From a virus, in the IMG/VR virus record IMGVR_UViG_3300017589_000061, positions 73,367-137,366 of that record: a stretch of DNA of 64,000 nt, one strand, 5' to 3'. A program made the position numbers and the translations under genes. Every line of letters starts with the position of its first letter. Positions within the stretch are counted from its first letter, which is position 1. Below are positions 1 through 64,000 of the stretch, piece by piece. A model generated the notes under the pieces. The model ran no database searches. It had not been told where the DNA came from and saw nothing but the letters and a program-made list of their open reading frames with translations.

Positions 1-784
1 ACGCAGATAAGTTGGATTTTATGGATGATGATTGTGATATACAAGGCTTTCCAATTGAAGATGAAGGAGAGAAAATGAATAGTACAGAAAAAGCAAATTT
101 ATATAATGAAACTTTAAAAAAGATAGAGGATTTGTTAATAGAAACAGATTCTAAATTAGGTGATATGCAATCGTTAGAAATATTATCTTCTATAGTTAGA
201 GATTATGATTTAATAACAGCAAGTAATTTAATTAAAATGAATTGTGATCCATACCTTACTAAATCAATATTAGAGGATAGAATGTATGGCGAAGGAAATG
301 AAGAAGCAGGATTCATATCATTAACATCTTTACTTGAATCAGTTGAAGAAATAATAAATTGTGATGATAGTGATATGGGTGAAGTTAAATTTCAATATCT
401 TGTCCGACCTGAAACATCAGAAGAAGCAGAAGAAAATGAGCATGATGAATCTGATGCTACATGGTATATAAAAGATGAAAATATTGATATTGAAAAGTTA
501 AATATTCAATTTGAATTTGAATAAAATTAGGAATTTATAAGGAGAGATAAAATGAAAGAAGTTAAATTATATGTTGAAGATAATGGTTATAGAGATTACG
601 AAGATACGGATACATTACTAGACCAATTAAAAAAGGAATATGATAAACCAAGACCTGTAGTTTTACAATTATATGATAATGAGGGACAAATAATTATTGG
701 TAGATGCACTTGTGTAATTGGAACATTAAAAAATGGTTCTTTTCTTTTAACTGGCAATATTGATGATATTCTCTGTGAAAAGTA

Positions 785-828
785 ATAAAACTAGGGTTTT
801 ATGAGAATTATAACGTTGAAATTTCAAC
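785..828. repeat. Composite site: A + 12 bp + B
   Basis: ATAAAA-CTAGGG-TTTTAT (785-802); GTTGAAATTTCAAC (815-828). Confidence 0.9.
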
Positions 829-1596
829 GATTTAAGGAGAGTGAAAATGGATATATTAGAAAGTAAAGACGTAATTACAAAAAAAGAACATAATTGTTTT
901 GGTTGTGGGAGAAAATTCCCAAAAGGATCAAAGTTAAATTTCACAAAATCAGTCGATGGTGGAGAATTTGCAAGTGCTTATTGGTGTAAAACTTGTCAAG
1001 AATATTGGGAAAAAAATATGTCATATGACGATGAAATAGGCTATGGGGAATTAAAATCAGAAGATTTTAGAGTATGGGAAATAATCAGAAAGGAAGTTGA
1101 AGTAAATGAATAAATTCGAACACTTCACAGATGATGAATTATACATATTGAAACGTCAAGCAATAGAATCATCTTGGGAAATTTGTGGATGTGGAGCATA
1201 TAACGAATTTGAAGTTAGATTACATGAAAAGTTAATGAATGAAATTGCAGATGAAGTTAAAACGAGAGGGTGTTAGAATGTTAAAAGTAAAAGATTCAGT
1301 AGGTGGAATTTACAAGAGAACTAAAGATGGGAAAGAAGAATGGTATCTACTTGAAGATACAATTAACAAAATTGTTGAAAATGGGAAAGGTAGAAAATAT
1401 TATACAAAGTCAAAATTTGTTCCTTTAGACGCAGATGATATTGACGATAATACAGAAATTTTGGAAAATGCCAAAGGATATATTATTACAAGAGAAGTAT
1501 TCGGGTTGAATGATATTACTCGACCTAAAGCGGAAAATTGGGTTGAATGGGCGAATGAAAATATGGATAAAGCAGTAAGTGTTTTTGAATAGGGTG

Positions 1597-1640
1597 ATAA
1601 ATTCGTTGTTTTATTAGAAGCATGATGTTGAAATTACAAC
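1597..1640. repeat. Composite site: A + 12 bp + B
   Basis: ATAAAT-TCGTTG-TTTTAT; GTTGAAATTACAAC (1627-1640). Confidence 0.85.
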
Positions 1641-2721
1641 GTTTATGGGAGGTGAAAAAATGAAAAATAAAGATAATACAATATATAAAGTATACATAAT
1701 TGAAAACGTCACAATTTTAATTTTAGCAGGGTTTTTATGTTATATATTCAAGAGCTTATGGGGATTGTTACCCTTAGTATGTTTAAATACAGGTGTTAAA
1801 ACAAGAAGTAATGATGATGAAGAATAGAAGAAGTAATTTAAACGAAACAAGGCTAAATTTAAAAATGACCGCATTTGATTTAAAAATATGAATAATAAAA
1901 GGGGAGTAAAATGGATAACCAATTTACAAATAGTATAACAAAAAAATTAATAGAAATACACAAAGAAGAGCAGAGGGATTTTCTTACTGGCGAAAAAGAT
2001 TTATTAGTTCCAAAAAATGAATTTATAGATAAGATAATGAAATATGAAAATGGAGAAAGTTATCTTGAAGTAATTTCTATGGAAAATTCTATTTTTGAAA
2101 GACAAGGGTTGGTTCATGGTTTTTCAGATGAAAATTGGGATACATATTTTAAAATACCTAATTGGGATAATTTTATGAGTGGAGTATATGCATTTTATAT
2201 AGCTTGTTATGCTGATGAAGATGAAGAAGAATAAATTAAAATAAAAGGTGTGTTTTAATATAAAAGGAGATTAAATTATGTTGACAGTTAGGGAAGCATC
2301 AATTATATCAGCATATACAGGGGTTTTAATTGGCGAATTTAGTGACATGTGTAAATATATCGAAGAGAAGTTAGATAGACCAGTTTTTACTCATGAATTA
2401 GGAAATAGTGACGTGTGGGAAGAATTAAAAGCAGTTTGTAAGGAAGATTTTATAAATATTCCAATAGAAAAATAGATAAATTAAAAGGGGTGTAAAAATG
2501 CTTTTAGATAAAGAAGATAGATTTTTATTAGTTGATGAAGATGGTAATGTAGTTATTGTAACAGAAATAGAAACGAATCATTTATTGACAATGAATTCAT
2601 CTATGCCAGTAAGAGGTAAATTAATAAGATTAGATTATGAAGATTTAAATGTTGATAGTATTGAAGATGTAGAAGTACAATTAAGTTTTTATATAGAAAA
2701 TATTGAAAATATTACAAAAAG

Positions 2722-2775
2722 ATAAAAGAACTCTTTTATTACTTATAGTGAAGATTTAGATATTGAAATTTCAAT
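2722..2775. repeat. Composite site: A + 22 bp + B
   Basis: ATAAAA-GAACTC-TTTTAT; ATTGAAATTTCAAT (2762-2775). Confidence 0.85.
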
Positions 2776-3576
2776 AAAAAAGGAGAATTAAATGATAATA
2801 GAAAATGCTTTAATAATGAATATTATGAAAACTGAAAATGGGCTAGATATAACAAAAGAAATGGTTGAAAATTCCTTAGAGAGTTTTATAAATGCTCCGA
2901 TAGTTTATAATGAAATGGGTACGTTTAAAGACTATAAGGATGAGTCATTTAAAGATTATTTTAAAAAGAATATAGTTATTGGTATGGTATTAAAAAATGT
3001 AAATATTGCAAATGATGAAGTTAGAGCTAATATTTTAATATATGACGGATGTATAAATCTTTGGGCAGATAAATATGATAATTGGTGCATTAAATTAGCT
3101 GAAGATAAGAAAAGTTTTACCGTTGATTCAATAGAAGTATTTTAAATAGAAAGTATATTTTATGGGAGACAAAAATATGGATATGTATACTAAATGTAAT
3201 AATTGTAAAAAAGAATTAAATATTGAAGATGCAAAAAAGCAAATTGTAAATAATGGGATTTGGATGAATGAAAAGATAATTTGTAAAGATTGTTATGAAA
3301 AAGAAATAAAAAAGTTAATACAACAGTTATGTAAAACCTATAATTTAAAATATGAAAACTGTTTTACTGAAATAAAAAATAATCATTTGCTGATAAAAAC
3401 AGAATTAGGTGAAATTAACAAAGAATATTACGGTACAGATACTTATTATTTTGTAATAGACACTTATAATAATATTAGATGGATACAAAAAGATGATATA
3501 GAATTTAATTTACATAATGAAAATAATAATGCTATTGAAAGAATGATTGAATTAATAAAATTTATGTGTGATAAAT

Positions 3577-3630
3577 ATTGAAATTTCAACGTTTAAAATT
3601 GTAAAGATTATGATAAAATGAGATTTTTAT
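3577..3630. repeat. Composite site: B + 22 bp + A (reversed order)
   Basis: ATTGAAATTTCAAC (3577-3590); ATAAAA-TGAGAT-TTTTAT (3613-3630). Confidence 0.85.
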
Positions 3631-3827
3631 CGGGAGGGCGAAAATCATGAGTGATACTCATCTTAATGGTAAATATATTAAAAGTATTGATAGAATTGAT
3701 GACAAAACAATTCACATCAATCTAAAAAATGGAAAAATTGTAGTGATAAGAGCTACAATGTGTGATTATGATGATTGTGAATTGATTATTAGAAGATAAA
3801 ATTCAGACTTTATCAGGAGGTTAAAAA

Positions 3828-4142
3828 GTGAATGCAAATGTAAATGACATTGAAACAGCAATAAGCGAAGTAAAATATCATATGAATGGAAAGTCAGAAA
3901 TTAGTCCAAAATCTTATAAAATTATTATTGAAGCTTTAGGGATACAAGTACCTGAACACCCAAGATATAATCATAGTTATGAATATGCTGACATAGATGG
4001 GAATAGGGGTATTTGGGTGGATTTTATACATTGTCCTAATTGCGGGTATGATTTATGTGATGAAGAAGAACCTGAACGTTGTCCAGAATGCGAGCAATTA
4101 TTGGACTGGGGACTTCCTGAAGAAGATTACTGGGAGTATTAA
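3828..4142 (+). CDS. Zn-ribbon phage protein
   Basis: CPNC...CPEC.QLLDW; paralogous C-terminus in 4539-4880. Confidence 0.6.
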   Translation: MNANVNDIETAISEVKYHMNGKSEISPKSYKIIIEALGIQVPEHPRYNHSYEYADIDGNRGIWVDFIHCPNCGYDLCDEEEPERCPECEQLLDWGLPEEDYWEY

Positions 4143-4538
4143 GAGGTGGAATATGGAATTAAATAAACATGGTGTAAATGCTTGCATAAAAGCACACTTA
4201 TTGCCAGATACAGAAATGAGAAAAATAGGATTTACAGATTACAGAGAAGGGTATTGGTATTTTTGCAGAGATTTAGGGTATGAGATATCTTTTAATGTTA
4301 CTATAAACAAGAATGACGTTGAAGATTTATGCATTGATGTTTTGGATGAAGATTTTGGTCAGCCATATGATTATCAAAAATATTTAAAAAACATTCCAGA
4401 AAATGAATTTGTGCTTAAAATAAAAGATAAAGTTGAACATTGGATGGAATATTTACAGACAAATGGTGTGTTGAGTGGACACATTAAAGGCGAGTATATT
4501 TAAGATAGAATCAAAAATTTATAAGGAGGTAGAAATAA

Positions 4539-4880
4539 ATGGAAATTAAACAATTAATAAATTATTGCGATATGCAAATAAAGCGTTATGAGGACAATAT
4601 TGAAACACTAAGATTATCGGCTAATCCTACATATGATTGGAATAAACATAATATATTTATAGATAAAATACAAAAATACAAAGATTTAAAACAAATTTGT
4701 AAAAAACAAATACCTCAAAACCCAATTACATTAAAGTATCAACCACTTATAGATTATGGTTGGGAACATAGTTGTCCAACGTGTAATTGTGCAGCAGGCA
4801 TTAATAGTCATGGATATGATTTTACGCAAGAAGATAACTATTGTCCTAATTGTGGTCAAAAATTAGATTGGGGAAGATAA
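4539..4880 (+). CDS. Zn-ribbon phage protein
   Basis: KQIP...CPTC...YCPNCGQKLDW. Confidence 0.6.
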   Translation: MEIKQLINYCDMQIKRYEDNIETLRLSANPTYDWNKHNIFIDKIQKYKDLKQICKKQIPQNPITLKYQPLIDYGWEHSCPTCNCAAGINSHGYDFTQEDNYCPNCGQKLDWGR

Positions 4881-5144
4881 TTAAAATCGAAGTTTTAATA
4901 GGAGGGAATATGAAAGAATTATTTATGCAAATTGAAATTTATGAAGCTAAATTAAATAGAACAACTTGTTTTGATAACATTGTAAATATGAAGGTTTTAA
5001 ATAACAATTTAATTATAAAAGATGAAAATGGCTGGTCAACAAATATTGAAATTAATGAAGGTATCGAAGTTAAAGTTAATTTTTATAATTTAGATGATGA
5101 TGAATTTGAAATTTAATTAATAGTAGAATTATATTAAAAAAGAA

Positions 5145-5173
5145 TTGACAATTCACAAAACAAAGAATATAAT
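5145..5173 (+). promoter_or_regulatory. SigA-type promoter
   Basis: TTGACA-17-TATAAT (perfect consensus). Confidence 0.85.
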
Positions 5174-5906
5174 ATTACAAAAGGGGTGAAGTAATGGAAA
5201 TAAAATTAAATGATGTTTATAAATTTAGGTATCACGAAGAAGTACGGAATAAAAAAGCGTTTGATTCTTATTGGTGTTTTGATGGTAAATTAATTGTAAA
5301 AGAAAATAAAGACGGTTTATATTTACAAGATACGTACTTGAATAGTGGTGATGATAGACGCTTTACATTAAATGAAGCTCTAAAGCAAGGAATACTCACT
5401 TTTATATGTAATTTAGATGATGTTGAAGAAATAGGGGAATATAATATTCAATATTACAATGATGAAGATGTATTTGATTTATCAACTCAAAAAGGGTGTC
5501 GTAAAAAATATTGTATTAAAAAGGGAACAAAACGTTCAGCAGAAAAAATGAAGAGTGTGTTGAATGAGAAAATTGAAGATTCGGAACGTAAAATAGAATA
5601 GTTAACTTCTGATATAAAAAGATATAAAGAAAAGTTACAAGAAGTAGAAAACGGGAATTTAGATATTTATATTTAAGGTTATATTTATAAAAGGAGTGAA
5701 AAGTGAAATAATGACTAGACATAAGTATATGAAGGTAATAAAACATATTAAAAGATTATTTTGTTATCACAAATGGGATATAGTAGGAAATCCTTATTTG
5801 TGGGATTATGGTAAAACTAAAAGAGCAAGTGTCAGATGTATAAAGTGCAATAAATTATCAGATATTGACATCTTTGATACGCCTAAAAGAAGATTATATT
5901 AAAAAG

Positions 5907-5960
5907 ATAAAATAACGGTTTTATCCGAATTATAGGTCGAAAAAACGTTGAAATTTCAAT
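5907..5960. repeat. Composite site: A + 22 bp + B
   Basis: GATAAAA-TAACGG-TTTTATC; GTTGAAATTTCAAT (5947-5960). Confidence 0.9.
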
Positions 5961-5997
5961 GGTTATGGAATGTATAAAATTTAAAAAGGAGTAATAA

Positions 5998-6690
5998 ATG
6001 TTAGGATTAAATAAATTATATCAAGGTGACACATTAAAACTAATAAAACAAATTGACAGTGAAAGTATTGACTTAATAGTAACTGATCCACCATATCCAA
6101 CAACCAAAAGAGGTATAAGTAAGAATACAACAACTGGGGGAATGATGGTAAGCGAATTAGGTAAGCAAGGGAAAATGTTTGAACATAATAATATAAGTCC
6201 CAAAGAATACATACCAGAGTTTTACAGAGTTTTAAAAGAAAATTCACATTTTTATATTATGACAAATCATGTAAATTTACAAGAGATGTTGAATGTTTGT
6301 ACTGAAAATGGATTTCACTTTATTAAGTCTTTAATTTGGAAAAAAGATAATAAAATTATGGGGCAGTGGTATATGTCACAATTTGAATATATATTATTTT
6401 TTAGAAAAGGAAAAGCAAAAAGAATTAATAAATGTGGAACTTCAGATGTACTAGAAGTTGCTAATAAGAAAACTAAAAGTGAGGATGGTAAAAATCTGCA
6501 CGATACAGAAAAACCTATTGAGTTAATGCAAATATTAATAGAAAATTCGAGTCAAGAAAATGACATACTTTTAGAGCCGTTTGCTGGAATTGGTGCAACG
6601 TTAATCGCATGCAAAAATTGCAATAGGCAATACATAGGTTTTGAAATTGATGAAAGTTATTATAATATAGCGTTTCAAAGATTAAATTAA
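5998..6690 (+). CDS. DNA N6-adenine/N4-cytosine methyltransferase (beta class)
   Basis: DLIVTDPPY precedes HDTEKP and EPFAGIG (SAM-binding motif). Confidence 0.9.
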   Translation: MLGLNKLYQGDTLKLIKQIDSESIDLIVTDPPYPTTKRGISKNTTTGGMMVSELGKQGKMFEHNNISPKEYIPEFYRVLKENSHFYIMTNHVNLQEMLNVCTENGFHFIKSLIWKKDNKIMGQWYMSQFEYILFFRKGKAKRINKCGTSDVLEVANKKTKSEDGKNLHDTEKPIELMQILIENSSQENDILLEPFAGIGATLIACKNCNRQYIGFEIDESYYNIAFQRLN

Positions 6691-8784
6691 AAATATAAAT
6701 AAAAGGATAAAATATGGCAAAATTAAAAAATGATTGGAGCAACGCATTTAGAGGTAGTTTTGAAACCGAAGAAGATGTGATTGAATTTATTTTTAAAAAT
6801 TTAGATACAAAAAATTGGGAAGATAGTTATATAGATATGGGTGGATATGGCGAACCTAACGAATGTTTCAAACAAACAGTTGGAGATAAGAAGAATTTAT
6901 TGTATGAGTTTATAATGAGTTTAATAAAACCATAAAAGGAATCTTTTAAGAGGTGAATAATATGAGTATAGGATTTAACTGGTTTAAAAGTTATAGAATT
7001 GATGAAATAGATTACGGTGAATATGTAGGTATTGAGTACAATTTGGAATATCTTGATGGATATTCAACTTCTCATAGTGCTGGGAATATTATAAAATTAC
7101 AAAATATTTTTCAAAAATATTTTAATATAGAAATTCCTACCATTGACACATATTGTATATATAGTAAAGAACAAGATTTAAAACTAATAGAACCTAAATG
7201 CATGTTTAAAATGTGTGATGAATTATTGAATAGTGGTAATGATTTACAGGGCATGGAAGATAGAATCGCATGGATTAAAGAATTATCAGCAGAGGGGTAT
7301 TATGTTAGCTATGATAACACATAGATACTATAAAAAATCATTTATTGGGAGGTAAAAATGAATAAGATGATAATAAACCCGTCAATAAATTTAAACGAAT
7401 TATGTTCTTGGTGGGACGACAATGGGAAAGAATTTAAAATAATAGATTCTTTTGGAGAAGAGTTTGTGACTATAAACAAAGAAACAAGAGAGGTTTATAA
7501 TTATGGTTATAATGGAATGTTATCTGAATGGTATAATGCAAGAATATTAATCGAAGATAATAATTTAGACACTACATTATGTTTTCCACATACTATAGGA
7601 AGAATTACATTTTATACGAGACAAGAATTAGAGAGTTGGGTATTAAGTAAACAAATGTAATTATATTAAAAAGGAGATATAAAATGGATAAACAATTTCA
7701 AGTTGATAGAGAAATATTAATGTACGCAATGAGATACGCATTAGGCAGAATGACATTTGCACCAATGACAGTAGTTGAAAATATTAAGCACAATATTGAT
7801 TTATTTTCAGAAGGCGATTTGGAAATATTTATTAGAGATATTGAAGAACAAGAAAGCTATGGTAGGCAAGCGTTAGGAATGAATTGTGATGTAGAAACAT
7901 GGTTAAGTTTTAAACAATATTTAAAAGATAGAATACAAAAGGAGTTGTAAACATGGAAAATTTAAGTATAAAAGAAGTAGCAGAATATGTTATTAAGAAT
8001 CATCCAGAGTCTTGTATAGCATACAATGTAAAAGATTATACAAATGAATACGAAGGAATATTAATAGATGAATTAGATAGTTTTTTTACATATGACATAA
8101 TAGGGATATGTGGCTGTGGCGACCCTGATTTATGCAAAAAAGATATAAGAGATATTTTAAATATTATTTATGAATATGATAATTCAGAAGATGATTTTAG
8201 CAAAAAATATGAAGTAAAGCAAAATAGGTTATTAGATAGATTTGGATGTATGAGTGTTTATGATAATTCTTTGTTATTGTTTATGGTTTACATATTAGAC
8301 AATGTGGGATTACTAGAACATGGAAGTGGTATTGGTGGTGCTTGGATAACAAATTTAGGCAATATGTGTAGAGTAGTATATAATAATTTAAAGCTTGATG
8401 AAGAAGATTAAAACATTGCTTTTATTAGGTTGATAATAATTCAAAAATACTTTATAATATTTTAAAGGATGTGATAAATTTGAATAAAAGTCATTTTGGT
8501 GAATGGAATAGACCTTTAAAATATAAAAGAATGGTCGAACGTGTAATAGCAGTACAATTATTTGATGTATGGAACACCCCACCAACAAAAGCATATGTTC
8601 ATTATTATGATGCTGATAATGGTTTTGATATGAGTAATCCAATAAAAATATATCAAAGAAAAAATGGAACGTATTATGTACAATTTGAAGGGTATAGATT
8701 CGATATTGATGTTTTATTAGGAAATAAAGAACAATTCATATAATAATATTAACTTAATAAATAAATTAAAAAGGAAGTGGTGTA

Positions 8785-9258
8785 TTGTTAAACGATTCAT
8801 TGTTTAGTAGTAAAGATCAAGCGTGGGAAACTCCACAAGATTTATTTGATAAATTAAATTCAGTTTTTAATTTTAAAATAGATGTTTGTGCAGTTCCAGA
8901 AACAGCAAAATGTAATACATATTTTACACCAGAAATAGATGGGTTAAAACAAGAATGGAAAGGTAATTGTTGGATGAATCCACCATATGGTAGAGAACAA
9001 ATTAAATGGATTGAGAAAGCAAGTAATGAAAATGCAACAACAGTTTGTTTAATTCCTGCAAGACCTGATACAAAAGTATGGCATGAAACAATATTTAAAA
9101 AAGCCAAAGCTGTTTGTTTTATAAAAGGAAGATTAAAATTTGGTGGCAGTAAAGATTCAGCACCATTTCCAAGTGCCTTAATAGTATTCGGAAATGAATT
9201 GACAGATGATCAGAGAAAAGTATTAAATGAGTTGGGTAAATTATACATAGAAAATTAA
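8785..9258 (+). CDS. Phage N6-adenine DNA methyltransferase (phage Dam-like family)
   Basis: WETPQDLF, DGLKQEW, WMNPPY, GRLKFG, APFPS motifs. Confidence 0.88.
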   Translation: MLNDSLFSSKDQAWETPQDLFDKLNSVFNFKIDVCAVPETAKCNTYFTPEIDGLKQEWKGNCWMNPPYGREQIKWIEKASNENATTVCLIPARPDTKVWHETIFKKAKAVCFIKGRLKFGGSKDSAPFPSALIVFGNELTDDQRKVLNELGKLYIEN

Positions 9259-9267
9259 ATTAAAATG

Positions 9268-9321
9268 ATAAAACCAAGATTTTATTATACAAAATCAAAA
9301 ATTGAGCGTTGAAATTGCAAC
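9268..9321. repeat. Composite site: A + 22 bp + B
   Basis: ATAAAA-CCAAGA-TTTTAT; GTTGAAATTGCAAC (9308-9321). Confidence 0.9.
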
Positions 9322-9339
9322 GAATTTAGGAGGTAAGAA

Positions 9340-9678
9340 ATGAATAAAATTGAAAATGCAATTATGAATTTAAAATCACTAGACAATCAAGCAGATTTAT
9401 ATGGTTTTCAAATAGATACTATAAATTTAGCAATAGAAGCACTTGAAAGGCAATTAAATAATGGTTGGATTCCTACAAAACAAAGATTACCAAATATGAA
9501 AGAATGTCAAAAGAATGATTGTAGATTTATTGTTACAGACGGAAATAGAGTTTATGGAGATAGTTTTGATTATCTTGCTGATGGATACATAGAACCAAAA
9601 TGGGTTTATTCGTCAATGTGTGAACCGATAGCATGGCAAGAGTTACCTGAAAGATATAAGGAGGTAAAAAATGAATAA
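9340..9678 (+). CDS. DUF551-like phage protein
   Basis: AIEALERQL..GWIP...LP...IAWQELPE. Confidence 0.65.
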   Translation: MNKIENAIMNLKSLDNQADLYGFQIDTINLAIEALERQLNNGWIPTKQRLPNMKECQKNDCRFIVTDGNRVYGDSFDYLADGYIEPKWVYSSMCEPIAWQELPERYKEVKNE

Positions 9679-10021
9679 TGTTGAGATTAAAAAAGCAATA
9701 TATACAATAGAACATTTTCAAGAACTTATTGGCGATTATGAAACCAGAGAACATATAGAGGATTTAATAGATTCAATAGATTTAGCAATTGAAGCACTTG
9801 AAAAACAATTAAATGGTGGTTGGATATTATGCAATGAAAAATTACCAGATGATATACCACCAGATAATAATTTTGGTGTTGATTATTGGATTACATATTT
9901 AGATGAATATAATAATCCTGCGGTTGGAGTGTATGAGTGGTTGTGGAATAGAAAATGGAATATAATACATAAAGTTATAGCTTGGCAACCATTACCAAAA
10001 GAATACAAAGAATTAAGTTAA
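9671..10021 (+). CDS. DUF551-like phage protein (tandem paralogue)
   Basis: AIEALEKQL..GWI...LP...IAWQPLP. Confidence 0.65.
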   Translation: MNNVEIKKAIYTIEHFQELIGDYETREHIEDLIDSIDLAIEALEKQLNGGWILCNEKLPDDIPPDNNFGVDYWITYLDEYNNPAVGVYEWLWNRKWNIIHKVIAWQPLPKEYKELS

Positions 10022-10301
10022 AATATAAAACGAGGCTTTATTGGGAGGTTAATAATATGTCAAAAGAAACAGCTATAAATGTTATTAAAGCATTTTTAAA
10101 TGGTGGCATAAAGGCAGATGATAACGCATTTAAAGTAGCTTGTAAAATTGCAATAGAAGTAATGGAAGAAAGTCCCAAACAATCTATATTCTCAGATGAC
10201 CTTATAAATCATCTGATAGATAAACATATTGCTGAAATTGTAAGTAATAATTAATAATAGAATCTATAATTTAATGATATTTAAAAAAGGGAGAAAATAA
10301 A

Positions 10302-11492
10302 ATGAATTATGAATTTGAAAAGAAAAAATTAAAAGCATACTTAGGAAGTAACATATATAATTCCTTAAAAGCAAGACAATGTATTATAGCTGGTGGTATG
10401 ATAACAAGTTTATTTTGTAACAGAGAAATAAATGATGTAGATGTTTATTTTAGGGATAATGATTCTTTAGAATGTTTTCTTAATGAAAATATAAGAAATA
10501 ATACGTGGATATTAAGTAAAACAGATAAAGCTTTATTAATTAATTGGAATAAATTAAAAATTCAGCTTATATATTTTGATACTTTTGACAACGTACAAGA
10601 TTTATTTGAAACATTTGATTTTACTGCTTGCATGGGAGCTTATGATTTTAAGATTGAAGAGTTCGTATTGCATGAAGATTTTATAAAACATAATGCTCAA
10701 AGAATATTAAAATTTAATGCTAAAACAGCATATCCATTGGTTTCAGCTTTTAGACTTGATAAATATAAGTTAAAAGGTTATACAATAAGCAAAGACGAAT
10801 TTATGAGGATCATGCTAACTTGCTCATTATTAAATATTGATACATACGAACAATTCAAAGAACAAATAGGTGGAATGTACGGAATAAATTATGATAAATT
10901 TTTAAAGCCAAAAGAAGGCGAGAAATTCGATTTATTAGATACCATAGAAAAAATGTCAACGCTGTGTTTGAATGATGAATATTTTAATGGAATAAATACT
11001 GATTTTGTAATTGATGATTTTAATATTCTAATAGCTGAAATTACAAAAAATAAGATAAAATATTTTGAATTCAAAGATAATTATTATATACATACATTTG
11101 ACGGGATTTCACATATATCAATTTCAGAAATAGAGAAAAATGTAAATCTTTATGAAAAAGTAGATTTATTCGATAGCATAATAAAAGACGGTAAACTTTA
11201 TAAATATGTTATGAAGAAAAATAATAAATATTATAGCTTTTATGATACAGGTTTTGAATACAAAATAAGCAAAGATATTATTGCTCAAGAAACAAATAGT
11301 TTTAGTAATGCAGGAATTTATTGTGGTATGTATGATGACAGATTAAGTTTTTCCTATTCATGTTATGATGATTCTGTATTGATAGAAATAGAAGTTAAAA
11401 GTGAAGATTTGATAGGAATTGATTATAATGGAATGTTTAAATTTAAAAAGGCTAAATTTATCAGAAAAATGGAAAAGGATTCTATAAATTAA
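10302..11492 (+). CDS. Pol-beta superfamily nucleotidyltransferase (CCA/poly(A) polymerase-like head)
   Basis: IAGG...NDVDVYF and FDFT motifs in the N-terminal half. Confidence 0.65.
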   Translation: MNYEFEKKKLKAYLGSNIYNSLKARQCIIAGGMITSLFCNREINDVDVYFRDNDSLECFLNENIRNNTWILSKTDKALLINWNKLKIQLIYFDTFDNVQDLFETFDFTACMGAYDFKIEEFVLHEDFIKHNAQRILKFNAKTAYPLVSAFRLDKYKLKGYTISKDEFMRIMLTCSLLNIDTYEQFKEQIGGMYGINYDKFLKPKEGEKFDLLDTIEKMSTLCLNDEYFNGINTDFVIDDFNILIAEITKNKIKYFEFKDNYYIHTFDGISHISISEIEKNVNLYEKVDLFDSIIKDGKLYKYVMKKNNKYYSFYDTGFEYKISKDIIAQETNSFSNAGIYCGMYDDRLSFSYSCYDDSVLIEIEVKSEDLIGIDYNGMFKFKKAKFIRKMEKDSIN

Positions 11493-11510
11493 GTTAAAAA
11501 TGTAAAGTAC

Positions 11511-11564
11511 ATAAAATTTACATTTTATCGTACAAAACAAGAAAATAAGTGTTGAAATTTCAAC
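11511..11564. repeat. Composite site: A + 22 bp + B
   Basis: ATAAAA-TTTACA-TTTTAT; GTTGAAATTTCAAC (11551-11564). Confidence 0.9.
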
Positions 11565-11581
11565 AAAAAAGGAGTAGTAAT

Positions 11582-12376
11582 TTGGCAAAGATAGAAAATG
11601 ATAAATATTATACATCAAAAGAATTAGCTAAATACTGTATAGATAAAACATATAAAATTATTGGTTATGACAATATTTCAGAGGTGATTGAACCATCGGC
11701 AGGAAGTGGAAATTTTAGTTTACAGATATCTACTATTTGTTGGGCGTATGATATTGAACCTGAACACGAAACTATTATAAAAGCTGATTTTCTTGAAAAA
11801 GAATTTAATTATTTAGATGGTAGGTTGATAATAGGTAATCCCCCATATGGTAGATGTTTAAATTTAGCACAGAAATTTTTTAAAAAATCAACTAAATTAG
11901 GTGATTATATAGCTTTTATATTACCGATAAGTCAACTCAATAATACACAAAGTTTTTATGAGTTTGATTTAATACATAGTGAAGATTTAGGTAAACAAAC
12001 TTATACTGATAGAGAATTACATTGTTGCTTTAATATTTATCAAAGACCTGAAAGTGGAGAATTGAATAAAAGACCAATAAATAAATTAAAAGACATTTCA
12101 ATCATAAGACAAGATAGTAAAGGTTATAAAGAAAAAGATTTTGACATTAGAATGTGTTATTGGGGTGATGGTACAGCAGGAAAAATACTCAACAATGACG
12201 AAAATTATTCTGCCGAATATAAGATACAAATACATAATGAGCAGTTAAAAGATAGGATAATTGAAGTCTTAACTAATTTTAATTGGAAAGAATACTTGAA
12301 TTGTATAGCAATGAGAAAAATTCAACAATTTCATATTATTGATGTATTAAAGAAACAAATATCAGAAATAAATTAA
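11582..12376 (+). CDS. DNA adenine methyltransferase (gamma class)
   Basis: DKYYT, IEPSAGSG, IGNPPY; start placed at TTG 11582 after GGAG. Confidence 0.8.
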   Translation: MAKIENDKYYTSKELAKYCIDKTYKIIGYDNISEVIEPSAGSGNFSLQISTICWAYDIEPEHETIIKADFLEKEFNYLDGRLIIGNPPYGRCLNLAQKFFKKSTKLGDYIAFILPISQLNNTQSFYEFDLIHSEDLGKQTYTDRELHCCFNIYQRPESGELNKRPINKLKDISIIRQDSKGYKEKDFDIRMCYWGDGTAGKILNNDENYSAEYKIQIHNEQLKDRIIEVLTNFNWKEYLNCIAMRKIQQFHIIDVLKKQISEIN

Positions 12377-13909
12377 ATTAAAAAGGCAATAAAAACTATG
12401 TTTTATGAGAGGTGTTAAAATGAGTAAGATATTAAAATGGTTTAGTAGCTTAAAAGATTGGCAAGTATTAGTTATTGGTTTGACGTTACTTATAGTTGGT
12501 ATAACGACAAGTCCATTTGAAGCAGGTGTTTTTATGACAATTGAGGAATATATAGAATATACAAAACTTTCAAAAATAGAACAGCAAATCGACTATATAA
12601 TTAGAGTTATTAAAGGAATTACCTTATTGATGACAGCGTTAATGGGTGGTGGATTTATAGGCGAATGGGTGCATAGAAAAACCAAATAAATGTTGCATTT
12701 TAAGTCCCAAAAGGAGAATAGTATGTTTAAATATTTAAACAAAAAACTTAAATCAATTAAAAAAACAATTATATTTTATATCACTTATTATGATAATCAG
12801 CCAAGTCTTTTAGAAAAAGCAAATTTTAAGATAAATCAAGAAAAGCCTGATTTTGCTAATCACGAAGGAGACGATTACGAGAGATAAAGTTTATAAATGG
12901 TATGAAATTCTTTATATTTAAAGAGTTTTGAGTAAATTTAAAGGGGTGATAAAATGAATTTAGTTAAAATGGCAAAAGAATTGTTGGATATACATGAAGA
13001 AATCAAATATTATACAGGATTTGGTGAATTTAAAGAAGATGAGTATGATATTTACATATTTGAACAAATGTGGGGAAATACTTCAGGTGGATTTCAAGGT
13101 GTAGGCGGATCAGCTATGACAAATCAAAATACATATGTGTTAATACCTAAGTGTGAAGGAAAGTGTTTTGTTTTCTTTGGCGGAATATTTGCTTATAAAG
13201 TTCCATATAGTCAGAAATTTATAAAAGATGTAATTGACCATAACGTAAAAGGTATACATGGTATGGGAGAGTATTTAAAAAATAACTAAGAAAGGAAAAT
13301 ATTATGGTAGACATTAAGTTTTGTAAAAAAAGTGGTTGTGACTATTACTTTAACAAAATGGATGACTGCATGTACGGAGACAAAAATTTACCAAAGGATT
13401 ATTTAAGAATATGTAAAACATCAAGGTACCAAGTTTATTTAATTGGGAAAGAAAATAAAAAGGAAGGTGAGAAAATGAATCAAACAGTTACAATTACAGG
13501 TGAACCAGAACCCTTTGGAAAGTTAATCGTTGATAAAGAAGTTTTAATTTATGCTTTATTATGGGCAACAAATATGTCAAATAAATCACCATATAAAATT
13601 ATAGAAAACATTAGATTAAATTTCGACAAATTATCTACTTATGACTTAGAATTTATATCAAAAGAAATTATAGGTAGTGGAAGTTGGAATTTAGAATATG
13701 ATGGTCAACAGTGGAAAGGATTCTTAGAAGATTTAAAAAAGGAAATAGAAGGGAGAGAAGATGACTGTTAGAGAATTAATTGAAAAACTTCAGGAATTAG
13801 ATCAAGACACCGATATATTTATTGAAGGATATGAGTTTGGTAAAATATCAACATATGATGACATAGATGAAGAAAACTTTTACGTAATAGAAGGTAAAAC
13901 GTGGAAGTA

Positions 13910-13963
13910 TTAAAAGAGGAATTTTATTAGGTAAAACGTAAAATTAAGTGTTGGAATTTCAAC
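13910..13963. repeat. Composite site: A + 22 bp + B
   Basis: TTAAAA-GAGGAA-TTTTAT; GTTGGAATTTCAAC (13950-13963). Confidence 0.85.
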
Positions 13964-14267
13964 GTTTAACAAATATAAAAGAAAGGAACATTAAATGAAT
14001 ATTGAAGATTTAAAATTTAAAGAAAGACCTATTGATAAATTACATAAAGAATTATTTGAATCATTGCCAGAGTGTAAATATTATAATTTAGGTATAAGTG
14101 TGGCGTTATCTTCTTTATATACGATAATTAAAGAAAGTAAATTAAATTTTAGTAGAGAAGAGTTATTGGAAATTATTAAAATTACAGCAGATCAAAACAA
14201 GGATATTCATTATTATTTTTATAACTTAATGGATAAATAAATTATTTAAAATTAAATTAAAAAACAC

Positions 14268-14296
14268 TTGACAATGAATTTTGGCTATGTTATACT
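14268..14296 (+). promoter_or_regulatory. SigA-type promoter with extended -10
   Basis: TTGACA-17-TATACT with TG before the -10. Confidence 0.8.
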
Positions 14297-16422
14297 ATTA
14301 AGGTAAGGAGGTGGCAAAGTGCCAATATTAAGAAATTGGAAGGTATTAGAATATTATTCAAGCGTACATTTAGAGAAGGTTCAATATTTGACAGGGCAAG
14401 TTTTTAATGACACAAGATTCGCTGATGGAACAGAAATAAGAACTTCAATATTAAAAGAATTTGGTGGTGGATTTGCAAAGACACAAAATACTACATACAT
14501 ATTAGAATAAGATTATATTAAAAAGGAGAATAAGATGTTTAATTTAGAGGAATTACAATGTATTAAAGAAAAATTTTCAAATGAAAATCTAGTCGATGAC
14601 ACAAATAATTATAACAAAACTATTGCAAAAAAATGCCAAGTATTGATAAACAAGGCTCAAAATTGCAAAGAAAAGCTTTATTCATTTTATTGGGACTGTG
14701 GTAGACAAGGAGAAGTAGAAGGATTATTTAAGGCAACAGAAGAAGAAATAAATAGAGCCATAGGGCAACAAGTATATTTTGGAGAGATACTAGGCAAACA
14801 TAGTGAAGTATATGGGACATTAGATGAAGGTGATATTACTTTGGTGTCAGATGATTCCTTGATAGTTTCAAATTCTGCCGAAAGTGGATATAACCCTTTA
14901 AACTATGTTAGATTTATATGTTCGGTTTGTGGAGAAAGACTTAGTATAGAAGAATTTGATGACTTAGAAAATATGATTTGTGATTATTGTGCTAAAGAAC
15001 AGGATCAATAAAAAAGATATAAAATAAAACTTTTATATGAAAGGAGTAAAATTTTGGATAACGCAAAAAAGTTACAACAATCCATAAAAAGAAAGACTGT
15101 GCTTCGAGAAACATTACATAATACTACAGGATATAAAGTTAAAGAATGTGAAGTAGAGTATATTGGTAAAGGATGGTATAGTTTTAATTTGGACGGAAAC
15201 GAGTTTGAATGTAAGTGGAGTAGTTCACCAATTCTAAAAGATAGAAATAAGGCAATGTTTTGGTTTAGAAATAATTCTATATTGGAACAAGCAGGATATT
15301 GTTATGAGTATGGAATAGATGTAGGTAGAGTAAAATATGCAAGTTCATTATATTTTGGATTTGGACACAGTATTATAAACTGTTTATGGGTATTGGGAGA
15401 AGTTTTAGAAAAGAAACCAAGTTATGATTATCGGTAGTTAAAATTTTAGTTTTATAAGAAGGGAGTAAATTATGGGAATGTATACAGGAATAAGATTTAA
15501 AGGATATGTAAAACCAGAATTTAGAGAAGATTTTGGAAATATTGCATTAAATGGTGAGTGGAAAAGTAGTAATGACAACACTATACGATCTTTTAGTAGT
15601 TTTTATAGGGCTTCATTTATACCATGTGGAAGTTTGTCTTATATGCCCGATGAATGGGAATCACACGACGATAAATATAAGGAATATTCGGGTGAATGGT
15701 TTGATTCTGCAAAAGATACAGATGGATTTAATAGAACATGGAATAAAGAAACAGGATATTGGACATTTCAATGCAGTTTAAAAAATTATGAATCTGAAAT
15801 TGAAGCATGGTTTGATATATTACCACACTTCATAGAAAAAATTGAACATTTAGAATATTTTTATGAAGAATGGGATTATAGTTGTAGATATGACCTGATT
15901 GATAGTGAAATAAAGTGCATTGATACAGAATTTATTAAATATGATAGGTAAATAGGGTAATAAAACTAAGTTTTTATAAGAAAGGAGAATGAGATGAATA
16001 AAGATTTGTTTTTAAAAATTGTAGCAAGTATGGGTGAAGATGATTTAGAAGATTTTTCTTATAAACATGATGGTAAAATTTATGGATTTTATGGAGTAGA
16101 TGAAGATAATTGGGAAGATGAAGGTAAATATCAATACAAAACTGAATCGGGTGTATTGATTGAAATGGATGAAAAGTATCATGAGATTCAACGTTTTGAT
16201 TATGGCGTTTCTCGTAGCGTTCAAAGAAGTGGATCATATTTTTCAGACTATTATTATGACTATGAACCATACGATGCTTATGAAATTGTGGAAGAATTAA
16301 TTCCAGAAGTTATTATTCCAGCACATACAGAAAATAAATGGAAAATATTAAACAACTAAAACACACATTTTATTAAGTGTTTTATATAGATTAAAAATTA
16401 AATTAAAAAGAGAGGTAAAAGA

Positions 16423-17346
16423 ATGAGTAAAGAATTACAAAAAAAAACCCGAGGAAACATTGCAATTACAGGTAGAATTGTCGGATTAAACAACAAAGAA
16501 ATTAGATCAACGAATTGGATAAAAGAATTGAAATTTGGCGTAATGACAACCAAAGACAATATGGTTTATGTTCAAGTAATGGGTTTTAATAAAGCAGATG
16601 ACGATGATATATTAGTTGAATTTCAAGATGAGGATAAGAAAAGAACAATTAAAAAAGTTCCATATGGTGATAGATTTTTTCTTGAAGAAGGAGAAACGGT
16701 AATAGGGACTAAGATTAAAAAATCTCCAGATGGTCAGGTTGAAGCATTCGTAGATGTAGATAGTGTTCAGGTAATAAAAGATAACTTTAAAGATGGTGAC
16801 GTTGTTACAATAGTTGCAAATGCTGAAGCAGATACATATTATCAGGGATTAAAATTTAATATCAACAGAATTTATGCAAGCTCAAAAGAGATGGATTTTG
16901 AAAAGGGCAATTTTGAAGAAGAAAATCATGGTCGATTATGGGTAGCTTTTGCTGGGATAGAAAATGAAAAAGTAAATGGATTTATATTTGACAGAAAAGA
17001 CGAAGGTGTTAAATTAGAATTTGATTTAGATACTAAATATATATCTGTTGAAGATTTTGCAGAATTTGAGCAAGGTGCGATAATTCAGTTGGAATATGAA
17101 TACGTGAAGAATCCTATCTATGAAGATGTAGAAGTTGAAGAAAAAAAGGATGAGCCAAAATTTAAACCAAAGGGCAAATATGCCAGTGAGGTTAACAATA
17201 GCGGTGGTGGGCGTAGGTTTCCACAAATTACGGGCTATACTGAGAAGTTAGTATGTACTGGTATTAGTAACTTAAATACTGAAGAAGTGATAGATTTAAC
17301 GCCTTATTTATCAATAGCTGATTCAGAAGAGGATATACCTTTTTAA
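16423..17346 (+). CDS. Putative single-stranded DNA-binding protein
   Basis: First gene of the replication module; acidic C-terminal tail EEDIPF typical of SSBs. Confidence 0.55.
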   Translation: MSKELQKKTRGNIAITGRIVGLNNKEIRSTNWIKELKFGVMTTKDNMVYVQVMGFNKADDDDILVEFQDEDKKRTIKKVPYGDRFFLEEGETVIGTKIKKSPDGQVEAFVDVDSVQVIKDNFKDGDVVTIVANAEADTYYQGLKFNINRIYASSKEMDFEKGNFEEENHGRLWVAFAGIENEKVNGFIFDRKDEGVKLEFDLDTKYISVEDFAEFEQGAIIQLEYEYVKNPIYEDVEVEEKKDEPKFKPKGKYASEVNNSGGGRRFPQITGYTEKLVCTGISNLNTEEVIDLTPYLSIADSEEDIPF

Positions 17347-17396
17347 GATTGATAAATTAAGTTAAAAGTGAGATATTATAATAAAAGGAGAATTAT

Positions 17397-18062
17397 ATGG
17401 GTGAAGAAAAAGTTTTAAAAAAGGATATTGAAAAGGAAGTTAAATTAGAGGATATTTCAAAATTAAACTTATTTTCAAAACTACAAAATGTACGTGCAGA
17501 ATTATCAAGAACAGAGTTGACAAAAAGTGCTAGAAATGACTTTAACAAATATAATTATTTTGAACTTTCGGACTTTCTACCTACTATCAACGAATTATGT
17601 GCAAAGTATCATGTTTTTACATACTGTGATATAAATTCAGACATTGCCAGAATTACAGCAGTTGATTGTGATAATCCAGAAATGGTATTTACTTTAACTA
17701 TGGATTCTGCTGAAGTAGAACTCAAAGGGATGAACAAAATTCAAGGAATCGGAAGCCAAAATACCTATATGCGTCGATATTTGTACATGGCTTTGTTTGA
17801 AATTTCTGAAACAGATGAAGTTGACGCAGATACAGGTAAATCAGAAAAATCACAAAAAGCTAAAAGTTCTAAAAAGGATAAAGCACCTGAAGATGACAAG
17901 AAAACAAAAATGAAACAATTGTGTACTTCATTATCAGCTGATGGGCGTAACAAAGATGTTGTAGATATTTTAACTAATCGTGCTAAAGTTAAAAACCCGA
18001 ATTCCATTACAGATGAAAAAATAATCGATGAAATAATTAAAGATTTGGAAGCCCTTAAATAA
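17397..18062 (+). CDS. ERF-family single-strand annealing protein
   Basis: KYNYFELSDFLP and GSQNTYMRRYLY..LF.I...D..D motifs. Confidence 0.85.
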   Translation: MGEEKVLKKDIEKEVKLEDISKLNLFSKLQNVRAELSRTELTKSARNDFNKYNYFELSDFLPTINELCAKYHVFTYCDINSDIARITAVDCDNPEMVFTLTMDSAEVELKGMNKIQGIGSQNTYMRRYLYMALFEISETDEVDADTGKSEKSQKAKSSKKDKAPEDDKKTKMKQLCTSLSADGRNKDVVDILTNRAKVKNPNSITDEKIIDEIIKDLEALK

Positions 18063-18091
18063 GGGTTTCCTTCACAACGGGAGGTGATTAA

Positions 18092-18595
18092 ATGGCTGAA
18101 AAATCTTATAAATGTCCATATAAAAATTGTGACAATTTAGGAATTGCAGTCAATCCAATTAAATACAAAAATAGATATTATTGCGAGGATTGTTTAAATA
18201 GATTAATGGATGATTTAAAACAGAAAAAAGAAGAAGATAAAGTAAAAAGACGTAATGTGGAATTACGTAAAAGGATAATGGAAACTGCACTTGAAATTTT
18301 ACCGAAAGAGATACCAAGTTTAATTAATAAGGCTATTAGCCAATGGGTCGATTTGGGTTATTCAATGGAATATATATTATACACATCAGAATACATAAGA
18401 TTAAACAAGTGTATACTAAATCATTTTTATGGGGTTCGATTTTACATGAATAAAGATGAAGTTAAAAACACTTATAAAAACTTAAAATTAAAGCACAAGT
18501 TAAAACAAATGGAAAATCAAGAGTTTGAAATAAGCGATGAAATAGTTGAGTTTAGACCAGTACAAGGAAATAGCAATTGGAGTGATTTAATTTGA
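18092..18595 (+). CDS. Zn-finger protein, possible helicase loader
   Basis: CxxxxC...CxxC; overlaps the helicase start. Confidence 0.4.
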   Translation: MAEKSYKCPYKNCDNLGIAVNPIKYKNRYYCEDCLNRLMDDLKQKKEEDKVKRRNVELRKRIMETALEILPKEIPSLINKAISQWVDLGYSMEYILYTSEYIRLNKCILNHFYGVRFYMNKDEVKNTYKNLKLKHKLKQMENQEFEISDEIVEFRPVQGNSNWSDLI

Positions 18596-19983
18596 CGGGA
18601 TATAAAGCTGAAGAAGTTAAAGTATTTGAACGAGATAATAAAGTTGAATTACCGAGAGATGATAATAGTGAAAGGGGTGTTTCAGCCACCCTAATTAGCC
18701 ACCCAACATACATATTTAAAAGTGATTTTCTTAAACCAAAGAATTTTATAAATAAAGAATTGGGGGCGATTTATTATATTGTAGGGGAGTTAACTAAAAA
18801 AGGAATAAAAGACATAGATACATTTACAATATTGACAGAAATTGAAAATAATCCACCAGTAGAAAAGATATTTAAGACTGCAAATATTAAAAATTTAGCA
18901 GAATTTTTAGATGATATACAATTATTATCAAGAAATACCGTAGAAGAATATGAATTATTAGCTAAAAACATACTTTCTGCATCTTTTAAAAGAGATAGTT
19001 ATATTAAATTACACATGATGTCTAAAGAGATTCTTGACAGCACAGAAGATATTAACACAGTTAATTATAAAATGCAGAATGATATTTCTAAATTTGCGAG
19101 TATATACATATGTAACAAAGAAATTAAAACATTGGGTGAAAGGGCAGATGAAATTTGGGCAGGTATACAAAAGAAAAGAGCAACTGGTTTTTTTGGTTAT
19201 CCAAGCAAATTTTCAGAACTCAACAAATTTACAACATATGAACCAACTGAATTAGTGTTGATTTGTGCGTCCTCAAAAGTGGGTAAATCTCAGGTATTAA
19301 TGAACGAAGCATTGCATAAGTCAGCAAATGGAATCCCTACTCTTTACATTGATACAGAATTATCTACTGAAAATCAATTTTTAAGAATATTAGCTAATCT
19401 TACTGGAATTGAAAACAGAAGAATTAAAGAGGGTAAAACAACATCAGCAGAAGAATTGCTAATACAAGAGAAAATTAAATTCATTAAAAAATTACCATAT
19501 ACACATATTTACACGCCGAACATAAATATGGATGAAGTTTTTATGACTGCTAAGCAATTAAAAATTAATTCAGGGTTACAATTCATATGTTTTGATTATA
19601 TAAAATATACTAATTCATTAACGAATGAAAAAGAACATCAAGCTTTAGGATCAATAACTGATAAACTAAAAAATGCAATTTGTGGTGAACTTGATTTAGC
19701 TGGTTTAGGTTCAGCCCAACTTGACCGACTTGGAACTAAAATAAGCGATTCGGCAAAAGTTGAAAGATACGCCTCTACAATTTGCTATCTACATAGAAAA
19801 ACACAAGAGGAAATAGCTAGAGATGGCAAAGAATGTGGGAATATGAAACTAAGCGTTAGTTTTAACAGAAATGGTGGAATGACAGAAGAAAATGAATATA
19901 TTAATTTATCTATGATTGGCGATTTATGTAGAGTGTTGCAAGCAAAAGTACCATTTACAGCAGTAGAACAACCATTCGATTAA
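18592..19983 (+). CDS. dnaB: DnaB-like replicative helicase
   Basis: Walker A ASSKVGKS, YIDTE, FDYIK, AQLDR. Confidence 0.85.
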   Translation: MTGYKAEEVKVFERDNKVELPRDDNSERGVSATLISHPTYIFKSDFLKPKNFINKELGAIYYIVGELTKKGIKDIDTFTILTEIENNPPVEKIFKTANIKNLAEFLDDIQLLSRNTVEEYELLAKNILSASFKRDSYIKLHMMSKEILDSTEDINTVNYKMQNDISKFASIYICNKEIKTLGERADEIWAGIQKKRATGFFGYPSKFSELNKFTTYEPTELVLICASSKVGKSQVLMNEALHKSANGIPTLYIDTELSTENQFLRILANLTGIENRRIKEGKTTSAEELLIQEKIKFIKKLPYTHIYTPNINMDEVFMTAKQLKINSGLQFICFDYIKYTNSLTNEKEHQALGSITDKLKNAICGELDLAGLGSAQLDRLGTKISDSAKVERYASTICYLHRKTQEEIARDGKECGNMKLSVSFNRNGGMTEENEYINLSMIGDLCRVLQAKVPFTAVEQPFD

Positions 19984-19994
19984 AGGAGAATAAT

Positions 19995-21029
19995 ATGATT
20001 AGTGGAATTGAATTAAAAAGAATGTTATACGATGAACCTAATCTAATTAAGAAACTTTTAGAAAGTTTTGGTTGTAGACACATACATAAATCAAACAAGA
20101 GGATATCTTCCACAAGACCAGATGCAGATGCTAGAAATAGAAATTCTGTAAATGTAATTCTAAATGAAACATTGAATGCTAAAATATATACAAGACAATC
20201 GGAATTTGAGCAATATGAGATTCAAGATATAATCTCTTTAACACAATTTTTTCTCAAATGTTCATTTGAAGATGCTATAAATTACATATGTTCCACTTGT
20301 GGAATTGAAAATAGTGGAACATATGTAAAACAAGAAGAAAATGAAACGGTTTCTTTTCTAAAGAAATATAAGCGAATAATCAAAAATGAAACCGTGACAG
20401 AAGATGTAATTTTAGACGATAAAATACTAGATTTATTCGTTCATGCTCCATGTAAGATATTTACCGATGATGGGGTTGATATTCTTACGCAAGAATTTTG
20501 GGGTGTGGCGTATGATATTTTAACAAATAGAGCTGTGTTCCCAATAAGAAATTACACTGGTGGGATAGTGACTTTTAAAGGTAGAACACTTGAAATAAAT
20601 TTTAAATTATTAGGAATTCCTAAATACTATGTTTATTTTGAAGTGGAAACGAGTCATATTTTGTTCGGTGAATGGGAAAACAAAGATTATATTAAAAATG
20701 CAGATTATATTATAGTAGTTGAATCGGAAAAAAGCGTAATGAAATTGTGGCAAATGGGATATAGGAATTGTGTAGCTATAGGAAGAAAATCAATTAGTAG
20801 GCAACATAGAAATAAACTTTTAGCATACGGTAAGCCACTTGTAATAGCATTTGACAATGATGTTAAAGAAAAAGAATTGCAGATTATATCAAGAATGTTT
20901 AAAGGGTTAATTCCTGTAAGCTACACTTTAGATAGATTTAATTTACTAAAAGAAAAAGATAGTCCATGTGATAATGGTTTACGTATATTTGAAGAATTAT
21001 TAGAAACAAGAATAGAATTTAAGGAGTGA
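19995..21029 (+). CDS. DNA primase (TOPRIM)
   Basis: RAVFPIRN, KGR, VESEKS, AFDND, KDSPCD. Confidence 0.8.
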   Translation: MISGIELKRMLYDEPNLIKKLLESFGCRHIHKSNKRISSTRPDADARNRNSVNVILNETLNAKIYTRQSEFEQYEIQDIISLTQFFLKCSFEDAINYICSTCGIENSGTYVKQEENETVSFLKKYKRIIKNETVTEDVILDDKILDLFVHAPCKIFTDDGVDILTQEFWGVAYDILTNRAVFPIRNYTGGIVTFKGRTLEINFKLLGIPKYYVYFEVETSHILFGEWENKDYIKNADYIIVVESEKSVMKLWQMGYRNCVAIGRKSISRQHRNKLLAYGKPLVIAFDNDVKEKELQIISRMFKGLIPVSYTLDRFNLLKEKDSPCDNGLRIFEELLETRIEFKE

Positions 21030-21033
21030 TTAA

Positions 21034-22737
21034 GTGCAAATAAAAGTTTTAAATCCAGAATTAGACACAGATAATTTTCTTGAGAATATATTTTTCAACA
21101 AAGGAATTTATGACATAGAAGGTTTTTTAAATTTAGATAAATCAGTTTTGGAAAACCCAGAAAACTATGACAATATGGAAGAAGGATATTTATTATTAAA
21201 AAATAATTTAGAAAACAAAATAGGATTGCTTGTAGACTGTGATCCAGACGGATTTACCAGTGCAAGTGTAATTTATTTATACATACAGAAATTAAATCCA
21301 TCTACTACAATACAAACATTTTTCCATAGAGGTAAAAAACATGGTTTAACAGATGAAAGGGTAGTATACGAAATATTAAAGAGTGATATTAATTTATTAA
21401 TTATGCCCGATGCAGGAAGTAATGATTATGAACAACATAAAAAATTAAAAGATAAAGGAATTGATATTCTCGTATTAGATCACCATGAAGCTGAAAAATA
21501 TAGTGAAGATGCGGTAGTTATTAATAATCAATTATCAAATAAAGTTAAAAATAAACAACTTAGCGGAGTTGGTATAGTTTATAAATTTTTACAATATTAC
21601 GACAAGAAAGAAAAAACTAAATATGCTAATGAATATTTAGATTTAGTTGCATTGGGTAATATTAGTGATTCAATGAGTACACTATCTGAAGAAACTAGGT
21701 TTTTGTGCCTAGAAGGATTAAAAAATAAAAATTTATCCAATGGGTTATTTACTGAATTACTTGATAAATATGTAAAAGATGAAGTTAACATGATGAATGT
21801 TGCGTGGAATCTAACTCCAAAGGTGAATGCTATAATACGTTCAGGAACACAGAAAGATAAAGTTGAATTATTTCAAGCTTTTATAAATCCAACAGAGCAG
21901 ATTAAATTCAAAAAGAATAGCAGAACAAAAGAAGAAATAGTTGATTTATCTACAAAGATTACGGCAATTTCAGAGCAATTAAAGAAGAAACAAGACACTG
22001 AAGTTAAAGAAGGTATGGTACTTGTAGAAGATAAAATTGACGATACAAAGAAAGTCATTATTATTGAACTAGATGACGAAGAATTAGATAAGTCATTTAC
22101 TGGTTTAGTGGCAAATAAATATGTAGCAATTTATAATCGACCTGTTATATTACTTCAAAAATCAAAGAGAAATACATATACAGGAAGTGTTAGATGCCCA
22201 GAATTAGTTTATGATATTGAAAATTTTAAAGATTTTATAAAAGAGAGTGATTTATTTATTAGCTGTGAAGGTCATCCAAGTGCCTGTGGCTGTGAAATAA
22301 AAGAAGAAAATGTTAAATTGTTTAGTGAATGGATAGAAGATAAATTAAAAGATAAAGAAGTTAGTGTTGGTGGAATTTATGAAGTTGAAGGAATAATTTC
22401 TGCCGATGATTTAGAAGAAGATTTTGTTAAAGAAGTTGGCAATTATTCAAAGATTTGGGGAACTGATTTGCTTGAACCGTTATTTTTAATTGAAGGTGTT
22501 AAGATTAATTCCAGTGACATTAAAATGGTGTTTAATAAAACAATTCTAACTTTTGAGTATAATTACATTCAATACCAAAAAAGATATTGCAGTAGGGTTT
22601 TTAGAGAACGATTAAATGTTGATGGTGATGAAGATATAGAGTTAGAATTAAACGTCATTGGAAAACTCATTAACGAAAAATATAATGGAAATAAGTACCC
22701 AAAAGTGGACATTGTAGAAGTCGAAATAATAAATTAA
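21034..22737 (+). CDS. recJ: RecJ-like ssDNA exonuclease (DHH)
   Basis: DCDPDG, HG, DAGSN, LDHH, GSVR, GH motifs. Confidence 0.88.
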   Translation: MQIKVLNPELDTDNFLENIFFNKGIYDIEGFLNLDKSVLENPENYDNMEEGYLLLKNNLENKIGLLVDCDPDGFTSASVIYLYIQKLNPSTTIQTFFHRGKKHGLTDERVVYEILKSDINLLIMPDAGSNDYEQHKKLKDKGIDILVLDHHEAEKYSEDAVVINNQLSNKVKNKQLSGVGIVYKFLQYYDKKEKTKYANEYLDLVALGNISDSMSTLSEETRFLCLEGLKNKNLSNGLFTELLDKYVKDEVNMMNVAWNLTPKVNAIIRSGTQKDKVELFQAFINPTEQIKFKKNSRTKEEIVDLSTKITAISEQLKKKQDTEVKEGMVLVEDKIDDTKKVIIIELDDEELDKSFTGLVANKYVAIYNRPVILLQKSKRNTYTGSVRCPELVYDIENFKDFIKESDLFISCEGHPSACGCEIKEENVKLFSEWIEDKLKDKEVSVGGIYEVEGIISADDLEEDFVKEVGNYSKIWGTDLLEPLFLIEGVKINSSDIKMVFNKTILTFEYNYIQYQKRYCSRVFRERLNVDGDEDIELELNVIGKLINEKYNGNKYPKVDIVEVEIIN

Positions 22738-22757
22738 GTTAAAAAGGAAGTGATTAT

Positions 22758-25700
22758 ATGGATAATTATGTTGTATATCATATACACGATGATACAAGCA
22801 ACTGTAATGGATATGCTGATTCTTGTACAAAATATGATGAATATGTTAAATTGGCAAAAAAGAATAATATGAAAGCTTTAGCTTTTTCTAATCACGGTGG
22901 AATTTATGACTGGGTTAAAAAGAAACAAAGTTGCGATAAAGCTAAAATAAAATATATACATGGTGTTGAATTATACATAGTAAATGATTTAAAAGATAAT
23001 TCCAGAGGAGGACATATTGGATTATACAGTAAAAATTGGGAAGGTGTAAAAGAATTAAATACTTTAATGTCATTATCAACAAGCAAAGGTGTTAATGAAG
23101 ATAATTCAGATAGACATATGTATTATAACCCAAGAATCACTTTCGAAGAATTGTTTAATACTTCAGATAATATTATAATTACGTCTGCTTGTTTAGCATC
23201 GCCATTATGGAAATTATATTCAAATTTTAAAGATGAAAAAGATAAACAGCAAGAAAGAGAAGAAAACTTAAACAAACTAAAAAATATATTAGAATGGCTT
23301 GGCAAAAACAACAATAGATGTTTTTTAGAAATTCAATATCATAATGTAGAACACCAAAAAGAATATAACAAATTGCTTTATAAGTGGTCAAAACAATACA
23401 ATATTCCATTGATAGCTGGAACAGATACTCATTCTTCAACAAAATATAAAGCTGAATGTAGAAAAGTTTTGCAAAAATCAAAAGATAGTTTTTATGGCGA
23501 AGAAGATGAGTTTGATTTAATATGGAAAAATTACAATGAATTAGTGGAATGTTTTAAAATTCAAAACGCATTACCTGAAGAAGTTTATTTAGAAGCTATT
23601 GAAAATACAAATAAATTATCCGATATGGTGGAAGAATTTACATTAGATAAAAGCTTTAAATATCCTACTCTTTATGGTAAAGATTCAGATAAAAAATGGA
23701 AAGATTTAATAGATAGAAAATTACAATATAAAATCGACAATAATATAATTAACAAAGAAAAAATTGATTTATATAAAAGAGATATTGATATAGAATATGA
23801 AACTATGGTTAAACAAGGAATGTCTAGTTTTATGATGTTTATGTCAGAGTTAATGGATTGGTGTAGAGAAAATAATATTCATTCAAGCCCTTGTAGGGGT
23901 TCTGTTGGTGGAAGTACAATTGCATATTTAACTGATATTACCGATGTTGATCCTATTATATGGAATACAGTTTTTGCTCGATTCTGTAATGCAGATAGGA
24001 TTTCTCTTGGTGATATAGATCAAGATTTTGCACCAAAAGACAGAGCAAAAGTTTATCAATATATAATAGATAGATTTGGCAAAAATAATGTTTCGTACAT
24101 ATTATCATTAAGTACAATACAAGACAGAGGAAGTATTGATGTTTTAGCTAAAGGATTAGATTATGATGATTTAGATTTAGTTAAAGAAATAAAAAATTCA
24201 TTTGATAAAATATTTAAAGATTATTCTAAAATAATTCAAGAAGAAGTTAATACAGAAGAATTAGAGGGTGCAACAAGTACATCACCAAACTTTGATGATT
24301 ATGAATTATATTTAAAAGTAATAAGAAATCAAGAACAATTAAAAAACTTAACAAATCTAAAAAGGCAATGGGATAAATTAAGGGCAGATAATAAAGATTT
24401 ATTTTATTATTTTGATGGTATAAAAGGAACTATTATTTCAAAAGGAAATCATCCTGCTGGTATGATTGGTTCTCCCATTACATTATTTGATAATTTAGGT
24501 GTATTTTATAGAAAAGGTGATGAAAATTTTCCAGTATCATTTTGTTCTATGAAGGCTGTAGATAGTTTGAATTATGTTAAATTTGATATATTGGGACTTA
24601 AAACTATAGGAATATTACAAGACACTTTTAGATTGGCAGAAGTGGGATGGAAATACTCACATGAGATTAATTGGGATGATGAAAAAGTATGGAAAGATAT
24701 AATAAAGTGTAATTCTGGATTATTTCAATTTGAAGGAGATTATGCATTCGACTTAATAAAACAATTTTCACCACATACAATAAATGGGATGTCGTTAGTC
24801 AATGCATCACTTCGACCATCTGGTAAATCATATAGAGACAGATTAATTAAGGGAGAATTTAACAACAATCCTTCAGAAGAAATTGATGAACTATTAAAGG
24901 ATAATAATGGATGGTTAGTTTTTCAAGAAGATACTATTAAATTTTTAACTGATATTTGTGGTTTTAGTGGTTCGCTTGCCGACACTACCAGAAGAGCTAT
25001 TGGAAAAAAAGATATTAAATTGCTAAATGAACAGTTACCTAAAATATTAGAAGGGTATTGTAATAAATCACCCAAACCGAGAGAAGTTGCAGAAAAAGAA
25101 GCAAAGGAATTTATACAAATAATTTCCGACTCTTCGGAATATCAATTTGGATATAATCATAGTACGGGATATTCTATGAACGGCTACTTGTGTTCTTTAG
25201 CAAGAACTTATTATCCAATAGAGTTTGTAACATCATATTTAAATTGGGCAGAAAATGAAGATGATATGAATAATGGTATGAAATTAATTAAAGAGTATGG
25301 GTTTAAAATTAAATCGCCAGAATTTAGATATTCTAAAGGTGAATTTTTCTTTAACAGAGAAACTCAAACCATCTACAAAGGAATTGGAAGTATAAAATTT
25401 TTAAATTCTCAAGTTGGAGATGAATTATTTTCTTTAAAAGATAACAAATATGGCTCGTTTTTAGACCTATTAATTGATATCAAAACAAAAGTTTCATGTG
25501 ATAGTAGACAATTAGACCTACTTGTTAAAATAGACTTTTTTAAAGAGTTTGGGTGCATTAAAACCCTACTGCATATCATAGATTTATATGATAAATTTTA
25601 TGGCAAACAAAGTTTATCAAAAGAAAAATTAGATGAATTAAATTTAAGTTTGGATCAAGTTAAAAAATATGGAAGAGAAACTCCTAAAAAAATTATGGAT

Positions 25701-26108
25701 TTTGATTCAGTTTCATTAATTAAAGATTTGATTGCGAATATAAAAGATGAAGATTTTACTGTAATTGAATTAATTAAAATGCAAAAAGAAATTTTAGGAT
25801 ATATAGATTATAAAGATGATATTTTAGACAAAAATATTTGCTTGGTAGATACATTAAATATACAATACAACACCAAAAAAGCAAATTTATATTGTTTAAA
25901 TAATGGAAAAGTTTTAGAATTTAAAATAAGTAAAAAACTATTTGACTTAAAACCTTTAAAAGAAGGCGATATAATTCATATTAATCCAGTTAAATTACCA
26001 AAACCAATAATAATAGGGGAAAAACCTAACGGCAAGCCACTTTGGGGAAAAGATTTTTCAACAATGGAGTGGAATTTAAACAATTATAATATTATAAAAG
26101 AATTATAA
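22758..26108 (+). CDS. dnaE: DNA polymerase III alpha subunit
   Basis: PHP domain (HIH, NHG, GVE, DTH), RGSVGGS, DIDQD, KFDILGL, FQE. Confidence 0.95.
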   Translation: MDNYVVYHIHDDTSNCNGYADSCTKYDEYVKLAKKNNMKALAFSNHGGIYDWVKKKQSCDKAKIKYIHGVELYIVNDLKDNSRGGHIGLYSKNWEGVKELNTLMSLSTSKGVNEDNSDRHMYYNPRITFEELFNTSDNIIITSACLASPLWKLYSNFKDEKDKQQEREENLNKLKNILEWLGKNNNRCFLEIQYHNVEHQKEYNKLLYKWSKQYNIPLIAGTDTHSSTKYKAECRKVLQKSKDSFYGEEDEFDLIWKNYNELVECFKIQNALPEEVYLEAIENTNKLSDMVEEFTLDKSFKYPTLYGKDSDKKWKDLIDRKLQYKIDNNIINKEKIDLYKRDIDIEYETMVKQGMSSFMMFMSELMDWCRENNIHSSPCRGSVGGSTIAYLTDITDVDPIIWNTVFARFCNADRISLGDIDQDFAPKDRAKVYQYIIDRFGKNNVSYILSLSTIQDRGSIDVLAKGLDYDDLDLVKEIKNSFDKIFKDYSKIIQEEVNTEELEGATSTSPNFDDYELYLKVIRNQEQLKNLTNLKRQWDKLRADNKDLFYYFDGIKGTIISKGNHPAGMIGSPITLFDNLGVFYRKGDENFPVSFCSMKAVDSLNYVKFDILGLKTIGILQDTFRLAEVGWKYSHEINWDDEKVWKDIIKCNSGLFQFEGDYAFDLIKQFSPHTINGMSLVNASLRPSGKSYRDRLIKGEFNNNPSEEIDELLKDNNGWLVFQEDTIKFLTDICGFSGSLADTTRRAIGKKDIKLLNEQLPKILEGYCNKSPKPREVAEKEAKEFIQIISDSSEYQFGYNHSTGYSMNGYLCSLARTYYPIEFVTSYLNWAENEDDMNNGMKLIKEYGFKIKSPEFRYSKGEFFFNRETQTIYKGIGSIKFLNSQVGDELFSLKDNKYGSFLDLLIDIKTKVSCDSRQLDLLVKIDFFKEFGCIKTLLHIIDLYDKFYGKQSLSKEKLDELNLSLDQVKKYGRETPKKIMDFDSVSLIKDLIANIKDEDFTVIELIKMQKEILGYIDYKDDILDKNICLVDTLNIQYNTKKANLYCLNNGKVLEFKISKKLFDLKPLKEGDIIHINPVKLPKPIIIGEKPNGKPLWGKDFSTMEWNLNNYNIIKEL

Positions 26109-26126
26109 AATTAAATTAAAAAGTAG

Positions 26127-26155
26127 TTGACAAATTCCCAAATATGGAATATACT
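26127..26155 (+). promoter_or_regulatory. SigA-type promoter
   Basis: TTGACA-17-TATACT. Confidence 0.8.
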
Positions 26156-26218
26156 ATTACTAACGACAGAGATACATACATAAATATCATATAAATTAAA
26201 TTAAAAAGGAGAACAAAT

Positions 26219-26566
26219 ATGTTAATAATGAAAAAAGGTATGCCAGCCAATAGTGGCAAAACAACAGAGGCTTTAAAGAAAGTAGTTGAATTACTTTCTA
26301 ATAATCAATCAGTTCTTTATATTAATAATGAATTATCTTTTGGCAGTGTTCGTAAGAGATTGGAAGAATTAACGGATGATTGTAAGTTATTTAATGAATT
26401 TTATTTTTGTAGTAGCGAAGGTCTAGAAGAATTAATATCAGATATACAATCTGACGATGTGTTAAAAGATACATCAATAATTATTGATATAGGGAAAGAT
26501 GTTTCAGATTTAAAATGTGAACAAGATTTATACGTATATTATCAAACGCCAAGAGAATTAAGATAA
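26219..26566 (+). CDS. Small P-loop-like protein
   Basis: GMPANSGKT followed by VLYINNE. Confidence 0.45.
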   Translation: MLIMKKGMPANSGKTTEALKKVVELLSNNQSVLYINNELSFGSVRKRLEELTDDCKLFNEFYFCSSEGLEELISDIQSDDVLKDTSIIIDIGKDVSDLKCEQDLYVYYQTPRELR

Positions 26567-26594
26567 AACGAGTTTTTTAACTCGAAAAAAGGGG

Positions 26595-27815
26595 GTGATA
26601 AAAATTTTAGTCAATAGAATAGAAAAACATATAATTAAAAAGTCACATAAAATGTGGAAGATTTGTGATGAATTGTGTTTTAAGTCAAAGAATTTATATA
26701 ATTACGCAAATTATATACAGAGGCAAAAATTTATTAAGGACAAAAAAATAATTAAATATGTAGAATTATCAAAATTATTAAATACACATGAAACATTTAT
26801 AGCATTAGGATCAAATTCGTCACAAATGACATTAAAATTATTAGATAAAGCTTGGAAATCATTCTTTATATCAATAAAAGATTATCGAAAAAATCCAAGT
26901 AAATATTTAGGAGAACCCAAAATTCCTAAATACAAAGATAAAAACGGCAGATATATTTGCGTATTAACAAATTTACAATCGCAAATAAAAGATGACTATT
27001 TATATTTTGCTTTTAAACCTTTGAAACCATACAACAATATGTTCATAACTAAAATTAAAGGTAAGCATATGCAAACAAGAATTATTCCAAAGGGTTCATG
27101 TTATGTATTAGAAATTGTGTATGAAATAGAAGTATCAGATATTATAACAGAATCCAAAAATATAGCAGGTATTGATTTAGGACTTAATAATTTTGCTACA
27201 TTAACAAATAACGTAGGTGCATTGCCCATCGTTATAAATGGTAAAGGAATAAAATCTTATAATCAGTATTGGAATAAACAAGTCTCAAATTTAACTTCAG
27301 ATTTAAAGAAACGTCATAATCAAAATTGGAGCAATAAACTTGAAATATTAACACAAAAACGCAACAATAAAATGGAATATTTTTTACACTGTGCAAGTAA
27401 ATATGTAGTTGATTATTGTATGGGTATAGGATGTGATACCATTATTATAGGTTATAATAAAGAATGGAAACAAAACTGCAACATGGGCAAAACTACTCAA
27501 AATTTTATACAAATACCTTATTATAATTTTATTAACAAACTAAAATACAAATGTGAAGATAAAGGAATTAAATTTATTCAAACAGAAGAAAGCTACACAT
27601 CGGGTACGAGTTTTCTTGATTACGAATTACCAATAAAAGATAATTACGATAAATCAAGAAGAATTCATAGAGGATTATTTAAAAGTAATGAGGGATTATT
27701 GATTAATGCAGATGTTAATGGCAGTTATCAAATAATAAAGAAAGTATTCTCAAATGCTTTTGCTAATGAGATAAAGGGTGTACATTTACATCCAATTAGA
27801 GTTAATGTTGGTTAA
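26595..27815 (+). CDS. tnpB: TnpB RNA-guided endonuclease (IS200/IS605-type), no TnpA in window
   Basis: KNLYN N-terminus, GIDLG (RuvC I), EESYTS, RIHRGLF, INADVNG (RuvC III); real start may be ATT at 26604. Confidence 0.92.
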   Translation: MIKILVNRIEKHIIKKSHKMWKICDELCFKSKNLYNYANYIQRQKFIKDKKIIKYVELSKLLNTHETFIALGSNSSQMTLKLLDKAWKSFFISIKDYRKNPSKYLGEPKIPKYKDKNGRYICVLTNLQSQIKDDYLYFAFKPLKPYNNMFITKIKGKHMQTRIIPKGSCYVLEIVYEIEVSDIITESKNIAGIDLGLNNFATLTNNVGALPIVINGKGIKSYNQYWNKQVSNLTSDLKKRHNQNWSNKLEILTQKRNNKMEYFLHCASKYVVDYCMGIGCDTIIIGYNKEWKQNCNMGKTTQNFIQIPYYNFINKLKYKCEDKGIKFIQTEESYTSGTSFLDYELPIKDNYDKSRRIHRGLFKSNEGLLINADVNGSYQIIKKVFSNAFANEIKGVHLHPIRVNVG

Positions 27816-27859
27816 ACAATATTATGTACTAATAAATTTGGTTTATTTATGTAAACCAG

Positions 27860-27913
27860 ATAAATGTAAGAATTTATCCGAATGTTCAAAGAAATATTCG
27901 TTGAAATTTAAGC
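27860..27913. repeat. Composite site: A + 22 bp + degenerate B
   Basis: GATAAAT-GTAAGA-ATTTATC; GTTGAAATTTAAGC (27900-27913). Confidence 0.75.
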
Positions 27914-28617
27914 ATTTGTTTATAAATTAAAACAAAAAAAATAAAAGGAGAAATAATACAAATGGAATTTAAATGTGAAACACATGACTATAAAGAAAGA
28001 TATTTTGACAATATAGATGAAGCAGTGGAATGCTTATTTAAGAAAAATAATTTTTTATATTTATATTTAATACATGAGATGGAAGAAGTAGAGATAGATT
28101 TTCCTAATTTATTACGGTTAAATAATGGTAAAATTCTTAATGTAACTTATGGTGATAATATTTTTAAGCTTTATTTAAACAAAAGTAATAGAAATATTAA
28201 TAATTTTATAAATAAACAATCTAATTCAAACAACCTTAATATTGCTTCTTTTATAGCAACAAATGATTGTGATAAAGATGATTATAGGAGTAAAGATTTA
28301 ATTAAAATTTTAAATTATGCAAGAAAAATATTCGAATAAATGGAAAATTTTATTCGAAAGGTAGGGGTTAGAATGAATAAAAGAATATTTGTGGCAACGA
28401 TTAAGGATAATAAATATATAACAAACGTTACTAAAAACATTTTCAACAAACAAAATTTAACACGTGAAGATATGCTTTACTTATTTGATTATTTGGCTTA
28501 TAACATTATATTCGATGTTACTGATGGAAAAGAGTTAGAATGTCGAGATAAAATTAAAGAAATAATTGATTTGAGATATAGAGATGTGGTAAATAAAAGA
28601 TTAAAAATTTAATAATC

Positions 28618-28646
28618 TTTACATCATTAAATAAATGTTATATAAT
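28618..28646 (+). promoter_or_regulatory. SigA-type promoter for the XRE gene
   Basis: TTTACA-17-TATAAT. Confidence 0.65.
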
Positions 28647-28675
28647 GTTACTAAAATTAATTAAGGAGTAACAGT

Positions 28676-29026
28676 ATGACATTTGGTGAAAAATTAAAAG
28701 AATTACGCATAGAAAAAGGATTGACTCAAAAAGAATTCGGTAAAATATTCAACATGCAAAGATCAAGATTATCGCAATATGAAACAAATAAACGACAAGT
28801 TGATGATAAAACTAAAACATTATTTGCAGATTACTTTAATATTTCGCTTGATTATTTACTTGGAAGAAGTAATATTAGAAATCCTGAATTATTAAACATT
28901 GATAGTGATATTCAAAAATTATTGAGTAATACTAAAAGTATTGAAATGTTAAAAGATTTTAATACTTTGCCTGACATAAAAAAACAAGAGGTATTAAAGT
29001 TTGTAAAATTTCAAAAAAATAATTAG
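28676..29026 (+). CDS. XRE-family HTH transcriptional regulator
   Basis: FGEKLKELR...LTQKE...SQYE...ADYFNISLDYLLGRS. Confidence 0.92.
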   Translation: MTFGEKLKELRIEKGLTQKEFGKIFNMQRSRLSQYETNKRQVDDKTKTLFADYFNISLDYLLGRSNIRNPELLNIDSDIQKLLSNTKSIEMLKDFNTLPDIKKQEVLKFVKFQKNN

Positions 29027-30167
29027 ATATTAGTAGGTATAAAGATGATTAAATTAATAAATTGGATTATTAAAAAAACTATATTAACTTGGGATGTAGA
29101 CTATACCAAACTAACAAAATCTGAATTAAAATCATTTAAAGAAGCTAAAAAAGATAATTATAGAATAACTAATGAACAATTAAAAAAAGAGCTTGGTATA
29201 TTAAATAATACAAAGGAGAAATAAATTGTGTGAATATTGTAACGATGAGGATTTCGAAAATCGCATACCGTTACCACCTATGAAACATATAGATAATCAA
29301 CTAGATAGTAATATGAAAGTTTTATATTAGAAAGGAGATGATTAAGTGGAAAAATTAGTAAGCGAAGAAGGTCAATTATATGCTTGTGGTAATAGTTTAT
29401 GTATAGAAGAAGGTATAGAATGCACAGATTGTCATTATGCAGACGAAGCATTTTCAAAACTTGCAAAATACCAAAATACAAAATTACAACCTGAACAAGT
29501 AGAAAAATTAAAAGAGAAAAACAAAACTCTAGCAAAAGAAAATCGCAAGCTGAAGAAAGAAATGTTAAAAATGATGACATATGCTTGGTATAAACAGGAG
29601 GACGAAGATGAGTAAGAATAAGTGTTTAAATTGTACAGAACGTTACATAGGTTGTCATGATACTTGCGAAAGTTATTTAAAGTTTAAAGCTGAAAGAGAA
29701 TTAATTAGTAAGAACCGATACATATTAAATTATATTAAAAAATAAGTTAGAAAGAATATTTTATTGCCTGAAGGGAGTTAGTAATGTGTAAGAATGATTT
29801 GCTTAAATGGATTTATGAATTACCCGATGATATTCAAATATACAGAACAAAAATTGACGATTATAATTGTGTAGATATTAAAATATTTACGAAGCCAAAA
29901 GATCAAGAATTTTTAGAATGGTATTTTGGGATGTAGGAGGATAAAATGGATATTCAAATTATTGGTATAGATTTGGCAGATGAAAATTCTGAAGATTGGT
30001 CGGCTATTAGCAGTGTGTGTGGAAATTGTAAAACCGTTATCGAATCAAAAACTTTTGATAAAGATAATATACCACAATCTGCAATATTTAAAAGATGTCC
30101 TATTTGCGGGGTAAGATTTAAGAAACATATTATAAATGAATATACTTATTAGAAGGGAGTAATTAAA

Positions 30168-30818
30168 ATAGACGTAAAAGTTTGTAAAAAATGCAATAGA
30201 GAATTACCAATAGAAATGTTTCACAAAAGTAAAAAATCCAAAGATGGTCATGTTAGGATATGCAAAGACTGCGTTAAAGAGTATTATGAAGAAAATAAAG
30301 ATAAAATAATTGAACAATCAAGACAATATATTCAAAATCACAAAGACAAGGATGTTGAATATCATAAACAATACTATATTGACAATAAAGAAATAATGTT
30401 AAAACATTCATCTAAATATAAGAAGAAAAATTGGAATAGAATTCAAAAGAAATATAAAGAATGGTGTCAAAATAATAGAGAAAAAATAAATACATATCAA
30501 CGAGAAAGAAGATTAAAAGAAGAACAATTACCACATACTCTTACAAATGATGAATGGGAAGAAATTAAATTAAAATTTAATAATACATGTTGCTATTGTG
30601 GCAATGAATTACCATTACAAAAAGACCATTTCATACCCGTAACACAAGATGGTGAGTGTACTATCAATAATATTCTTCCTGCTTGTAAAAGTTGCAATGC
30701 GAGTAAAGGTGTAAAAGATTTCTTTGAATGGTATCCAGAACAAGAATATTTTAACGGAGAACGAGCAGAAAAAATATTAAATCATATTGAATATGAAATT
30801 GAAGAACAAAATACATAA
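30168..30818 (+). CDS. HNH endonuclease
   Basis: CCYCG..DHFIP...NILPACKSCNASK. N-terminal CxxC is in frame if the gene starts at ATA 30168 (first ATG is 30216). Confidence 0.85.
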   Translation: MDVKVCKKCNRELPIEMFHKSKKSKDGHVRICKDCVKEYYEENKDKIIEQSRQYIQNHKDKDVEYHKQYYIDNKEIMLKHSSKYKKKNWNRIQKKYKEWCQNNREKINTYQRERRLKEEQLPHTLTNDEWEEIKLKFNNTCCYCGNELPLQKDHFIPVTQDGECTINNILPACKSCNASKGVKDFFEWYPEQEYFNGERAEKILNHIEYEIEEQNT

Positions 30819-30851
30819 GATAATAAAAAGTATGTTAAAAGAGGTGAATAA

Positions 30852-31307
30852 TTGAAAATTGTATTTTTAGATTTTGACGGTGTTATTAATTCATTAATAT
30901 GGTATAAAAATCACTATAATGAGTGGGAAATAAAATATTTAGCAAACGAGCAAGCAATTCAATGGGTGTCGGAATTTTGTGAAAAATATGGTTACAAAAT
31001 AGTCATTTCAAGCACATGGAGATATGACGGGCTAGAAGATTGTATTAAATATTTAAAAGGTTACGGATTGAGAGATGACATTGACATAATAGATGTTACT
31101 CCTATATTGCATGGTAAACAACGTGGTGATGAAATAACAGTATGGTTAAATAATCATCCAGAAGTTGAAAGATATTTAATATTTGACGATGATTCTGATA
31201 TGACTGTACATATGGATAAATTAATTAAAAGTCATTGCCATGTTGGGTTTACTTACAAGGAATATAAGATGGCTGAAGATATTGAAATTGCTAGTGTAAT
31301 AGGGTAA
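30852..31307 (+). CDS. HAD-domain protein (Swiss-Army-knife RNA-repair HAD type)
   Basis: FLDFDGV, VISSTWR, RGDEI..WL, IFDDD. Confidence 0.8.
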   Translation: MKIVFLDFDGVINSLIWYKNHYNEWEIKYLANEQAIQWVSEFCEKYGYKIVISSTWRYDGLEDCIKYLKGYGLRDDIDIIDVTPILHGKQRGDEITVWLNNHPEVERYLIFDDDSDMTVHMDKLIKSHCHVGFTYKEYKMAEDIEIASVIG

Positions 31308-31360
31308 TAAAAAATACATTTTATCGCATAAACGGTAAAAAATAATGTTGAAATTTCAAC
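31307..31360. repeat. Composite site: A + 22 bp + B
   Basis: ATAAAA-AATACA-TTTTAT; GTTGAAATTTCAAC (31347-31360). Confidence 0.9.
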
Positions 31361-32027
31361 AATATTAAGGAGGGTAAAATAATGAGAGGTTTAAAATTAA
31401 GTATATTTCATGAAAAAGCTCATCGATTTGAATATTATCAAATTGGAGTTGATAATGATAATAGAGAGTTATTATTAATAACTGAAGGTTTTTATATTAT
31501 ACATACAGGAGTTTATAGTAATGAATTTTTAGATGTAGAAAGTAGAATTGCTGAGGTTATTTTAAAACTAAATAATAATTCAGATTGTAAAGAAGTTACA
31601 ATATTTGACACACCGAATGCATGGCACGGAAGGAAATTTGGGATCAGATAATAAAAGAATGGTTTTAAGATACATAAAAATTATATTAAAATAAAAAGGA
31701 GATTAAAATAATGGGATCAAGATATTTAACAACAAATTTTACAATTGACAATACTATTAATTGGGAAAAATATTTCACGGGAGGATTGGTAAGTAAAAAT
31801 TGTAATTGCCCACAAGCAGAAAAGATAATTTACAATTTAAAAAATCCAAATAAGCCATGTACAATCGTATATTGGTCGGATTCTACTAAAACAATAGTTA
31901 AATGCTGTGATGGTGAGAGTTTTACTAAAGACGGCGGGCTTGCTCAGTGCTATTTAAAGAAAATATTAGGTAGTAGAGGTAGTATTCAAAAACTTATAGA
32001 AAGTGCCGATATTCAAGAGTAAAAAAC

Positions 32028-32071
32028 GTTGAAATTTCAACGCCGTAAAAGTGATAAAATGTGGTTTTTAT
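32028..32071. repeat. Composite site: B + 12 bp + A (reversed order)
   Basis: GTTGAAATTTCAAC (32028-32041); GATAAAA-TGTGGT-TTTTATC. Confidence 0.9.
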
Positions 32072-32378
32072 CGTAGGAGGAACAAATACATATGTGGATT
32101 AAATCAGATGAAGGTAAATTAATTAATTTAGATAGGGTTGACACAATAGAAATCAACCCACTAAATTCAATAATATGTAAGATTGGTGATAAGGGAATAT
32201 GTTTGGGTAGTTATAAATCAGAAGCACAAGCAAAAGCAACTTTAAACGATTTACAGGAGGTGTTGAAAGGGATATGAATATTGTTAATTTTGAAGATATT
32301 AATAGAATAGCAAAGTTATATTCGCTTGGGCGTTTATATAGATTAAATTAAAAAATTATACATAGGGATGGTAACAGT

Positions 32379-33089
32379 ATGGTAAAAAAAAGACTAGGAA
32401 GTGGCTTTGAAATACCACAAACTAATGTATCAAGAGTGGGTAGAAAGATTATGTTGACTGGTGGAGTTGACGAATCAAGTATTCATGAAATTATGAAATT
32501 ATTATTTGAAATTGAAAATGAAGATAACGATGTTGGGTATCAAGGAAGTGCCGAAGTTGCCTTAAATGGAATTGCGGGTGTTTTAGAAACGGAAACTGAA
32601 GAATTAACTAAAGATGAAGAGAAAAATTTAATTAAAATAGTAAATAATTACAAAAGAACCATACATAAACCAACTTGTTACGACAGAGAACCAATAGAAC
32701 TTTATATAAGTAGTTATGGCGGTGACGGATATGAGGTGCTAGGAGTCGTTGATTTAATCAGAAATATGAAAGCTCCAGTATATACATATTTATATGGCAA
32801 AGCAATGTCAGCAGGTTTCTTAATGTTTATGGTTGGTGATAGAAGATTTATTTCAAGAAACTCAACTTTAATGATTCATCAATTATCAGGTGGAATGGCA
32901 GGAACAATACAAGATATGCGTGAACAATTAGAAGAATATGAAAGAATGCAAGAACAAGTCGAAGATTTAATAATGCTAAATACACATTTGAATGAAGACG
33001 ATTTAGAAGGTGTGAGATTTGGTAAATATGATTTATATTTAAATGCTGAAGAATCTATTGAGTTAGGGATTGCAGACGAAATAATTTAA
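32379..33089 (+). CDS. clpP: ClpP-like serine protease
   Basis: IELYISSYGG, AMSAG (Ser), MIHQ (His), AEESIELGIADEI. Confidence 0.85.
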   Translation: MVKKRLGSGFEIPQTNVSRVGRKIMLTGGVDESSIHEIMKLLFEIENEDNDVGYQGSAEVALNGIAGVLETETEELTKDEEKNLIKIVNNYKRTIHKPTCYDREPIELYISSYGGDGYEVLGVVDLIRNMKAPVYTYLYGKAMSAGFLMFMVGDRRFISRNSTLMIHQLSGGMAGTIQDMREQLEEYERMQEQVEDLIMLNTHLNEDDLEGVRFGKYDLYLNAEESIELGIADEII

Positions 33090-33123
33090 CTTAGAGAGAA
33101 GGAAGGTGATAGGGGAAATATGA

Positions 33124-34608
33124 ATGAGTAAGAAAAAAGAAAAAATTAATCAGGTATTGGTAGAATTTTGTGGCAATAATGCAGTAGACGTGACGGGTTC
33201 GATGGTGTATACGAAGTTTTGGGATAATTCGTTAGGAAGGGATATACAAATATTATTCGATGCAGGCGGCGTACAAGGTTATAGTATTGAAGAATGCTAT
33301 TCTATGAATTTAAGAGCATTGGAAAAATTTGATATTAAAAATTTAGATTTTATATTGATATCTCATCAAAATTTAGATCATATTTTTTTAATTTCAGCCC
33401 TTGTTGCTAGAAATTTTACTGGACGTATTATAATGAGTAAAGAATGTTACTATTTGTGCATTCCAATGTTAATGGATTCTGCTTTTATTAATGGCAAAGA
33501 ATCTGAATGGCTCAAAAGAACCAAACAAGCAAAAGGTAAGGTTTATCTACCACTATATGATGTTTATGACGTAGAAAAGACTAAAAGTTTTATAGATATT
33601 ACACCATTAAATGAAATAGTACAATTAACACCTAATATATCAGTTGAATTATTGCCAAATATACATATGCTCGGTGCTTGTAGCATAAGTTGCTACTACA
33701 AAGACACCAACTCAAGAGTGCATAAGCTATTTTATAGTGGAGATATCGGAAACTGTGATTCAGAAAAGAGGTTTGTGTATGATTCTCAGATACCACCTAA
33801 AAACGCCACTCTTGCAATACTGGAGTCAACTTATGGTAAACGACCAGAAATCAATGTAGATAAGAATTTTAGACAAAAAGAATTAAAGATATTAGAAGAA
33901 ACTTTAGTTAACACAATAATAAATAAAAAAGGAGACTGTTGTATTCCGACATTTAGTTTAGATCGTACAGAAAATATTTTATATAATCTAAAACGTATAA
34001 TGGATAATAATGAACAATTAAAATCGGTTAAGGTTATATTAGATGGGAAACTTTCAAACACACTACTTGACATATATGAATGGATTTGCACTAATCAAAA
34101 TAAAACCGACATAAATGAAATAATAGGGTGGAAAAACTTAATTAGAATAAGAGATTATAAGGCAACCGAAAAAATGCTAGACGATAATACCCCTAAAGTG
34201 GTTGTGTCCAGTTCTGGATTTGCAACAGGCGGCAGAGTAATAAGTTATCTGCGTAAATTGTTACCACAAAAACGAAACACTATCATCTTCTGTGGATTTG
34301 CGAGTGAAGGCAGTCCAGCTTATAAAATCAAGAATAAAGAACAAACGGGGCAAAGAACAATTAAAATGGACGGTAATACTGTATTGATGAATGCAGAAGT
34401 TTTATCATTAGAAAGTTTTTCTAGTCATATTCAACATAATTCACTAATTAAGTATGCCCTTCAAATAAATACAGACACAATAGTTTTGGTTCATGGTGAA
34501 TTATCTGGACGACAAGAATTAAAAGAAGATTTAGAAAAAGAGTTTAGCCATGAATGTCGTTCAACAAAAGTAATTATACCAAAGAAAAATCAAATATTAT
34601 ATTTTTAG
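33124..34608 (+). CDS. Metallo-beta-lactamase/beta-CASP nuclease
   Basis: VTGS, DAG, SHQNLDH, HMLG, SGDIG, ESTYG, SSG, FSSH, LVHGE. Confidence 0.85.
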   Translation: MSKKKEKINQVLVEFCGNNAVDVTGSMVYTKFWDNSLGRDIQILFDAGGVQGYSIEECYSMNLRALEKFDIKNLDFILISHQNLDHIFLISALVARNFTGRIIMSKECYYLCIPMLMDSAFINGKESEWLKRTKQAKGKVYLPLYDVYDVEKTKSFIDITPLNEIVQLTPNISVELLPNIHMLGACSISCYYKDTNSRVHKLFYSGDIGNCDSEKRFVYDSQIPPKNATLAILESTYGKRPEINVDKNFRQKELKILEETLVNTIINKKGDCCIPTFSLDRTENILYNLKRIMDNNEQLKSVKVILDGKLSNTLLDIYEWICTNQNKTDINEIIGWKNLIRIRDYKATEKMLDDNTPKVVVSSSGFATGGRVISYLRKLLPQKRNTIIFCGFASEGSPAYKIKNKEQTGQRTIKMDGNTVLMNAEVLSLESFSSHIQHNSLIKYALQINTDTIVLVHGELSGRQELKEDLEKEFSHECRSTKVIIPKKNQILYF

Positions 34609-34628
34609 TAAATTAAATTAAAAAGTAG

Positions 34629-34657
34629 TTGACAAGCTAAATCAAAAAGTATATACT
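34629..34657 (+). promoter_or_regulatory. SigA-type promoter upstream of the nrd operon
   Basis: TTGACA-17-TATACT. Confidence 0.8.
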
Positions 34658-35085
34658 ACTAAGTGTAGGATTGTAAATTAGTTCTATACTTAGTAGAGAA
34701 AGGAGAGGATTAACATTAGTGAAATAAAAGGAACATTTTATCAGAAAAGCGAGTTACAAAACATAACTGAAAACAGCACTATACATACGTTATTAAGGTT
34801 AATAGAGAATAATACAGACGAAAGCAAAGTAGAAGATACGTTATTTGAATTAAGAGAATTGAATGATAGGTATTTTAGAAATGATGTGCAAGAAACGATT
34901 AATAATCTAAGCAAAGGACTAAATATCTGTCCGATATGCGGTGGAGTTTTAACACCTACAATTGAAGTTATTTCACATCCAGAAATAGAAGGCAACTTCA
35001 AGGAAGAATCACTCTATTATGAGTGTGAAGAATGCGGGTTTGATGATCGAGATTAAAAGATTATATTAAAAAGGAGAATAATTAT

Positions 35086-35298
35086 TTGATAAGAGTAATA
35101 GGCAACCACGGATGTTCAAGATGTGAAATAGTAAAACAAATACTTACTAATACTGGTATAGAATTTGAATATGAGATACTATCAGATTTGCCAGAAGAAA
35201 CACAAAAGAAATATATGAAAGAAGCAAGATCAAAGGGGCAATTAAACATGCCGTTGATATTTAAAGACAATGAAATTATAGACATAAAGGAGATATGA
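35086..35298 (+). CDS. Glutaredoxin/NrdH-like redoxin
   Basis: CSRC motif, 70 aa, directly upstream of nrdD. Confidence 0.75.
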   Translation: MIRVIGNHGCSRCEIVKQILTNTGIEFEYEILSDLPEETQKKYMKEARSKGQLNMPLIFKDNEIIDIKEI

Positions 35299-35299
35299 T

Positions 35300-37204
35300 A
35301 TGTATTTTAAAACAAATTATGACCAAGAATTTGACGATTTGTATATGCATTTAAAAGCAAAATATCCACAGAAATTATTTGATTTAGACGGGATAGGTAA
35401 ACAACTCGATATGTCTGAATTTAGTAAGAATTTCTTTTCTTCAAAAGTAACGGCAGATGCAAGTATTGATGCAAACGCAAATGTTGATGATATAAGTGTA
35501 ATTGCTTATAACACCGAATTACCTAAACCATTTTTTAGACTAAATAGTTATTATATACTGTGGAAAGAATTAAAAAGATTATATGGGCATGAAACAGCCA
35601 ATATAATTATAGAAATGCAACTTACGGGCGATATTTACATACATGATTTTCATGGTATTGGTGCAGGGATGCCTTATTGTTTCAACTATTCAACATATGA
35701 CGTTATGACAAAAGGACTGCCGATGGTTAAAAAGGTAAAGTCTTTGCCGCCTAAATACTTATATGCTTTTAAATCACAGTTAGAACAGTTTACAGTAATT
35801 GCATCTAATTCAACGTTGGGAGCTGCTGGATTAGCCGATGTACTTATAGTTATGAGCTATTATGTAAAAAACATATTAGAAACTAAATCAGATGCACATT
35901 TTACATTTGCTACAGAAGAAGATGTTTGGAAATATGTTAAAGAAAATCTTGTTTCTTTTATATATACAATTAATCAACCAATGAGAGCTAATCAATCACC
36001 ATTTACAAATGTAAGTGTTTATGATGGATATTTCTTAGAAAAATTATGTAACGATTATATATTTCCAGACGGTAGTAATCCAGATATTGAAATTGTTGAA
36101 AAAATACAAGCTATTTATTTAAATATTATGAATGAAGAATTAAGAAGAACGGCATTAACATTTCCTGTAACGACAGCTTGTTTTTCAATAGATGAAGAAA
36201 AAAATATAAAAGATGAAAAGTTTTTGAGATTTATATCGGAATATAATAAAGAGTTTGGATTTATCAATCTTTATTGTGGTAATACTTCAACGTTAAGTTC
36301 ATGTTGTAGACTTAGATCAGAACAAGGTTCAGAATACTTTAATTCATTTGGTAGTGGTTCAAGTAAGATTGGCAGTTTAGGTGTATGTTCAATAAACTTT
36401 CCAAGATTAGCAATTAAACATCCTAATATAGACGAATTCTTAATTGAATTAAAAAGAACGGTAGAAGTTTGTGCGAAAATTAATAATGCCAAAAGAAAAA
36501 TAGTAGATAAAAGAATTAAAAATGGAAACGAACCTTTATATACATACGGTTTTATGGAATTGTCCAAACAATATTCTACGGTTGGAGTAAATGGTTTTAA
36601 TGAATGTATTAATTTATTAGGCGAAGATATATTAGAAGAATCTGGACAACAATTAGCTTTAAAAATATTAGATGCAATAAATGCTACAAATGCTAAATTG
36701 CAAAAACAATATGATGCTCCACATAATTGCGAACAAGTTCCAGCAGAGAATATGAGTATTAAATTAGCAGATAAAGATAAATTGTTAGGTTATCAAAATA
36801 CATATGATATTTATAGTAATCAATTTATTCCTCTTACAACAAACGCTGACATATTGGACAGAATTAAATTACAGGGATTGTTTGATGGTCATTTTTCAGG
36901 CGGAGCAATATGCCATTTAAATGTTGATACTCAGATAGAAGATACTGAAAAAATAATGGATTTAATTAGAATTTCAGCCAAAAGGGGTGTTGTCTATTTT
37001 GCAATTAATTATGTTTTGTCTGAATGCGAAGATGGACACATGACAGTTAGTAATAATGAAGTTTGTAGTATCTGTGGAAAACCAATTGTTAACAAGTATA
37101 GTCGGGTGGTCGGATTTTTAACAAATATCAAAAATTGGCACAAAACTAGAAGAGAGTTAGATTTTCCAAATCGTCAATTTTATAAAGGGGTTGATTTAAA
37201 ATAA
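35300..37204 (+). CDS. nrdD: Anaerobic ribonucleoside-triphosphate reductase
   Basis: IYIHD, YC, SCCRL, PAE, GGAICH, Zn-binding Cys, C-terminal SRVVGF glycyl-radical motif. Confidence 0.93.
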   Translation: MYFKTNYDQEFDDLYMHLKAKYPQKLFDLDGIGKQLDMSEFSKNFFSSKVTADASIDANANVDDISVIAYNTELPKPFFRLNSYYILWKELKRLYGHETANIIIEMQLTGDIYIHDFHGIGAGMPYCFNYSTYDVMTKGLPMVKKVKSLPPKYLYAFKSQLEQFTVIASNSTLGAAGLADVLIVMSYYVKNILETKSDAHFTFATEEDVWKYVKENLVSFIYTINQPMRANQSPFTNVSVYDGYFLEKLCNDYIFPDGSNPDIEIVEKIQAIYLNIMNEELRRTALTFPVTTACFSIDEEKNIKDEKFLRFISEYNKEFGFINLYCGNTSTLSSCCRLRSEQGSEYFNSFGSGSSKIGSLGVCSINFPRLAIKHPNIDEFLIELKRTVEVCAKINNAKRKIVDKRIKNGNEPLYTYGFMELSKQYSTVGVNGFNECINLLGEDILEESGQQLALKILDAINATNAKLQKQYDAPHNCEQVPAENMSIKLADKDKLLGYQNTYDIYSNQFIPLTTNADILDRIKLQGLFDGHFSGGAICHLNVDTQIEDTEKIMDLIRISAKRGVVYFAINYVLSECEDGHMTVSNNEVCSICGKPIVNKYSRVVGFLTNIKNWHKTRRELDFPNRQFYKGVDLK

Positions 37205-37671
37205 ATATTTTAGCAACACAATATACTCTTGCTAATAAATCCTTTGAAATATATATGGCTGGCTGTAATGCCAGCCCACATTGTAAAGGTTGTCACTCTG
37301 AAGAATCGTGGGATTTCAATGCAGGAGAAGAAATTACAAGATTGTATTTTTCTAAAATGTGGCACAAAATAAAAGAATTTGATAATTTAATAGATAAGAT
37401 TTGGATTTTAGGCGGCGATCCCTTAGATAATGATATCGAAGAAATATATGAAATGGTTAATACCCTTTCATTATTAAATAAAGAAATATGGTTATTTACT
37501 AGATATTCATTGGAAGAAGTAAAAGTTAAATTAAAAAAATATATTAAAGTGTTTGATTATATTAAATGTGGTGCATATGAACAAGATTTAACAGTAGATG
37601 ATAATATTCAATATGGTGTTAAATTGGCAACAAGTAATCAAAAGATATATAAAAGAGGTGTTGATTATTGA
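37201..37671 (+). CDS. nrdG: Anaerobic RNR activating enzyme (radical SAM)
   Basis: GC....HCKGCHS, LGGDP, TSNQ; probably starts at ATA 37201 (first ATG 37255). Confidence 0.85.
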   Translation: MNILATQYTLANKSFEIYMAGCNASPHCKGCHSEESWDFNAGEEITRLYFSKMWHKIKEFDNLIDKIWILGGDPLDNDIEEIYEMVNTLSLLNKEIWLFTRYSLEEVKVKLKKYIKVFDYIKCGAYEQDLTVDDNIQYGVKLATSNQKIYKRGVDY

Positions 37672-38117
37672 GAGTTGATAAAGTAAATTACTACTTAAAT
37701 ATAGCACAAACGGTTTTACAACGTTCAACTTGTATCAGAAGAGCATATGGCTGTGTTATAACAAAAGATGATGTAATTGTATCCACTGGTTATAATGGTT
37801 CGTGTCGTGGAATGAAAAATTGTTCAGATATTGGAATTTGCAAAAGAGAAGAATTAAATATTCCAAGTGGAGAGAGATATGAATTATGTGTTTCTGTTCA
37901 CAGCGAACAAAATGCCATTATATCAGCGAAAACAGACCTAAAGGGTACTACACTATATCTAGTTGGAATTGATTCTAAAACAGGTGAGTTAAATCCTTTT
38001 ACAGAACCATGTTTGCTTTGCAAGAGATTGATTAAAAACAGTAATATTGAGAAGGTAATTATCAGAAGGACACCAACAGAATATGAAACACAATTAGTAG
38101 CTGATTGGGAATTATAA
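37668..38117 (+). CDS. dCMP deaminase
   Basis: RSTC, STGYNG, HSEQNA, PCLLC. Confidence 0.9.
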   Translation: MRVDKVNYYLNIAQTVLQRSTCIRRAYGCVITKDDVIVSTGYNGSCRGMKNCSDIGICKREELNIPSGERYELCVSVHSEQNAIISAKTDLKGTTLYLVGIDSKTGELNPFTEPCLLCKRLIKNSNIEKVIIRRTPTEYETQLVADWEL

Positions 38118-38609
38118 AGGGGATTAATATGGGAAAAGATTTTATAATAAAAGGAATTAAAAGTGTTAAATTTTTAAATAAAAACGGGAATGAAATACCA
38201 GATTCAAGAGATGTAGAGCCAATATTACAAGAAACAAAGTTAGATATTCCAATTATGGATTTAGTTTTGCATCATACTGTTATCCCATATGAATGGATGG
38301 GTAAAGAACCTTTTGTTAAATATGGTTATTTTGGCGGAAGTAGCCTTTGTGAAAGTTGGTTTTGGCGTGAAGATAAATTGAAAAAAGCTCCAGAAGTTGA
38401 TTTGTGGAAAATGTATGGATTGTGCAACGAGTATTGGCATCATGAATATGAATATTGGGATAGCAAACATGAAAAAGAATTTAGAGATTACAGACGAAGT
38501 AAAGGTGAAGATTTAAACAATTGGAATTTAGATTCAAGCAGCTTTGATATCTGCGATAACCATCCGATCAATTTAAGAATATTTGGAGATAGAAATGAAA
38601 AATAAAAGC

Positions 38610-38657
38610 ATTGAAATTTCAACGTTAAAAATTAGTATAATAAAAGAATAGTTTTAA
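38610..38657. repeat. Composite site: B + 16 bp + A (off-phase copy)
   Basis: ATTGAAATTTCAAC; ATAAAA-GAATAG-TTTTAA. Confidence 0.75.
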
Positions 38658-39830
38658 CTGCCGAAAGGAGAATGAAATGATTATTAAAAAAGGAAACGAA
38701 TTACCAGATAACCCAATGGGATCATTAACTTTAGAACCTAATTATATTGGAACACATGAAAATGGATGGACTATAACAGGTAAAATTAAAGAAGATTATT
38801 ATGAATGGGTAAATGAGTTTCATGCCATCAAAAATGGGAAAATTGTATTTGGAGATTTTGAAAGTCAAGTATATGCAAGTGATGAAGAAACATATCAAGA
38901 ATTTATTAAAGAATTCCCCCCGCATGCATGGGATTATGGTGATATATAAAGCAATGGTTTTATTAAAAAGGAGATGTTTAATGTGTGTTTATTTGAAATA
39001 TCAATGTAGGAATGGGAAGAAAAGGGGGATGTAGAAGGTCAAAAGAAATTAATGAATTTATTAAATGATTTAGATGGTATGATTAAGGATTGTTTAAAAT
39101 AGAATAATGCAATGTTTTTATTAGAAAAGTAGGGTAAATAATATGAAAATAATAATGATAATTTTTAGTGCTACTGTTGCAATTTTTTATGGAATATTAG
39201 CGTATATAGGTTTTATAAATAATTATAAGTTTGTGTATTCTAATATAATGGTTGCAATTACTTGGGGTGTTTTTTCTATATTATGGTTACGATTGTATTT
39301 AAACGATAAATAGATTAAATTAAAAGTGGGGGTACAAATTCCATCAGTATAATCAGAGTTATCTATACATAATTAAAACAATACAATTATAAACATGGTT
39401 TTAATCCCCACATAAAATTAAAAAGGAGAAAATAGAATGTATGTTAAAACTTATTTTGAAGCTAAAAGAGAAATGACGAATTATTGCGACAAAGGAACGT
39501 GCAATATGAATAATCCAAATTGCCCATTCAGTATTTTAAATAATGGAATGTATGTGAATTGTGTAAAATTAGAACAAGATTATCCTGAATCGGCACAAAT
39601 AATAATGAAACAATATTTAGATAAAAAGTTTCCTGAAGGTTATAGAATATGTATAAGAACGCACAAAGCTGAAAGTGTTTATAAATGCAATAAATATGAT
39701 TCTTGTATGGAATGTCAAAAGGTGGATAAAGAATTAGAGATGGTTGTAGATTTAATGGATCAAGCAATAACATTAAAAGAAATGCATGAAAGAATTTAAT
39801 GATAATTAAATTAAAAAATGAGAATAGGAT

Positions 39831-40082
39831 ATGAAAAAAGTAATAGCAGTTTTAATAATAGTTTTAATATTAGTAACATTAACAGCGTGTGGTAATCAAA
39901 CAATACTTGATACTCAATACACATTTGAAAAAGCTAAGATTGAATTTGGTGGCGAAATAATAGAAGTTAATGTAAAACAATGGAATGATTATGAAGATGG
40001 ATCATTTCAAATTATAGCCACCGATGGCAGAATATATCTTACTGATTACATAAATGTATTATTAATACATGAGGTGAAATAA
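39831..40082 (+). CDS. Small lipoprotein
   Basis: MKK + hydrophobic stretch + LTAC lipobox. Confidence 0.7.
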   Translation: MKKVIAVLIIVLILVTLTACGNQTILDTQYTFEKAKIEFGGEIIEVNVKQWNDYEDGSFQIIATDGRIYLTDYINVLLIHEVK

Positions 40083-40176
40083 ATGTTTATAAGTGCTGGT
40101 TCAATATTTGGATTATTTGTGATATTTATATATTATTTAGTAATATATAAATTAGGAAATAAATAAGGAGGATAAA

Positions 40177-40599
40177 ATGAAAATTAAATTAACATTACCA
40201 ACGGCAAAAATGCCACAAAGAGCTAATCCTACGGATGCAGGGTCAGATTTATTTGCTACTGAAGATGTTAAAATACCACCTAACTGTCATCATTTTATGG
40301 ATTTAGGTGTTCAGCTTGAAATTCCAGAAGGATATGTAGGTTTAATATTTGCTAGAAGTGGATTGGGATCAAAATATGGTATAAGACCAAGAAATTGTAC
40401 GGGTGTAATCGACTCTAAATATAGGGGAAATTTGGGTATGATGATTGAAAACGCAAATGATAATACATATACAATCATCAAAGGAGACAAAATTGCACAA
40501 TTAGTTTTATTACCGATAATTACACCAGAATTTGAAGTAGTTGATGAATTAGATACGACCAATGACAGAATGGGTGGATTTGGTCACACAGGAAAATAA
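40177..40599 (+). CDS. dut: dUTPase (trimeric)
   Basis: AGSDL, RSG, GVIDSKYRG, IAQL, R.GGFGHTG. Confidence 0.95.
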   Translation: MKIKLTLPTAKMPQRANPTDAGSDLFATEDVKIPPNCHHFMDLGVQLEIPEGYVGLIFARSGLGSKYGIRPRNCTGVIDSKYRGNLGMMIENANDNTYTIIKGDKIAQLVLLPIITPEFEVVDELDTTNDRMGGFGHTGK

Positions 40600-40622
40600 T
40601 ATGAATTAAATTAAAAAAGATG

Positions 40623-40651
40623 TTGACAATTTGTCCTGTTAAGATTATAAT
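40623..40651 (+). promoter_or_regulatory. SigA-type promoter
   Basis: TTGACA-17-TATAAT (perfect consensus). Confidence 0.85.
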
Positions 40652-40678
40652 ATTATCAAGAGGTGAGAAGAACTTTAA

Positions 40679-41242
40679 ATGGAAAAATCTAAAATATTAT
40701 TACTTGAAGGAGTATCGGGTTCGGGGAAAAGTACGTTGGGTGAATATCTTCAAACATTAGGAGTGTCCGAACTAATTTCTTGTACTACTAGACAACCACG
40801 AAAAGGAGAAATTCCTAATAAAACATATTATTATATAACAAAGGAACTATTCGATAATATCGATAAGTTGGAAAATACTTGTTATTCAGGGAATTATTAT
40901 TGTTTATCTCGGCAAGAAGTAGAACGACATAATGAAGAGTTAGTATATTGTATCGTGGACGAACAAGGCGTAAAACAAATCAGAGAAAATTATGGGGAAG
41001 AAAACGTAATAGTGATTTATGTCCACGTAACTATGAATCAGATGAAAGAGAGATTAAAAGCAAGAGGTGATTCAGAGGATGAAATTAAAAAAAGAATTGA
41101 TTATGCAATTACCAATGATGAAATGAATAAGGATCGTGAGTTAGCAGATTTTACAATTTACAATGACAATTTAGAAAAAAGCAAGGAGATATTAAAATAC
41201 ATAGTGAAGGGGATTTTAAGTGAAGAAGAAATTATTTTTTGA
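40679..41242 (+). CDS. gmk: Guanylate kinase-like protein
   Basis: GVSGSGKST, TTRQPRKGE, RLKARGD. Confidence 0.85.
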   Translation: MEKSKILLLEGVSGSGKSTLGEYLQTLGVSELISCTTRQPRKGEIPNKTYYYITKELFDNIDKLENTCYSGNYYCLSRQEVERHNEELVYCIVDEQGVKQIRENYGEENVIVIYVHVTMNQMKERLKARGDSEDEIKKRIDYAITNDEMNKDRELADFTIYNDNLEKSKEILKYIVKGILSEEEIIF

Positions 41243-41801
41243 TGTTGACAATACAATCTGCAACAGCACAAAACGTTTTGTAGAAATTTACAACAAAACA
41301 TATAATGCTAATGCAGATTGGACAAAGTGTTATCGGTGGGATTATTCAGATATTTGCCCACTACTAGAAGATTCAGAAGTAATATTTGCAAGAGAAGATT
41401 TTTATAAAGATATAGAATTTACAGACAAACTCATACAAAATGTAATAGGTATGTTATACCTAGAAAAGTATGATATAAATTTTATTACAATTGGTACAAA
41501 AGAAAATCTTAAATATAAGAAATTATGGTTGGAAGAAAATTTCCCAGTCATAAAAGAAGAGAATTATCATTTGTTGGAAAAAACAAGCATGGGTAAAGAA
41601 GAAATTTCCATGCAAGGTGGAATTTTAATTGATGATAATTACATTAACCTTTTAACAAGCAACGCAGATTTAAAAATATGTATGCATAAAGAAACCGAAT
41701 GGAATAAGGGTGTTGAAAAGAGTGGATTTATTAGATTACATAATAGTTCAGAATTATTTAGATATATATTGAAATTAGAAAGTGAGGAATTTAATGTATA
41801 A
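41220..41801 (+). CDS. 5'(3')-deoxyribonucleotidase-like HAD protein
   Basis: FDVDNT, K..WL..NFP, LIDD. Confidence 0.7.
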   Translation: MKKKLFFDVDNTICNSTKRFVEIYNKTYNANADWTKCYRWDYSDICPLLEDSEVIFAREDFYKDIEFTDKLIQNVIGMLYLEKYDINFITIGTKENLKYKKLWLEENFPVIKEENYHLLEKTSMGKEEISMQGGILIDDNYINLLTSNADLKICMHKETEWNKGVEKSGFIRLHNSSELFRYILKLESEEFNV

Positions 41802-42863
41802 GCATAACAAAAATGGATACTTCACACAAGAAGAATTGTTGGAATTTAAACATATGACCGATGAAGAATTTGAAGAAAAAATATTAAGACATTTTAATAC
41901 AAAAGATTTTAAATGCCCACCAGAAAAATATGAAACTGTACCATGTTTTTATTGTCAAACTTGCATGAGGAACACACGAATGTTAGTAAAGGAGAAAAAG
42001 TAATGAGTGGATACTTAAAAAAATACATTTCGAAATATAGAGTGAAGGCTGATTATGATTTAAGAACAAATGATTTTGTCCGCGATGAAGAAGGGAATTT
42101 AGATAAAAGTTTTGATGATTATTACATCCCATGTGCAAGTAAAGCAAAAATACGACATTACCAACAAAATATATTATTCTATTATTGTCCTTCGGTTGGT
42201 AGATTTAGAAATATATTAAAAAAGATATACGAAGATAAAATCGGCAGTTTAGAAAAATTTCAAACTGTATCAGTTTCCAAAAAAGGGGAACAACGAATTT
42301 CATTTGATGTCGAATCTATGTACAAAGAATTAGTAGCAGAAAAGGTAGTAGAATATATAGACGAAATGGAGGAAGAAGGAGAGTTTAGATTTAAAACAGA
42401 TTTGATGGAATACATAGCAAATATTGTTGGAGCAAAAACTTCTGGATCATCAATCAGTCCATTCTCTCCTAAAAATTTACCTAATAAAAAGATTGATATA
42501 CCCCTAGAAAATTTGACCAAATACAAAGAAATTATCAAAGATTTAGAAAAGAGTGAATTATTAGTGATTAATAGAATACAAAATCAATTTGATAAGGTTA
42601 TTCAAACTAAAAAAGGTAAGCTATATGACATAAACAAGGAAAGAAAATTATCATGTTTGTCAGGGAAGGAGTTTATCTATTCTATCGGATTGTTTGATGA
42701 TTATTTGAAATTTTTAAAAGATAAGGTATCGAAGTATCAAAAGGATAAAAACGTGCGTTAAAACGTAAATAAAAGACTTGTTTTATAATTTTGATATTCG
42801 AAAAATATTTAAATTTATTAGGGTGGCTGATTTAAAAATAAATTAAAAATACATTGTTATTAA

Positions 42864-42892
42864 TTGACAAAATTCGACAAAAGTGGTACAAT
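42864..42892 (+). promoter_or_regulatory. SigA-type promoter with extended -10
   Basis: TTGACA-17-TACAAT with TG; downstream gene likely starts at ATG 42918 after AGGAGG. Confidence 0.7.
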
Positions 42893-43481
42893 AAATTTAT
42901 TCACACTAGGAGGAAATATGTGTTTGAACTGTGAAAATAAGGGGTATAGTTATAGGTTGAAAATTAACGGACGAGGATGGGGTAGCAAATTTGACTTAGA
43001 AAACATAGAAATTCTTTTATGTAAAAATTGTATCAATGAATTAAATTTAAAAAGAGAATGGTTTAAAAACAAACGCAATAAAGATGGGGATTACGAACAT
43101 GAAGATGAATTAGAAGCTTTAATTGATAAGATTGGATTAAATAAAGTGTTATTGACAAACGTATGTTCGAGTAGTATAATGATGTTAAAATAATATAAAA
43201 AGGAAGGTATTGACAATTGGATAAATATTATTTATTTAAAGTTAGCATCAATGGGGATACGACAACAAGAAAATACGAACAAATTAAAAATGACAACGTT
43301 GAATACATAGCATATAACAAATTTCTAATCAACTGTTATACAAATATTGAAGAAAATGAAGATTACATCGCTTTTGTAAATAACCAAACAGCAATTATAG
43401 TATTAAGTGAAGATTGTTTTAATAAGAATGAACTAGAAGATGTTTTCGAAATATTATATGACAACTTATATATGAATAGGG

Positions 43482-43994
43482 GTGAGGAAGTTGAAGAAAA
43501 TAGTAATAGTGAATGGGTATCCAAAATCGGGTAAAACGGAATATGAATTGTTTTTAGCAAAACATACTAGATGTATTATTTATTCTTCTATAACACCAGT
43601 TAAAGAATACGCTAAAAAATATTTTGGATGGAGTGGTAACGAAGATGATAAGACTGAAGATTGGAGAAGATTTTTTTCAGAATTGAAACATATGCTTGTA
43701 GCCGAGTTTGACTACATCTTCAAAGATTTAAGTACTCAGGTTAATAAGTTTTACAGAGATACTAATGCTGAATTATTATTAATTGATAGTAGAGAACCAG
43801 AAGAAATTGAACGGTTTAAAAATCAATTCCAAGCAATAACAATATTTGTTAAAAATGATAGGGTGGAGAAAATTATGTCCAATGAATCTGATGCAAATGT
43901 AGAGAACTATAAGTATGATTATTATATAGATAATAATTCTTCGCTTGATGATTTAGAACAAAAAGCTATTGAATTTATTAAAGAATTAAATTAA
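43482..43994 (+). CDS. P-loop nucleotide kinase-like protein (dNMP kinase-like)
   Basis: NGYPKSGKT, IDSREPEE, YDYYIDNN. Confidence 0.6.
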   Translation: MRKLKKIVIVNGYPKSGKTEYELFLAKHTRCIIYSSITPVKEYAKKYFGWSGNEDDKTEDWRRFFSELKHMLVAEFDYIFKDLSTQVNKFYRDTNAELLLIDSREPEEIERFKNQFQAITIFVKNDRVEKIMSNESDANVENYKYDYYIDNNSSLDDLEQKAIEFIKELN

Positions 43995-43996
43995 AA

Positions 43997-44611
43997 TTGA
44001 GAGGACAGAATATGAAAACAAAAATTAATAAGATGGAAAATGATTGGATTAACATAAAAAACAAATGTAGGAATACTGTCAATAAAGAATATACAGACAA
44101 CGAACCTAAATCATTATTTAAAACAAAATTACTAATATCAGAACATTCTCCAATAAGATTATTAAAAGTAGATTGGAGTTGGAAAAATATATTTTCATGG
44201 ATTGCCACTCAATTTTCCAGATCAAAATGGGAGTGCTTTATATCAACTCGTAGAAGTGATAGAACTGGTATAGATAGAGGGGTGTTGTCTCAAAATGAAT
44301 TAGTTAATTTTGATGGAGAAGCTAATGCTCAAAATTTAATTGATACTGCGAGAAAAAGACTATGTTTTCAAGCAAGCAAAGAAACTAGAGAATTAATGGA
44401 AGATTTGAAAATAACACTAAGGGAAACTGAGCCAGAATTAGCTGATGTACTAGTTCCAAATTGTATATATCGTTGCTCCTGTCCCGAATTTGAAGAATGT
44501 GGATATTTTAAACATATAAAAGAATTATTGACAAAAGACGAATTAATTGATATTAAATTGAGATATCATTTATATAATGTATATTTTTATGAAAATAATA
44601 AATTAAGTTAA
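43997..44611 (+). CDS. thyX: ThyX-like flavin-dependent thymidylate synthase
   Basis: SEHSPIR, RSDR, RKRLC..AS.ETR, C-terminal CIYR..CPE. Confidence 0.65.
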   Translation: MRGQNMKTKINKMENDWINIKNKCRNTVNKEYTDNEPKSLFKTKLLISEHSPIRLLKVDWSWKNIFSWIATQFSRSKWECFISTRRSDRTGIDRGVLSQNELVNFDGEANAQNLIDTARKRLCFQASKETRELMEDLKITLRETEPELADVLVPNCIYRCSCPEFEECGYFKHIKELLTKDELIDIKLRYHLYNVYFYENNKLS

Positions 44612-45580
44612 AAATTATCTTTTATCGGGAGGATTAAAATGAGTAGTTGGAATGGAAAAATAATATGTACGCAAAGTTTTTATGGTAATGTTTTTAATGA
44701 ACAAGAAATTTATAATATTAAAAATGGTTGTTTCCAAAAGGGGATATTTGATAAAGAATTTGAGAATATAGATGAAATAAATAGTTACTTTTCGGCTAAA
44801 TTTGAAGAAATTACAGAAAATAATTATGTTAACCTAAATAAACGTTGCAATTACAACGTTTCTAAAAGTGATTTACCTAATAAAATCCCTGTTTTATGTG
44901 AAATTTTAAATGTTGAACCACTGAAAAAATTTGGCATTCAATTATCCAAAGAGAAATATTATATTGATACATACGGACACTTATTGACTGAATGTGGAAC
45001 AAGTAAAGATGAATATGTTCCATATCTAATTTCAGGCGAATATAAAATAGTAAAATTGCCATTTTATTCGTTTGCTGAAGATGAAAGGATTATTATGAAA
45101 GGTTTATTATTGAATGATTATAATTACATAGCAAGAGATGAAGATAATGATTTATGGGCTTATCAACTTAAACCTTTGGAAGATGAATCAGGCGAATATG
45201 ATGCTGATGATGGAGATTTTTCAAAACTAAACAATGGATTCTTTAAACAAGTCCAATGGGGAAATGTACTTGACATTAAAGCTGAAATTGATAGATTAAA
45301 TTAAAAGGAGAGTATTATGATAAGTTTATACATATATAGCATTTTAATTACAATGGTAGCTTTTATTCTTATATGGATTCTTTACCAATCAAATGAAGAA
45401 ATTAAAAATTTAAAAAAAACAAGTGAATGGACAATTAATTATATAAGAAAATTTTATGAAGGAAACATTGAGTATTATGACGAAAAAATTAAACAGTGTG
45501 AAAATCAAATTTGTGAAGATACTGATTTAATTAATAAATTAAGAAAAGAATATCAGAGGTTAAAAGATAGCAAATGGTAG

Positions 45581-45608
45581 TTGACAAGAAGGTTTAATAT
45601 GGTACAAT
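45581..45608 (+). promoter_or_regulatory. SigA-like promoter with no downstream ORF
   Basis: TTGACA-16-TACAAT with TG before the -10. Confidence 0.5.
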
Positions 45609-45640
45609 GTAGTATATATGACAATCTTTATATTATTTGC

Positions 45641-45688
45641 AAAAAAAAATAAGGATACCGAGTTTTTAGCTCAAAGTATCCTTATTTT
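45641..45688. terminator. Bidirectional intrinsic terminator at the strand convergence point
   Basis: 13-bp stem AAAATAAGGATAC/GTATCCTTATTTT with A-run upstream. Confidence 0.8.
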
Positions 45689-45713
45689 AGTATTAAATTT
45701 CGTGATTTATCTT

Positions 45714-46172
45714 TTAATTTAATTCATCGTCATATTCAAATATATATTCAACCGAAGGCGATTTGCCTTTTATATATTCCATTTTTAAATTAACATCTTT
45801 AATTTGTATATAACTATCATCTTCTAATAATCCATACTTAGTCATAGGATCAAGATAAAACTTTAAACATATACAATAATTATCATAATCTCTGCGAATA
45901 CGATTATGCCAAATAAAGTGTACGGTCAGTGTACAATCTTTTAATTTTAACGAAGGAATATTGTAATAGTGTAGCACCCACTCAACAAATTCCGAATACT
46001 TCACCTTTTCTCCAGCTTGTACGATACGAACCATTGCAGTAAATTCATTGAGTGATATTGCAGTTGGTTTAAGTTTTAAGACTTTCCTTCTTGGATATTT
46101 CTTAAAATAATACTCTGTATATTTATCTACCATTTCTTGGTTGAATAATATTCTCACTTCTTTTTTAGCCAT
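45714..46172 (-). CDS. rusA: RusA-like Holliday junction resolvase
   Basis: SLN, RRDYDN...K...D......LEDDS. Confidence 0.7.
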   Translation of the reverse strand: MAKKEVRILFNQEMVDKYTEYYFKKYPRRKVLKLKPTAISLNEFTAMVRIVQAGEKVKYSEFVEWVLHYYNIPSLKLKDCTLTVHFIWHNRIRRDYDNYCICLKFYLDPMTKYGLLEDDSYIQIKDVNLKMEYIKGKSPSVEYIFEYDDELN

Positions 46173-48032
46173 CTATTTTTCACACCCTTCAATGAATTTT
46201 TTATAATCTTCATTTTTGAGTATTAAAAAAGGATAGCCATTTGAACCTATCCCAAAGTATTCTTTCAATTGTTTATTTGCTCTAACACGAATTAAATCAT
46301 TGCCTTCTAATATTTCTTGTATGCTACGTTTTAATTGAGTTTTTACTGTATCCTCTTTTACATTTTGTTCTTTAGAATACATTTTAATTACATCTTTTTC
46401 AGTAGTATAGCCTTGATTACTTATAAAAAATATAATATACTTAACTATTTCTTCTGTACGTAATTCTGAAATCTTACTTACTCCGTTAGCATTAGCTTGT
46501 ATATATTGTGGATAAACTTTATTTGCTTTTTCTTCGCCAAAAGTTCTTAATATGTATTCACGACTTATCCCTTTTAGTGTAATATTCTTGTCTTTTAATT
46601 CTTGAGCAAGTTCTTCACTATCTTCTAATTGTAATATTCCATACTCACTAAAAGAATAAAAATTTGTTAATTTTTTAAAGTTATATTTTGCACTTATATG
46701 TTTAGCTTTCTTCAATTCATTTTCAGGAATATCTTCCAGTGAAACTTTTTCAATCATATTCAACAACGCAAATAATGTTAGTGATTGTGAAAGTGTATTT
46801 GGTTTATTTGGATTTATACCACACACATTCATTAAGGTTTTATAACTTGCATAGAACAAAGGCTTATCATTATGTGTAATGGATTCATTTATATAATTTG
46901 TAAAGTGTAATAATATACTTTTAATATGAGGTTTCCTTGTCCTGATTAAACTTGATAAATAGGGAAAATTCATTTTAAATTCATCACTATCTAAATAATT
47001 TGCACTATCAAGCATTAATTGTTTCTGTCTTATAGTCCATTCTGATTCTTTTAATTCTAAATTATAGATACATTTAATAAATTCTATTGATTCACTTCTT
47101 TTACATCTTGCTAACTCTTCGGTTATACTAATTATTGTTCTAGTTTTACCACAACCATGACAATAATAAAGTGGTGTGCCATCATCTGATATGAATATTC
47201 TTGCTGAAGGATTGTTGTCTTGGTGTTTAGGTAAAATACAATTAAAGTTTTCGCCAATGGTTAATCCAAGATATTCTGATATATCTATATTATTTATGAA
47301 GTCATACAAATCTTGTTGGCAACTAAACACTAAGGGGGTTTTAGGGGTACTATATAAAGAAGGTTTATTTAGTTCTTTATTACGTACCCCTTTTCTCAAA
47401 TCTATTAGTTGAGCTAACACATTAACGTTCATATTCTTAATAGCTTCTATATTCATATTAGCATTTGTATTAATTTGATTATAAGTATTGGGTTTGTTTT
47501 TAATTTCTTTTTTATTATAATATTTAGCCACAACTTCACTTCCTTTAATAATACTGTTGCAGTTTTCATATATCAATTTTCTACCACCAAAGAATATTCT
47601 ACTTGCATCCATTGTTTGTTTGTCACAGTTATCAAAAGCAAGTATTAAACTCTTTTGCAGTTTATTTCTCTCATCTAGATTAGTTATAACTTCGTCATTA
47701 CAGAATACTAATCTAAATTTATGGCATATAGGCGTATGACTGAATGTTGTATAACCAAAACAAGGAATAATATTTAATTCCTTACATCTATTTAATTCAG
47801 TTTCTATGTCTGAATTATTGTCAAAATCTAATGCAAATAATTGTTGTGAAATAAAGTCATTACTCGTTCTACCATTTAAATATGCTGGTTTAAAAGTACA
47901 ACCTTGTGCCAAATTATTTGCTAAATCTTTAATTTTCATTTCAGTTTGTTGTAATCTATTTTGTAACTTTTTAACTTCATTTGTATCTGGTTTGCTAATA
48001 TATTTTGTATTGTCAAACATTATTTTAATCAT
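46173..48032 (-). CDS. Primase-like replication protein (AEP-like N-terminus plus CHC2 zinc finger)
   Basis: ALDFD, YTTFSH..KFRLV, D..RIFFG; CILPKHQDNNPSA...YYCHGC. Confidence 0.6.
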   Translation of the reverse strand: MIKIMFDNTKYISKPDTNEVKKLQNRLQQTEMKIKDLANNLAQGCTFKPAYLNGRTSNDFISQQLFALDFDNNSDIETELNRCKELNIIPCFGYTTFSHTPICHKFRLVFCNDEVITNLDERNKLQKSLILAFDNCDKQTMDASRIFFGGRKLIYENCNSIIKGSEVVAKYYNKKEIKNKPNTYNQINTNANMNIEAIKNMNVNVLAQLIDLRKGVRNKELNKPSLYSTPKTPLVFSCQQDLYDFINNIDISEYLGLTIGENFNCILPKHQDNNPSARIFISDDGTPLYYCHGCGKTRTIISITEELARCKRSESIEFIKCIYNLELKESEWTIRQKQLMLDSANYLDSDEFKMNFPYLSSLIRTRKPHIKSILLHFTNYINESITHNDKPLFYASYKTLMNVCGINPNKPNTLSQSLTLFALLNMIEKVSLEDIPENELKKAKHISAKYNFKKLTNFYSFSEYGILQLEDSEELAQELKDKNITLKGISREYILRTFGEEKANKVYPQYIQANANGVSKISELRTEEIVKYIIFFISNQGYTTEKDVIKMYSKEQNVKEDTVKTQLKRSIQEILEGNDLIRVRANKQLKEYFGIGSNGYPFLILKNEDYKKFIEGCEK

Positions 48033-48066
48033 TATTTGTTTACCTTCTCATATTTAGTATTTTAAT

Positions 48067-48240
48067 TTATTTTTCTACATACATTTTAAATATTTCTTCA
48101 AATTCAGGAGTATTGTCATATTTCCAAACTAATAATCTAGCATTGGTTAAATTTATATCTGTTTTCATTGGATAAATATTATGTTCTGCCAATAAGGTAT
48201 ATAATCTTTTACTATAAACCATTTGAAATTCTTTTCTCAT
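48067..48240 (-). CDS. Small hypothetical protein (57 aa, not in ORF track)
   Basis: MRKEFQMVYSKRLYTLL...; GGAG RBS. Confidence 0.55.
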   Translation of the reverse strand: MRKEFQMVYSKRLYTLLAEHNIYPMKTDINLTNARLLVWKYDNTPEFEEIFKMYVEK

Positions 48241-48313
48241 CTTTTAATCTCCATTCATATTTAGTATAATAAAAGAGCCATTCTAATTGAACAGCTCTCC
48301 TTTTAATTTAATT

Positions 48314-49342
48314 TTATAAATTTTTTATATCTTTCTTTTCAATTTCTTTAATTCCATTTTCATCAAAATATTCACCTAAAATATCATCAACCTGATTGTC
48401 ATCGTAAATGTCGATCATCGAAGTGCTATCCCATGACGAAATATCTTTTATAATATTTGCTGGGACGTTTGCACTGACAAGACCAGTAGTAAAATTATGT
48501 CTTAACGAATGCCAATAAAAATCAACATTTAAATACTTACCAAATGATTCAGCATAATAATTTAAACTTGCTTCAGTCATACATTGCCATTTATCATCTT
48601 TTTTAATAACAAGTAAATCGTCAATACTTACTCCCAATTTTTCTCTTTCAATCATCCATAAATCAAAGTAGGGTTTAAATTTATTCTTTAATGTGTACTT
48701 AAAAATTTGCTTCCCAGCCTTACTTCGCCCTTTTGATTTTATCTTTTCTGGTGTTTTGTAAAGCGAACCATATAAAATATTTTCTTCATCGAAAAATGAA
48801 GTTTTAAATCTTAACAATTCTGATTTTCTACTACCCGAACCCCAAGCAAGAGCTAATGCACAAGCTTGTTGATATTCTTTATTCTCAACTAAATAATCAA
48901 GTAATTTTTGAACATCTTCATCTTGTAATATTGTTTTTTCTCTAACTGGATTTTTAGCTGGAGCAGGAATTTTATTAATTATATTTCTAAAATTCGGGTA
49001 TAAATCGTCCATTATTGCTTCGATATAGTTACTCATACTGCTTAATGAAGCTCTTAATCTTCTTATCCTATTAGATGATAAATGCATAATATTTAACATA
49101 TAATTTTGAAATTTTATTAAATCACGTTTTGTAAAATCAACAAAATATTTGTTATTATTATTTTCTAAATTCCAAATATAAAATATTTTTATATCTGAAG
49201 TATAATTTTTAACAGTCAAATCACTTCTGTCTATTGAATTAAGATAATCACAAAATTCCTCAAGCAACTGCTTATTTTCTTCTAATACTAAATCATAATT
49301 ACCTTCGCTTACTACATTATTATATACCGTACCTCTAGCCAA
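48314..49342 (-). CDS. Tyrosine recombinase
   Basis: SAM-like N-domain, GSRKSEL (Arg), HSLRH, SW...DIY (Tyr). Confidence 0.88.
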   Translation of the reverse strand: MARGTVYNNVVSEGNYDLVLEENKQLLEEFCDYLNSIDRSDLTVKNYTSDIKIFYIWNLENNNNKYFVDFTKRDLIKFQNYMLNIMHLSSNRIRRLRASLSSMSNYIEAIMDDLYPNFRNIINKIPAPAKNPVREKTILQDEDVQKLLDYLVENKEYQQACALALAWGSGSRKSELLRFKTSFFDEENILYGSLYKTPEKIKSKGRSKAGKQIFKYTLKNKFKPYFDLWMIEREKLGVSIDDLLVIKKDDKWQCMTEASLNYYAESFGKYLNVDFYWHSLRHNFTTGLVSANVPANIIKDISSWDSTSMIDIYDDNQVDDILGEYFDENGIKEIEKKDIKNL

Positions 49343-49360
49343 AATCTCAACTTCTTTCTC

Positions 49361-49690
49361 TTATATTCCTATTTGCTTAAATGCTGTTCCTAATATTGCC
49401 ATAACTACAGCACCAATTATAATCCAAATTAGTTTGTCCCATTTCTTGGCATCTTTTCTATCTGATTTATTTTTAACTTCATCCATATCACATCTTAAAT
49501 CACCAATATCCTTTTTAATACCGCTAATTTCAGTATTTGTAGTTCCTATTTTTTCAACAAGAAGCTTGATATTAGTGTTCATCTCATACATCATCTTTTG
49601 AGTATCTTTTAAATCTTTAATATCATCTTTAATATTTTCTATTTCTACAGTGTGTTGAGCTACTGTCTCAACGATTTTTTCATTTTCCAA
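49361..49690 (-). CDS. XhlA-like lysis membrane protein
   Basis: Coiled coil plus one C-terminal TM helix, next to the holin. Confidence 0.55.
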   Translation of the reverse strand: MENEKIVETVAQHTVEIENIKDDIKDLKDTQKMMYEMNTNIKLLVEKIGTTNTEISGIKKDIGDLRCDMDEVKNKSDRKDAKKWDKLIWIIIGAVVMAILGTAFKQIGI

Positions 49691-49840
49691 TTTTACACCT
49701 CATAAAAGTTGAATTTTATCTGTTATTATCTTTTTTTTAACTTGATTTTTTCAAACTTTATGATATAATTAATAAAACTCATCAGAGTTTTTGGGAGCAG
49801 GATGTCTTGATAGGTAAACTGCTCCTTTTTTAATATCATT

Positions 49841-50191
49841 TTACTTACCTTCACCAATGTCTATATGTCCTTTAATTAAATCTACAAACTTAACTGATAC
49901 CTGTGTTGCATAAAATACGAACCCAGACAAAAGTATTAAATAACAAGCTGTCAACAAATTAACTTCTTCACCATTTACATTTACTGCTATAATATCAGGG
50001 TTAATAAATCCTGCATAATAAGTTGCGAAAAAACAAAATGCTATAATTATACCTTTAATTATTCCTTGAAAAAGTTTCTTTTTATCAAATGCTTGGTTAA
50101 ATAATGCCGAAAATGATCCTAAAACTATATTAACTACTATTAAAATTACTAATCCTTTTGCAAGGTTAAGTGTACTTAATTCAATAAACAT
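49841..50191 (-). CDS. Holin
   Basis: Three hydrophobic segments, immediately downstream of the endolysin. Confidence 0.7.
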   Translation of the reverse strand: MFIELSTLNLAKGLVILIVVNIVLGSFSALFNQAFDKKKLFQGIIKGIIIAFCFFATYYAGFINPDIIAVNVNGEEVNLLTACYLILLSGFVFYATQVSVKFVDLIKGHIDIGEGK

Positions 50192-50207
50192 TCTTTTAAT
50201 CTCCTTT

Positions 50208-51575
50208 TTAATTTAAATTAAATCTTATTATATTATGTATTCGTCTTGAATTTTCACCTTCAAATACATATTCACCATTGGCATCCATAAAAGTTGATCC
50301 ACCCGAATCTAATGATATAGCAAAATTATATGCCTCACCTGTACTATTATCTGAAATTATTTTTAACAATTCACCATGAGAAACATTCTTAACAGTTAAT
50401 AAATATACTTTATTTAGTCTTTTATTGTATCCTAATACAGTTTTATTTGTTTTTCTTAATACATCCGAATAATCAACCCATTTATTATCTTGTTTTCTAT
50501 ATCCACCTTTAAAACCTTCGGTTACGGGACTATACTTAAAATTATTATCTTGTGTATTTTTAAGACCAAGTCCTCCAATTACCAAACTAATTTTATTTAA
50601 ATCTAATTCATTTAAAAAGTTAATTCTCTTTAAATCAACTGTATTATCCTTATAAATTATAAAAACTGATTGTGGTGTTCCAAAATCATAATAATGATTG
50701 GCTACATCTTGATATGTTTTACCATCTACATATAAAATACTTGTTGCATAAGTAGTACCATCTGGATTTCGCCAATAATATGTTCCGTTGGTGCAGTTTG
50801 TAAATTCAGTAATATCCCATATTTTTTTATCTACAATAGCAACATCTAATAACTCTGGATTTCCTTTTAATTCAGTCATATTGCTATATTTTTTAAAATC
50901 AACTTTTGGTTTTTCGGCTATTGGTGCTACTATTACATCTTCAATAACTTCACCATTTATAGCTTTTGCCAAACTAATAATCATTGATTCTGCATATTGA
51001 TAATCAGTCAAATATTTCATACTAATATCTTCTAATTTTGCTTTTTCTCTTATTATTTGCTTTGCTTTATCAAATTCCATTTTTTTCATCTCCTTTTTTA
51101 TATTATCAATGAATACATCCCAATGTGGCAATATCAATCTAGGACAAATTTTACCACTCCAATGTTTATGTGGTACAACTTTATCAATAGTAATTCCAGT
51201 AGCCTTTAATAATTCGGCTACAAATTTAATTGCTAATTCTTCAGCACCGTCTACTTCAGCAATTTCTATAGCTATTGATTTTCTATTACCATCACCATTT
51301 AACCCATCGCCAGAATTCCAACTAGCTTCAATAATAGGTATTTCTTGATAAACTTCATTTGCCCCAACTGTAAAATGCCAAGAAACATATCCTGTAGCAG
51401 TATCTACATATTCACTATTTGCCTTAGCACTTGTATTTGTGTTGCCAGTGTTATGTATTGTAATATACTCAGGATTCATTTTATATTGTGATCTGCTGGT
51501 AGCATTGCTTATTGGAATTAAATCTTGAATTATGTTAATTGTATCAGAACTTACAATTCCATTTTTAATTAACAT
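50208..51575 (-). CDS. Endolysin: Amidase_2 domain plus C-terminal NAGPA-like domain
   Basis: ITIHNT, SWHFTV, SIAIEI, HKHWSGKICP; C-terminal KTVLGY...SLDSGGST. Confidence 0.85.
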   Translation of the reverse strand: MLIKNGIVSSDTINIIQDLIPISNATSRSQYKMNPEYITIHNTGNTNTSAKANSEYVDTATGYVSWHFTVGANEVYQEIPIIEASWNSGDGLNGDGNRKSIAIEIAEVDGAEELAIKFVAELLKATGITIDKVVPHKHWSGKICPRLILPHWDVFIDNIKKEMKKMEFDKAKQIIREKAKLEDISMKYLTDYQYAESMIISLAKAINGEVIEDVIVAPIAEKPKVDFKKYSNMTELKGNPELLDVAIVDKKIWDITEFTNCTNGTYYWRNPDGTTYATSILYVDGKTYQDVANHYYDFGTPQSVFIIYKDNTVDLKRINFLNELDLNKISLVIGGLGLKNTQDNNFKYSPVTEGFKGGYRKQDNKWVDYSDVLRKTNKTVLGYNKRLNKVYLLTVKNVSHGELLKIISDNSTGEAYNFAISLDSGGSTFMDANGEYVFEGENSRRIHNIIRFNLN

Positions 51576-51596
51576 CTTTTACACATCCTTTATATT

Positions 51597-51623
51597 AAAA
51601 AGAGTGTCAAGTTTATGACACTC
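51597..51623 (-). terminator. Intrinsic terminator after the integrase/76-aa unit
   Basis: GAGTGTCA/TGACACTC stem followed by a T-run on the - strand. Confidence 0.7.
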
Positions 51624-51636
51624 ACAAAATTAAATT

Positions 51637-51867
51637 TTATTTTTCAGGAACTTTTAACATTTCTTCAATTTCTACGTCCATTGTTTCGTAGTCTAAATTT
51701 TCACAACCAGTAAAATTGTATTTGTAAATTGTTTCAGTATTTCTATTTCTTACATGAGCTACTAATATATCAGTAGCAACTCCCATATCAACTTCTTTTT
51801 CTCTTGATATAGTTTTTCTTTCTTCTAAATATTTTTGTTCAAATTTTTCTCTTAATTCAATTATCAT
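51637..51867 (-). CDS. Hypothetical protein downstream of the Xer-like integrase
   Basis: 76-aa ORF with AGGAG RBS. Confidence 0.6.
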   Translation of the reverse strand: MIIELREKFEQKYLEERKTISREKEVDMGVATDILVAHVRNRNTETIYKYNFTGCENLDYETMDVEIEEMLKVPEK

Positions 51868-51905
51868 TTTTATCTCCTAATTTTTGATTTTTATATTAAA
51901 AAAGT

Positions 51906-51949
51906 GTTGAAATTCCAACACTATAATTCGGATAAAATGTGACTTTTAT
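51906..51949. repeat. Composite site (A + 12 bp + B on the - strand) containing the integrase stop codon
   Basis: GTTGAAATTCCAAC (51906-51919); GATAAAA-TGTGAC-TTTTAT (A = 51932-51949); stop codon 51946-51948. Confidence 0.9.
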
Positions 51950-52944
51950 GATATGTATTGTTCATAACTTGCTTTTACTTTATTCTGATTTATTTTTGCG
52001 TATATCATAGTTGAATTTATTGACGAATGCCCCATTAATTCTGCCAACACGGTAATATCTAATCCCTTATTACATGCTTGAGTCGCATAACTATGACGAA
52101 ATTTATGCGGTGATACCGAGGAAATTATATCTGTCTTTTTAGCAATACGTTTAAAAATTTTTTCCATTCCAGATTTACCTAAAGGTCTAAATGGCTTTCT
52201 TTCGCCAAGAAATAAACTCTCACTTGTTCCTTCACGTTCTTTTATGTATTCTTGTAAGTATAATTTACATTTAACAGAAAAATAAACTATTCTATTTTTA
52301 TCACCCTTACCATGAACCAATATACTATTATCATTCCAACTGATGTCTTTTAATTTAATTTTTAACATTTCACTTATTCTACAACCAGTTGATATTGCTA
52401 CTTCTATAATACTCTTTTCTCGTATATCTTTACATACATTTCTTAATTTTTCAACTTCTTCAATCTCTAATGGTTCTCTTAATTCTTTTACGTTAACTTT
52501 TAAATTCTTTAATCTAACAGACGGATCTTTTTGTATTATTTCTTCTTTGTAAAGTGTACCGAAGAAACTTCTCAAAACTGCCATTTTACCATTCAAAGTT
52601 ATTTTCTCATATTTTCTTTCAGATTGAATAATTACAAGATAACCTCTTAAATCGTTTATGTCAATTTGGTTAACTGGTTTATTTATGTATTTGCTAAATA
52701 GATTTAATTCTTCTCTATATCGCTCTATAGATTGTTCCGACAATCCTTCGACAGTTTTTAATCCTAAAAAGAAATGTATCTTTTCTGGTAAATCAGAAAT
52801 CATTAAATCTGTACTATTAGATAATAATGTATAACAGCTTAAATTTCTATCAAGAATTTCTTTAACCTCTAAGTTATTTATGCTATATTTATTTTGTAAT
52901 TCTGACAGTATTTTGATGACAACTAATTCTTTTTCATCTTCCAT
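51946..52944 (-). CDS. XerC/D-like tyrosine recombinase
   Basis: TGCRISE, VHGKGDKNR, SPHKFRHSYAT, LMGH, TMIYA: complete R-K-H-R-H-Y set. Confidence 0.93.
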   Translation of the reverse strand: MEDEKELVVIKILSELQNKYSINNLEVKEILDRNLSCYTLLSNSTDLMISDLPEKIHFFLGLKTVEGLSEQSIERYREELNLFSKYINKPVNQIDINDLRGYLVIIQSERKYEKITLNGKMAVLRSFFGTLYKEEIIQKDPSVRLKNLKVNVKELREPLEIEEVEKLRNVCKDIREKSIIEVAISTGCRISEMLKIKLKDISWNDNSILVHGKGDKNRIVYFSVKCKLYLQEYIKEREGTSESLFLGERKPFRPLGKSGMEKIFKRIAKKTDIISSVSPHKFRHSYATQACNKGLDITVLAELMGHSSINSTMIYAKINQNKVKASYEQYIS

Positions 52945-53011
52945 GTTGACTATTCTCCTTTTTAATTTAATTTATATTTATAGTATAAACTAAATTTTGA
53001 GAATAGTCAAC
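52945..53011 (-). promoter_or_regulatory. Integrase promoter bracketed by a 13-bp inverted repeat
   Basis: - strand TTGACT-17-TATACT (53010-52982); GTTGACTATTCTC (52945-52957) / GAGAATAGTCAAC (52999-53011). Confidence 0.75.
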
Positions 53012-53055
53012 CGTTTTTTAATTTAATCTATTCCATACAATTTTTCTTTTGTTTA

Positions 53056-53199
53056 CTAACTTAATATTTCAATAGTTCTTTCTGCAACTTTTATTTCAAC
53101 TTCTGCTCTTAATTTTTCAGGTACTTGTTCAATAGTTCTTTTTTCTGCCAATACTAAAATTATATACGCATCAATTAATTTTAATTCTATAATACTCAT
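53056..53199 (-). CDS. CD1375/XkdX-like small tail-associated protein (not in ORF track)
   Basis: Y..LV...KRTIEQVPEKLRAEV motif. Confidence 0.6.
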   Translation of the reverse strand: MSIIELKLIDAYIILVLAEKRTIEQVPEKLRAEVEIKVAERTIEILS

Positions 53200-53336
53200 A
53201 TCAAAACTTCCTCCAATAATGTTAATATTTTTATTTCTAATTCTGCGTTTTTAATTTCTTCACCCGTTGGTTTTAAACTTTCCAATAGTTGTTCTTCTAC
53301 GATTTCCGTTTTAGTTTTCCATTTAATTTGAGCCAT
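53196..53336 (-). CDS. Small hypothetical protein (46 aa, not in ORF track)
   Basis: MAQIKWKTKTEIVEE...; GGAG RBS; coupled to neighbouring genes. Confidence 0.5.
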   Translation of the reverse strand: MAQIKWKTKTEIVEEQLLESLKPTGEEIKNAELEIKILTLLEEVLI

Positions 53337-53601
53337 TTTCAAACAACTCCTTTTCCTCAAAACTGTAAAATCTCAATACCTCTATATTGATTGCATCACT
53401 TGTTTTTTCAGCGTTTAAAATAGGATTAATAGTCAATGCTTCTGCAATTATTTCTTCTGCTTTGCCCTCCGCCAATCCTGTAAAATCAAAGGTTTCTGTT
53501 TTATCATTAATTTTAACTGTCAAAATGTCATTATCCGTTATATATTCTGCCTTAAAATCTGCTCTTTGCGGGGTTTTGACTAACTTAATCATCATTTCCA
53601 C
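53323..53601 (-). CDS. Tail-fibre-associated hypothetical protein
   Basis: PQRAD motif; directly downstream of the fibre gene. Confidence 0.5.
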   Translation of the reverse strand: MEMMIKLVKTPQRADFKAEYITDNDILTVKINDKTETFDFTGLAEGKAEEIIAEALTINPILNAEKTSDAINIEVLRFYSFEEKELFENGSN

Positions 53602-54989
53602 CTCCCGATTGATAACGCAAATACGGGTATCGTATCACTGTCGACAAAACCACCGTCAACTTCTAATATGTTAACATTACAATTATAAGCAGTTAAGTCC
53701 ACTATTCTTAAAGGTAATGCTTTCGCCAATGTATCATTTGCTAAAGTTCCACCCTGTGTATAAGTGGCAAAAACGTTCGGGTTCGCACTAAAGGTAGCAG
53801 GGAAAACCCAATTTGCGCCCATTGTCCAATTACTTGCATATACTGCGGTTACTAAATGGTTGCATATCATAGTGCCATCTTCAAATTTTATATAACTGCC
53901 ATTTGCATTGCTACCACTTTCAGCAATGACTTTAGCACCCAAATCGTTAATTTGTGCCTCATGCTCATTAATTGCATTTACTAAATTTGTCTTAACATCG
54001 GTAGTTAAAGTAGCCTTATTCCCAATATCTGCATCTAATTCGTTAATTGCACCAGTTGCCGTTTGTGCAGTTGTAGTCATTGCAACGCTTCCGAGTGTCG
54101 TTTTAGCTGATAAAATATCTGTTTTATTGGTATCAACTTGTGTGCTTAAATCTTCAAAATCGCTTGTTTCATTCCATTTATTGTTGATGACTGTATTGCC
54201 TATCCCACCTGCAACTGAAACATCTTTACCTATACAGTTATTAGAGGAAATAAAATTATAGTTATTTAAAGCACCTTGTAACAATATAGTATAGCGTAGA
54301 GGGATATAATCTTCTGGTGATCCATTACCCCTGATACTAGTATTATTTATTATCATATTTCTATCGCTAGAATATAGATAAATTCCAATTTCTCCATCTC
54401 TACATATATTACTATTAATAAAATTATATTTGCTGGTAGATAAACTGAGATTATACATAGAATTTAAAATGGTATTATATCTAATAATATTATTATCACC
54501 TTGAAATATCCTAATTCCCGAATTATTATTTGATGAATAAATAATATTTTTCCCATCAATGTATAAGTTTTCTATTTTGCAATAATTAGCACTATTTATT
54601 GCAACGATTCCTTCTGAGCTACTACTATTCCAATTTCTTATTAGTTTTGTAGCGTTCCCATTTCCTTTTATTCTTACATAATCTTTATTAACATCAATTT
54701 TAGCAGTAATATTATATGTTCCGTCAAGTATTACAATTTCTCCACCATTTACAGGTAGTGCTGTAATAGCATTATTTATTTCTACTTGGTCATCAACTCC
54801 ATCACATAGGTAATCACAATCATCCAATGTCCACCCTGCTGTTGAAATTCCTATTACAAATCTCTGACTTCGGTTACTTACGGTTTGTAACGTTTTACCA
54901 CTACCCATTAAAACAACAGAACTATCTGTTTCAGGATGTATTATATCAGTATAATTCGGTGGAATTATTTGTACCTTTTTTATTGTCAT
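53592..54989 (-). CDS. Tail fibre/spike with right-handed beta-helix (pectin-lyase-like) and gp53-like C-terminus
   Basis: DYLCDGVDDQVEINNAI, GGEIVILDGTY, Asn-ladder repeats, NANGSYIKFEDGTMIC. Confidence 0.7.
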   Translation of the reverse strand: MTIKKVQIIPPNYTDIIHPETDSSVVLMGSGKTLQTVSNRSQRFVIGISTAGWTLDDCDYLCDGVDDQVEINNAITALPVNGGEIVILDGTYNITAKIDVNKDYVRIKGNGNATKLIRNWNSSSSEGIVAINSANYCKIENLYIDGKNIIYSSNNNSGIRIFQGDNNIIRYNTILNSMYNLSLSTSKYNFINSNICRDGEIGIYLYSSDRNMIINNTSIRGNGSPEDYIPLRYTILLQGALNNYNFISSNNCIGKDVSVAGGIGNTVINNKWNETSDFEDLSTQVDTNKTDILSAKTTLGSVAMTTTAQTATGAINELDADIGNKATLTTDVKTNLVNAINEHEAQINDLGAKVIAESGSNANGSYIKFEDGTMICNHLVTAVYASNWTMGANWVFPATFSANPNVFATYTQGGTLANDTLAKALPLRIVDLTAYNCNVNILEVDGGFVDSDTIPVFALSIGRWK

Positions 54990-55002
54990 CTTTTATCCTC
55001 CT

Positions 55003-55851
55003 TTATATTTCTTTGAACCACCAACCACTTGTAGGTTGAACAGTTCCTATTGTTATTTTTAATTTATCAGTAATATATTTTAATCTTTGTGCGGATATAA
55101 CTCTACTTGTTGTAGCTGTTCCAGTATTTATTTCAGTCGTTGATATTACGCTATAAGTTGTATTTGGTGGTGTAGCCCAAGAACCATCACCTCTAAAATA
55201 TTGAGAAGTAGTTCCTGCTGTTTTGGCTGTCAAAACACCGCTTGTACTAGTTTGAACAATTAAATTTGCAGTAGTACCTATAGCCCCTACATTAGTAATA
55301 TTTCCATGATTATGTGCGATAGGTGTTCGTGCATCAGTAAATCTTGAATCATTTCCTTGAGCCACAGTTCCCACAATTGATCCAAACGTTGGGGTAAATA
55401 CCGTACCAGTTAGTGTTAATCCACTTTCTGCTGTATATGTTGTGTTTGTATCACTTGAAGGTATTCCTAATGCTACTATATCAGTTTTTGCAATAACACC
55501 TGTTTTCCCATTAATAGTGGTAATTGTATCATTATCTGTAAATTTAGCTCCACTAGGAACTGCTGTTTGAACAGTCAGTCCATTTACAGTGTCAGCATTA
55601 CCACCATTTGCAGGTAAACTTGTTGGAAAATCTTCTATATCGGCTTTGGAATTCCATGTATTTTTTTCAGCATCAGATACATATGAATAATAAACTAAAT
55701 TATTCCAAGTAGTTACGCCATCACCGAATTTGATTTTATTTGTATTAGTTTCTAAACCCAATTCTCCTAATTCTAATATTGGATTAGCCGTTGCCCAATT
55801 ATTAGATGTATCAGATCTATTTTTAATTTTTGCTATTATATTTTTAGCCAT
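55003..55851 (-). CDS. Tail fibre protein with Mtd_N/hyaluronidase-like N-terminus
   Basis: DTSNNWATANPIL..GELGLETNT.KIKFGDGVT.W..L.Y; LPANGGNADTV. Confidence 0.7.
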   Translation of the reverse strand: MAKNIIAKIKNRSDTSNNWATANPILELGELGLETNTNKIKFGDGVTTWNNLVYYSYVSDAEKNTWNSKADIEDFPTSLPANGGNADTVNGLTVQTAVPSGAKFTDNDTITTINGKTGVIAKTDIVALGIPSSDTNTTYTAESGLTLTGTVFTPTFGSIVGTVAQGNDSRFTDARTPIAHNHGNITNVGAIGTTANLIVQTSTSGVLTAKTAGTTSQYFRGDGSWATPPNTTYSVISTTEINTGTATTSRVISAQRLKYITDKLKITIGTVQPTSGWWFKEI

Positions 55852-55859
55852 TTAACCAC

Positions 55860-56768
55860 CTACACATAAGTAGTCGAGGCTGTCCCACCATTTAAAATAA
55901 GTACATCTGTAGTTTGCACGATTGCTGTGTTTGCTGTTAAAGCTATTGATACATTAGCCAAACCATCAAAAGATACAGAACCTGTAGCCGCCCCTGTAGT
56001 TGATATTGTTCGTGCTGTAGCTAGTTTTGTAGCTGTTCCAGCATTACCTGTTACTGAAGTTTTGTTTGTTATTGCAGTATCTACATATATTTTAGTTGCA
56101 TATGCTGATAAATCAACTGTTCCACCCAATAATTCCCACGCAGAACCATTCCATGCATACTCTCCATTGTCTGCCGTAACATGCCATACGTTGCCTGTAG
56201 TGTTGCCAGAAGAAGGTAAATCTCCTACTGTTGCTTTAGTTCCTAACCATTTAAATACAGAGGTAACTTTTGCATCAACTTCTGTTTTGTTATAATAACT
56301 TCCTAATGCTGTGGATATTTTAGTGTCGGTTGCTGTCGAAGTTATTAAGGCATTAAAAGCCGTTGTTAAAGCAGTATCAAAATCTGCTTGTGCTACTTTG
56401 TCTTTACTTGCTAAAGTACCTGTCGGAACAATAACATTTACTCCTTTACTTGTGATTGTTAAAGCTATACCGTTTACTTTTACTGATTCAATCACATTTA
56501 CTTGTGCAGCAGTTTCTATATTATATAACTTTGTATAATTACTTTTTGCCATTAAACCATCAACTGTTCCAGAAGCAAGAGGAACATCGGTTAAACTAAT
56601 TCCAGCATAACTTAAAGCTGTCCATGTTGTTACTCCATCACCAAATTTAAACTTTCTTGTATCTGATTCTATTGCCATTTCACCCTTGCTAATTACAGGA
56701 TTGGCACTTGTCCAATTAGCGGCGGTATCATTTCTAATTAATATTTTAGCTATTAATTCTTTTGACAT
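55860..56768 (-). CDS. Tail fibre protein with Mtd_N/hyaluronidase-like N-terminus
   Basis: RNDTAANWTSANPV..KGE..IE.DT.KFKFGDG; GNAGTATKLATARTI. Confidence 0.7.
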   Translation of the reverse strand: MSKELIAKILIRNDTAANWTSANPVISKGEMAIESDTRKFKFGDGVTTWTALSYAGISLTDVPLASGTVDGLMAKSNYTKLYNIETAAQVNVIESVKVNGIALTITSKGVNVIVPTGTLASKDKVAQADFDTALTTAFNALITSTATDTKISTALGSYYNKTEVDAKVTSVFKWLGTKATVGDLPSSGNTTGNVWHVTADNGEYAWNGSAWELLGGTVDLSAYATKIYVDTAITNKTSVTGNAGTATKLATARTISTTGAATGSVSFDGLANVSIALTANTAIVQTTDVLILNGGTASTTYV

Positions 56769-56779
56769 ATTAATCTCCT

Positions 56780-57253
56780 TTATTCAATTTCAAAATCTGT
56801 TGTTGCATTTCCCCCAATAAGCGTTTTTAATTCACGAGATGACATTCCTAATGGTTGATAGATTATATTGACACTATCCCATAAATACATTACATATTCA
56901 TCTTTTGTAATATATATATAATCAATATTTCCTATTGTTGGTAATGAATATTTATTATCAACATATATAATTAAATCATTTATATTAACTTTTAAACTTG
57001 CCAATTGTTCTGGCGTAAAATCTTCATAAGTAAAAGGATTACCTTTAGATCCATTCGTAATAACGGCTTCTATTTTTGTATCTGAAGCAATTTGCCCTAA
57101 AATCTGCAATTCATTATTTTCTGACTCAATCAAAACGTTAATATCTGTATTAGAAATGTTGCCAATTATATTTATTAGCTGTCCGAGTTGCCCTATAATT
57201 TTATTCTCTTTAATCGTTGAATTAAAATCACTCATAAGTAACCTCTGCATCAA
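56780..57253 (-). CDS. Tail-associated protein
   Basis: FTYEDFTPEQLASLK motif seen in phage tail proteins. Confidence 0.5.
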   Translation of the reverse strand: MMQRLLMSDFNSTIKENKIIGQLGQLINIIGNISNTDINVLIESENNELQILGQIASDTKIEAVITNGSKGNPFTYEDFTPEQLASLKVNINDLIIYVDNKYSLPTIGNIDYIYITKDEYVMYLWDSVNIIYQPLGMSSRELKTLIGGNATTDFEIE

Positions 57254-57581
57254 CGGTAAAATTACTTGCAGGAATTATAGTTCTAACTGTTCCATCTGCA
57301 CGGCTTAACTGAACATCATATTTATATGTTTTAAATTTAAGTTCCTTAGTATCAGTAGGAATTATATTTATAATAGCTTTACCATCTGTAAAACTCGTAA
57401 TAATTTTTTGAAATATTTTTACAGTCATATATTCACTTTCTTTTACAGTAAAATAAACAGTATCTCCTACTACTAAAGGAATTTGAACGCCATTTATATC
57501 TGAGCATGAAACTGTAATAATTTCACTGTCGCCACGTATCATACTCATATTTTTTCCGTCTACTTTCATATTTTGCACCAC
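57228..57581 (-). CDS. BppU-like baseplate protein
   Basis: RGDS...VYFTVK...P.DT......YDVQL pattern. Confidence 0.55.
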   Translation of the reverse strand: MVQNMKVDGKNMSMIRGDSEIITVSCSDINGVQIPLVVGDTVYFTVKESEYMTVKIFQKIITSFTDGKAIINIIPTDTKELKFKTYKYDVQLSRADGTVRTIIPASNFTVDAEVTYE

Positions 57582-57584
57582 CTT

Positions 57585-58277
57585 TTAATTTAATTCTTTA
57601 AACCACCATCCACTTATTGGTTGAGTAGAACTTGGTGTTATTTTATTTTCGTTTAACTTATTATCAACTTCAGTTTTGCTATATTTGTCATTAAAAACCG
57701 TAACTTCTGTTTCAGAAACTAATCGACTACCTTCTATAATATTAACCTTAGTATTTTGTAAACTTATAATATCTTGAGCATTAAGACCTATTTGTGCATG
57801 AGTGTGCATTTCTGGTGGAAAAACAGTTGGTTTGTTTGCAACATTATCCCATATTAATTGTACATCTAAACTTTCTCCATCAACTATTTTAGTCCAAACC
57901 AAAGTGGTTGAATTGTAAATATACATCGCCCAACCACTCGTAACGGTGGTGTCCCCTACTGCATTTATTACAAATACTAACTTATTATCATATAAATTAG
58001 TTATAGCATTTCTTGCTGTTATATCTACCACTCTTTCTATACTACCTATATCTATTGGTAATTGTGCAGAAGGTATTATTCCGTCATTTCCTAAACTTGC
58101 AACCCCATTAGCAACGCCTTTTTGAGTAACAGGTATCATACTGATTGGAATATTATCTATTTTTAAATTATTGTTATTAATTTTTGCTATTATTTCAGAT
58201 ACTAATTGATTGTAAGTATATTCAGTGTCAGCTAATATATTTACACTTTCCAAATTGAGATTTGTTGTATTCGCCAT
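57585..58277 (-). CDS. Tail-fibre-like protein
   Basis: KGVANGVASL..DG.IP..QLP; KPTVFPP..H.H. Confidence 0.55.
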   Translation of the reverse strand: MANTTNLNLESVNILADTEYTYNQLVSEIIAKINNNNLKIDNIPISMIPVTQKGVANGVASLGNDGIIPSAQLPIDIGSIERVVDITARNAITNLYDNKLVFVINAVGDTTVTSGWAMYIYNSTTLVWTKIVDGESLDVQLIWDNVANKPTVFPPEMHTHAQIGLNAQDIISLQNTKVNIIEGSRLVSETEVTVFNDKYSKTEVDNKLNENKITPSSTQPISGWWFKELN

Positions 58278-58291
58278 TTATTTCACTTCCT

Positions 58292-58810
58292 TTAATTGTC
58301 TACATAGTAAAAATTCCATAAGGTCATAGTTTTTAATGAACCCATAGTTAAAGATTTTAAATCTATTATTTGTCTCATGGCACTGATATTTAATCCACCT
58401 TGAATTGATAAATTAAAATCTTCATGTGTCATTTCTACTTTTATTTTTTCATATAATTTCATACTCGCTTCATAAATCATATCTAAAACATCTTGATATT
58501 TTAAAGTATCTATAACGCTTAAATATGAATTAAACTCTTGATTATCTGTAATTGTACACATTAATTTTTCAAGAATTTTAACTACGCTAGATATATCTTG
58601 CTTTTCAAATACATCAGTGTATCCTAATTTTTCAATTAATTTAACAACTTTATCCATTTCCATTTGCTCTATGTATAATGTAAACATTATTTCTAAAACC
58701 TTAGATAAATTATCAACCGTAAATCTTACGTTTAAATCATTTAACAATTGTGTTAATTTAATTGAAGTATCATTGTTGAGAATTTCAATTTTTAAATTGT
58801 GCATTAGCAT
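58292..58810 (-). CDS. Hypothetical structural-module protein
   Basis: ORF within the co-oriented tail operon. Confidence 0.5.
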   Translation of the reverse strand: MLMHNLKIEILNNDTSIKLTQLLNDLNVRFTVDNLSKVLEIMFTLYIEQMEMDKVVKLIEKLGYTDVFEKQDISSVVKILEKLMCTITDNQEFNSYLSVIDTLKYQDVLDMIYEASMKLYEKIKVEMTHEDFNLSIQGGLNISAMRQIIDLKSLTMGSLKTMTLWNFYYVDN

Positions 58811-58824
58811 TTAAAATCACACCT

Positions 58825-59241
58825 TTACATTTTAATTTTAAATATTCCAATTGGGAATCTTGCTGTTGCTCCAACTTGTAATAATTTTTTATCTGTTCCT
58901 GTAAGCTCAACATAATATTTAATATCATCACCTGTTCCAGTAGCACTTGTAGCTATAAATAAATACATAGGTTGAGAAGTAGTATTCCAATTAGAGTTTA
59001 TAACTTCTGGAAATTCAAACATTATTTTATTACTAACTTCTCCGTTGATAAAATCTGTCCAAGTAGTTTTAGTGTTAGCTACTGATATTCTTGCATATCC
59101 ATTTACAGTTGAAGGTTCAATTATTCCTCCACCTGTTGTTGAAATTGCACCCAAACTTATTCCTATATAATGTGTAACTGGTATTCCACTACCAAATTCC
59201 GATTCAACCATTTTCTTTTTTTGTATATTTGTGGCAGACAT
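58825..59241 (-). CDS. Tail protein
   Basis: YIG.S....EPS...GYARI.V...FPE...W pattern common in tail modules. Confidence 0.55.
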   Translation of the reverse strand: MSATNIQKKKMVESEFGSGIPVTHYIGISLGAISTTGGGIIEPSTVNGYARISVANTKTTWTDFINGEVSNKIMFEFPEVINSNWNTTSQPMYLFIATSATGTGDDIKYYVELTGTDKKLLQVGATARFPIGIFKIKM

Positions 59242-59273
59242 TGTTTGTCCTCTCTTTCTTTTTTTAATTTAAT

Positions 59274-59588
59274 TTATTCAATTGGTCTATCTATTGAAAG
59301 TTTAACTTTACTTGTAACATGTTTATTATTACTACCATCAATTATTATTAAGTTAAACTCATATTCACCAATACCTAACATTTCAGTATCTTCAGGCATC
59401 AATTGTACCGAACATTTATTCGTACCAAGAATATCCATATTTTTAGATATTATAGCTTGATTTTCATATTCATAACCTAAATTAAATGTTATATAACAAC
59501 CTGTTAAATTTTGTTCTAATCCATTTGAGTCAAATAATTCACATAAAATTGATCCATTCGCATTAGCAATATAATTCAGCGTATCCAT
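59274..59588 (-). CDS. BppU-like/tail-associated protein
   Basis: V.L.P.DT..L..G.Y pattern. Confidence 0.4.
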   Translation of the reverse strand: MDTLNYIANANGSILCELFDSNGLEQNLTGCYITFNLGYEYENQAIISKNMDILGTNKCSVQLMPEDTEMLGIGEYEFNLIIIDGSNNKHVTSKVKLSIDRPIE

Positions 59589-59601
59589 TTTTAATCACAT
59601 C

Positions 59602-59985
59602 CTATTCTATTACTTCTGAATAATCAAAAAACGGCATGATAATTATTAATTCAATTCCAGAAATTTTATTAAAAGTTTTATCATATTTAACTTCATTTAC
59701 ATTTAATTCTAAATCTGTATCTTCGAGTTCATATTTAAAATTTAAAAATTCTTTTAAACTTTCGGTATTATCACACATAAACTCATTATCATTTATTCCT
59801 ATCTCATATTTGTTTATTAAATTCTTCAATTCAATAGTATATTGCCCAACATATTCCTGTAAACTTTTATTTAACAATGCAACTTTAAGTTTAAATTGTA
59901 AATTAATATCTTCTGTATCATATTTACCAATCTTATTCAAAATTGATACTATATTTAAAAGTTCACCCATTTTAACTTTAATCAT
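59602..59985 (-). CDS. Hypothetical protein
   Basis: ORF with AGGAG RBS in the tail operon. Confidence 0.55.
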   Translation of the reverse strand: MIKVKMGELLNIVSILNKIGKYDTEDINLQFKLKVALLNKSLQEYVGQYTIELKNLINKYEIGINDNEFMCDNTESLKEFLNFKYELEDTDLELNVNEVKYDKTFNKISGIELIIIMPFFDYSEVIE

Positions 59986-60014
59986 CTTTTATTATCTCCT
60001 ATTTTAATTTAATT

Positions 60015-61640
60015 TTAAATTGAATTGTTTAGTGCGGTTTTCAAATTATCAAAATACCAAGCATATATATCATCGTTCGATTTGACATTTAAACAAGCAC
60101 TTGCAACTTGTCCTTTAATTTGGTTAATTGCAGTACAAGCTTGAAGAAAAATCCAAGCATAAAAATCTTTGCCTTTTGAAATATATGTTGAATCTGTTGT
60201 AAATGAATAATTCGATAAACCATTAATAGCTCTTATTTCATTTATTCTATTACAGAAATTTAACCATTCTCCAGCAGATACATTGAATCCTATTCCTGAA
60301 GTTTTAGGTATTTGCCATACCCATGGTTCTATTGCTAGTAATGATACTATTACGACATTACTATAATTGGAATATAGATTATTAACCGATGATAAAACCC
60401 TTATTTTATATTTATCATAATTATCGAAAGTGATAGTTAAACTTGTACTTGTGGTTCTACCTTTTATATACCAGTTTTCATCTGATGCTTTGCTTGCAAA
60501 AACTGTATAAGTTGCACCAGAAACAGAACTCCACGAAATTAAGGCAGATTTATCTCCACTTTTAACAGCAGTTAAATTGCTTGGAGTAGATGGATGAGAA
60601 CTTGAAATGTTAGTATTCCATACGGAATAACAGTTTTGTGACCATGATGTAGGATTTGAACCTCCACGTGTAGGAGCTAAAACCCCGCAACCCCAATCGT
60701 AAGGAATATAACAAAGTCCGTTTGCACCCCAATCAGTTCCCCAAGAATTGTGAGCTATCCAATGTGCTTTTCCATTCTTAGTTGTTAATCCTATTAACGC
60801 AATAGAGTGACTTACTCCAGAATAAGAATTAGGTTGAGGAACTATTCCATCTGAACCAATGCTATAAAAATTATTTGGTATTTTAAAATTAAACATAAAA
60901 TATCCATAATTTCTAATAGCGGATGCCACACCTTCTGTATCATAAAAATCTACATTTCTATAACCATCAAATGCTTGTAAAACAGCATTATTTTTCGCAT
61001 ATGAATCAGAGTTATTATAAATGTATTTTGATTCTTCAATTAATTTAGAGTTAAAATTAGATTCAACTAATTCCCATCTAGGAGAACCCAAAGTACAACA
61101 ATTAACAATTGCATCTTTGAAATACATTCCTTGTTCGTTTGGTAAACCCCCATTACCATATATATAAGAAACGCTATAACTTTCGTATGTGACACCTATT
61201 TGTTTTGCTTTGAAAATATCCATCGCAGTAGACAATGACATAGCAACACAACTTCCTGCACGTCCTTGGCTTTTAATTTTAGTATATATAGATGGAGATA
61301 TAGTTCCTATTGGTTGTGAAATTGAATCGGTTGTAAAAGCATTACGACCTAATGAATAATTAACACCACCTTGTCTTGCTATAACTTCTAATTCATAATC
61401 AGTCGCAGGTGTAACATAATTATATCCTAAATATTCGTCATCCTTAAAATTAATCAAAAATGTTAACCAAGTTGAGTTAACAAAACTACTCCAATTATAT
61501 ATCAAAGTGTTATTTTGATATATTTTAAAAGTAAATGAATCATATTTATTAGCTGGAGTTTGTAACCCTTGAACATATACGCTAAATGAAATAGAAGTAA
61601 GATTTGTTACTAAAAAACTAGCCATTAATCTCCACCTCAA
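60015..61640 (-). CDS. Papain-like (C1) cysteine peptidase with FN3-like domain
   Basis: SQGRAGSCVA (Gln/Cys), HSIALIG (His), HNSWGTDWG.NG (Asn); PSTPSNL...ISW FN3 motif. Confidence 0.8.
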   Translation of the reverse strand: MRWRLMASFLVTNLTSISFSVYVQGLQTPANKYDSFTFKIYQNNTLIYNWSSFVNSTWLTFLINFKDDEYLGYNYVTPATDYELEVIARQGGVNYSLGRNAFTTDSISQPIGTISPSIYTKIKSQGRAGSCVAMSLSTAMDIFKAKQIGVTYESYSVSYIYGNGGLPNEQGMYFKDAIVNCCTLGSPRWELVESNFNSKLIEESKYIYNNSDSYAKNNAVLQAFDGYRNVDFYDTEGVASAIRNYGYFMFNFKIPNNFYSIGSDGIVPQPNSYSGVSHSIALIGLTTKNGKAHWIAHNSWGTDWGANGLCYIPYDWGCGVLAPTRGGSNPTSWSQNCYSVWNTNISSSHPSTPSNLTAVKSGDKSALISWSSVSGATYTVFASKASDENWYIKGRTTSTSLTITFDNYDKYKIRVLSSVNNLYSNYSNVVIVSLLAIEPWVWQIPKTSGIGFNVSAGEWLNFCNRINEIRAINGLSNYSFTTDSTYISKGKDFYAWIFLQACTAINQIKGQVASACLNVKSNDDIYAWYFDNLKTALNNSI

Positions 61641-62010
61641 CTACTTTGGGTATATTAAATTTACCTATACCTCCACTTTTATAATTTTTAATTTTCATTT
61701 CACTACTTAATTCTGCTGTAAAAACTTGGAATTGTGGTAATACTTTGCAATTAATTTTTATCACTTTGTCACCACTTGTGGTTAATCGAGCAAAAATGGT
61801 GTAATATTTATTTTCTTCTAAATTATCAAACGATACAACACTAGAATAATCTAAATCACTTTGATTTATATTTGTTTCTTTATATATTAATCCATCTTTG
61901 GATATTTCAAATTTTTTATAATTTTGATATGTATTTTCTAATCCTGCAATAACTACTGATATACCACATCCTACATTCTGATACTTTACAGGCAATAAGT
62001 ATTCATTCAA
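61618..62010 (-). CDS. Hypothetical protein
   Basis: Start re-placed at TTG 62010 after GGGGTG; the longer track ORF runs into intron domains V/VI. Confidence 0.55.
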   Translation of the reverse strand: MNEYLLPVKYQNVGCGISVVIAGLENTYQNYKKFEISKDGLIYKETNINQSDLDYSSVVSFDNLEENKYYTIFARLTTSGDKVIKINCKVLPQFQVFTAELSSEMKIKNYKSGGIGKFNIPKVVEVEING

Positions 62011-62030
62011 TTTTATCACCCCTATTAATC

Positions 62031-62044
62031 GTTGAAATCTCAAC
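62031..62044. repeat. B box of a composite site whose A site is split by the intron
   Basis: GTTGAAATCTCAAC; exon junction reads TTTTA|T then 22 bp to B on the - strand. Confidence 0.8.
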
Positions 62045-62067
62045 GTTTGTTTTATAAGATTACACAA

Positions 62068-63995
62068 ATCGAGTAGGAGGTAATTAATTATTTTAATTAC
62101 CGTCCTCTCACACCACCGTACGTACCGTTCGGTATACGGCGGTTCAATAGAATTTAACATTTAGAAATTTAACATTTAGATGTGTATATTTTAGTTAAAG
62201 ATACTAATCCGGCTTTTTCAAGTTTGGCATTAGTAATAGAAGTTGCTAAGATAGGGCTATTGGATATTCTCCAATACCCTTTTCTTGTATTAGCAAATTC
62301 CCATGACTTTTGTTTAGAAATTCCAAGTTTTTGTAAATTATTAAATTTCGTACTAACTTTCTTCCATTGTTTCCAATAACACATTCTAATTCTTCGTCTT
62401 AGCCATTTATCAATGCTTTTCATCCAGAATTTCATATCAGCCAGTTTGAAATAATTTATCCAACCTACGACTAATTGCTTAATCTTTTTATAGGTCGTTT
62501 CGATATTTCCAATTTTGCTTCTACCTGTTAATAGCTTTAGCTTAGCCTTAAGTTTTCTTATTGACTTTTCATGTACCTTCATTCTAATTTCGTCTTCTTT
62601 CCTGTAAAAGGTATACCCCAAGAACTTACATTCCCATGGTCTTTCCACTTTACTTTTATCAGTGTTAACTCTCAATTTAAGGTCTTGTTCAATATATTTT
62701 GTAATACTTTTCATTACTCTGTCAGCTGCTTTCTTGCTTTTAACATATATATTGCAGTCATCTGCATATCTTGCAAATTTTAGACCTCTTTTGGTCAGTT
62801 CCTTATCAAGTTCATTAAGCATTATGTTGCTTAATAATGGTGATAAATTTCCACCTTGGGGTACGCCTAATGTCGTCGCATTGACAACTCCATTTATCAT
62901 TACCCCTACATTAAGATATTTTCTGATAAGAGAGATTACTCTTATATCTTTGATTTCTTTGTAAACCAATCCTATTAATATATCATGATTTACGGTGTCA
63001 AAATATGAAGCTAAGTCAATATCTACTAACCAAGTATAACCTTCATTCATATACTCTTGGCACCTTCTCAAGGCATCATGTGCACTTCTGTTTGGCCTGA
63101 AACCAAAACTGTTATCTGAAAATGTCTTTTCGAATATTGGGCTTAGTACTTGTGCTATTGATTGTTGTACTACTCTATCTACAACTGTTGGTATCCCAAG
63201 TTGTCTCTTCTTCCCGTTATCTTTTGGTATTTCTACCCTTCTAACAGGTAATGGGGCATATGTCCCATCAAGCAATGATTGTCTTAAGTTTGCACCATTT
63301 TCTTTAAGATACGATAGAAGTTCATCCGTCGTTAATCCATCAATCCCATGGCTTCCTTTATTCTTCACTACTCTTTTAAATGCCTCATTCATATTGTTTC
63401 TGTGAAGAATTTTCTCTAACAGATTGCTTGTATACACATTTCTGTCGTTTTGTTTCCTATCAGACGTCAATGAAATACTCGGCGCTTTCCCATTATCCTT
63501 AAGTTCCACTTTGCTTTCATGGGAGTAACCTTCTATATGAAGTTGTCTGCTTTCTGCGTATTTCTTTGTTCCTTTCAATTCTTCAAAACCTCCTATTGTT
63601 CAGTCCTTCCTAAATGTCGTCGACTCCATTTAGTACTATGACCTCTGCTGACTTCTCATGTCTCAGCTATACATCACTGTATAGGTTGTTATTTCTAGAT
63701 TCATATCCATAACGTACACACGAGACCTCCCCAGGTAAGGACGACCGCCTTCATCTCATCTATCTGCCATATTTACTGCATACACTTCGGGTAGTATTGG
63801 ACTTCGTTTTGTTTAGCAAACTCATCCAGTGTACACAGCCTTATATATGGTTCGTGTTCCTCAGACCGAGACTTTGCCTCCGACTTCCTTCAGATTCCAC
63901 CTCACGATGGACACCCTTGTCTTTGGCTAATGGTTGCTACTACCAAGCCCCATAACGGACTTTCACCGTCAAGCTGTCGCCCATGCTGGGCACAC
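62068..63995 (-). mobile_element. Complete group IIC intron (about 1.93 kb)
   Basis: 5' end GTGTGCCCAGCATGGGCG at 63995; domain V GAACCGCCGTATACCGAACGGTACGTACGGTGGT (CGC triad); domain VI ends CCTCCTACTCGAT at 62068. Confidence 0.92.
62169..63578 (-). CDS. ltrA: Group II intron reverse transcriptase/maturase, no endonuclease domain
   Basis: RQLGIPTVVDR, GFRPNRS, PQGGNLSP, RYADD, FLGY, GWINYF; no HNH at the C-terminus. Confidence 0.95.
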   Translation of the reverse strand: MKGTKKYAESRQLHIEGYSHESKVELKDNGKAPSISLTSDRKQNDRNVYTSNLLEKILHRNNMNEAFKRVVKNKGSHGIDGLTTDELLSYLKENGANLRQSLLDGTYAPLPVRRVEIPKDNGKKRQLGIPTVVDRVVQQSIAQVLSPIFEKTFSDNSFGFRPNRSAHDALRRCQEYMNEGYTWLVDIDLASYFDTVNHDILIGLVYKEIKDIRVISLIRKYLNVGVMINGVVNATTLGVPQGGNLSPLLSNIMLNELDKELTKRGLKFARYADDCNIYVKSKKAADRVMKSITKYIEQDLKLRVNTDKSKVERPWECKFLGYTFYRKEDEIRMKVHEKSIRKLKAKLKLLTGRSKIGNIETTYKKIKQLVVGWINYFKLADMKFWMKSIDKWLRRRIRMCYWKQWKKVSTKFNNLQKLGISKQKSWEFANTRKGYWRISNSPILATSITNAKLEKAGLVSLTKIYTSKC

Positions 63996-64000
63996 TAAAA

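Follow-up and report, generated by a model that had tools for sequence, protein, structure and literature searches.

Background

Sites of the dif/Xer type consist of inverted arms around a six-base centre, in an 11-6-11 arrangement. Sites of the pdif type are similar to chromosomal dif in arms as well as centre, and the host Xer reads them. Integron arrays are built on attC sites, long imperfect palindromes that are read by IntI, and they include an attI/Pc platform. Heterospecific lox and FRT sites have identical arms and different spacers; only sites with like spacers recombine, and the arrangement serves artificial cassette exchange. The PeSL (promoter-early stem-loop) cassettes of phages are reportedly the subject of a 2014 paper by Comeau et al.

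In T4-type phages, PeSL cassettes carry a short, conserved motif repeated between non-essential genes in plastic regions of the genome (Arbiol et al. 2010, PMC2839356). A PeSL combines a σ70 promoter with a working terminator hairpin, and homologous recombination takes place between whole PeSLs. In phage SPbeta, the MrpR protein (YopR) has a tyrosine-recombinase fold and has lost recombinase function (Kohm et al. 2023, PMC10516654). MrpR binds a repeated 15-bp element (SPBRE) at ten intergenic places; ChAP-seq gave 10 peaks, every one of which contains an SPBRE.

Results

An 18-bp palindrome with a fixed six-base centre

The phage is SPbeta-like, with a genome of 137,366 bp and a G+C content of 27%; the window, which is the whole stretch of DNA analysed, covers 64,000 nt. 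The element described here, the A site, is an 18-bp palindrome, ATAAAA-N6-TTTTAT, and copies with 1 mismatch are termed near-perfect. The window contains 18 perfect A sites, 16 of them within 521-51949, versus 0.39 on average, and never more than 2, in dinucleotide shuffles. With 21 near-perfect copies, the total in the window is 39, and the whole genome holds 27 perfect sites, or 76 at ≤1 mismatch. An initial annotation of this DNA had listed 15 perfect and about 23 near-perfect copies; the observation is real with these corrected counts. With k=6, the core TAAAA-Nk-TTTTA is found 60 times genome-wide, compared with 2-12 times for each other k from 0 to 20, which bears out the proposed fixed length of the centre. 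N5 spacing is not enriched (2 occurrences in this genome, 1 in SPbeta), and a reversed-pattern control gives 0 matches.

The same spacing peak recurs in SPbeta (34 at k=6 versus 0-4 at other spacings), and the uncultured relatives G001, G002, G003 and G004 also carry A sites, with k=6 counts of 37, 39, 28 and 13. The motif is shared by phages whose hosts are Bacillus or AT-rich and anaerobe-like. A search of SPO1, SPP1 and phiC2, phages that share those host genera, found 0 copies; therefore, the reader of the A site is probably a phage-encoded protein. PhiC2 is an AT-rich clostridial phage. A compositional accident of AT-rich intergenic DNA might be suspected in a genome of this G+C content, given arms of A/T only, but this explanation is refuted by the shuffles, by the k=6 peak in the same DNA, by the reversed-pattern control and by the count in phiC2.

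Position relative to genes

A sites are not placed at random, and the gene-junction placement proposed initially is confirmed: 61 of the 76 genome sites (≤1 mismatch) overlap a called gene by no more than 6 nt, in a genome whose non-coding share is 20.7% by crude gene calls. They sit at gene ends, close to the upstream stop and 5' of the next ribosome-binding site. At the near-perfect sites 521-538, 3796-3813, 6932-6949, 8408-8425, 16356-16373, 26563-26580, 28336-28353, 38946-38963 and 44608-44625, the left-arm TAA doubles as the upstream stop codon, as it does at 2722, 13910 and 51932 (see below). Eleven of the 12 stop-in-arm sites named in the initial annotation were recovered; the one at 12686 is absent from the ≤1-mismatch set. 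Site 8408-8425 is followed by a σ70-like promoter match at 8430-8458, and 26563-26580 lies 5' of TnpB (26595-27815). Other near-perfect sites are present at 2241-2258, 3146-3163, 15438-15455 and 31651-31668, and other perfect ones at 12389-12406, 15019-15036, 15960-15977, 34724-34741 (within a long gap), 42769-42786 (7 nt past the preceding stop codon, with 131 nt left to the next start) and 49702-49719 (flanked by minus-strand genes).

Only degenerate copies had been claimed for the replisome and the tail operon. This does not hold: the replisome region has one near-perfect intergenic site (17381-17398), with a ribosome-binding site within its centre, plus two near-perfect intragenic ones, and the tail operon has two perfect sites, at 54110 and 60392, each inside an ORF.

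A sites lack an upstream -35 element, and σ70-like matches at them are not enriched (127 versus 128). Covariation does not extend the A-site stem, and pairing of the innermost N6 pair is depleted (8 versus 13.5 expected). Rfam families match nowhere except at the intron. Relative to gene direction, the final base of the site is asymmetric: among 50 sites it is T 28 times and A 20 times, whereas symmetry predicts about 78% T. In SPbeta, A sites also precede terminators and occupy divergent gaps.

The B box and its phasing with the A site

Some A sites are accompanied by a second palindrome, the B box. In the window, B boxes lie 12 bp downstream of the perfect A site 785-802 (GTTGAAATTTCAAC, 815-828) and of the near-perfect site 1597-1614 (1627-1640, 1 mismatch). 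The distance is 22 bp downstream of the perfect A sites 2722-2739 (box at 2762-2775, 2 mismatches), 5907-5924 (5947-5960, 1 mismatch), 9268-9285 (9308-9321, 1 mismatch), 11511-11528 (11551-11564, perfect) and 31307-31324 (31347-31360, perfect), and of the near-perfect site 13910-13927 (13950-13963, 1 mismatch). The order is mirrored at 3577-3590 (1 mismatch), where a perfect A site (3613-3630) lies 22 bp downstream; at 32028-32041 (perfect), 12 bp before the perfect site 32054-32071; and at 38610-38623 (1 mismatch), where the near-perfect site 38640-38657 is off-phase at 16 bp. A box with 2 mismatches at 44844-44857 has a perfect A site 22 bp downstream (44880-44897), within called ORF 44639-45304, a call that may be wrong. 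The box at 51906-51919 (1 mismatch) is 12 bp from the perfect site 51932-51949. TATAAA follows the TTGGAA of the box by 17 bp in the box at 13950 and, on the minus strand, in that at 51906. A further box (62031-62044, 1 mismatch) lies 22 nt past the TTTTAT of a canonical terminator, which a group II intron interrupts.

The A-B distance is 12 or 22 bp in 14 of the 16 composites, in either order, which points to proteins bound on the same face of the DNA. By analogy with SPBRE in SPbeta, the B box is most likely the operator of this phage's MrpR-like repressor, and it is a likelier counterpart of SPBRE than the A site is. The gene order yopP-yopQ-mrpR is retained here, and in SPbeta an A site adjoins SPBRE at aimR, yorE and yosX. 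MrpR itself is ruled out as the A-site reader, since its ChAP-seq gave 10 peaks, all with SPBRE, versus 34 A sites in SPbeta.

Arms and centres

In SPbeta the half-site extends to 11 bp, TTTTA-T-Y-Y-A-R-A, giving a full site of 11-6-11, and the palindrome is symmetric out to 28 bp on both sides. The outer arm bases of G001 differ from those of SPbeta, and in the phage studied here only about 7 bp per arm are conserved. The arm-6-arm layout here and the 11-6-11 site of SPbeta accord with the tyrosine-recombinase core geometry suggested at the outset. No two of the 76 centres in the genome are alike (0 identical pairs versus 2.4 expected), and no centre is self-complementary. For 15 sites that lie within homology blocks of SPbeta and relatives, the N6 centre is conserved as strongly as the arms: 2 of 90 N6 columns vary, 2 of 150 arm columns and 62 of 750 flanking columns (P=0.018 and 0.00025, the P value for N6 being optimistic because the rows share ancestry).

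Homology-block boundaries in relatives

SPbeta was compared with 12 related loci at gene junctions with and without an A site. A junction coincides with a block boundary in 26 of 29 cases with a site versus 26 of 70 without (p=1.5e-6). When only gaps of at least 25 nt are considered, the figures are 25 of 28 and 20 of 36 (p=0.005); within region 1 alone, with gap size controlled, p=0.11. Of 40 block starts, 24 fall at -10 to +3 of the site (mode -1), and 16 of 27 block ends fall at +13 to +24 (mode +16). Both clusters coincide with the 18-mer's outer edges, also in gaps of 98-586 nt. The entire 18-mer, N6 included, is common to both sides of each joint. Breakpoints at the sites had been predicted, and they do match the 18-mer edges to the base pair; they are not narrowed to the N6. 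Since A sites lie exactly at swapped-block positions in relatives, they are probably crossover joints.

Other comparisons give similar positions. When G002 is aligned with G004, an A site follows 1-8 nt after 4 of the 25 alignment starts. In the window, A or B sites are where metagenome contigs of relatives join (5913 to 11523, 5912 to 9289, 5959 to 7336); contigs connect to other modules at site 5907-5924, and a 99%-identical relative contig diverges at the end of its B box (5959). Among 71 replaced segments in the SPbeta genus, a site is present at both ends in 3, at one end in 28 and at neither in 40. Therefore, A sites are frequent joints but do not delimit cassettes as integron sites do, and the integron-like array that was first proposed is not borne out. 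In a lab-made phi3Ts-SPbeta hybrid (Hyb2), the crossovers fall within long identical stretches and map to intervals of 1.4 and 4.9 kb, too wide to be informative; for such hybrids the authors place 15 of 16 recombination sites in homologous regions.

Candidate enzymes

Three apparently intact tyrosine recombinases are encoded by the phage: YomM-like, YopP-like and an additional Xer-like protein. The Xer-like recombinase noted earlier (332 aa, 51946-52944, minus strand) is apparently intact, with R, K, HxxR, H and Y aligning to XerA, and A site 51932-51949 overlaps the stop codon of its gene. A second recombinase gene in the window (48314-49342, minus strand) encodes the 342-aa YomM orthologue, whose R, HxxR, W and Y align to an XerC-like chain. 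YomM orthologues are also present in SPbeta, G001 and G004.

Discussion

Together, these findings partly support the initial reading: the motif probably marks crossover joints that are read by a phage protein. Our leading, still tentative explanation (probability roughly 0.45) is that A sites are core-type sites of an orphan tyrosine recombinase of the phage, lineage-wide, and preferred joints for gene-block exchange. A sites would then be protein-recognised junction elements common to the whole SPbeta-like lineage, at which related phages preferentially swap blocks of genes. The reader, which would bind and cut the sites, may be the YomM-like, the YopP-like or the additional Xer-like orphan recombinase. 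Two monomers would occupy the inverted A/T arms, with strand exchange in the six-base centre. Because strand exchange needs identical centres, recombination would occur only between same-centre sites of two co-resident phage genomes. Each junction would thus have its own address in its centre, and exchange would stay in register. If so, 76 sites in one genome would not scramble that genome.

It is also quite possible that the sites are operators or insulators at which recombination is passive, as at PeSLs; a multi-site operator network was the main alternative of the initial annotation, and it gains from the MrpR precedent and from the A-B phasing. A dimeric DNA-binding protein of the phage, perhaps with an idle recombinase fold such as that of MrpR, would regulate or insulate between cistrons, and the sites could act as roadblocks in the lysogen. 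A sites would become block edges without a site-specific enzyme because conserved islands between unrelated genes serve as short homologies for general or annealing-type recombination. The lineage offers a precedent in MrpR, a recombinase-fold protein that is a pure repressor (PMC10516654), and PeSLs illustrate that regulatory repeats can drive shuffling (PMC2839356). The adjacency to SPBRE in SPbeta, the helical phasing with the B box here and the position at gene ends ahead of ribosome-binding sites fit such a role, as do the boundaries at 20 of 36 large site-free junctions, the 40 of 71 segments without a site at either end and the homologous recombination that produces lab hybrids. However, binding to arms only predicts a drifting centre, and the N6 is conserved like the arms; furthermore, A sites carry no promoter or terminator signal (no -35, no σ70-like enrichment, no extended stem), and the reported MrpR peaks show that this known repressor is not the reader.

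On the coding strand, the sites follow a stop codon and precede the next ribosome-binding site; this position and the asymmetry of the last base could instead suggest an RNA element, in which six A-U pairs with a six-base loop would form a processing, stability or translational signal between cistrons, bound by a phage protein. This is improbable. Six A-U pairs make a very weak hairpin, without stem-extending covariation or an Rfam match at the sites; phasing with the B box in either order suits DNA rather than RNA; and in SPbeta the sites also lie ahead of terminators and in divergent gaps, with symmetry out to 28 bp on both sides. Even less probable is a conserved Firmicute protein as the reader, such as the host Xer pair, a nucleoid protein or a ComK-like A/T-box binder. 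ComK does read A/T-tract palindromes, AAAA-N5-TTTT, and the 11-6-11 geometry in SPbeta is dif-like; yet N5 spacing is not enriched, phages of the same host genera lack sites, outer arm bases vary between phage lineages, and the motif occurs in Bacillus phages as well as in those of AT-rich anaerobe-like hosts.

Comparison with known systems

Like integron cassettes, many small promoter-less ORFs are each followed by a site, often on the stop codon and in one orientation. In this phage, however, neither a long imperfect palindrome of the attC type nor an attI or Pc platform was seen; at the joints, relatives show replacement in register rather than insertion at one end, and in most replaced segments both ends are without a site. 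Heterospecific lox/FRT sites follow the logic that is proposed here for the N6 centres, although theirs is an engineered and not a natural arrangement; a literature search found no natural phage system of this type. As at PeSLs, differences between close relatives start and stop at the motif. Unlike a PeSL, the A site has no promoter or terminator signal; it is palindromic over 18 bp (28 bp in SPbeta), and each copy has its own centre, which is conserved at orthologous places. SPBRE belongs to the same phage lineage and is likewise a repeated palindromic intergenic element, and its reader has a tyrosine-recombinase fold; SPBRE is, however, a distinct 15-bp sequence inside σA promoters at about ten places, while A sites are 3-7 times more numerous and are not among the reported MrpR peaks. 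With respect to pdif, A sites differ in having A/T-only, lineage-specific arms (about 7 bp of each conserved here), centres that are all different and candidate enzymes that are encoded by the phage. They resemble dif and pdif in their inverted arms around a six-base centre, with 11-bp arms in SPbeta, and in flanking accessory genes with Xer-like recombinases encoded nearby.

Frequency and placement of A sites

The A site, an 18-bp palindrome of the form ATAAAA-N6-TTTTAT with a variable six-base centre (N6), occurs 18 times without mismatch in the window, where dinucleotide-preserving shuffles average 0.39 and never exceed 2, and 39 times when up to one mismatch is allowed. The whole 137,366-bp record, of which the window is the final 64 kb, carries 27 perfect sites and 76 with at most one mismatch. 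Thus, the initial annotation was right in substance about this repeat, although its counts were slightly low (for example, for the 18 perfect copies in the window). Its statement that the tail operon holds only degenerate copies is incorrect, since two perfect copies are present there, both within ORFs. The strongest control is the spacing between the arms, since it is drawn from the same DNA: a scan of the genome for the core TAAAA-Nk-TTTTA returns 60 matches at k=6 and only 2-12 at each other k from 0 to 20. The ComK box is AAAA-N5-TTTT; this five-base spacing is rare both here (2 matches) and in the model Bacillus phage SPbeta (NC_001884; 1 match), and the A site is therefore not a ComK box.

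By crude gene calls, which leave about 21% of the genome non-coding, 61 of the 76 A sites overlap a gene by no more than 6 nt. Most sites lie -4 to 14 nt from the upstream stop codon, which in many cases is the left-arm TAA itself. The next start codon is 13 to more than 400 nt away, and at two A sites of the genome, both outside the window, the ribosome-binding site lies within N6.

When 50 intergenic core sites are oriented by gene direction, information is confined to the arms and to one flanking base on each side: an A precedes the core in 39 of the 50, and a T (28) or an A (20) follows it. No -35 or -10 information is seen around these 50 sites. This, together with the lack of an excess of σ70-like matches and the two ribosome-binding sites within N6, eliminates the A site as a promoter. 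The centre has a near-uniform base composition, with a G+C content of 0.37 compared to 0.26 in non-coding DNA. A covariation check outside the arms detects no complementarity, which rules out a terminator or extended hairpin, and pairing of the innermost N6 bases is, if anything, depleted (8, with 13.5 expected). In addition, a terminator scan of 17 kb finds six terminators, none at an A site. No two of the 76 centres are identical, whichever way they are read (0 pairs against 2.4 expected), and none of them is self-complementary.

The phage and its recombinase genes

Judged by its genes, the whole genome is that of an SPbeta-like phage. PHROGs matches identify a DnaB-like helicase, a primase, a RecJ-like nuclease and a DnaE-type polymerase, which stand in the SPbeta order, and local tblastn finds SPbeta homologues of the YonO RNA polymerase, terminase, tape measure, YonV, YopQ, primase, RecJ, polymerase and dUTPase. 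By polymerase, the nearest named relatives are the Clostridioides phages LIBA6276 and LIBA2945 (64% identity), and relatives in IMG/VR have 38-68% protein identity. Megablast against the 'phages' database yields no close relatives, a search for relatives of a 396-aa accessory protein also returns none, and a metagenome scan gives one 5.9-kb replisome contig, which has no A site. In a metagenome contig whose helicase is 96% identical (L064), 757 nt of other sequence take the place of the RecJ-like gene (window 21034-22737, plus strand), with breaks at the start and end of the gene and no A site present. Directly after the polymerase block lies a TnpB gene (26595-27815, plus strand) with OrfB_IS605 and Cas12f1-like TNB domains, a copy of which in the uncultured IMG/VR relative G001 is 56% identical. 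The centre and flank of an A-like site before TnpB form a small hairpin. Outside the window, the homologue of the SPbeta yonF terminase (genome 21814-24486, minus strand) matches two separate ORFs, 21814-22524 and 23418-23924, and may be split by an insert.

The lysogeny block of SPbeta, yopP-yopQ-mrpR, is found in the same order at genome positions 68345-71774 (8345-11774 of the analyzed sequence L047), 1.6 kb upstream of the window; in the SPbeta literature these three are core genes of SPbeta-like phages. The YopP-like integrase matches Pfam Phage_integrase at 9e-32. The identity of the 325-aa MrpR-like protein is based on gene order and on a Pfam match to MrpR_N_CB of 24 bits, which is under the 27-bit cut-off; PDB sequences give no match. 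Two other tyrosine recombinase genes are present on the minus strand of the window. One, at 48314-49342, is an orthologue of yomM (30% identity to the SPbeta gene) that is also present in G001 and in a second such relative, G004. The other, at 51946-52944, is an additional Xer-like gene with its stop codon within an A site. Thus, the linked Xer-like recombinase proposed initially does exist, and its role at A sites is putative. Alignments to solved Xer proteins indicate that the catalytic arginines, histidines (or tryptophan) and tyrosine are retained in the YomM orthologue, the Xer-like protein and the YopP-like protein; the Xer-type set R-K-H-R-H/W-Y aligns in all three to XerA or XerC-like chains. 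Their Pfam domains are the generic Phage_integrase only, and IntI4 is a weak PDB match that ranks under the Xer proteins. The portions of the SPbeta literature examined do not say what YopP or YomM does.

The A site in the SPbeta lineage

In SPbeta itself the core scan gives 34 sites at k=6, compared to 0-4 at other spacings, and they too are located between stop codon and ribosome-binding site. The composite of an A site, a gap and a second palindrome, the B box, picked up four further IMG/VR phages (G001-G004), which have almost no nucleotide similarity to this phage and mostly almost none to each other. The same k=6 peak is present in all four (37, 39, 28 and 13 sites), as are B boxes. In LIBA6276 the A signal is weaker (19 against 6) and the B box is absent. 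No A sites occur in the Bacillus phages SPO1 and SPP1 or in the AT-rich Clostridioides phage phiC2.

In SPbeta the A site is a symmetric palindrome of 28 bp (11-6-11) with the half-site TTTTA-T-Y-Y-A-R-A, in which position 9 is A in 67%, position 10 is A or G in 90% and position 11 is A in 83%. This is the layout of Xer/dif sites, which consist of 11-bp arms and a 6-bp centre. In G001 the outer arm bases are T-G-R-T, unlike SPbeta, and in the phage studied here arm information reaches only to about position 7. Such differences of the outer arms between lineages would fit a phage protein that co-evolves with its site. In SPbeta the outer left arm often supplies a further stop codon, out of frame with the TAA of the inner arm and immediately before it, so that the site would stop upstream ORFs in two of three frames.

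SPbeta is already known to possess one genome-wide regulator. According to the parts of PMC10516654 consulted, its master repressor MrpR (YopR) has a tyrosine-recombinase fold without recombinase function and binds a 15-bp operator, SPBRE, at ten promoter regions. We extracted the ten MrpR-target upstream regions; the element that they have in common is unlike the A site in sequence, and A sites adjoin it at aimR, yorE and yosX. This difference, and the ten ChAP-seq peaks reported there compared to 34 A sites, exclude the A site as SPBRE. Nor are A sites promoters for YonO, since late-gene transcription by this polymerase begins at a single site upstream of yonK (PMC5467207, in the part consulted). 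The A motif is not described in the portions of the literature searched, which include PMC10516654, PMC8270828, 10.1101/2021.11.22.469490 and 10.1101/2020.05.06.055103; the 1999 SPbeta genome paper is outside this scope.

A sites as joints between related phages

Two SPbeta regions, 109.3-134.4 kb (region 1) and 72.9-98.3 kb, were compared with 12 loci drawn from phi3T, Goe11, Goe13, Goe14, SPR, SPbetaL1, L3, L4 and L8. Boundaries of homology blocks fall at 26 of 29 gene junctions with an A site and at 26 of 70 without one (p=1.5e-6). When only gaps of at least 25 nt are considered, the values are 25/28 and 20/36 (p=0.005); with this filter, region 1 alone gives p=0.11. The position of the boundaries is more telling than the junction counts. 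Counted from the core start, 24 of 40 block starts lie between -10 and +3 (mode -1) and 16 of 27 block ends between +13 and +24 (mode +16). These clusters mark both outer edges of the 18-mer, and they are also seen in gaps of 98-586 nt, which leave room for a boundary at any point. At the joints, alignments show unrelated sequence up to the first base of the site and then identity, centre included; in the SPbeta relatives the whole 18-mer with its N6 is shared across the joints. Within homology blocks, 15 A sites (two of them intragenic) show 2 variable columns of 90 in N6, 2 of 150 in the arms and 62 of 750 in the flanks. The resulting P values of 0.018 for the centre and 0.00025 for the arms are optimistic, since the aligned rows have common ancestry. 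One of the two N6 changes sits in an intragenic site.

Similar joints are seen elsewhere in the lineage. Between G002 and G004, which belong to an AT-rich clade with B boxes, 4 of 25 alignment starts lie 1-8 nt before an A site, when the site density would give an estimated 0.3 or so. Among Logan contigs, which were compared over window 1-20000, sequences from sludge or wastewater connect window position 5913 with 11523, and 5912 with 9289, via an A site that has a different centre, and a 99%-identical contig departs from the window at the end of a B box, 5959. These three joints weakly support A and B sites as joints in the window, as many of the A/B joints in this set rest on sides of 20-25 nt, which could reflect matches to repeats.

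The initial annotation had regarded the sites as delimiters of cassettes and had predicted that breakpoints in relatives would fall at them. In the SPbeta relatives, joints do lie at site edges; however, many joints have no site. The SPbeta comparisons yield 71 distinct segments that are replaced or form indels; a site edge is present at both ends of 3, at one end of 28 and at neither end of 40, which does not agree with cassette delimiters, and more than half of the large junctions without an A site are also boundaries. Thus, A sites are frequent and precise joints, yet not the only ones, and the prevailing pattern is not that of a two-site cassette mechanism. The laboratory hybrid Hyb2phi3Ts-SPbeta is uninformative, as its crossovers fall within identical stretches of 1.4 and 4.9 kb that happen to have A sites at their bounds. 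The authors of the hybrids place 15 of 16 recombination sites in homologous regions (preprint, in the part consulted).

The B box and the group II intron

The B box, GTTGAAATTTCAAC, occurs 17 times in the window at up to two mismatches (1.15 expected). Genome-wide there are 24 matches, 16 of which adjoin an A site. In 14 of these 16 composites the gap between A and B is 12 or 22 bp, and both orders occur. The difference of one helical turn, together with the use of either order, suggests that A and B act as DNA, with proteins on one face of the helix. A general promoter or -35 role for the B box is ruled out, since a -10-like hexamer lies 17 bp past TTGAAA in just 3 of the 24. The analogy with SPbeta makes the B box the probable equivalent of SPBRE in this phage. 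The A-B spacers next to the A sites at 5907 and at 51932 (minus strand), 46 kb from each other, have a short conserved stretch in common (5924-5935 and 51920-51931), which is partly kept at site 785 (803-814). The 22-nt gaps often contain phased A-tracts.

A group II intron lies within window 62031-64000 on the minus strand (Rfam matches at 62068-62144, 63603-63688 and 63740-63911). It sits just past a canonical terminator, a G+C-rich hairpin followed by TTTTA, and since this is its 5' exon, insertion into an A site is ruled out. When the intron is removed in silico, the terminator's TTTTAT is followed by 22 nt and then a B box, so that the terminator stands where, relative to B, an A site would usually be found. 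The two ends of the record overlap exactly over 99 bp within this intron (window 63902-64000 and genome bases 1-99). What is recorded as a 'direct terminal repeat' is thus probably no true repeat but an overlap left by the assembly of a circular or permuted genome. In the window, Rfam matches only the group II intron, and in the rest of the genome no ribozyme matches at gathering or at E up to 1.

Interpretation of the A site

The description that fits the observations best is a protein-bound junction element where modules are exchanged. A coincidence of base composition has a negligible probability given the shuffles and the spacing scan, and recognition by a host factor is very improbable: SPO1, SPP1 and phiC2 have no sites, and a phage-encoded reader is thus likelier. 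That the element works at the RNA level is improbable as well, though somewhat less so; the arms could pair, but no covariation is seen outside them, and the phasing with B points to DNA. For the protein concerned, our preferred reading, held tentatively at a probability of roughly 0.45, is that an orphan tyrosine recombinase would use the A site as its core site, with the six-base centre as a homology-dependent crossover region. Core sites of the Xer/dif type have a fixed 6-8 bp centre between inverted arms, which the k=6 peak matches. A core site would jointly explain the fixed spacing, the centres that are unique yet conserved, and the 18-mer common to both sides of joints, as well as the position at gene ends and the surplus of recombinase genes.

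The main competitor, to which we give a somewhat smaller yet still substantial chance, is an operator or insulator at which recombination through short homology is passive, as in the PeSLs of T4-type phages (PMC2839356, in the part consulted). MrpR provides a precedent for such an operator, and the A-B phasing is in its favour; however, the conserved N6 speaks against it. Returning to the recombinase, a more elaborate version can be drawn in which SPbeta-like phages practise a natural form of addressed exchange. Dozens of dif-like sites with common arms would each carry their own six-base crossover centre, a phage Xer-like recombinase of the YomM or YopP family would read them, and co-resident relatives would swap accessory genes in register at gene boundaries. 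As a whole, this scheme remains rather doubtful.

Significance and relation to known systems

Why phage mosaics are cut at gene boundaries is a long-standing question, and the usual answers are illegitimate joins that arise at random and are sorted by selection, or relaxed homologous recombination. Here, a defined element of 18-28 bp is found at joints throughout a phage lineage that includes the tractable SPbeta/Bacillus subtilis system. The recombinase genes of the lineage are conserved among its members, and the SPbeta papers examined, in the portions consulted, give no function for them; with a tractable model and conserved genes, the role of the sites is directly testable. If the centre acts as an address, A sites would also be a ready toolkit of orthogonal recombination sites. 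If they form an operator network instead, SPbeta-like phages would have a second genome-wide regulator beside MrpR.

Compared with known systems, the A site differs from a PeSL, which has a strong σ70-type promoter and a terminator stem-loop. A sites have no such promoter (127 matches, 128 in shuffles), and their arms form six A-T pairs rather than a G+C stem. It also differs from the attC of integrons, a long imperfect palindrome that is recombined as a folded single strand, since the A site is 18 bp with pairing confined to the arms. Addressed exchange, if true, would give phages an equivalent of integrons and of engineered heterospecific lox sites.

Follow-up and report, generated by a model that had tools for sequence, protein, structure and literature searches.

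The window, a stretch of 64,000 nt from the end of a virus record (IMG/VR IMGVR_UViG_3300017589_000061, positions 73,367 to 137,366), carries a conventional class C group II intron that is probably still functional. From its sequence and that of its relatives, this intron very probably entered the phage genome behind a GC-rich terminator hairpin, the phage repeat at the same place (the A site, ATAAAA-N6-TTTTAT) being a bystander. The first-pass annotation had seen in it an insertion directed at the A site, in parallel to the IIC-attC introns of integrons. This parallel has to be corrected: the element behaves as other terminator-seeking class C introns, a kind already reported in phages.

Anatomy and boundaries of the intron

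The intron is present in a single copy in the 137-kb genome. On the minus strand it begins with GTGTG at 63995 and ends with ...CTACTCGAT at 62068, and all three Rfam models match over their full length on this strand, above the gathering score. The features are the following:

62068..63995, minus strand: group IIC (bacterial class C) intron, 1928 nt (Rfam D1-D4 and domain V/VI matches, sequence, empty site in relative X3)
63996..63999, minus strand: IBS1 TTTA, complementary to EBS1 and forming the final 4 nt of the 5' exon
63812..63815, minus strand: EBS1 5'-UAAA-3', intron nt 181-184, in the loop GC-UAAA-CAAAAC (pairing column across homologues)
63740..63911, minus strand: ribozyme domain I core (Rfam group-II-D1D4-3, 159 bits, match 1-170 of 170)
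63603..63688, minus strand: ribozyme D1-D4 segment (Rfam group-II-D1D4-1, 75.6 bits)
62169..63578, minus strand: intron-encoded protein (IEP), 469 aa, reverse transcriptase (RT) and maturase with YADD present and without endonuclease domain (Pfam, structure matches)
62068..62144, minus strand: domains V and VI, the stem of the latter carrying a bulged A (Rfam Intron_gpII, 47.8 bits; domain VI read from the sequence)
62067, minus strand: first 3'-exon base T, presumed IBS3 (T in 15 of 23 readable homologues)

These ends are those first proposed, and removal of the intron joins TTTTA (64000-63996) to T (62067) on the minus strand, as had been read. Moreover, the boundaries are independently confirmed because in the intron-less relative X3 the sequence ...TTTA runs directly into TTGTGT. 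Domain V is near-identical across 25 homologues. For EBS3, a search by covariation returned at least four alignment columns that fit equally well, each in 10 of 11 cases.

Intron-encoded protein and its lineage

Pfam recognised only RVT_1 (5.1e-44) and GIIM (2.8e-16) in the IEP. The best solved relatives were the GsI-IIC RT (PDB 6ar1, 1.2e-136), which belongs to a terminator-targeting class C relative, and a IIC RT/maturase (7uim, 8.5e-128), whereas structures of other classes scored weaker (IIA LtrA, 2.1e-49; 6me0, 4.6e-38). The endonuclease domain is absent from all class C IEPs according to PMC4424553. Alignment to the solved IIC RTs begins at residue 50-53, leaving an N-terminal extension of ∼50 aa that is common to the homologues L003, L004 and L056.

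In a FastTree phylogeny with SH-like support, built with 38 relatives only, the IEP of the window pairs with L056 (95-96) and then with L003 (94-98), within a clade of 16 rows (99). The IEPs of the integron introns L057, L058 and L059, taken from Klebsiella and Leclercia plasmids as representatives of the IIC-attC type, form a separate clade (100). By its sequence, the RT thus groups with terminator-type IIC introns, apart from the integron IIC-attC introns.

A terminator-like hairpin upstream of the intron

The window stops 5 nt into the 5' exon. The first 99 nt of the record are identical to its last 99, which makes the sequence beyond 64000 readable from locus L002. There, a stop codon is followed by 22 nt, the hairpin AGGGCAGTT-TTATC-AACTGCCCT, TTTA and the intron:

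64000..64022 of a window so extended (L002 121-99), minus strand: hairpin AGGGCAGTT-TTATC-AACTGCCCT, with 64000 as the last stem base (99-bp terminal overlap, terminator scan, ssDNA fold)

The terminator scan gave nine pairs, five of them GC, followed by a T run, and this was the sole terminator-like site within L002 1-1599 (shuffle mean 0.5). Folded as single-stranded DNA, the hairpin reaches -9.4 kcal/mol (z -5.1), and none of 200 shuffles folded as well. By form, the hairpin and its T run are an ordinary intrinsic terminator, and they would presumably function as one. It follows a gene of 211 aa, and the intron lies in sense with both flanking genes, all on the same strand.

A second A-site arm, TTTTAT or TTTTAA, had been expected on the plus strand at about 64007-64012. 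However, positions 64001-64021 read GGGCAGTTGATAAAACTGCCC, with TTGATA at 64007-64012. What lies beyond 64000 in this genome is the GC-rich terminator, and the homologous introns are likewise found behind hairpins (see below). Other hairpins ending in TTT(T)A|T are empty as well, and the single-copy status of the intron fits either target, hairpin or A site.

Target sites of homologous introns

We collected 31 IMG/VR loci whose IEP shares 39% identity or more, and the 5' junction could be set in 25 of them; L011, L023, L029, L030, L032 and L033 do not enter this count, their 5' end being outside the locus or not found. Every one of the 25 junctions is preceded by a hairpin that ends 0-10 nt before it and folds as DNA at -6.1 to -19.6 kcal/mol, and 23 have at least four T among the last 8 nt. 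The junction of L013 was placed 4 nt too early, but a hairpin is present there with either placement. The nearest relatives, L003 and L056, are inserted behind hairpins that are not A sites. The tabulation of insertion sites that had been suggested as a check on A-site targeting points to hairpins instead.

The pairing that had been proposed for mapping was recovered: EBS1 UAAA pairs with UUUA, and the two covary across homologues. The EBS1-IBS1 column is fully paired (4/4) in 13 of 16 homologous introns and in 61 of 64 positions overall, against a mean of 2.15 of 4 for non-self combinations.

A sites and B boxes of the phage

Both repeats of this phage exceed chance. The A site occurs in 27 exact copies in the 137-kb genome, beside 49 copies with one mismatch (76 in all), and versions with N5 or N7 are absent. 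The B-box pattern, at up to three mismatches, has 49 matches in the window compared with 11.2 ± 3.4 in shuffled sequence, and none of 100 shuffles reached 49. An A site is placed at 12, 16, 17 or 22 bp from 17 of the 24 B boxes of the genome (up to two mismatches), and the 22-bp spacing is the commonest (11 of the 17 paired B boxes). The downstream side of the intron is organized as follows:

62045..62066, minus strand: 22-nt spacer from the rebuilt TTTTAT to the B box
62031..62044, minus strand: B box GTTGAGATTTCAAC, which departs from the palindrome GTTGAAATTTCAAC by one mismatch
61618..62010, minus strand: downstream gene, 130 aa, with RBS AGGGGTGA and start TTG at 62010, no Pfam family

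The B box indeed follows the rebuilt TTTTAT at the commonest spacing, as had been noticed. Only the right arm of the A site is present in this genome, and the position of the left arm reads TATCAA, with two matches of six. It is worth noting that the rebuilt hexamer is expected at any terminator entered by this intron, from the T run, IBS1 TTTA and IBS3 T. TTTTAT has a frequency of 0.0032 per strand position, and a lone TTTTAT at 22 bp from a B box is found in one other case (genome 82674, minus side).

Eleven ordinary A sites folded as single-stranded DNA gave only -1.0 to -5.3 kcal/mol. At the 76 A sites of the genome, no comparable GC stem was found in this register; the intron target is the only A site found to lie at the base of a GC hairpin. 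When the flanks of the A sites were compared with an extended -10 promoter (TGnTAAAAT), TG enrichment was weak (T in 34 and G in 21 of 76).

Intron-less relatives

Intron-less alleles were found in contigs of three metagenome runs (X1-X3), each known only as the 30-nt loose-end consensus of a single contig, and in one MAG contig (L062). At the homologous place, ATAAAA-N6-TTTTAT is exact in X1 and X3 and has one mismatch in X2 and L062. The search for an intron-less allele, called for at the outset, has therefore returned an A site at the insertion place in all four relatives, and because they read ATAAAA-N6-TTTTAT there, sequence comparison supports an A site as the ancestral state of the target.

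The hairpin of the relatives has the same stem, with GATAA as its 5-nt loop, and in the phage studied here the loop is inverted and reads TTATC. The relatives have an intact A site because their loop reads GATAA; the inversion keeps the hairpin and erases the left arm of the A site. After the hairpin, TTTA continues uninterrupted in the relatives (into TTGTGT in X3), L062 having a plain T run. The next 22 nt in X3 end in AAAC, as precedes the B box of the window.

Other searches concerned the flanks. A megablast of 60000-64000 against the phage collection gave no match, the two flanking genes used as single-protein queries gave no relative in IMG/VR, and neither the exact 5'-exon string nor the 3'-exon one occurred in IMG/VR or in the metagenome contigs. 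No metagenome-run contig spans the window's own exon-intron junction, and the uncovered parts prove nothing. A profile of the 211-aa gene retrieved a relative with 46% identity (L060), followed by a different terminator and neighbour, and L061, an N-terminal-domain match; in genome contigs it retrieved L062 and four domain-only matches. A local alignment of the window's 3' exon to L062 was rejected as spurious.

What the intron recognised

The intron most likely recognised the hairpin rather than the A site. It would have entered by reverse splicing just 3' of the terminator hairpin, in the orientation of the flanking genes. In the manner described for IIC introns, the RNP presumably recognised both the hairpin, in single-stranded DNA, and TTTA|T. 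The hairpin's T tail doubles as the right arm of the A site, whose part in the event would be to supply TTTA|T. IIC introns insert at intrinsic terminators and in a smaller fraction at attC, according to PMC4424553, and hairpin recognition by these introns is treated in that paper and in PMC12584367 and PMC4748821.

That the lineage targets phage A sites folding as single-stranded DNA hairpins, as a phage analogue of the IIC-attC introns, seems highly unlikely to us. The homologous site of four intron-less relatives is an A site, exact or with one mismatch, TTTA|T matches EBS1, and the insertion point TTTTA|T has a B box 22 bp away, at the commonest spacing, a coincidence that is not trivial. 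With one insertion to judge from, the RNP may have had some preference for A-site sequence. However, a single intron copy stands against 27 exact and 49 one-mismatch A sites, and the one occupied is the one within a GC hairpin, at -9.4 kcal/mol compared with -1.0 to -5.3 for ordinary A sites. The insertion point would moreover fall inside the 3' arm of an A-site stem. L003, L056 and every one of the 25 homologues whose junction could be set lie at hairpins that are not A sites. The position of the IEP outside the integron clade and the sense orientation of the intron argue in the same direction. A related IEP is found in none of three records with the same A and B motifs (L062, L054 and L055), a weak point, two of these being fragments. 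The initial proposal of the A site as the intron target holds in that relatives carry an ancestral A site there, but the A-site repeat is not the hairpin that was used. A broader scheme, in which A sites overlapping hairpins would be a recurrent landing pad of a IIC sublineage in this anaerobe-phage clade and a third natural target class beside terminators and attC, has a similarly slim chance of being correct; the flipped loop would in that case be the footprint of in vivo hairpin extrusion from single-stranded DNA.

It is hardly credible, on the other hand, that no A site ever existed here and that TTTTAT and its 22-bp distance are simply the T tail of a terminator. The hexamer does follow from T run, IBS1 and IBS3, TTTTAT is common (0.0032 per strand position), the left arm matches at only two of six positions and the lone TTTTAT at 82674 has the same spacing. 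Yet the A site is matched at 12 of 12 positions in X1 and X3 and at 11 of 12 in X2 and L062, and among the other B boxes with at most one mismatch, 13 of 14 have an A-site partner. The view of a terminator entered at a former A site also includes an intron that is probably still functional, and we consider it improbable that this copy is a relic, stranded and unable to splice or move. It is single, and the RNA runs contain at most 0.07 of the sampled words; against this, its reading frame is uninterrupted for 469 aa and includes YADD, it matches all three Rfam models at full length with a domain V as in its relatives, and EBS1 still pairs with IBS1 at four of four positions.

Comparison with known introns

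Terminator-targeting class C introns include B.h.I1 and O.i.I1. The intron described here resembles this group in its ribozyme models, its RT/maturase lacking the endonuclease domain, its sense orientation, its 4-nt EBS1-IBS1 pairing and its insertion a few nucleotides behind a GC hairpin and T run. Unlike them, it resides in a 137-kb phage genome, and its IEP is extended by ∼50 aa relative to solved IIC RTs. The closest named IEP is that of an intron in Clostridium felsineum plasmid p330 (NZ_CP096984.1, ltrA WP_250931451.1), with 66% identity over residues 1-465 and a sister position on the tree. This intron is likewise found behind a hairpin (-9.6 kcal/mol) and T run, but it differs in its host replicon, in its 5' exon with IBS1 TATT and in having no A or B motifs nearby. 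A class C intron published from a phage is, by its description, an element of this kind at a comparable place.

With the IIC-attC introns (S.ma.I2 and relatives), the element shares a class C ribozyme and RT, its IEP being 43-45% identical to those of L057-L059. They insert at a folded inverted repeat that borders a gene cassette. According to PMC3001079, they use the bottom strand of the attC site and lie antisense to the cassettes, and the three integron introns L057-L059 are indeed antisense. In contrast, the intron of the window belongs outside their clade (100) and follows a perfect GC stem in sense orientation, with no integron; the likeness to IIC-attC introns fails on both lineage and orientation.

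The locus contributes a IIC intron, apparently intact and in sense, from a large phage of anaerobic habitats, and sister alleles that lack the intron can be compared with it. The insertion puts 1.9 kb between the A site and its B box, and the loop flip removed the left arm. Should the A/B pair serve in regulation or recombination, the locus would be a natural knock-out of one copy.

Anatomy of the intron and its encoded protein

The first-pass annotation had placed a group IIC intron between TTTTA (64000-63996, minus strand) and T (62067), with a B box, the palindromic motif found at a phased distance from A sites (ATAAAA-N6-TTTTAT), 22 bp farther on. Both observations were confirmed; 22 nt follow 62067, and then comes GTTGAGATTTCAAC at 62044-62031.

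Features of the intron locus
63995-62068, minus strand: complete group II intron, from GTGTG to ...CTACTCGAT (sequence and Rfam)
62169-63578, minus strand: open frame of the intron-encoded protein (IEP), 469 aa, within domain IV, with RVT_1 and GIIM domains
63999-63996, minus strand: IBS1, UUUA (pairing with EBS1)
63815-63812, minus strand: EBS1, UAAA (domain I alignment and pairing with IBS1)
63902-64000: 99-bp 'direct terminal repeat', equal to positions 1-99 of the whole record, inside the intron
60015-61640, minus strand: gene whose 541-aa product carries a Peptidase_C1 domain (papain family), after a 130-aa gene

Three Rfam models matched over their full length and above the gathering score: D1D4-3 (159 bits), D1D4-1 (75.6 bits) and domain V/VI (47.8 bits). 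The intron, which is single-copy in the genome, is a further example of an already known kind. An endonuclease domain is absent from the IEP, a domain search returning RVT_1 and GIIM and nothing else. Among solved structures, the IEP best matches 6ar1, the GsI-IIC reverse transcriptase (1.2e-136), and 7uim, a IIC reverse transcriptase/maturase (8.5e-128), with the IIA protein LtrA (2.1e-49) and 6me0 (4.6e-38) far behind. Relative to solved IIC reverse transcriptases, the IEP has ∼50 additional N-terminal residues (63420-63578, minus strand); this extension is probably real, since the closest relatives (L003, from IMG/VR; L004; and L056, the copy on Clostridium felsineum plasmid p330) carry the same.

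The 5' exon and its terminator-like hairpin

The record comprises 137,366 bp, its first 99 nt are identical to its last 99, and the window is its end. Because this repeat falls inside the intron, it is most likely no physical genome end but an overlap left by assembling a circular or permuted genome, so that the sequence past 64000 resumes at record position 100 (L002, the start of the record). Read in gene sense, the 5' exon then consists of the stop codon of a 211-aa gene, 22 nt, AGGGCAGTT-TTATC-AACTGCCCT, TTTA and the intron. The 211-aa gene encodes a Cu_amine_oxidN1 ("stalk") domain, and a tail-fibre-like repeat protein is encoded upstream of it. On our reading of the neighbour genes, the intron appears to sit within the late (structural) part of the phage genome.

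The hairpin behind the 211-aa gene (9 pairs, 5 of them GC) is terminator-like by pattern scan and is the sole such site in the 1.6 kb scanned. Folded as single-stranded DNA it reaches -9.4 kcal/mol (z -5.1), and none of 200 shuffles was as good. The annotation had proposed that the intron lies precisely within an A site, and had predicted that, after N6, TTTTAT or TTTTAA would be read near 64007-64012. That prediction failed: the plus strand there reads TTGATA, inside GGGCAGTTGATAAAACTGCCC, and the 12 nt ahead of the rebuilt TTTTAT are TATCAA-CTGCCC.

Intron-less relatives carry an A site

Intron-less alleles, a check suggested by the annotation, were found in Logan contigs spanning the 211-aa gene from three metagenome runs of three studies (X1, X2 and X3; 30-nt loose-end consensus of single contigs) and in L062, a MAG contig. 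Past the 211-aa gene, the Logan contigs diverge from the window's record, and no intron is entered.

Intron-less alleles, in gene sense
X3: AGGGCAGTT-GATAA-AACTGCTCT-TTTATTGTGT...
X1: AGGGCAGTT-GATAA-AACCGCTCT-TTTATTATG...
X2: AGGGCAGGT-GATAA-ATCTGCTCT-TTTATTA...
L062 (57%-identical gene): AGGGCAGTT-GATAA-AACTGTTCT-TTTTTTATTGAGATTTCAAT

The empty site in X3 reads TTTA then TTGTGT, which confirms the intron boundaries, and the 22 nt after its A site end in AAAC, as in the window's phage. The terminator-like hairpin is conserved in these relatives. With the loop GATAA the text becomes G-ATAAAA-N6-TTTTAT, an A site that X1 and X3 match exactly and X2 and L062 with one mismatch. In the window's phage the 5-nt loop reads TTATC (L002 108-112), the reverse complement of the GATAA of the four relatives (L062 1915-1919); it keeps the stem, which one compensating change makes perfect, and abolishes the left arm of the A site, hence the failed prediction of a second arm. 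The change looks like a small hairpin-loop inversion. The place of insertion is thus ancestrally an A site, the left arm being gone in the window's phage.

A and B motifs in the genome

The A site occurs in 27 exact copies, and its arms were found nowhere in the whole genome at N5 or N7 spacing. An A-site partner, on either side, is present for 17 of the 24 B boxes with ≤2 mismatches (11 at 22 bp, 4 at 12 and 2 at 16-17); the intron-adjacent B box is one of the 7 that have no full partner. The left arm often contains the stop codon of the gene upstream. Bases flanking 76 A sites showed weak enrichment for the TG of a promoter-like extended -10 element (T in 34 and G in 21 of the 76).

Example A/B pairs in the window
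785-828
3577-3630
32028-32071
51906-51949

At 51900-51925 (minus strand), one B box forms the centre of an extended hairpin, AGTGTTGG-aatt-TCAACACT; a T run comes next, and for this reason the copy looks like a terminator. Both motifs are also present in the phage records L054 and L062. In L062, a B-like palindrome (ATTGAGATTTCAAT, 1929-1950) directly follows the T run behind the hairpin without the 22-nt spacer, and a good sigma-70-type promoter sequence, TTGACA-17-TATAAT (1994-2022), lies 50 nt past it.

The hairpin as the probable target

Insertion sites were tabulated, as the annotation had proposed, from 51 IMG/VR loci encoding IEP relatives, 31 with at least 39% identity; the 5' junction could be set in 25. 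All 25 introns lie behind a DNA hairpin (-6.1 to -19.6 kcal/mol, 0-10 nt ahead of the junction), and 23 have at least four T among the last 8 nt before it. In a domain I alignment of 16 introns, the EBS1 column (the four bases after the conserved GC in the loop GC-NNNN-CAAAAC) pairs at 4/4 with the last four exon bases in 13 introns (61/64 positions), against a mean of 2.15 of 4 for non-self combinations. Of 23 readable homologues, 15 have T as the opening base of the 3' exon; covariation mapping in the homologous introns gave no unique position for EBS3. Any terminator entered by this intron would therefore yield a T run and TTTA/T at the junction (slash), and an A site cannot be argued from the rebuilt hexamer by itself.

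We consider it very probable that recognition was of the hairpin with TTTA/T, the A site being a bystander. A true A-site preference would suit the ancestral text, but seems most improbable: eleven ordinary A sites fold weakly as single-stranded DNA (-1.0 to -5.3 kcal/mol) compared with the intron site, and the nearest intron relatives occupy hairpins that lack A-site text. In the A site's own hairpin, moreover, the TTTTA/T cut would fall inside the 3' arm and not after the stem. A GC stem in the intron site's register was absent from all 76 A sites (≤1 mismatch, both directions); six weak matches are AT-rich, or have two mismatches and long loops. Copy number is not decisive, since other hairpins with a TTT(T)A/T tail are also empty. 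No related IEP was found in the three records with A/B motifs (L054, L055 and L062), two of which are fragments. The proposed interpretation is thus partly supported, in its ancestral A site, and not in its target, which points to the hairpin.

Should the phased A-B pair work as DNA, the copy split by the intron, whose A-site remnant and B box now lie 1.9 kb apart, would be disabled, and in that case a loop flip erasing the left arm would be tolerated. Transcripts ending at the hairpin would never include the intron, and read-through transcripts could splice it out. A terminator position is described as the customary "safe" niche for introns of class IIC (PMC4748821).

Lineage and orientation

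IIC introns are reported to insert at intrinsic terminators and, in a smaller fraction, at attC (PMC4424553; PMC12584367), and one published case from a phage lies behind a rho-independent terminator (PMC12350094). By tblastn against plasmids, the nearest named relative is the C. felsineum p330 intron (66% identity), likewise behind a hairpin and T run; Klebsiella and Leclercia class 1 integrons hold copies (43-45% identity) that run antisense to the resistance cassettes and whose context marks them as IIC-attC introns. In a tree of 40 IEPs built with FastTree, the window's IEP groups with the C. felsineum copy (95-96), then with L003 (94-98), within a 16-row clade (99), whereas the three integron copies (L057-L059) form a clade of their own (100). 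IIC-attC introns are described as occupying the bottom strand and so running against the cassettes (PMC3001079), whereas the window's intron has the same orientation as both neighbour genes. The suggested parallel to IIC-attC introns is therefore not upheld.

Short high-depth contigs in metagenome runs X1-X4 match L002 1-94, the first 94 nt of the intron, at 88-99% identity. They run into other 5' exons, so that related IIC introns are abundant in further genomes from these metagenomes, which come from digesters, sludge and fermentation.
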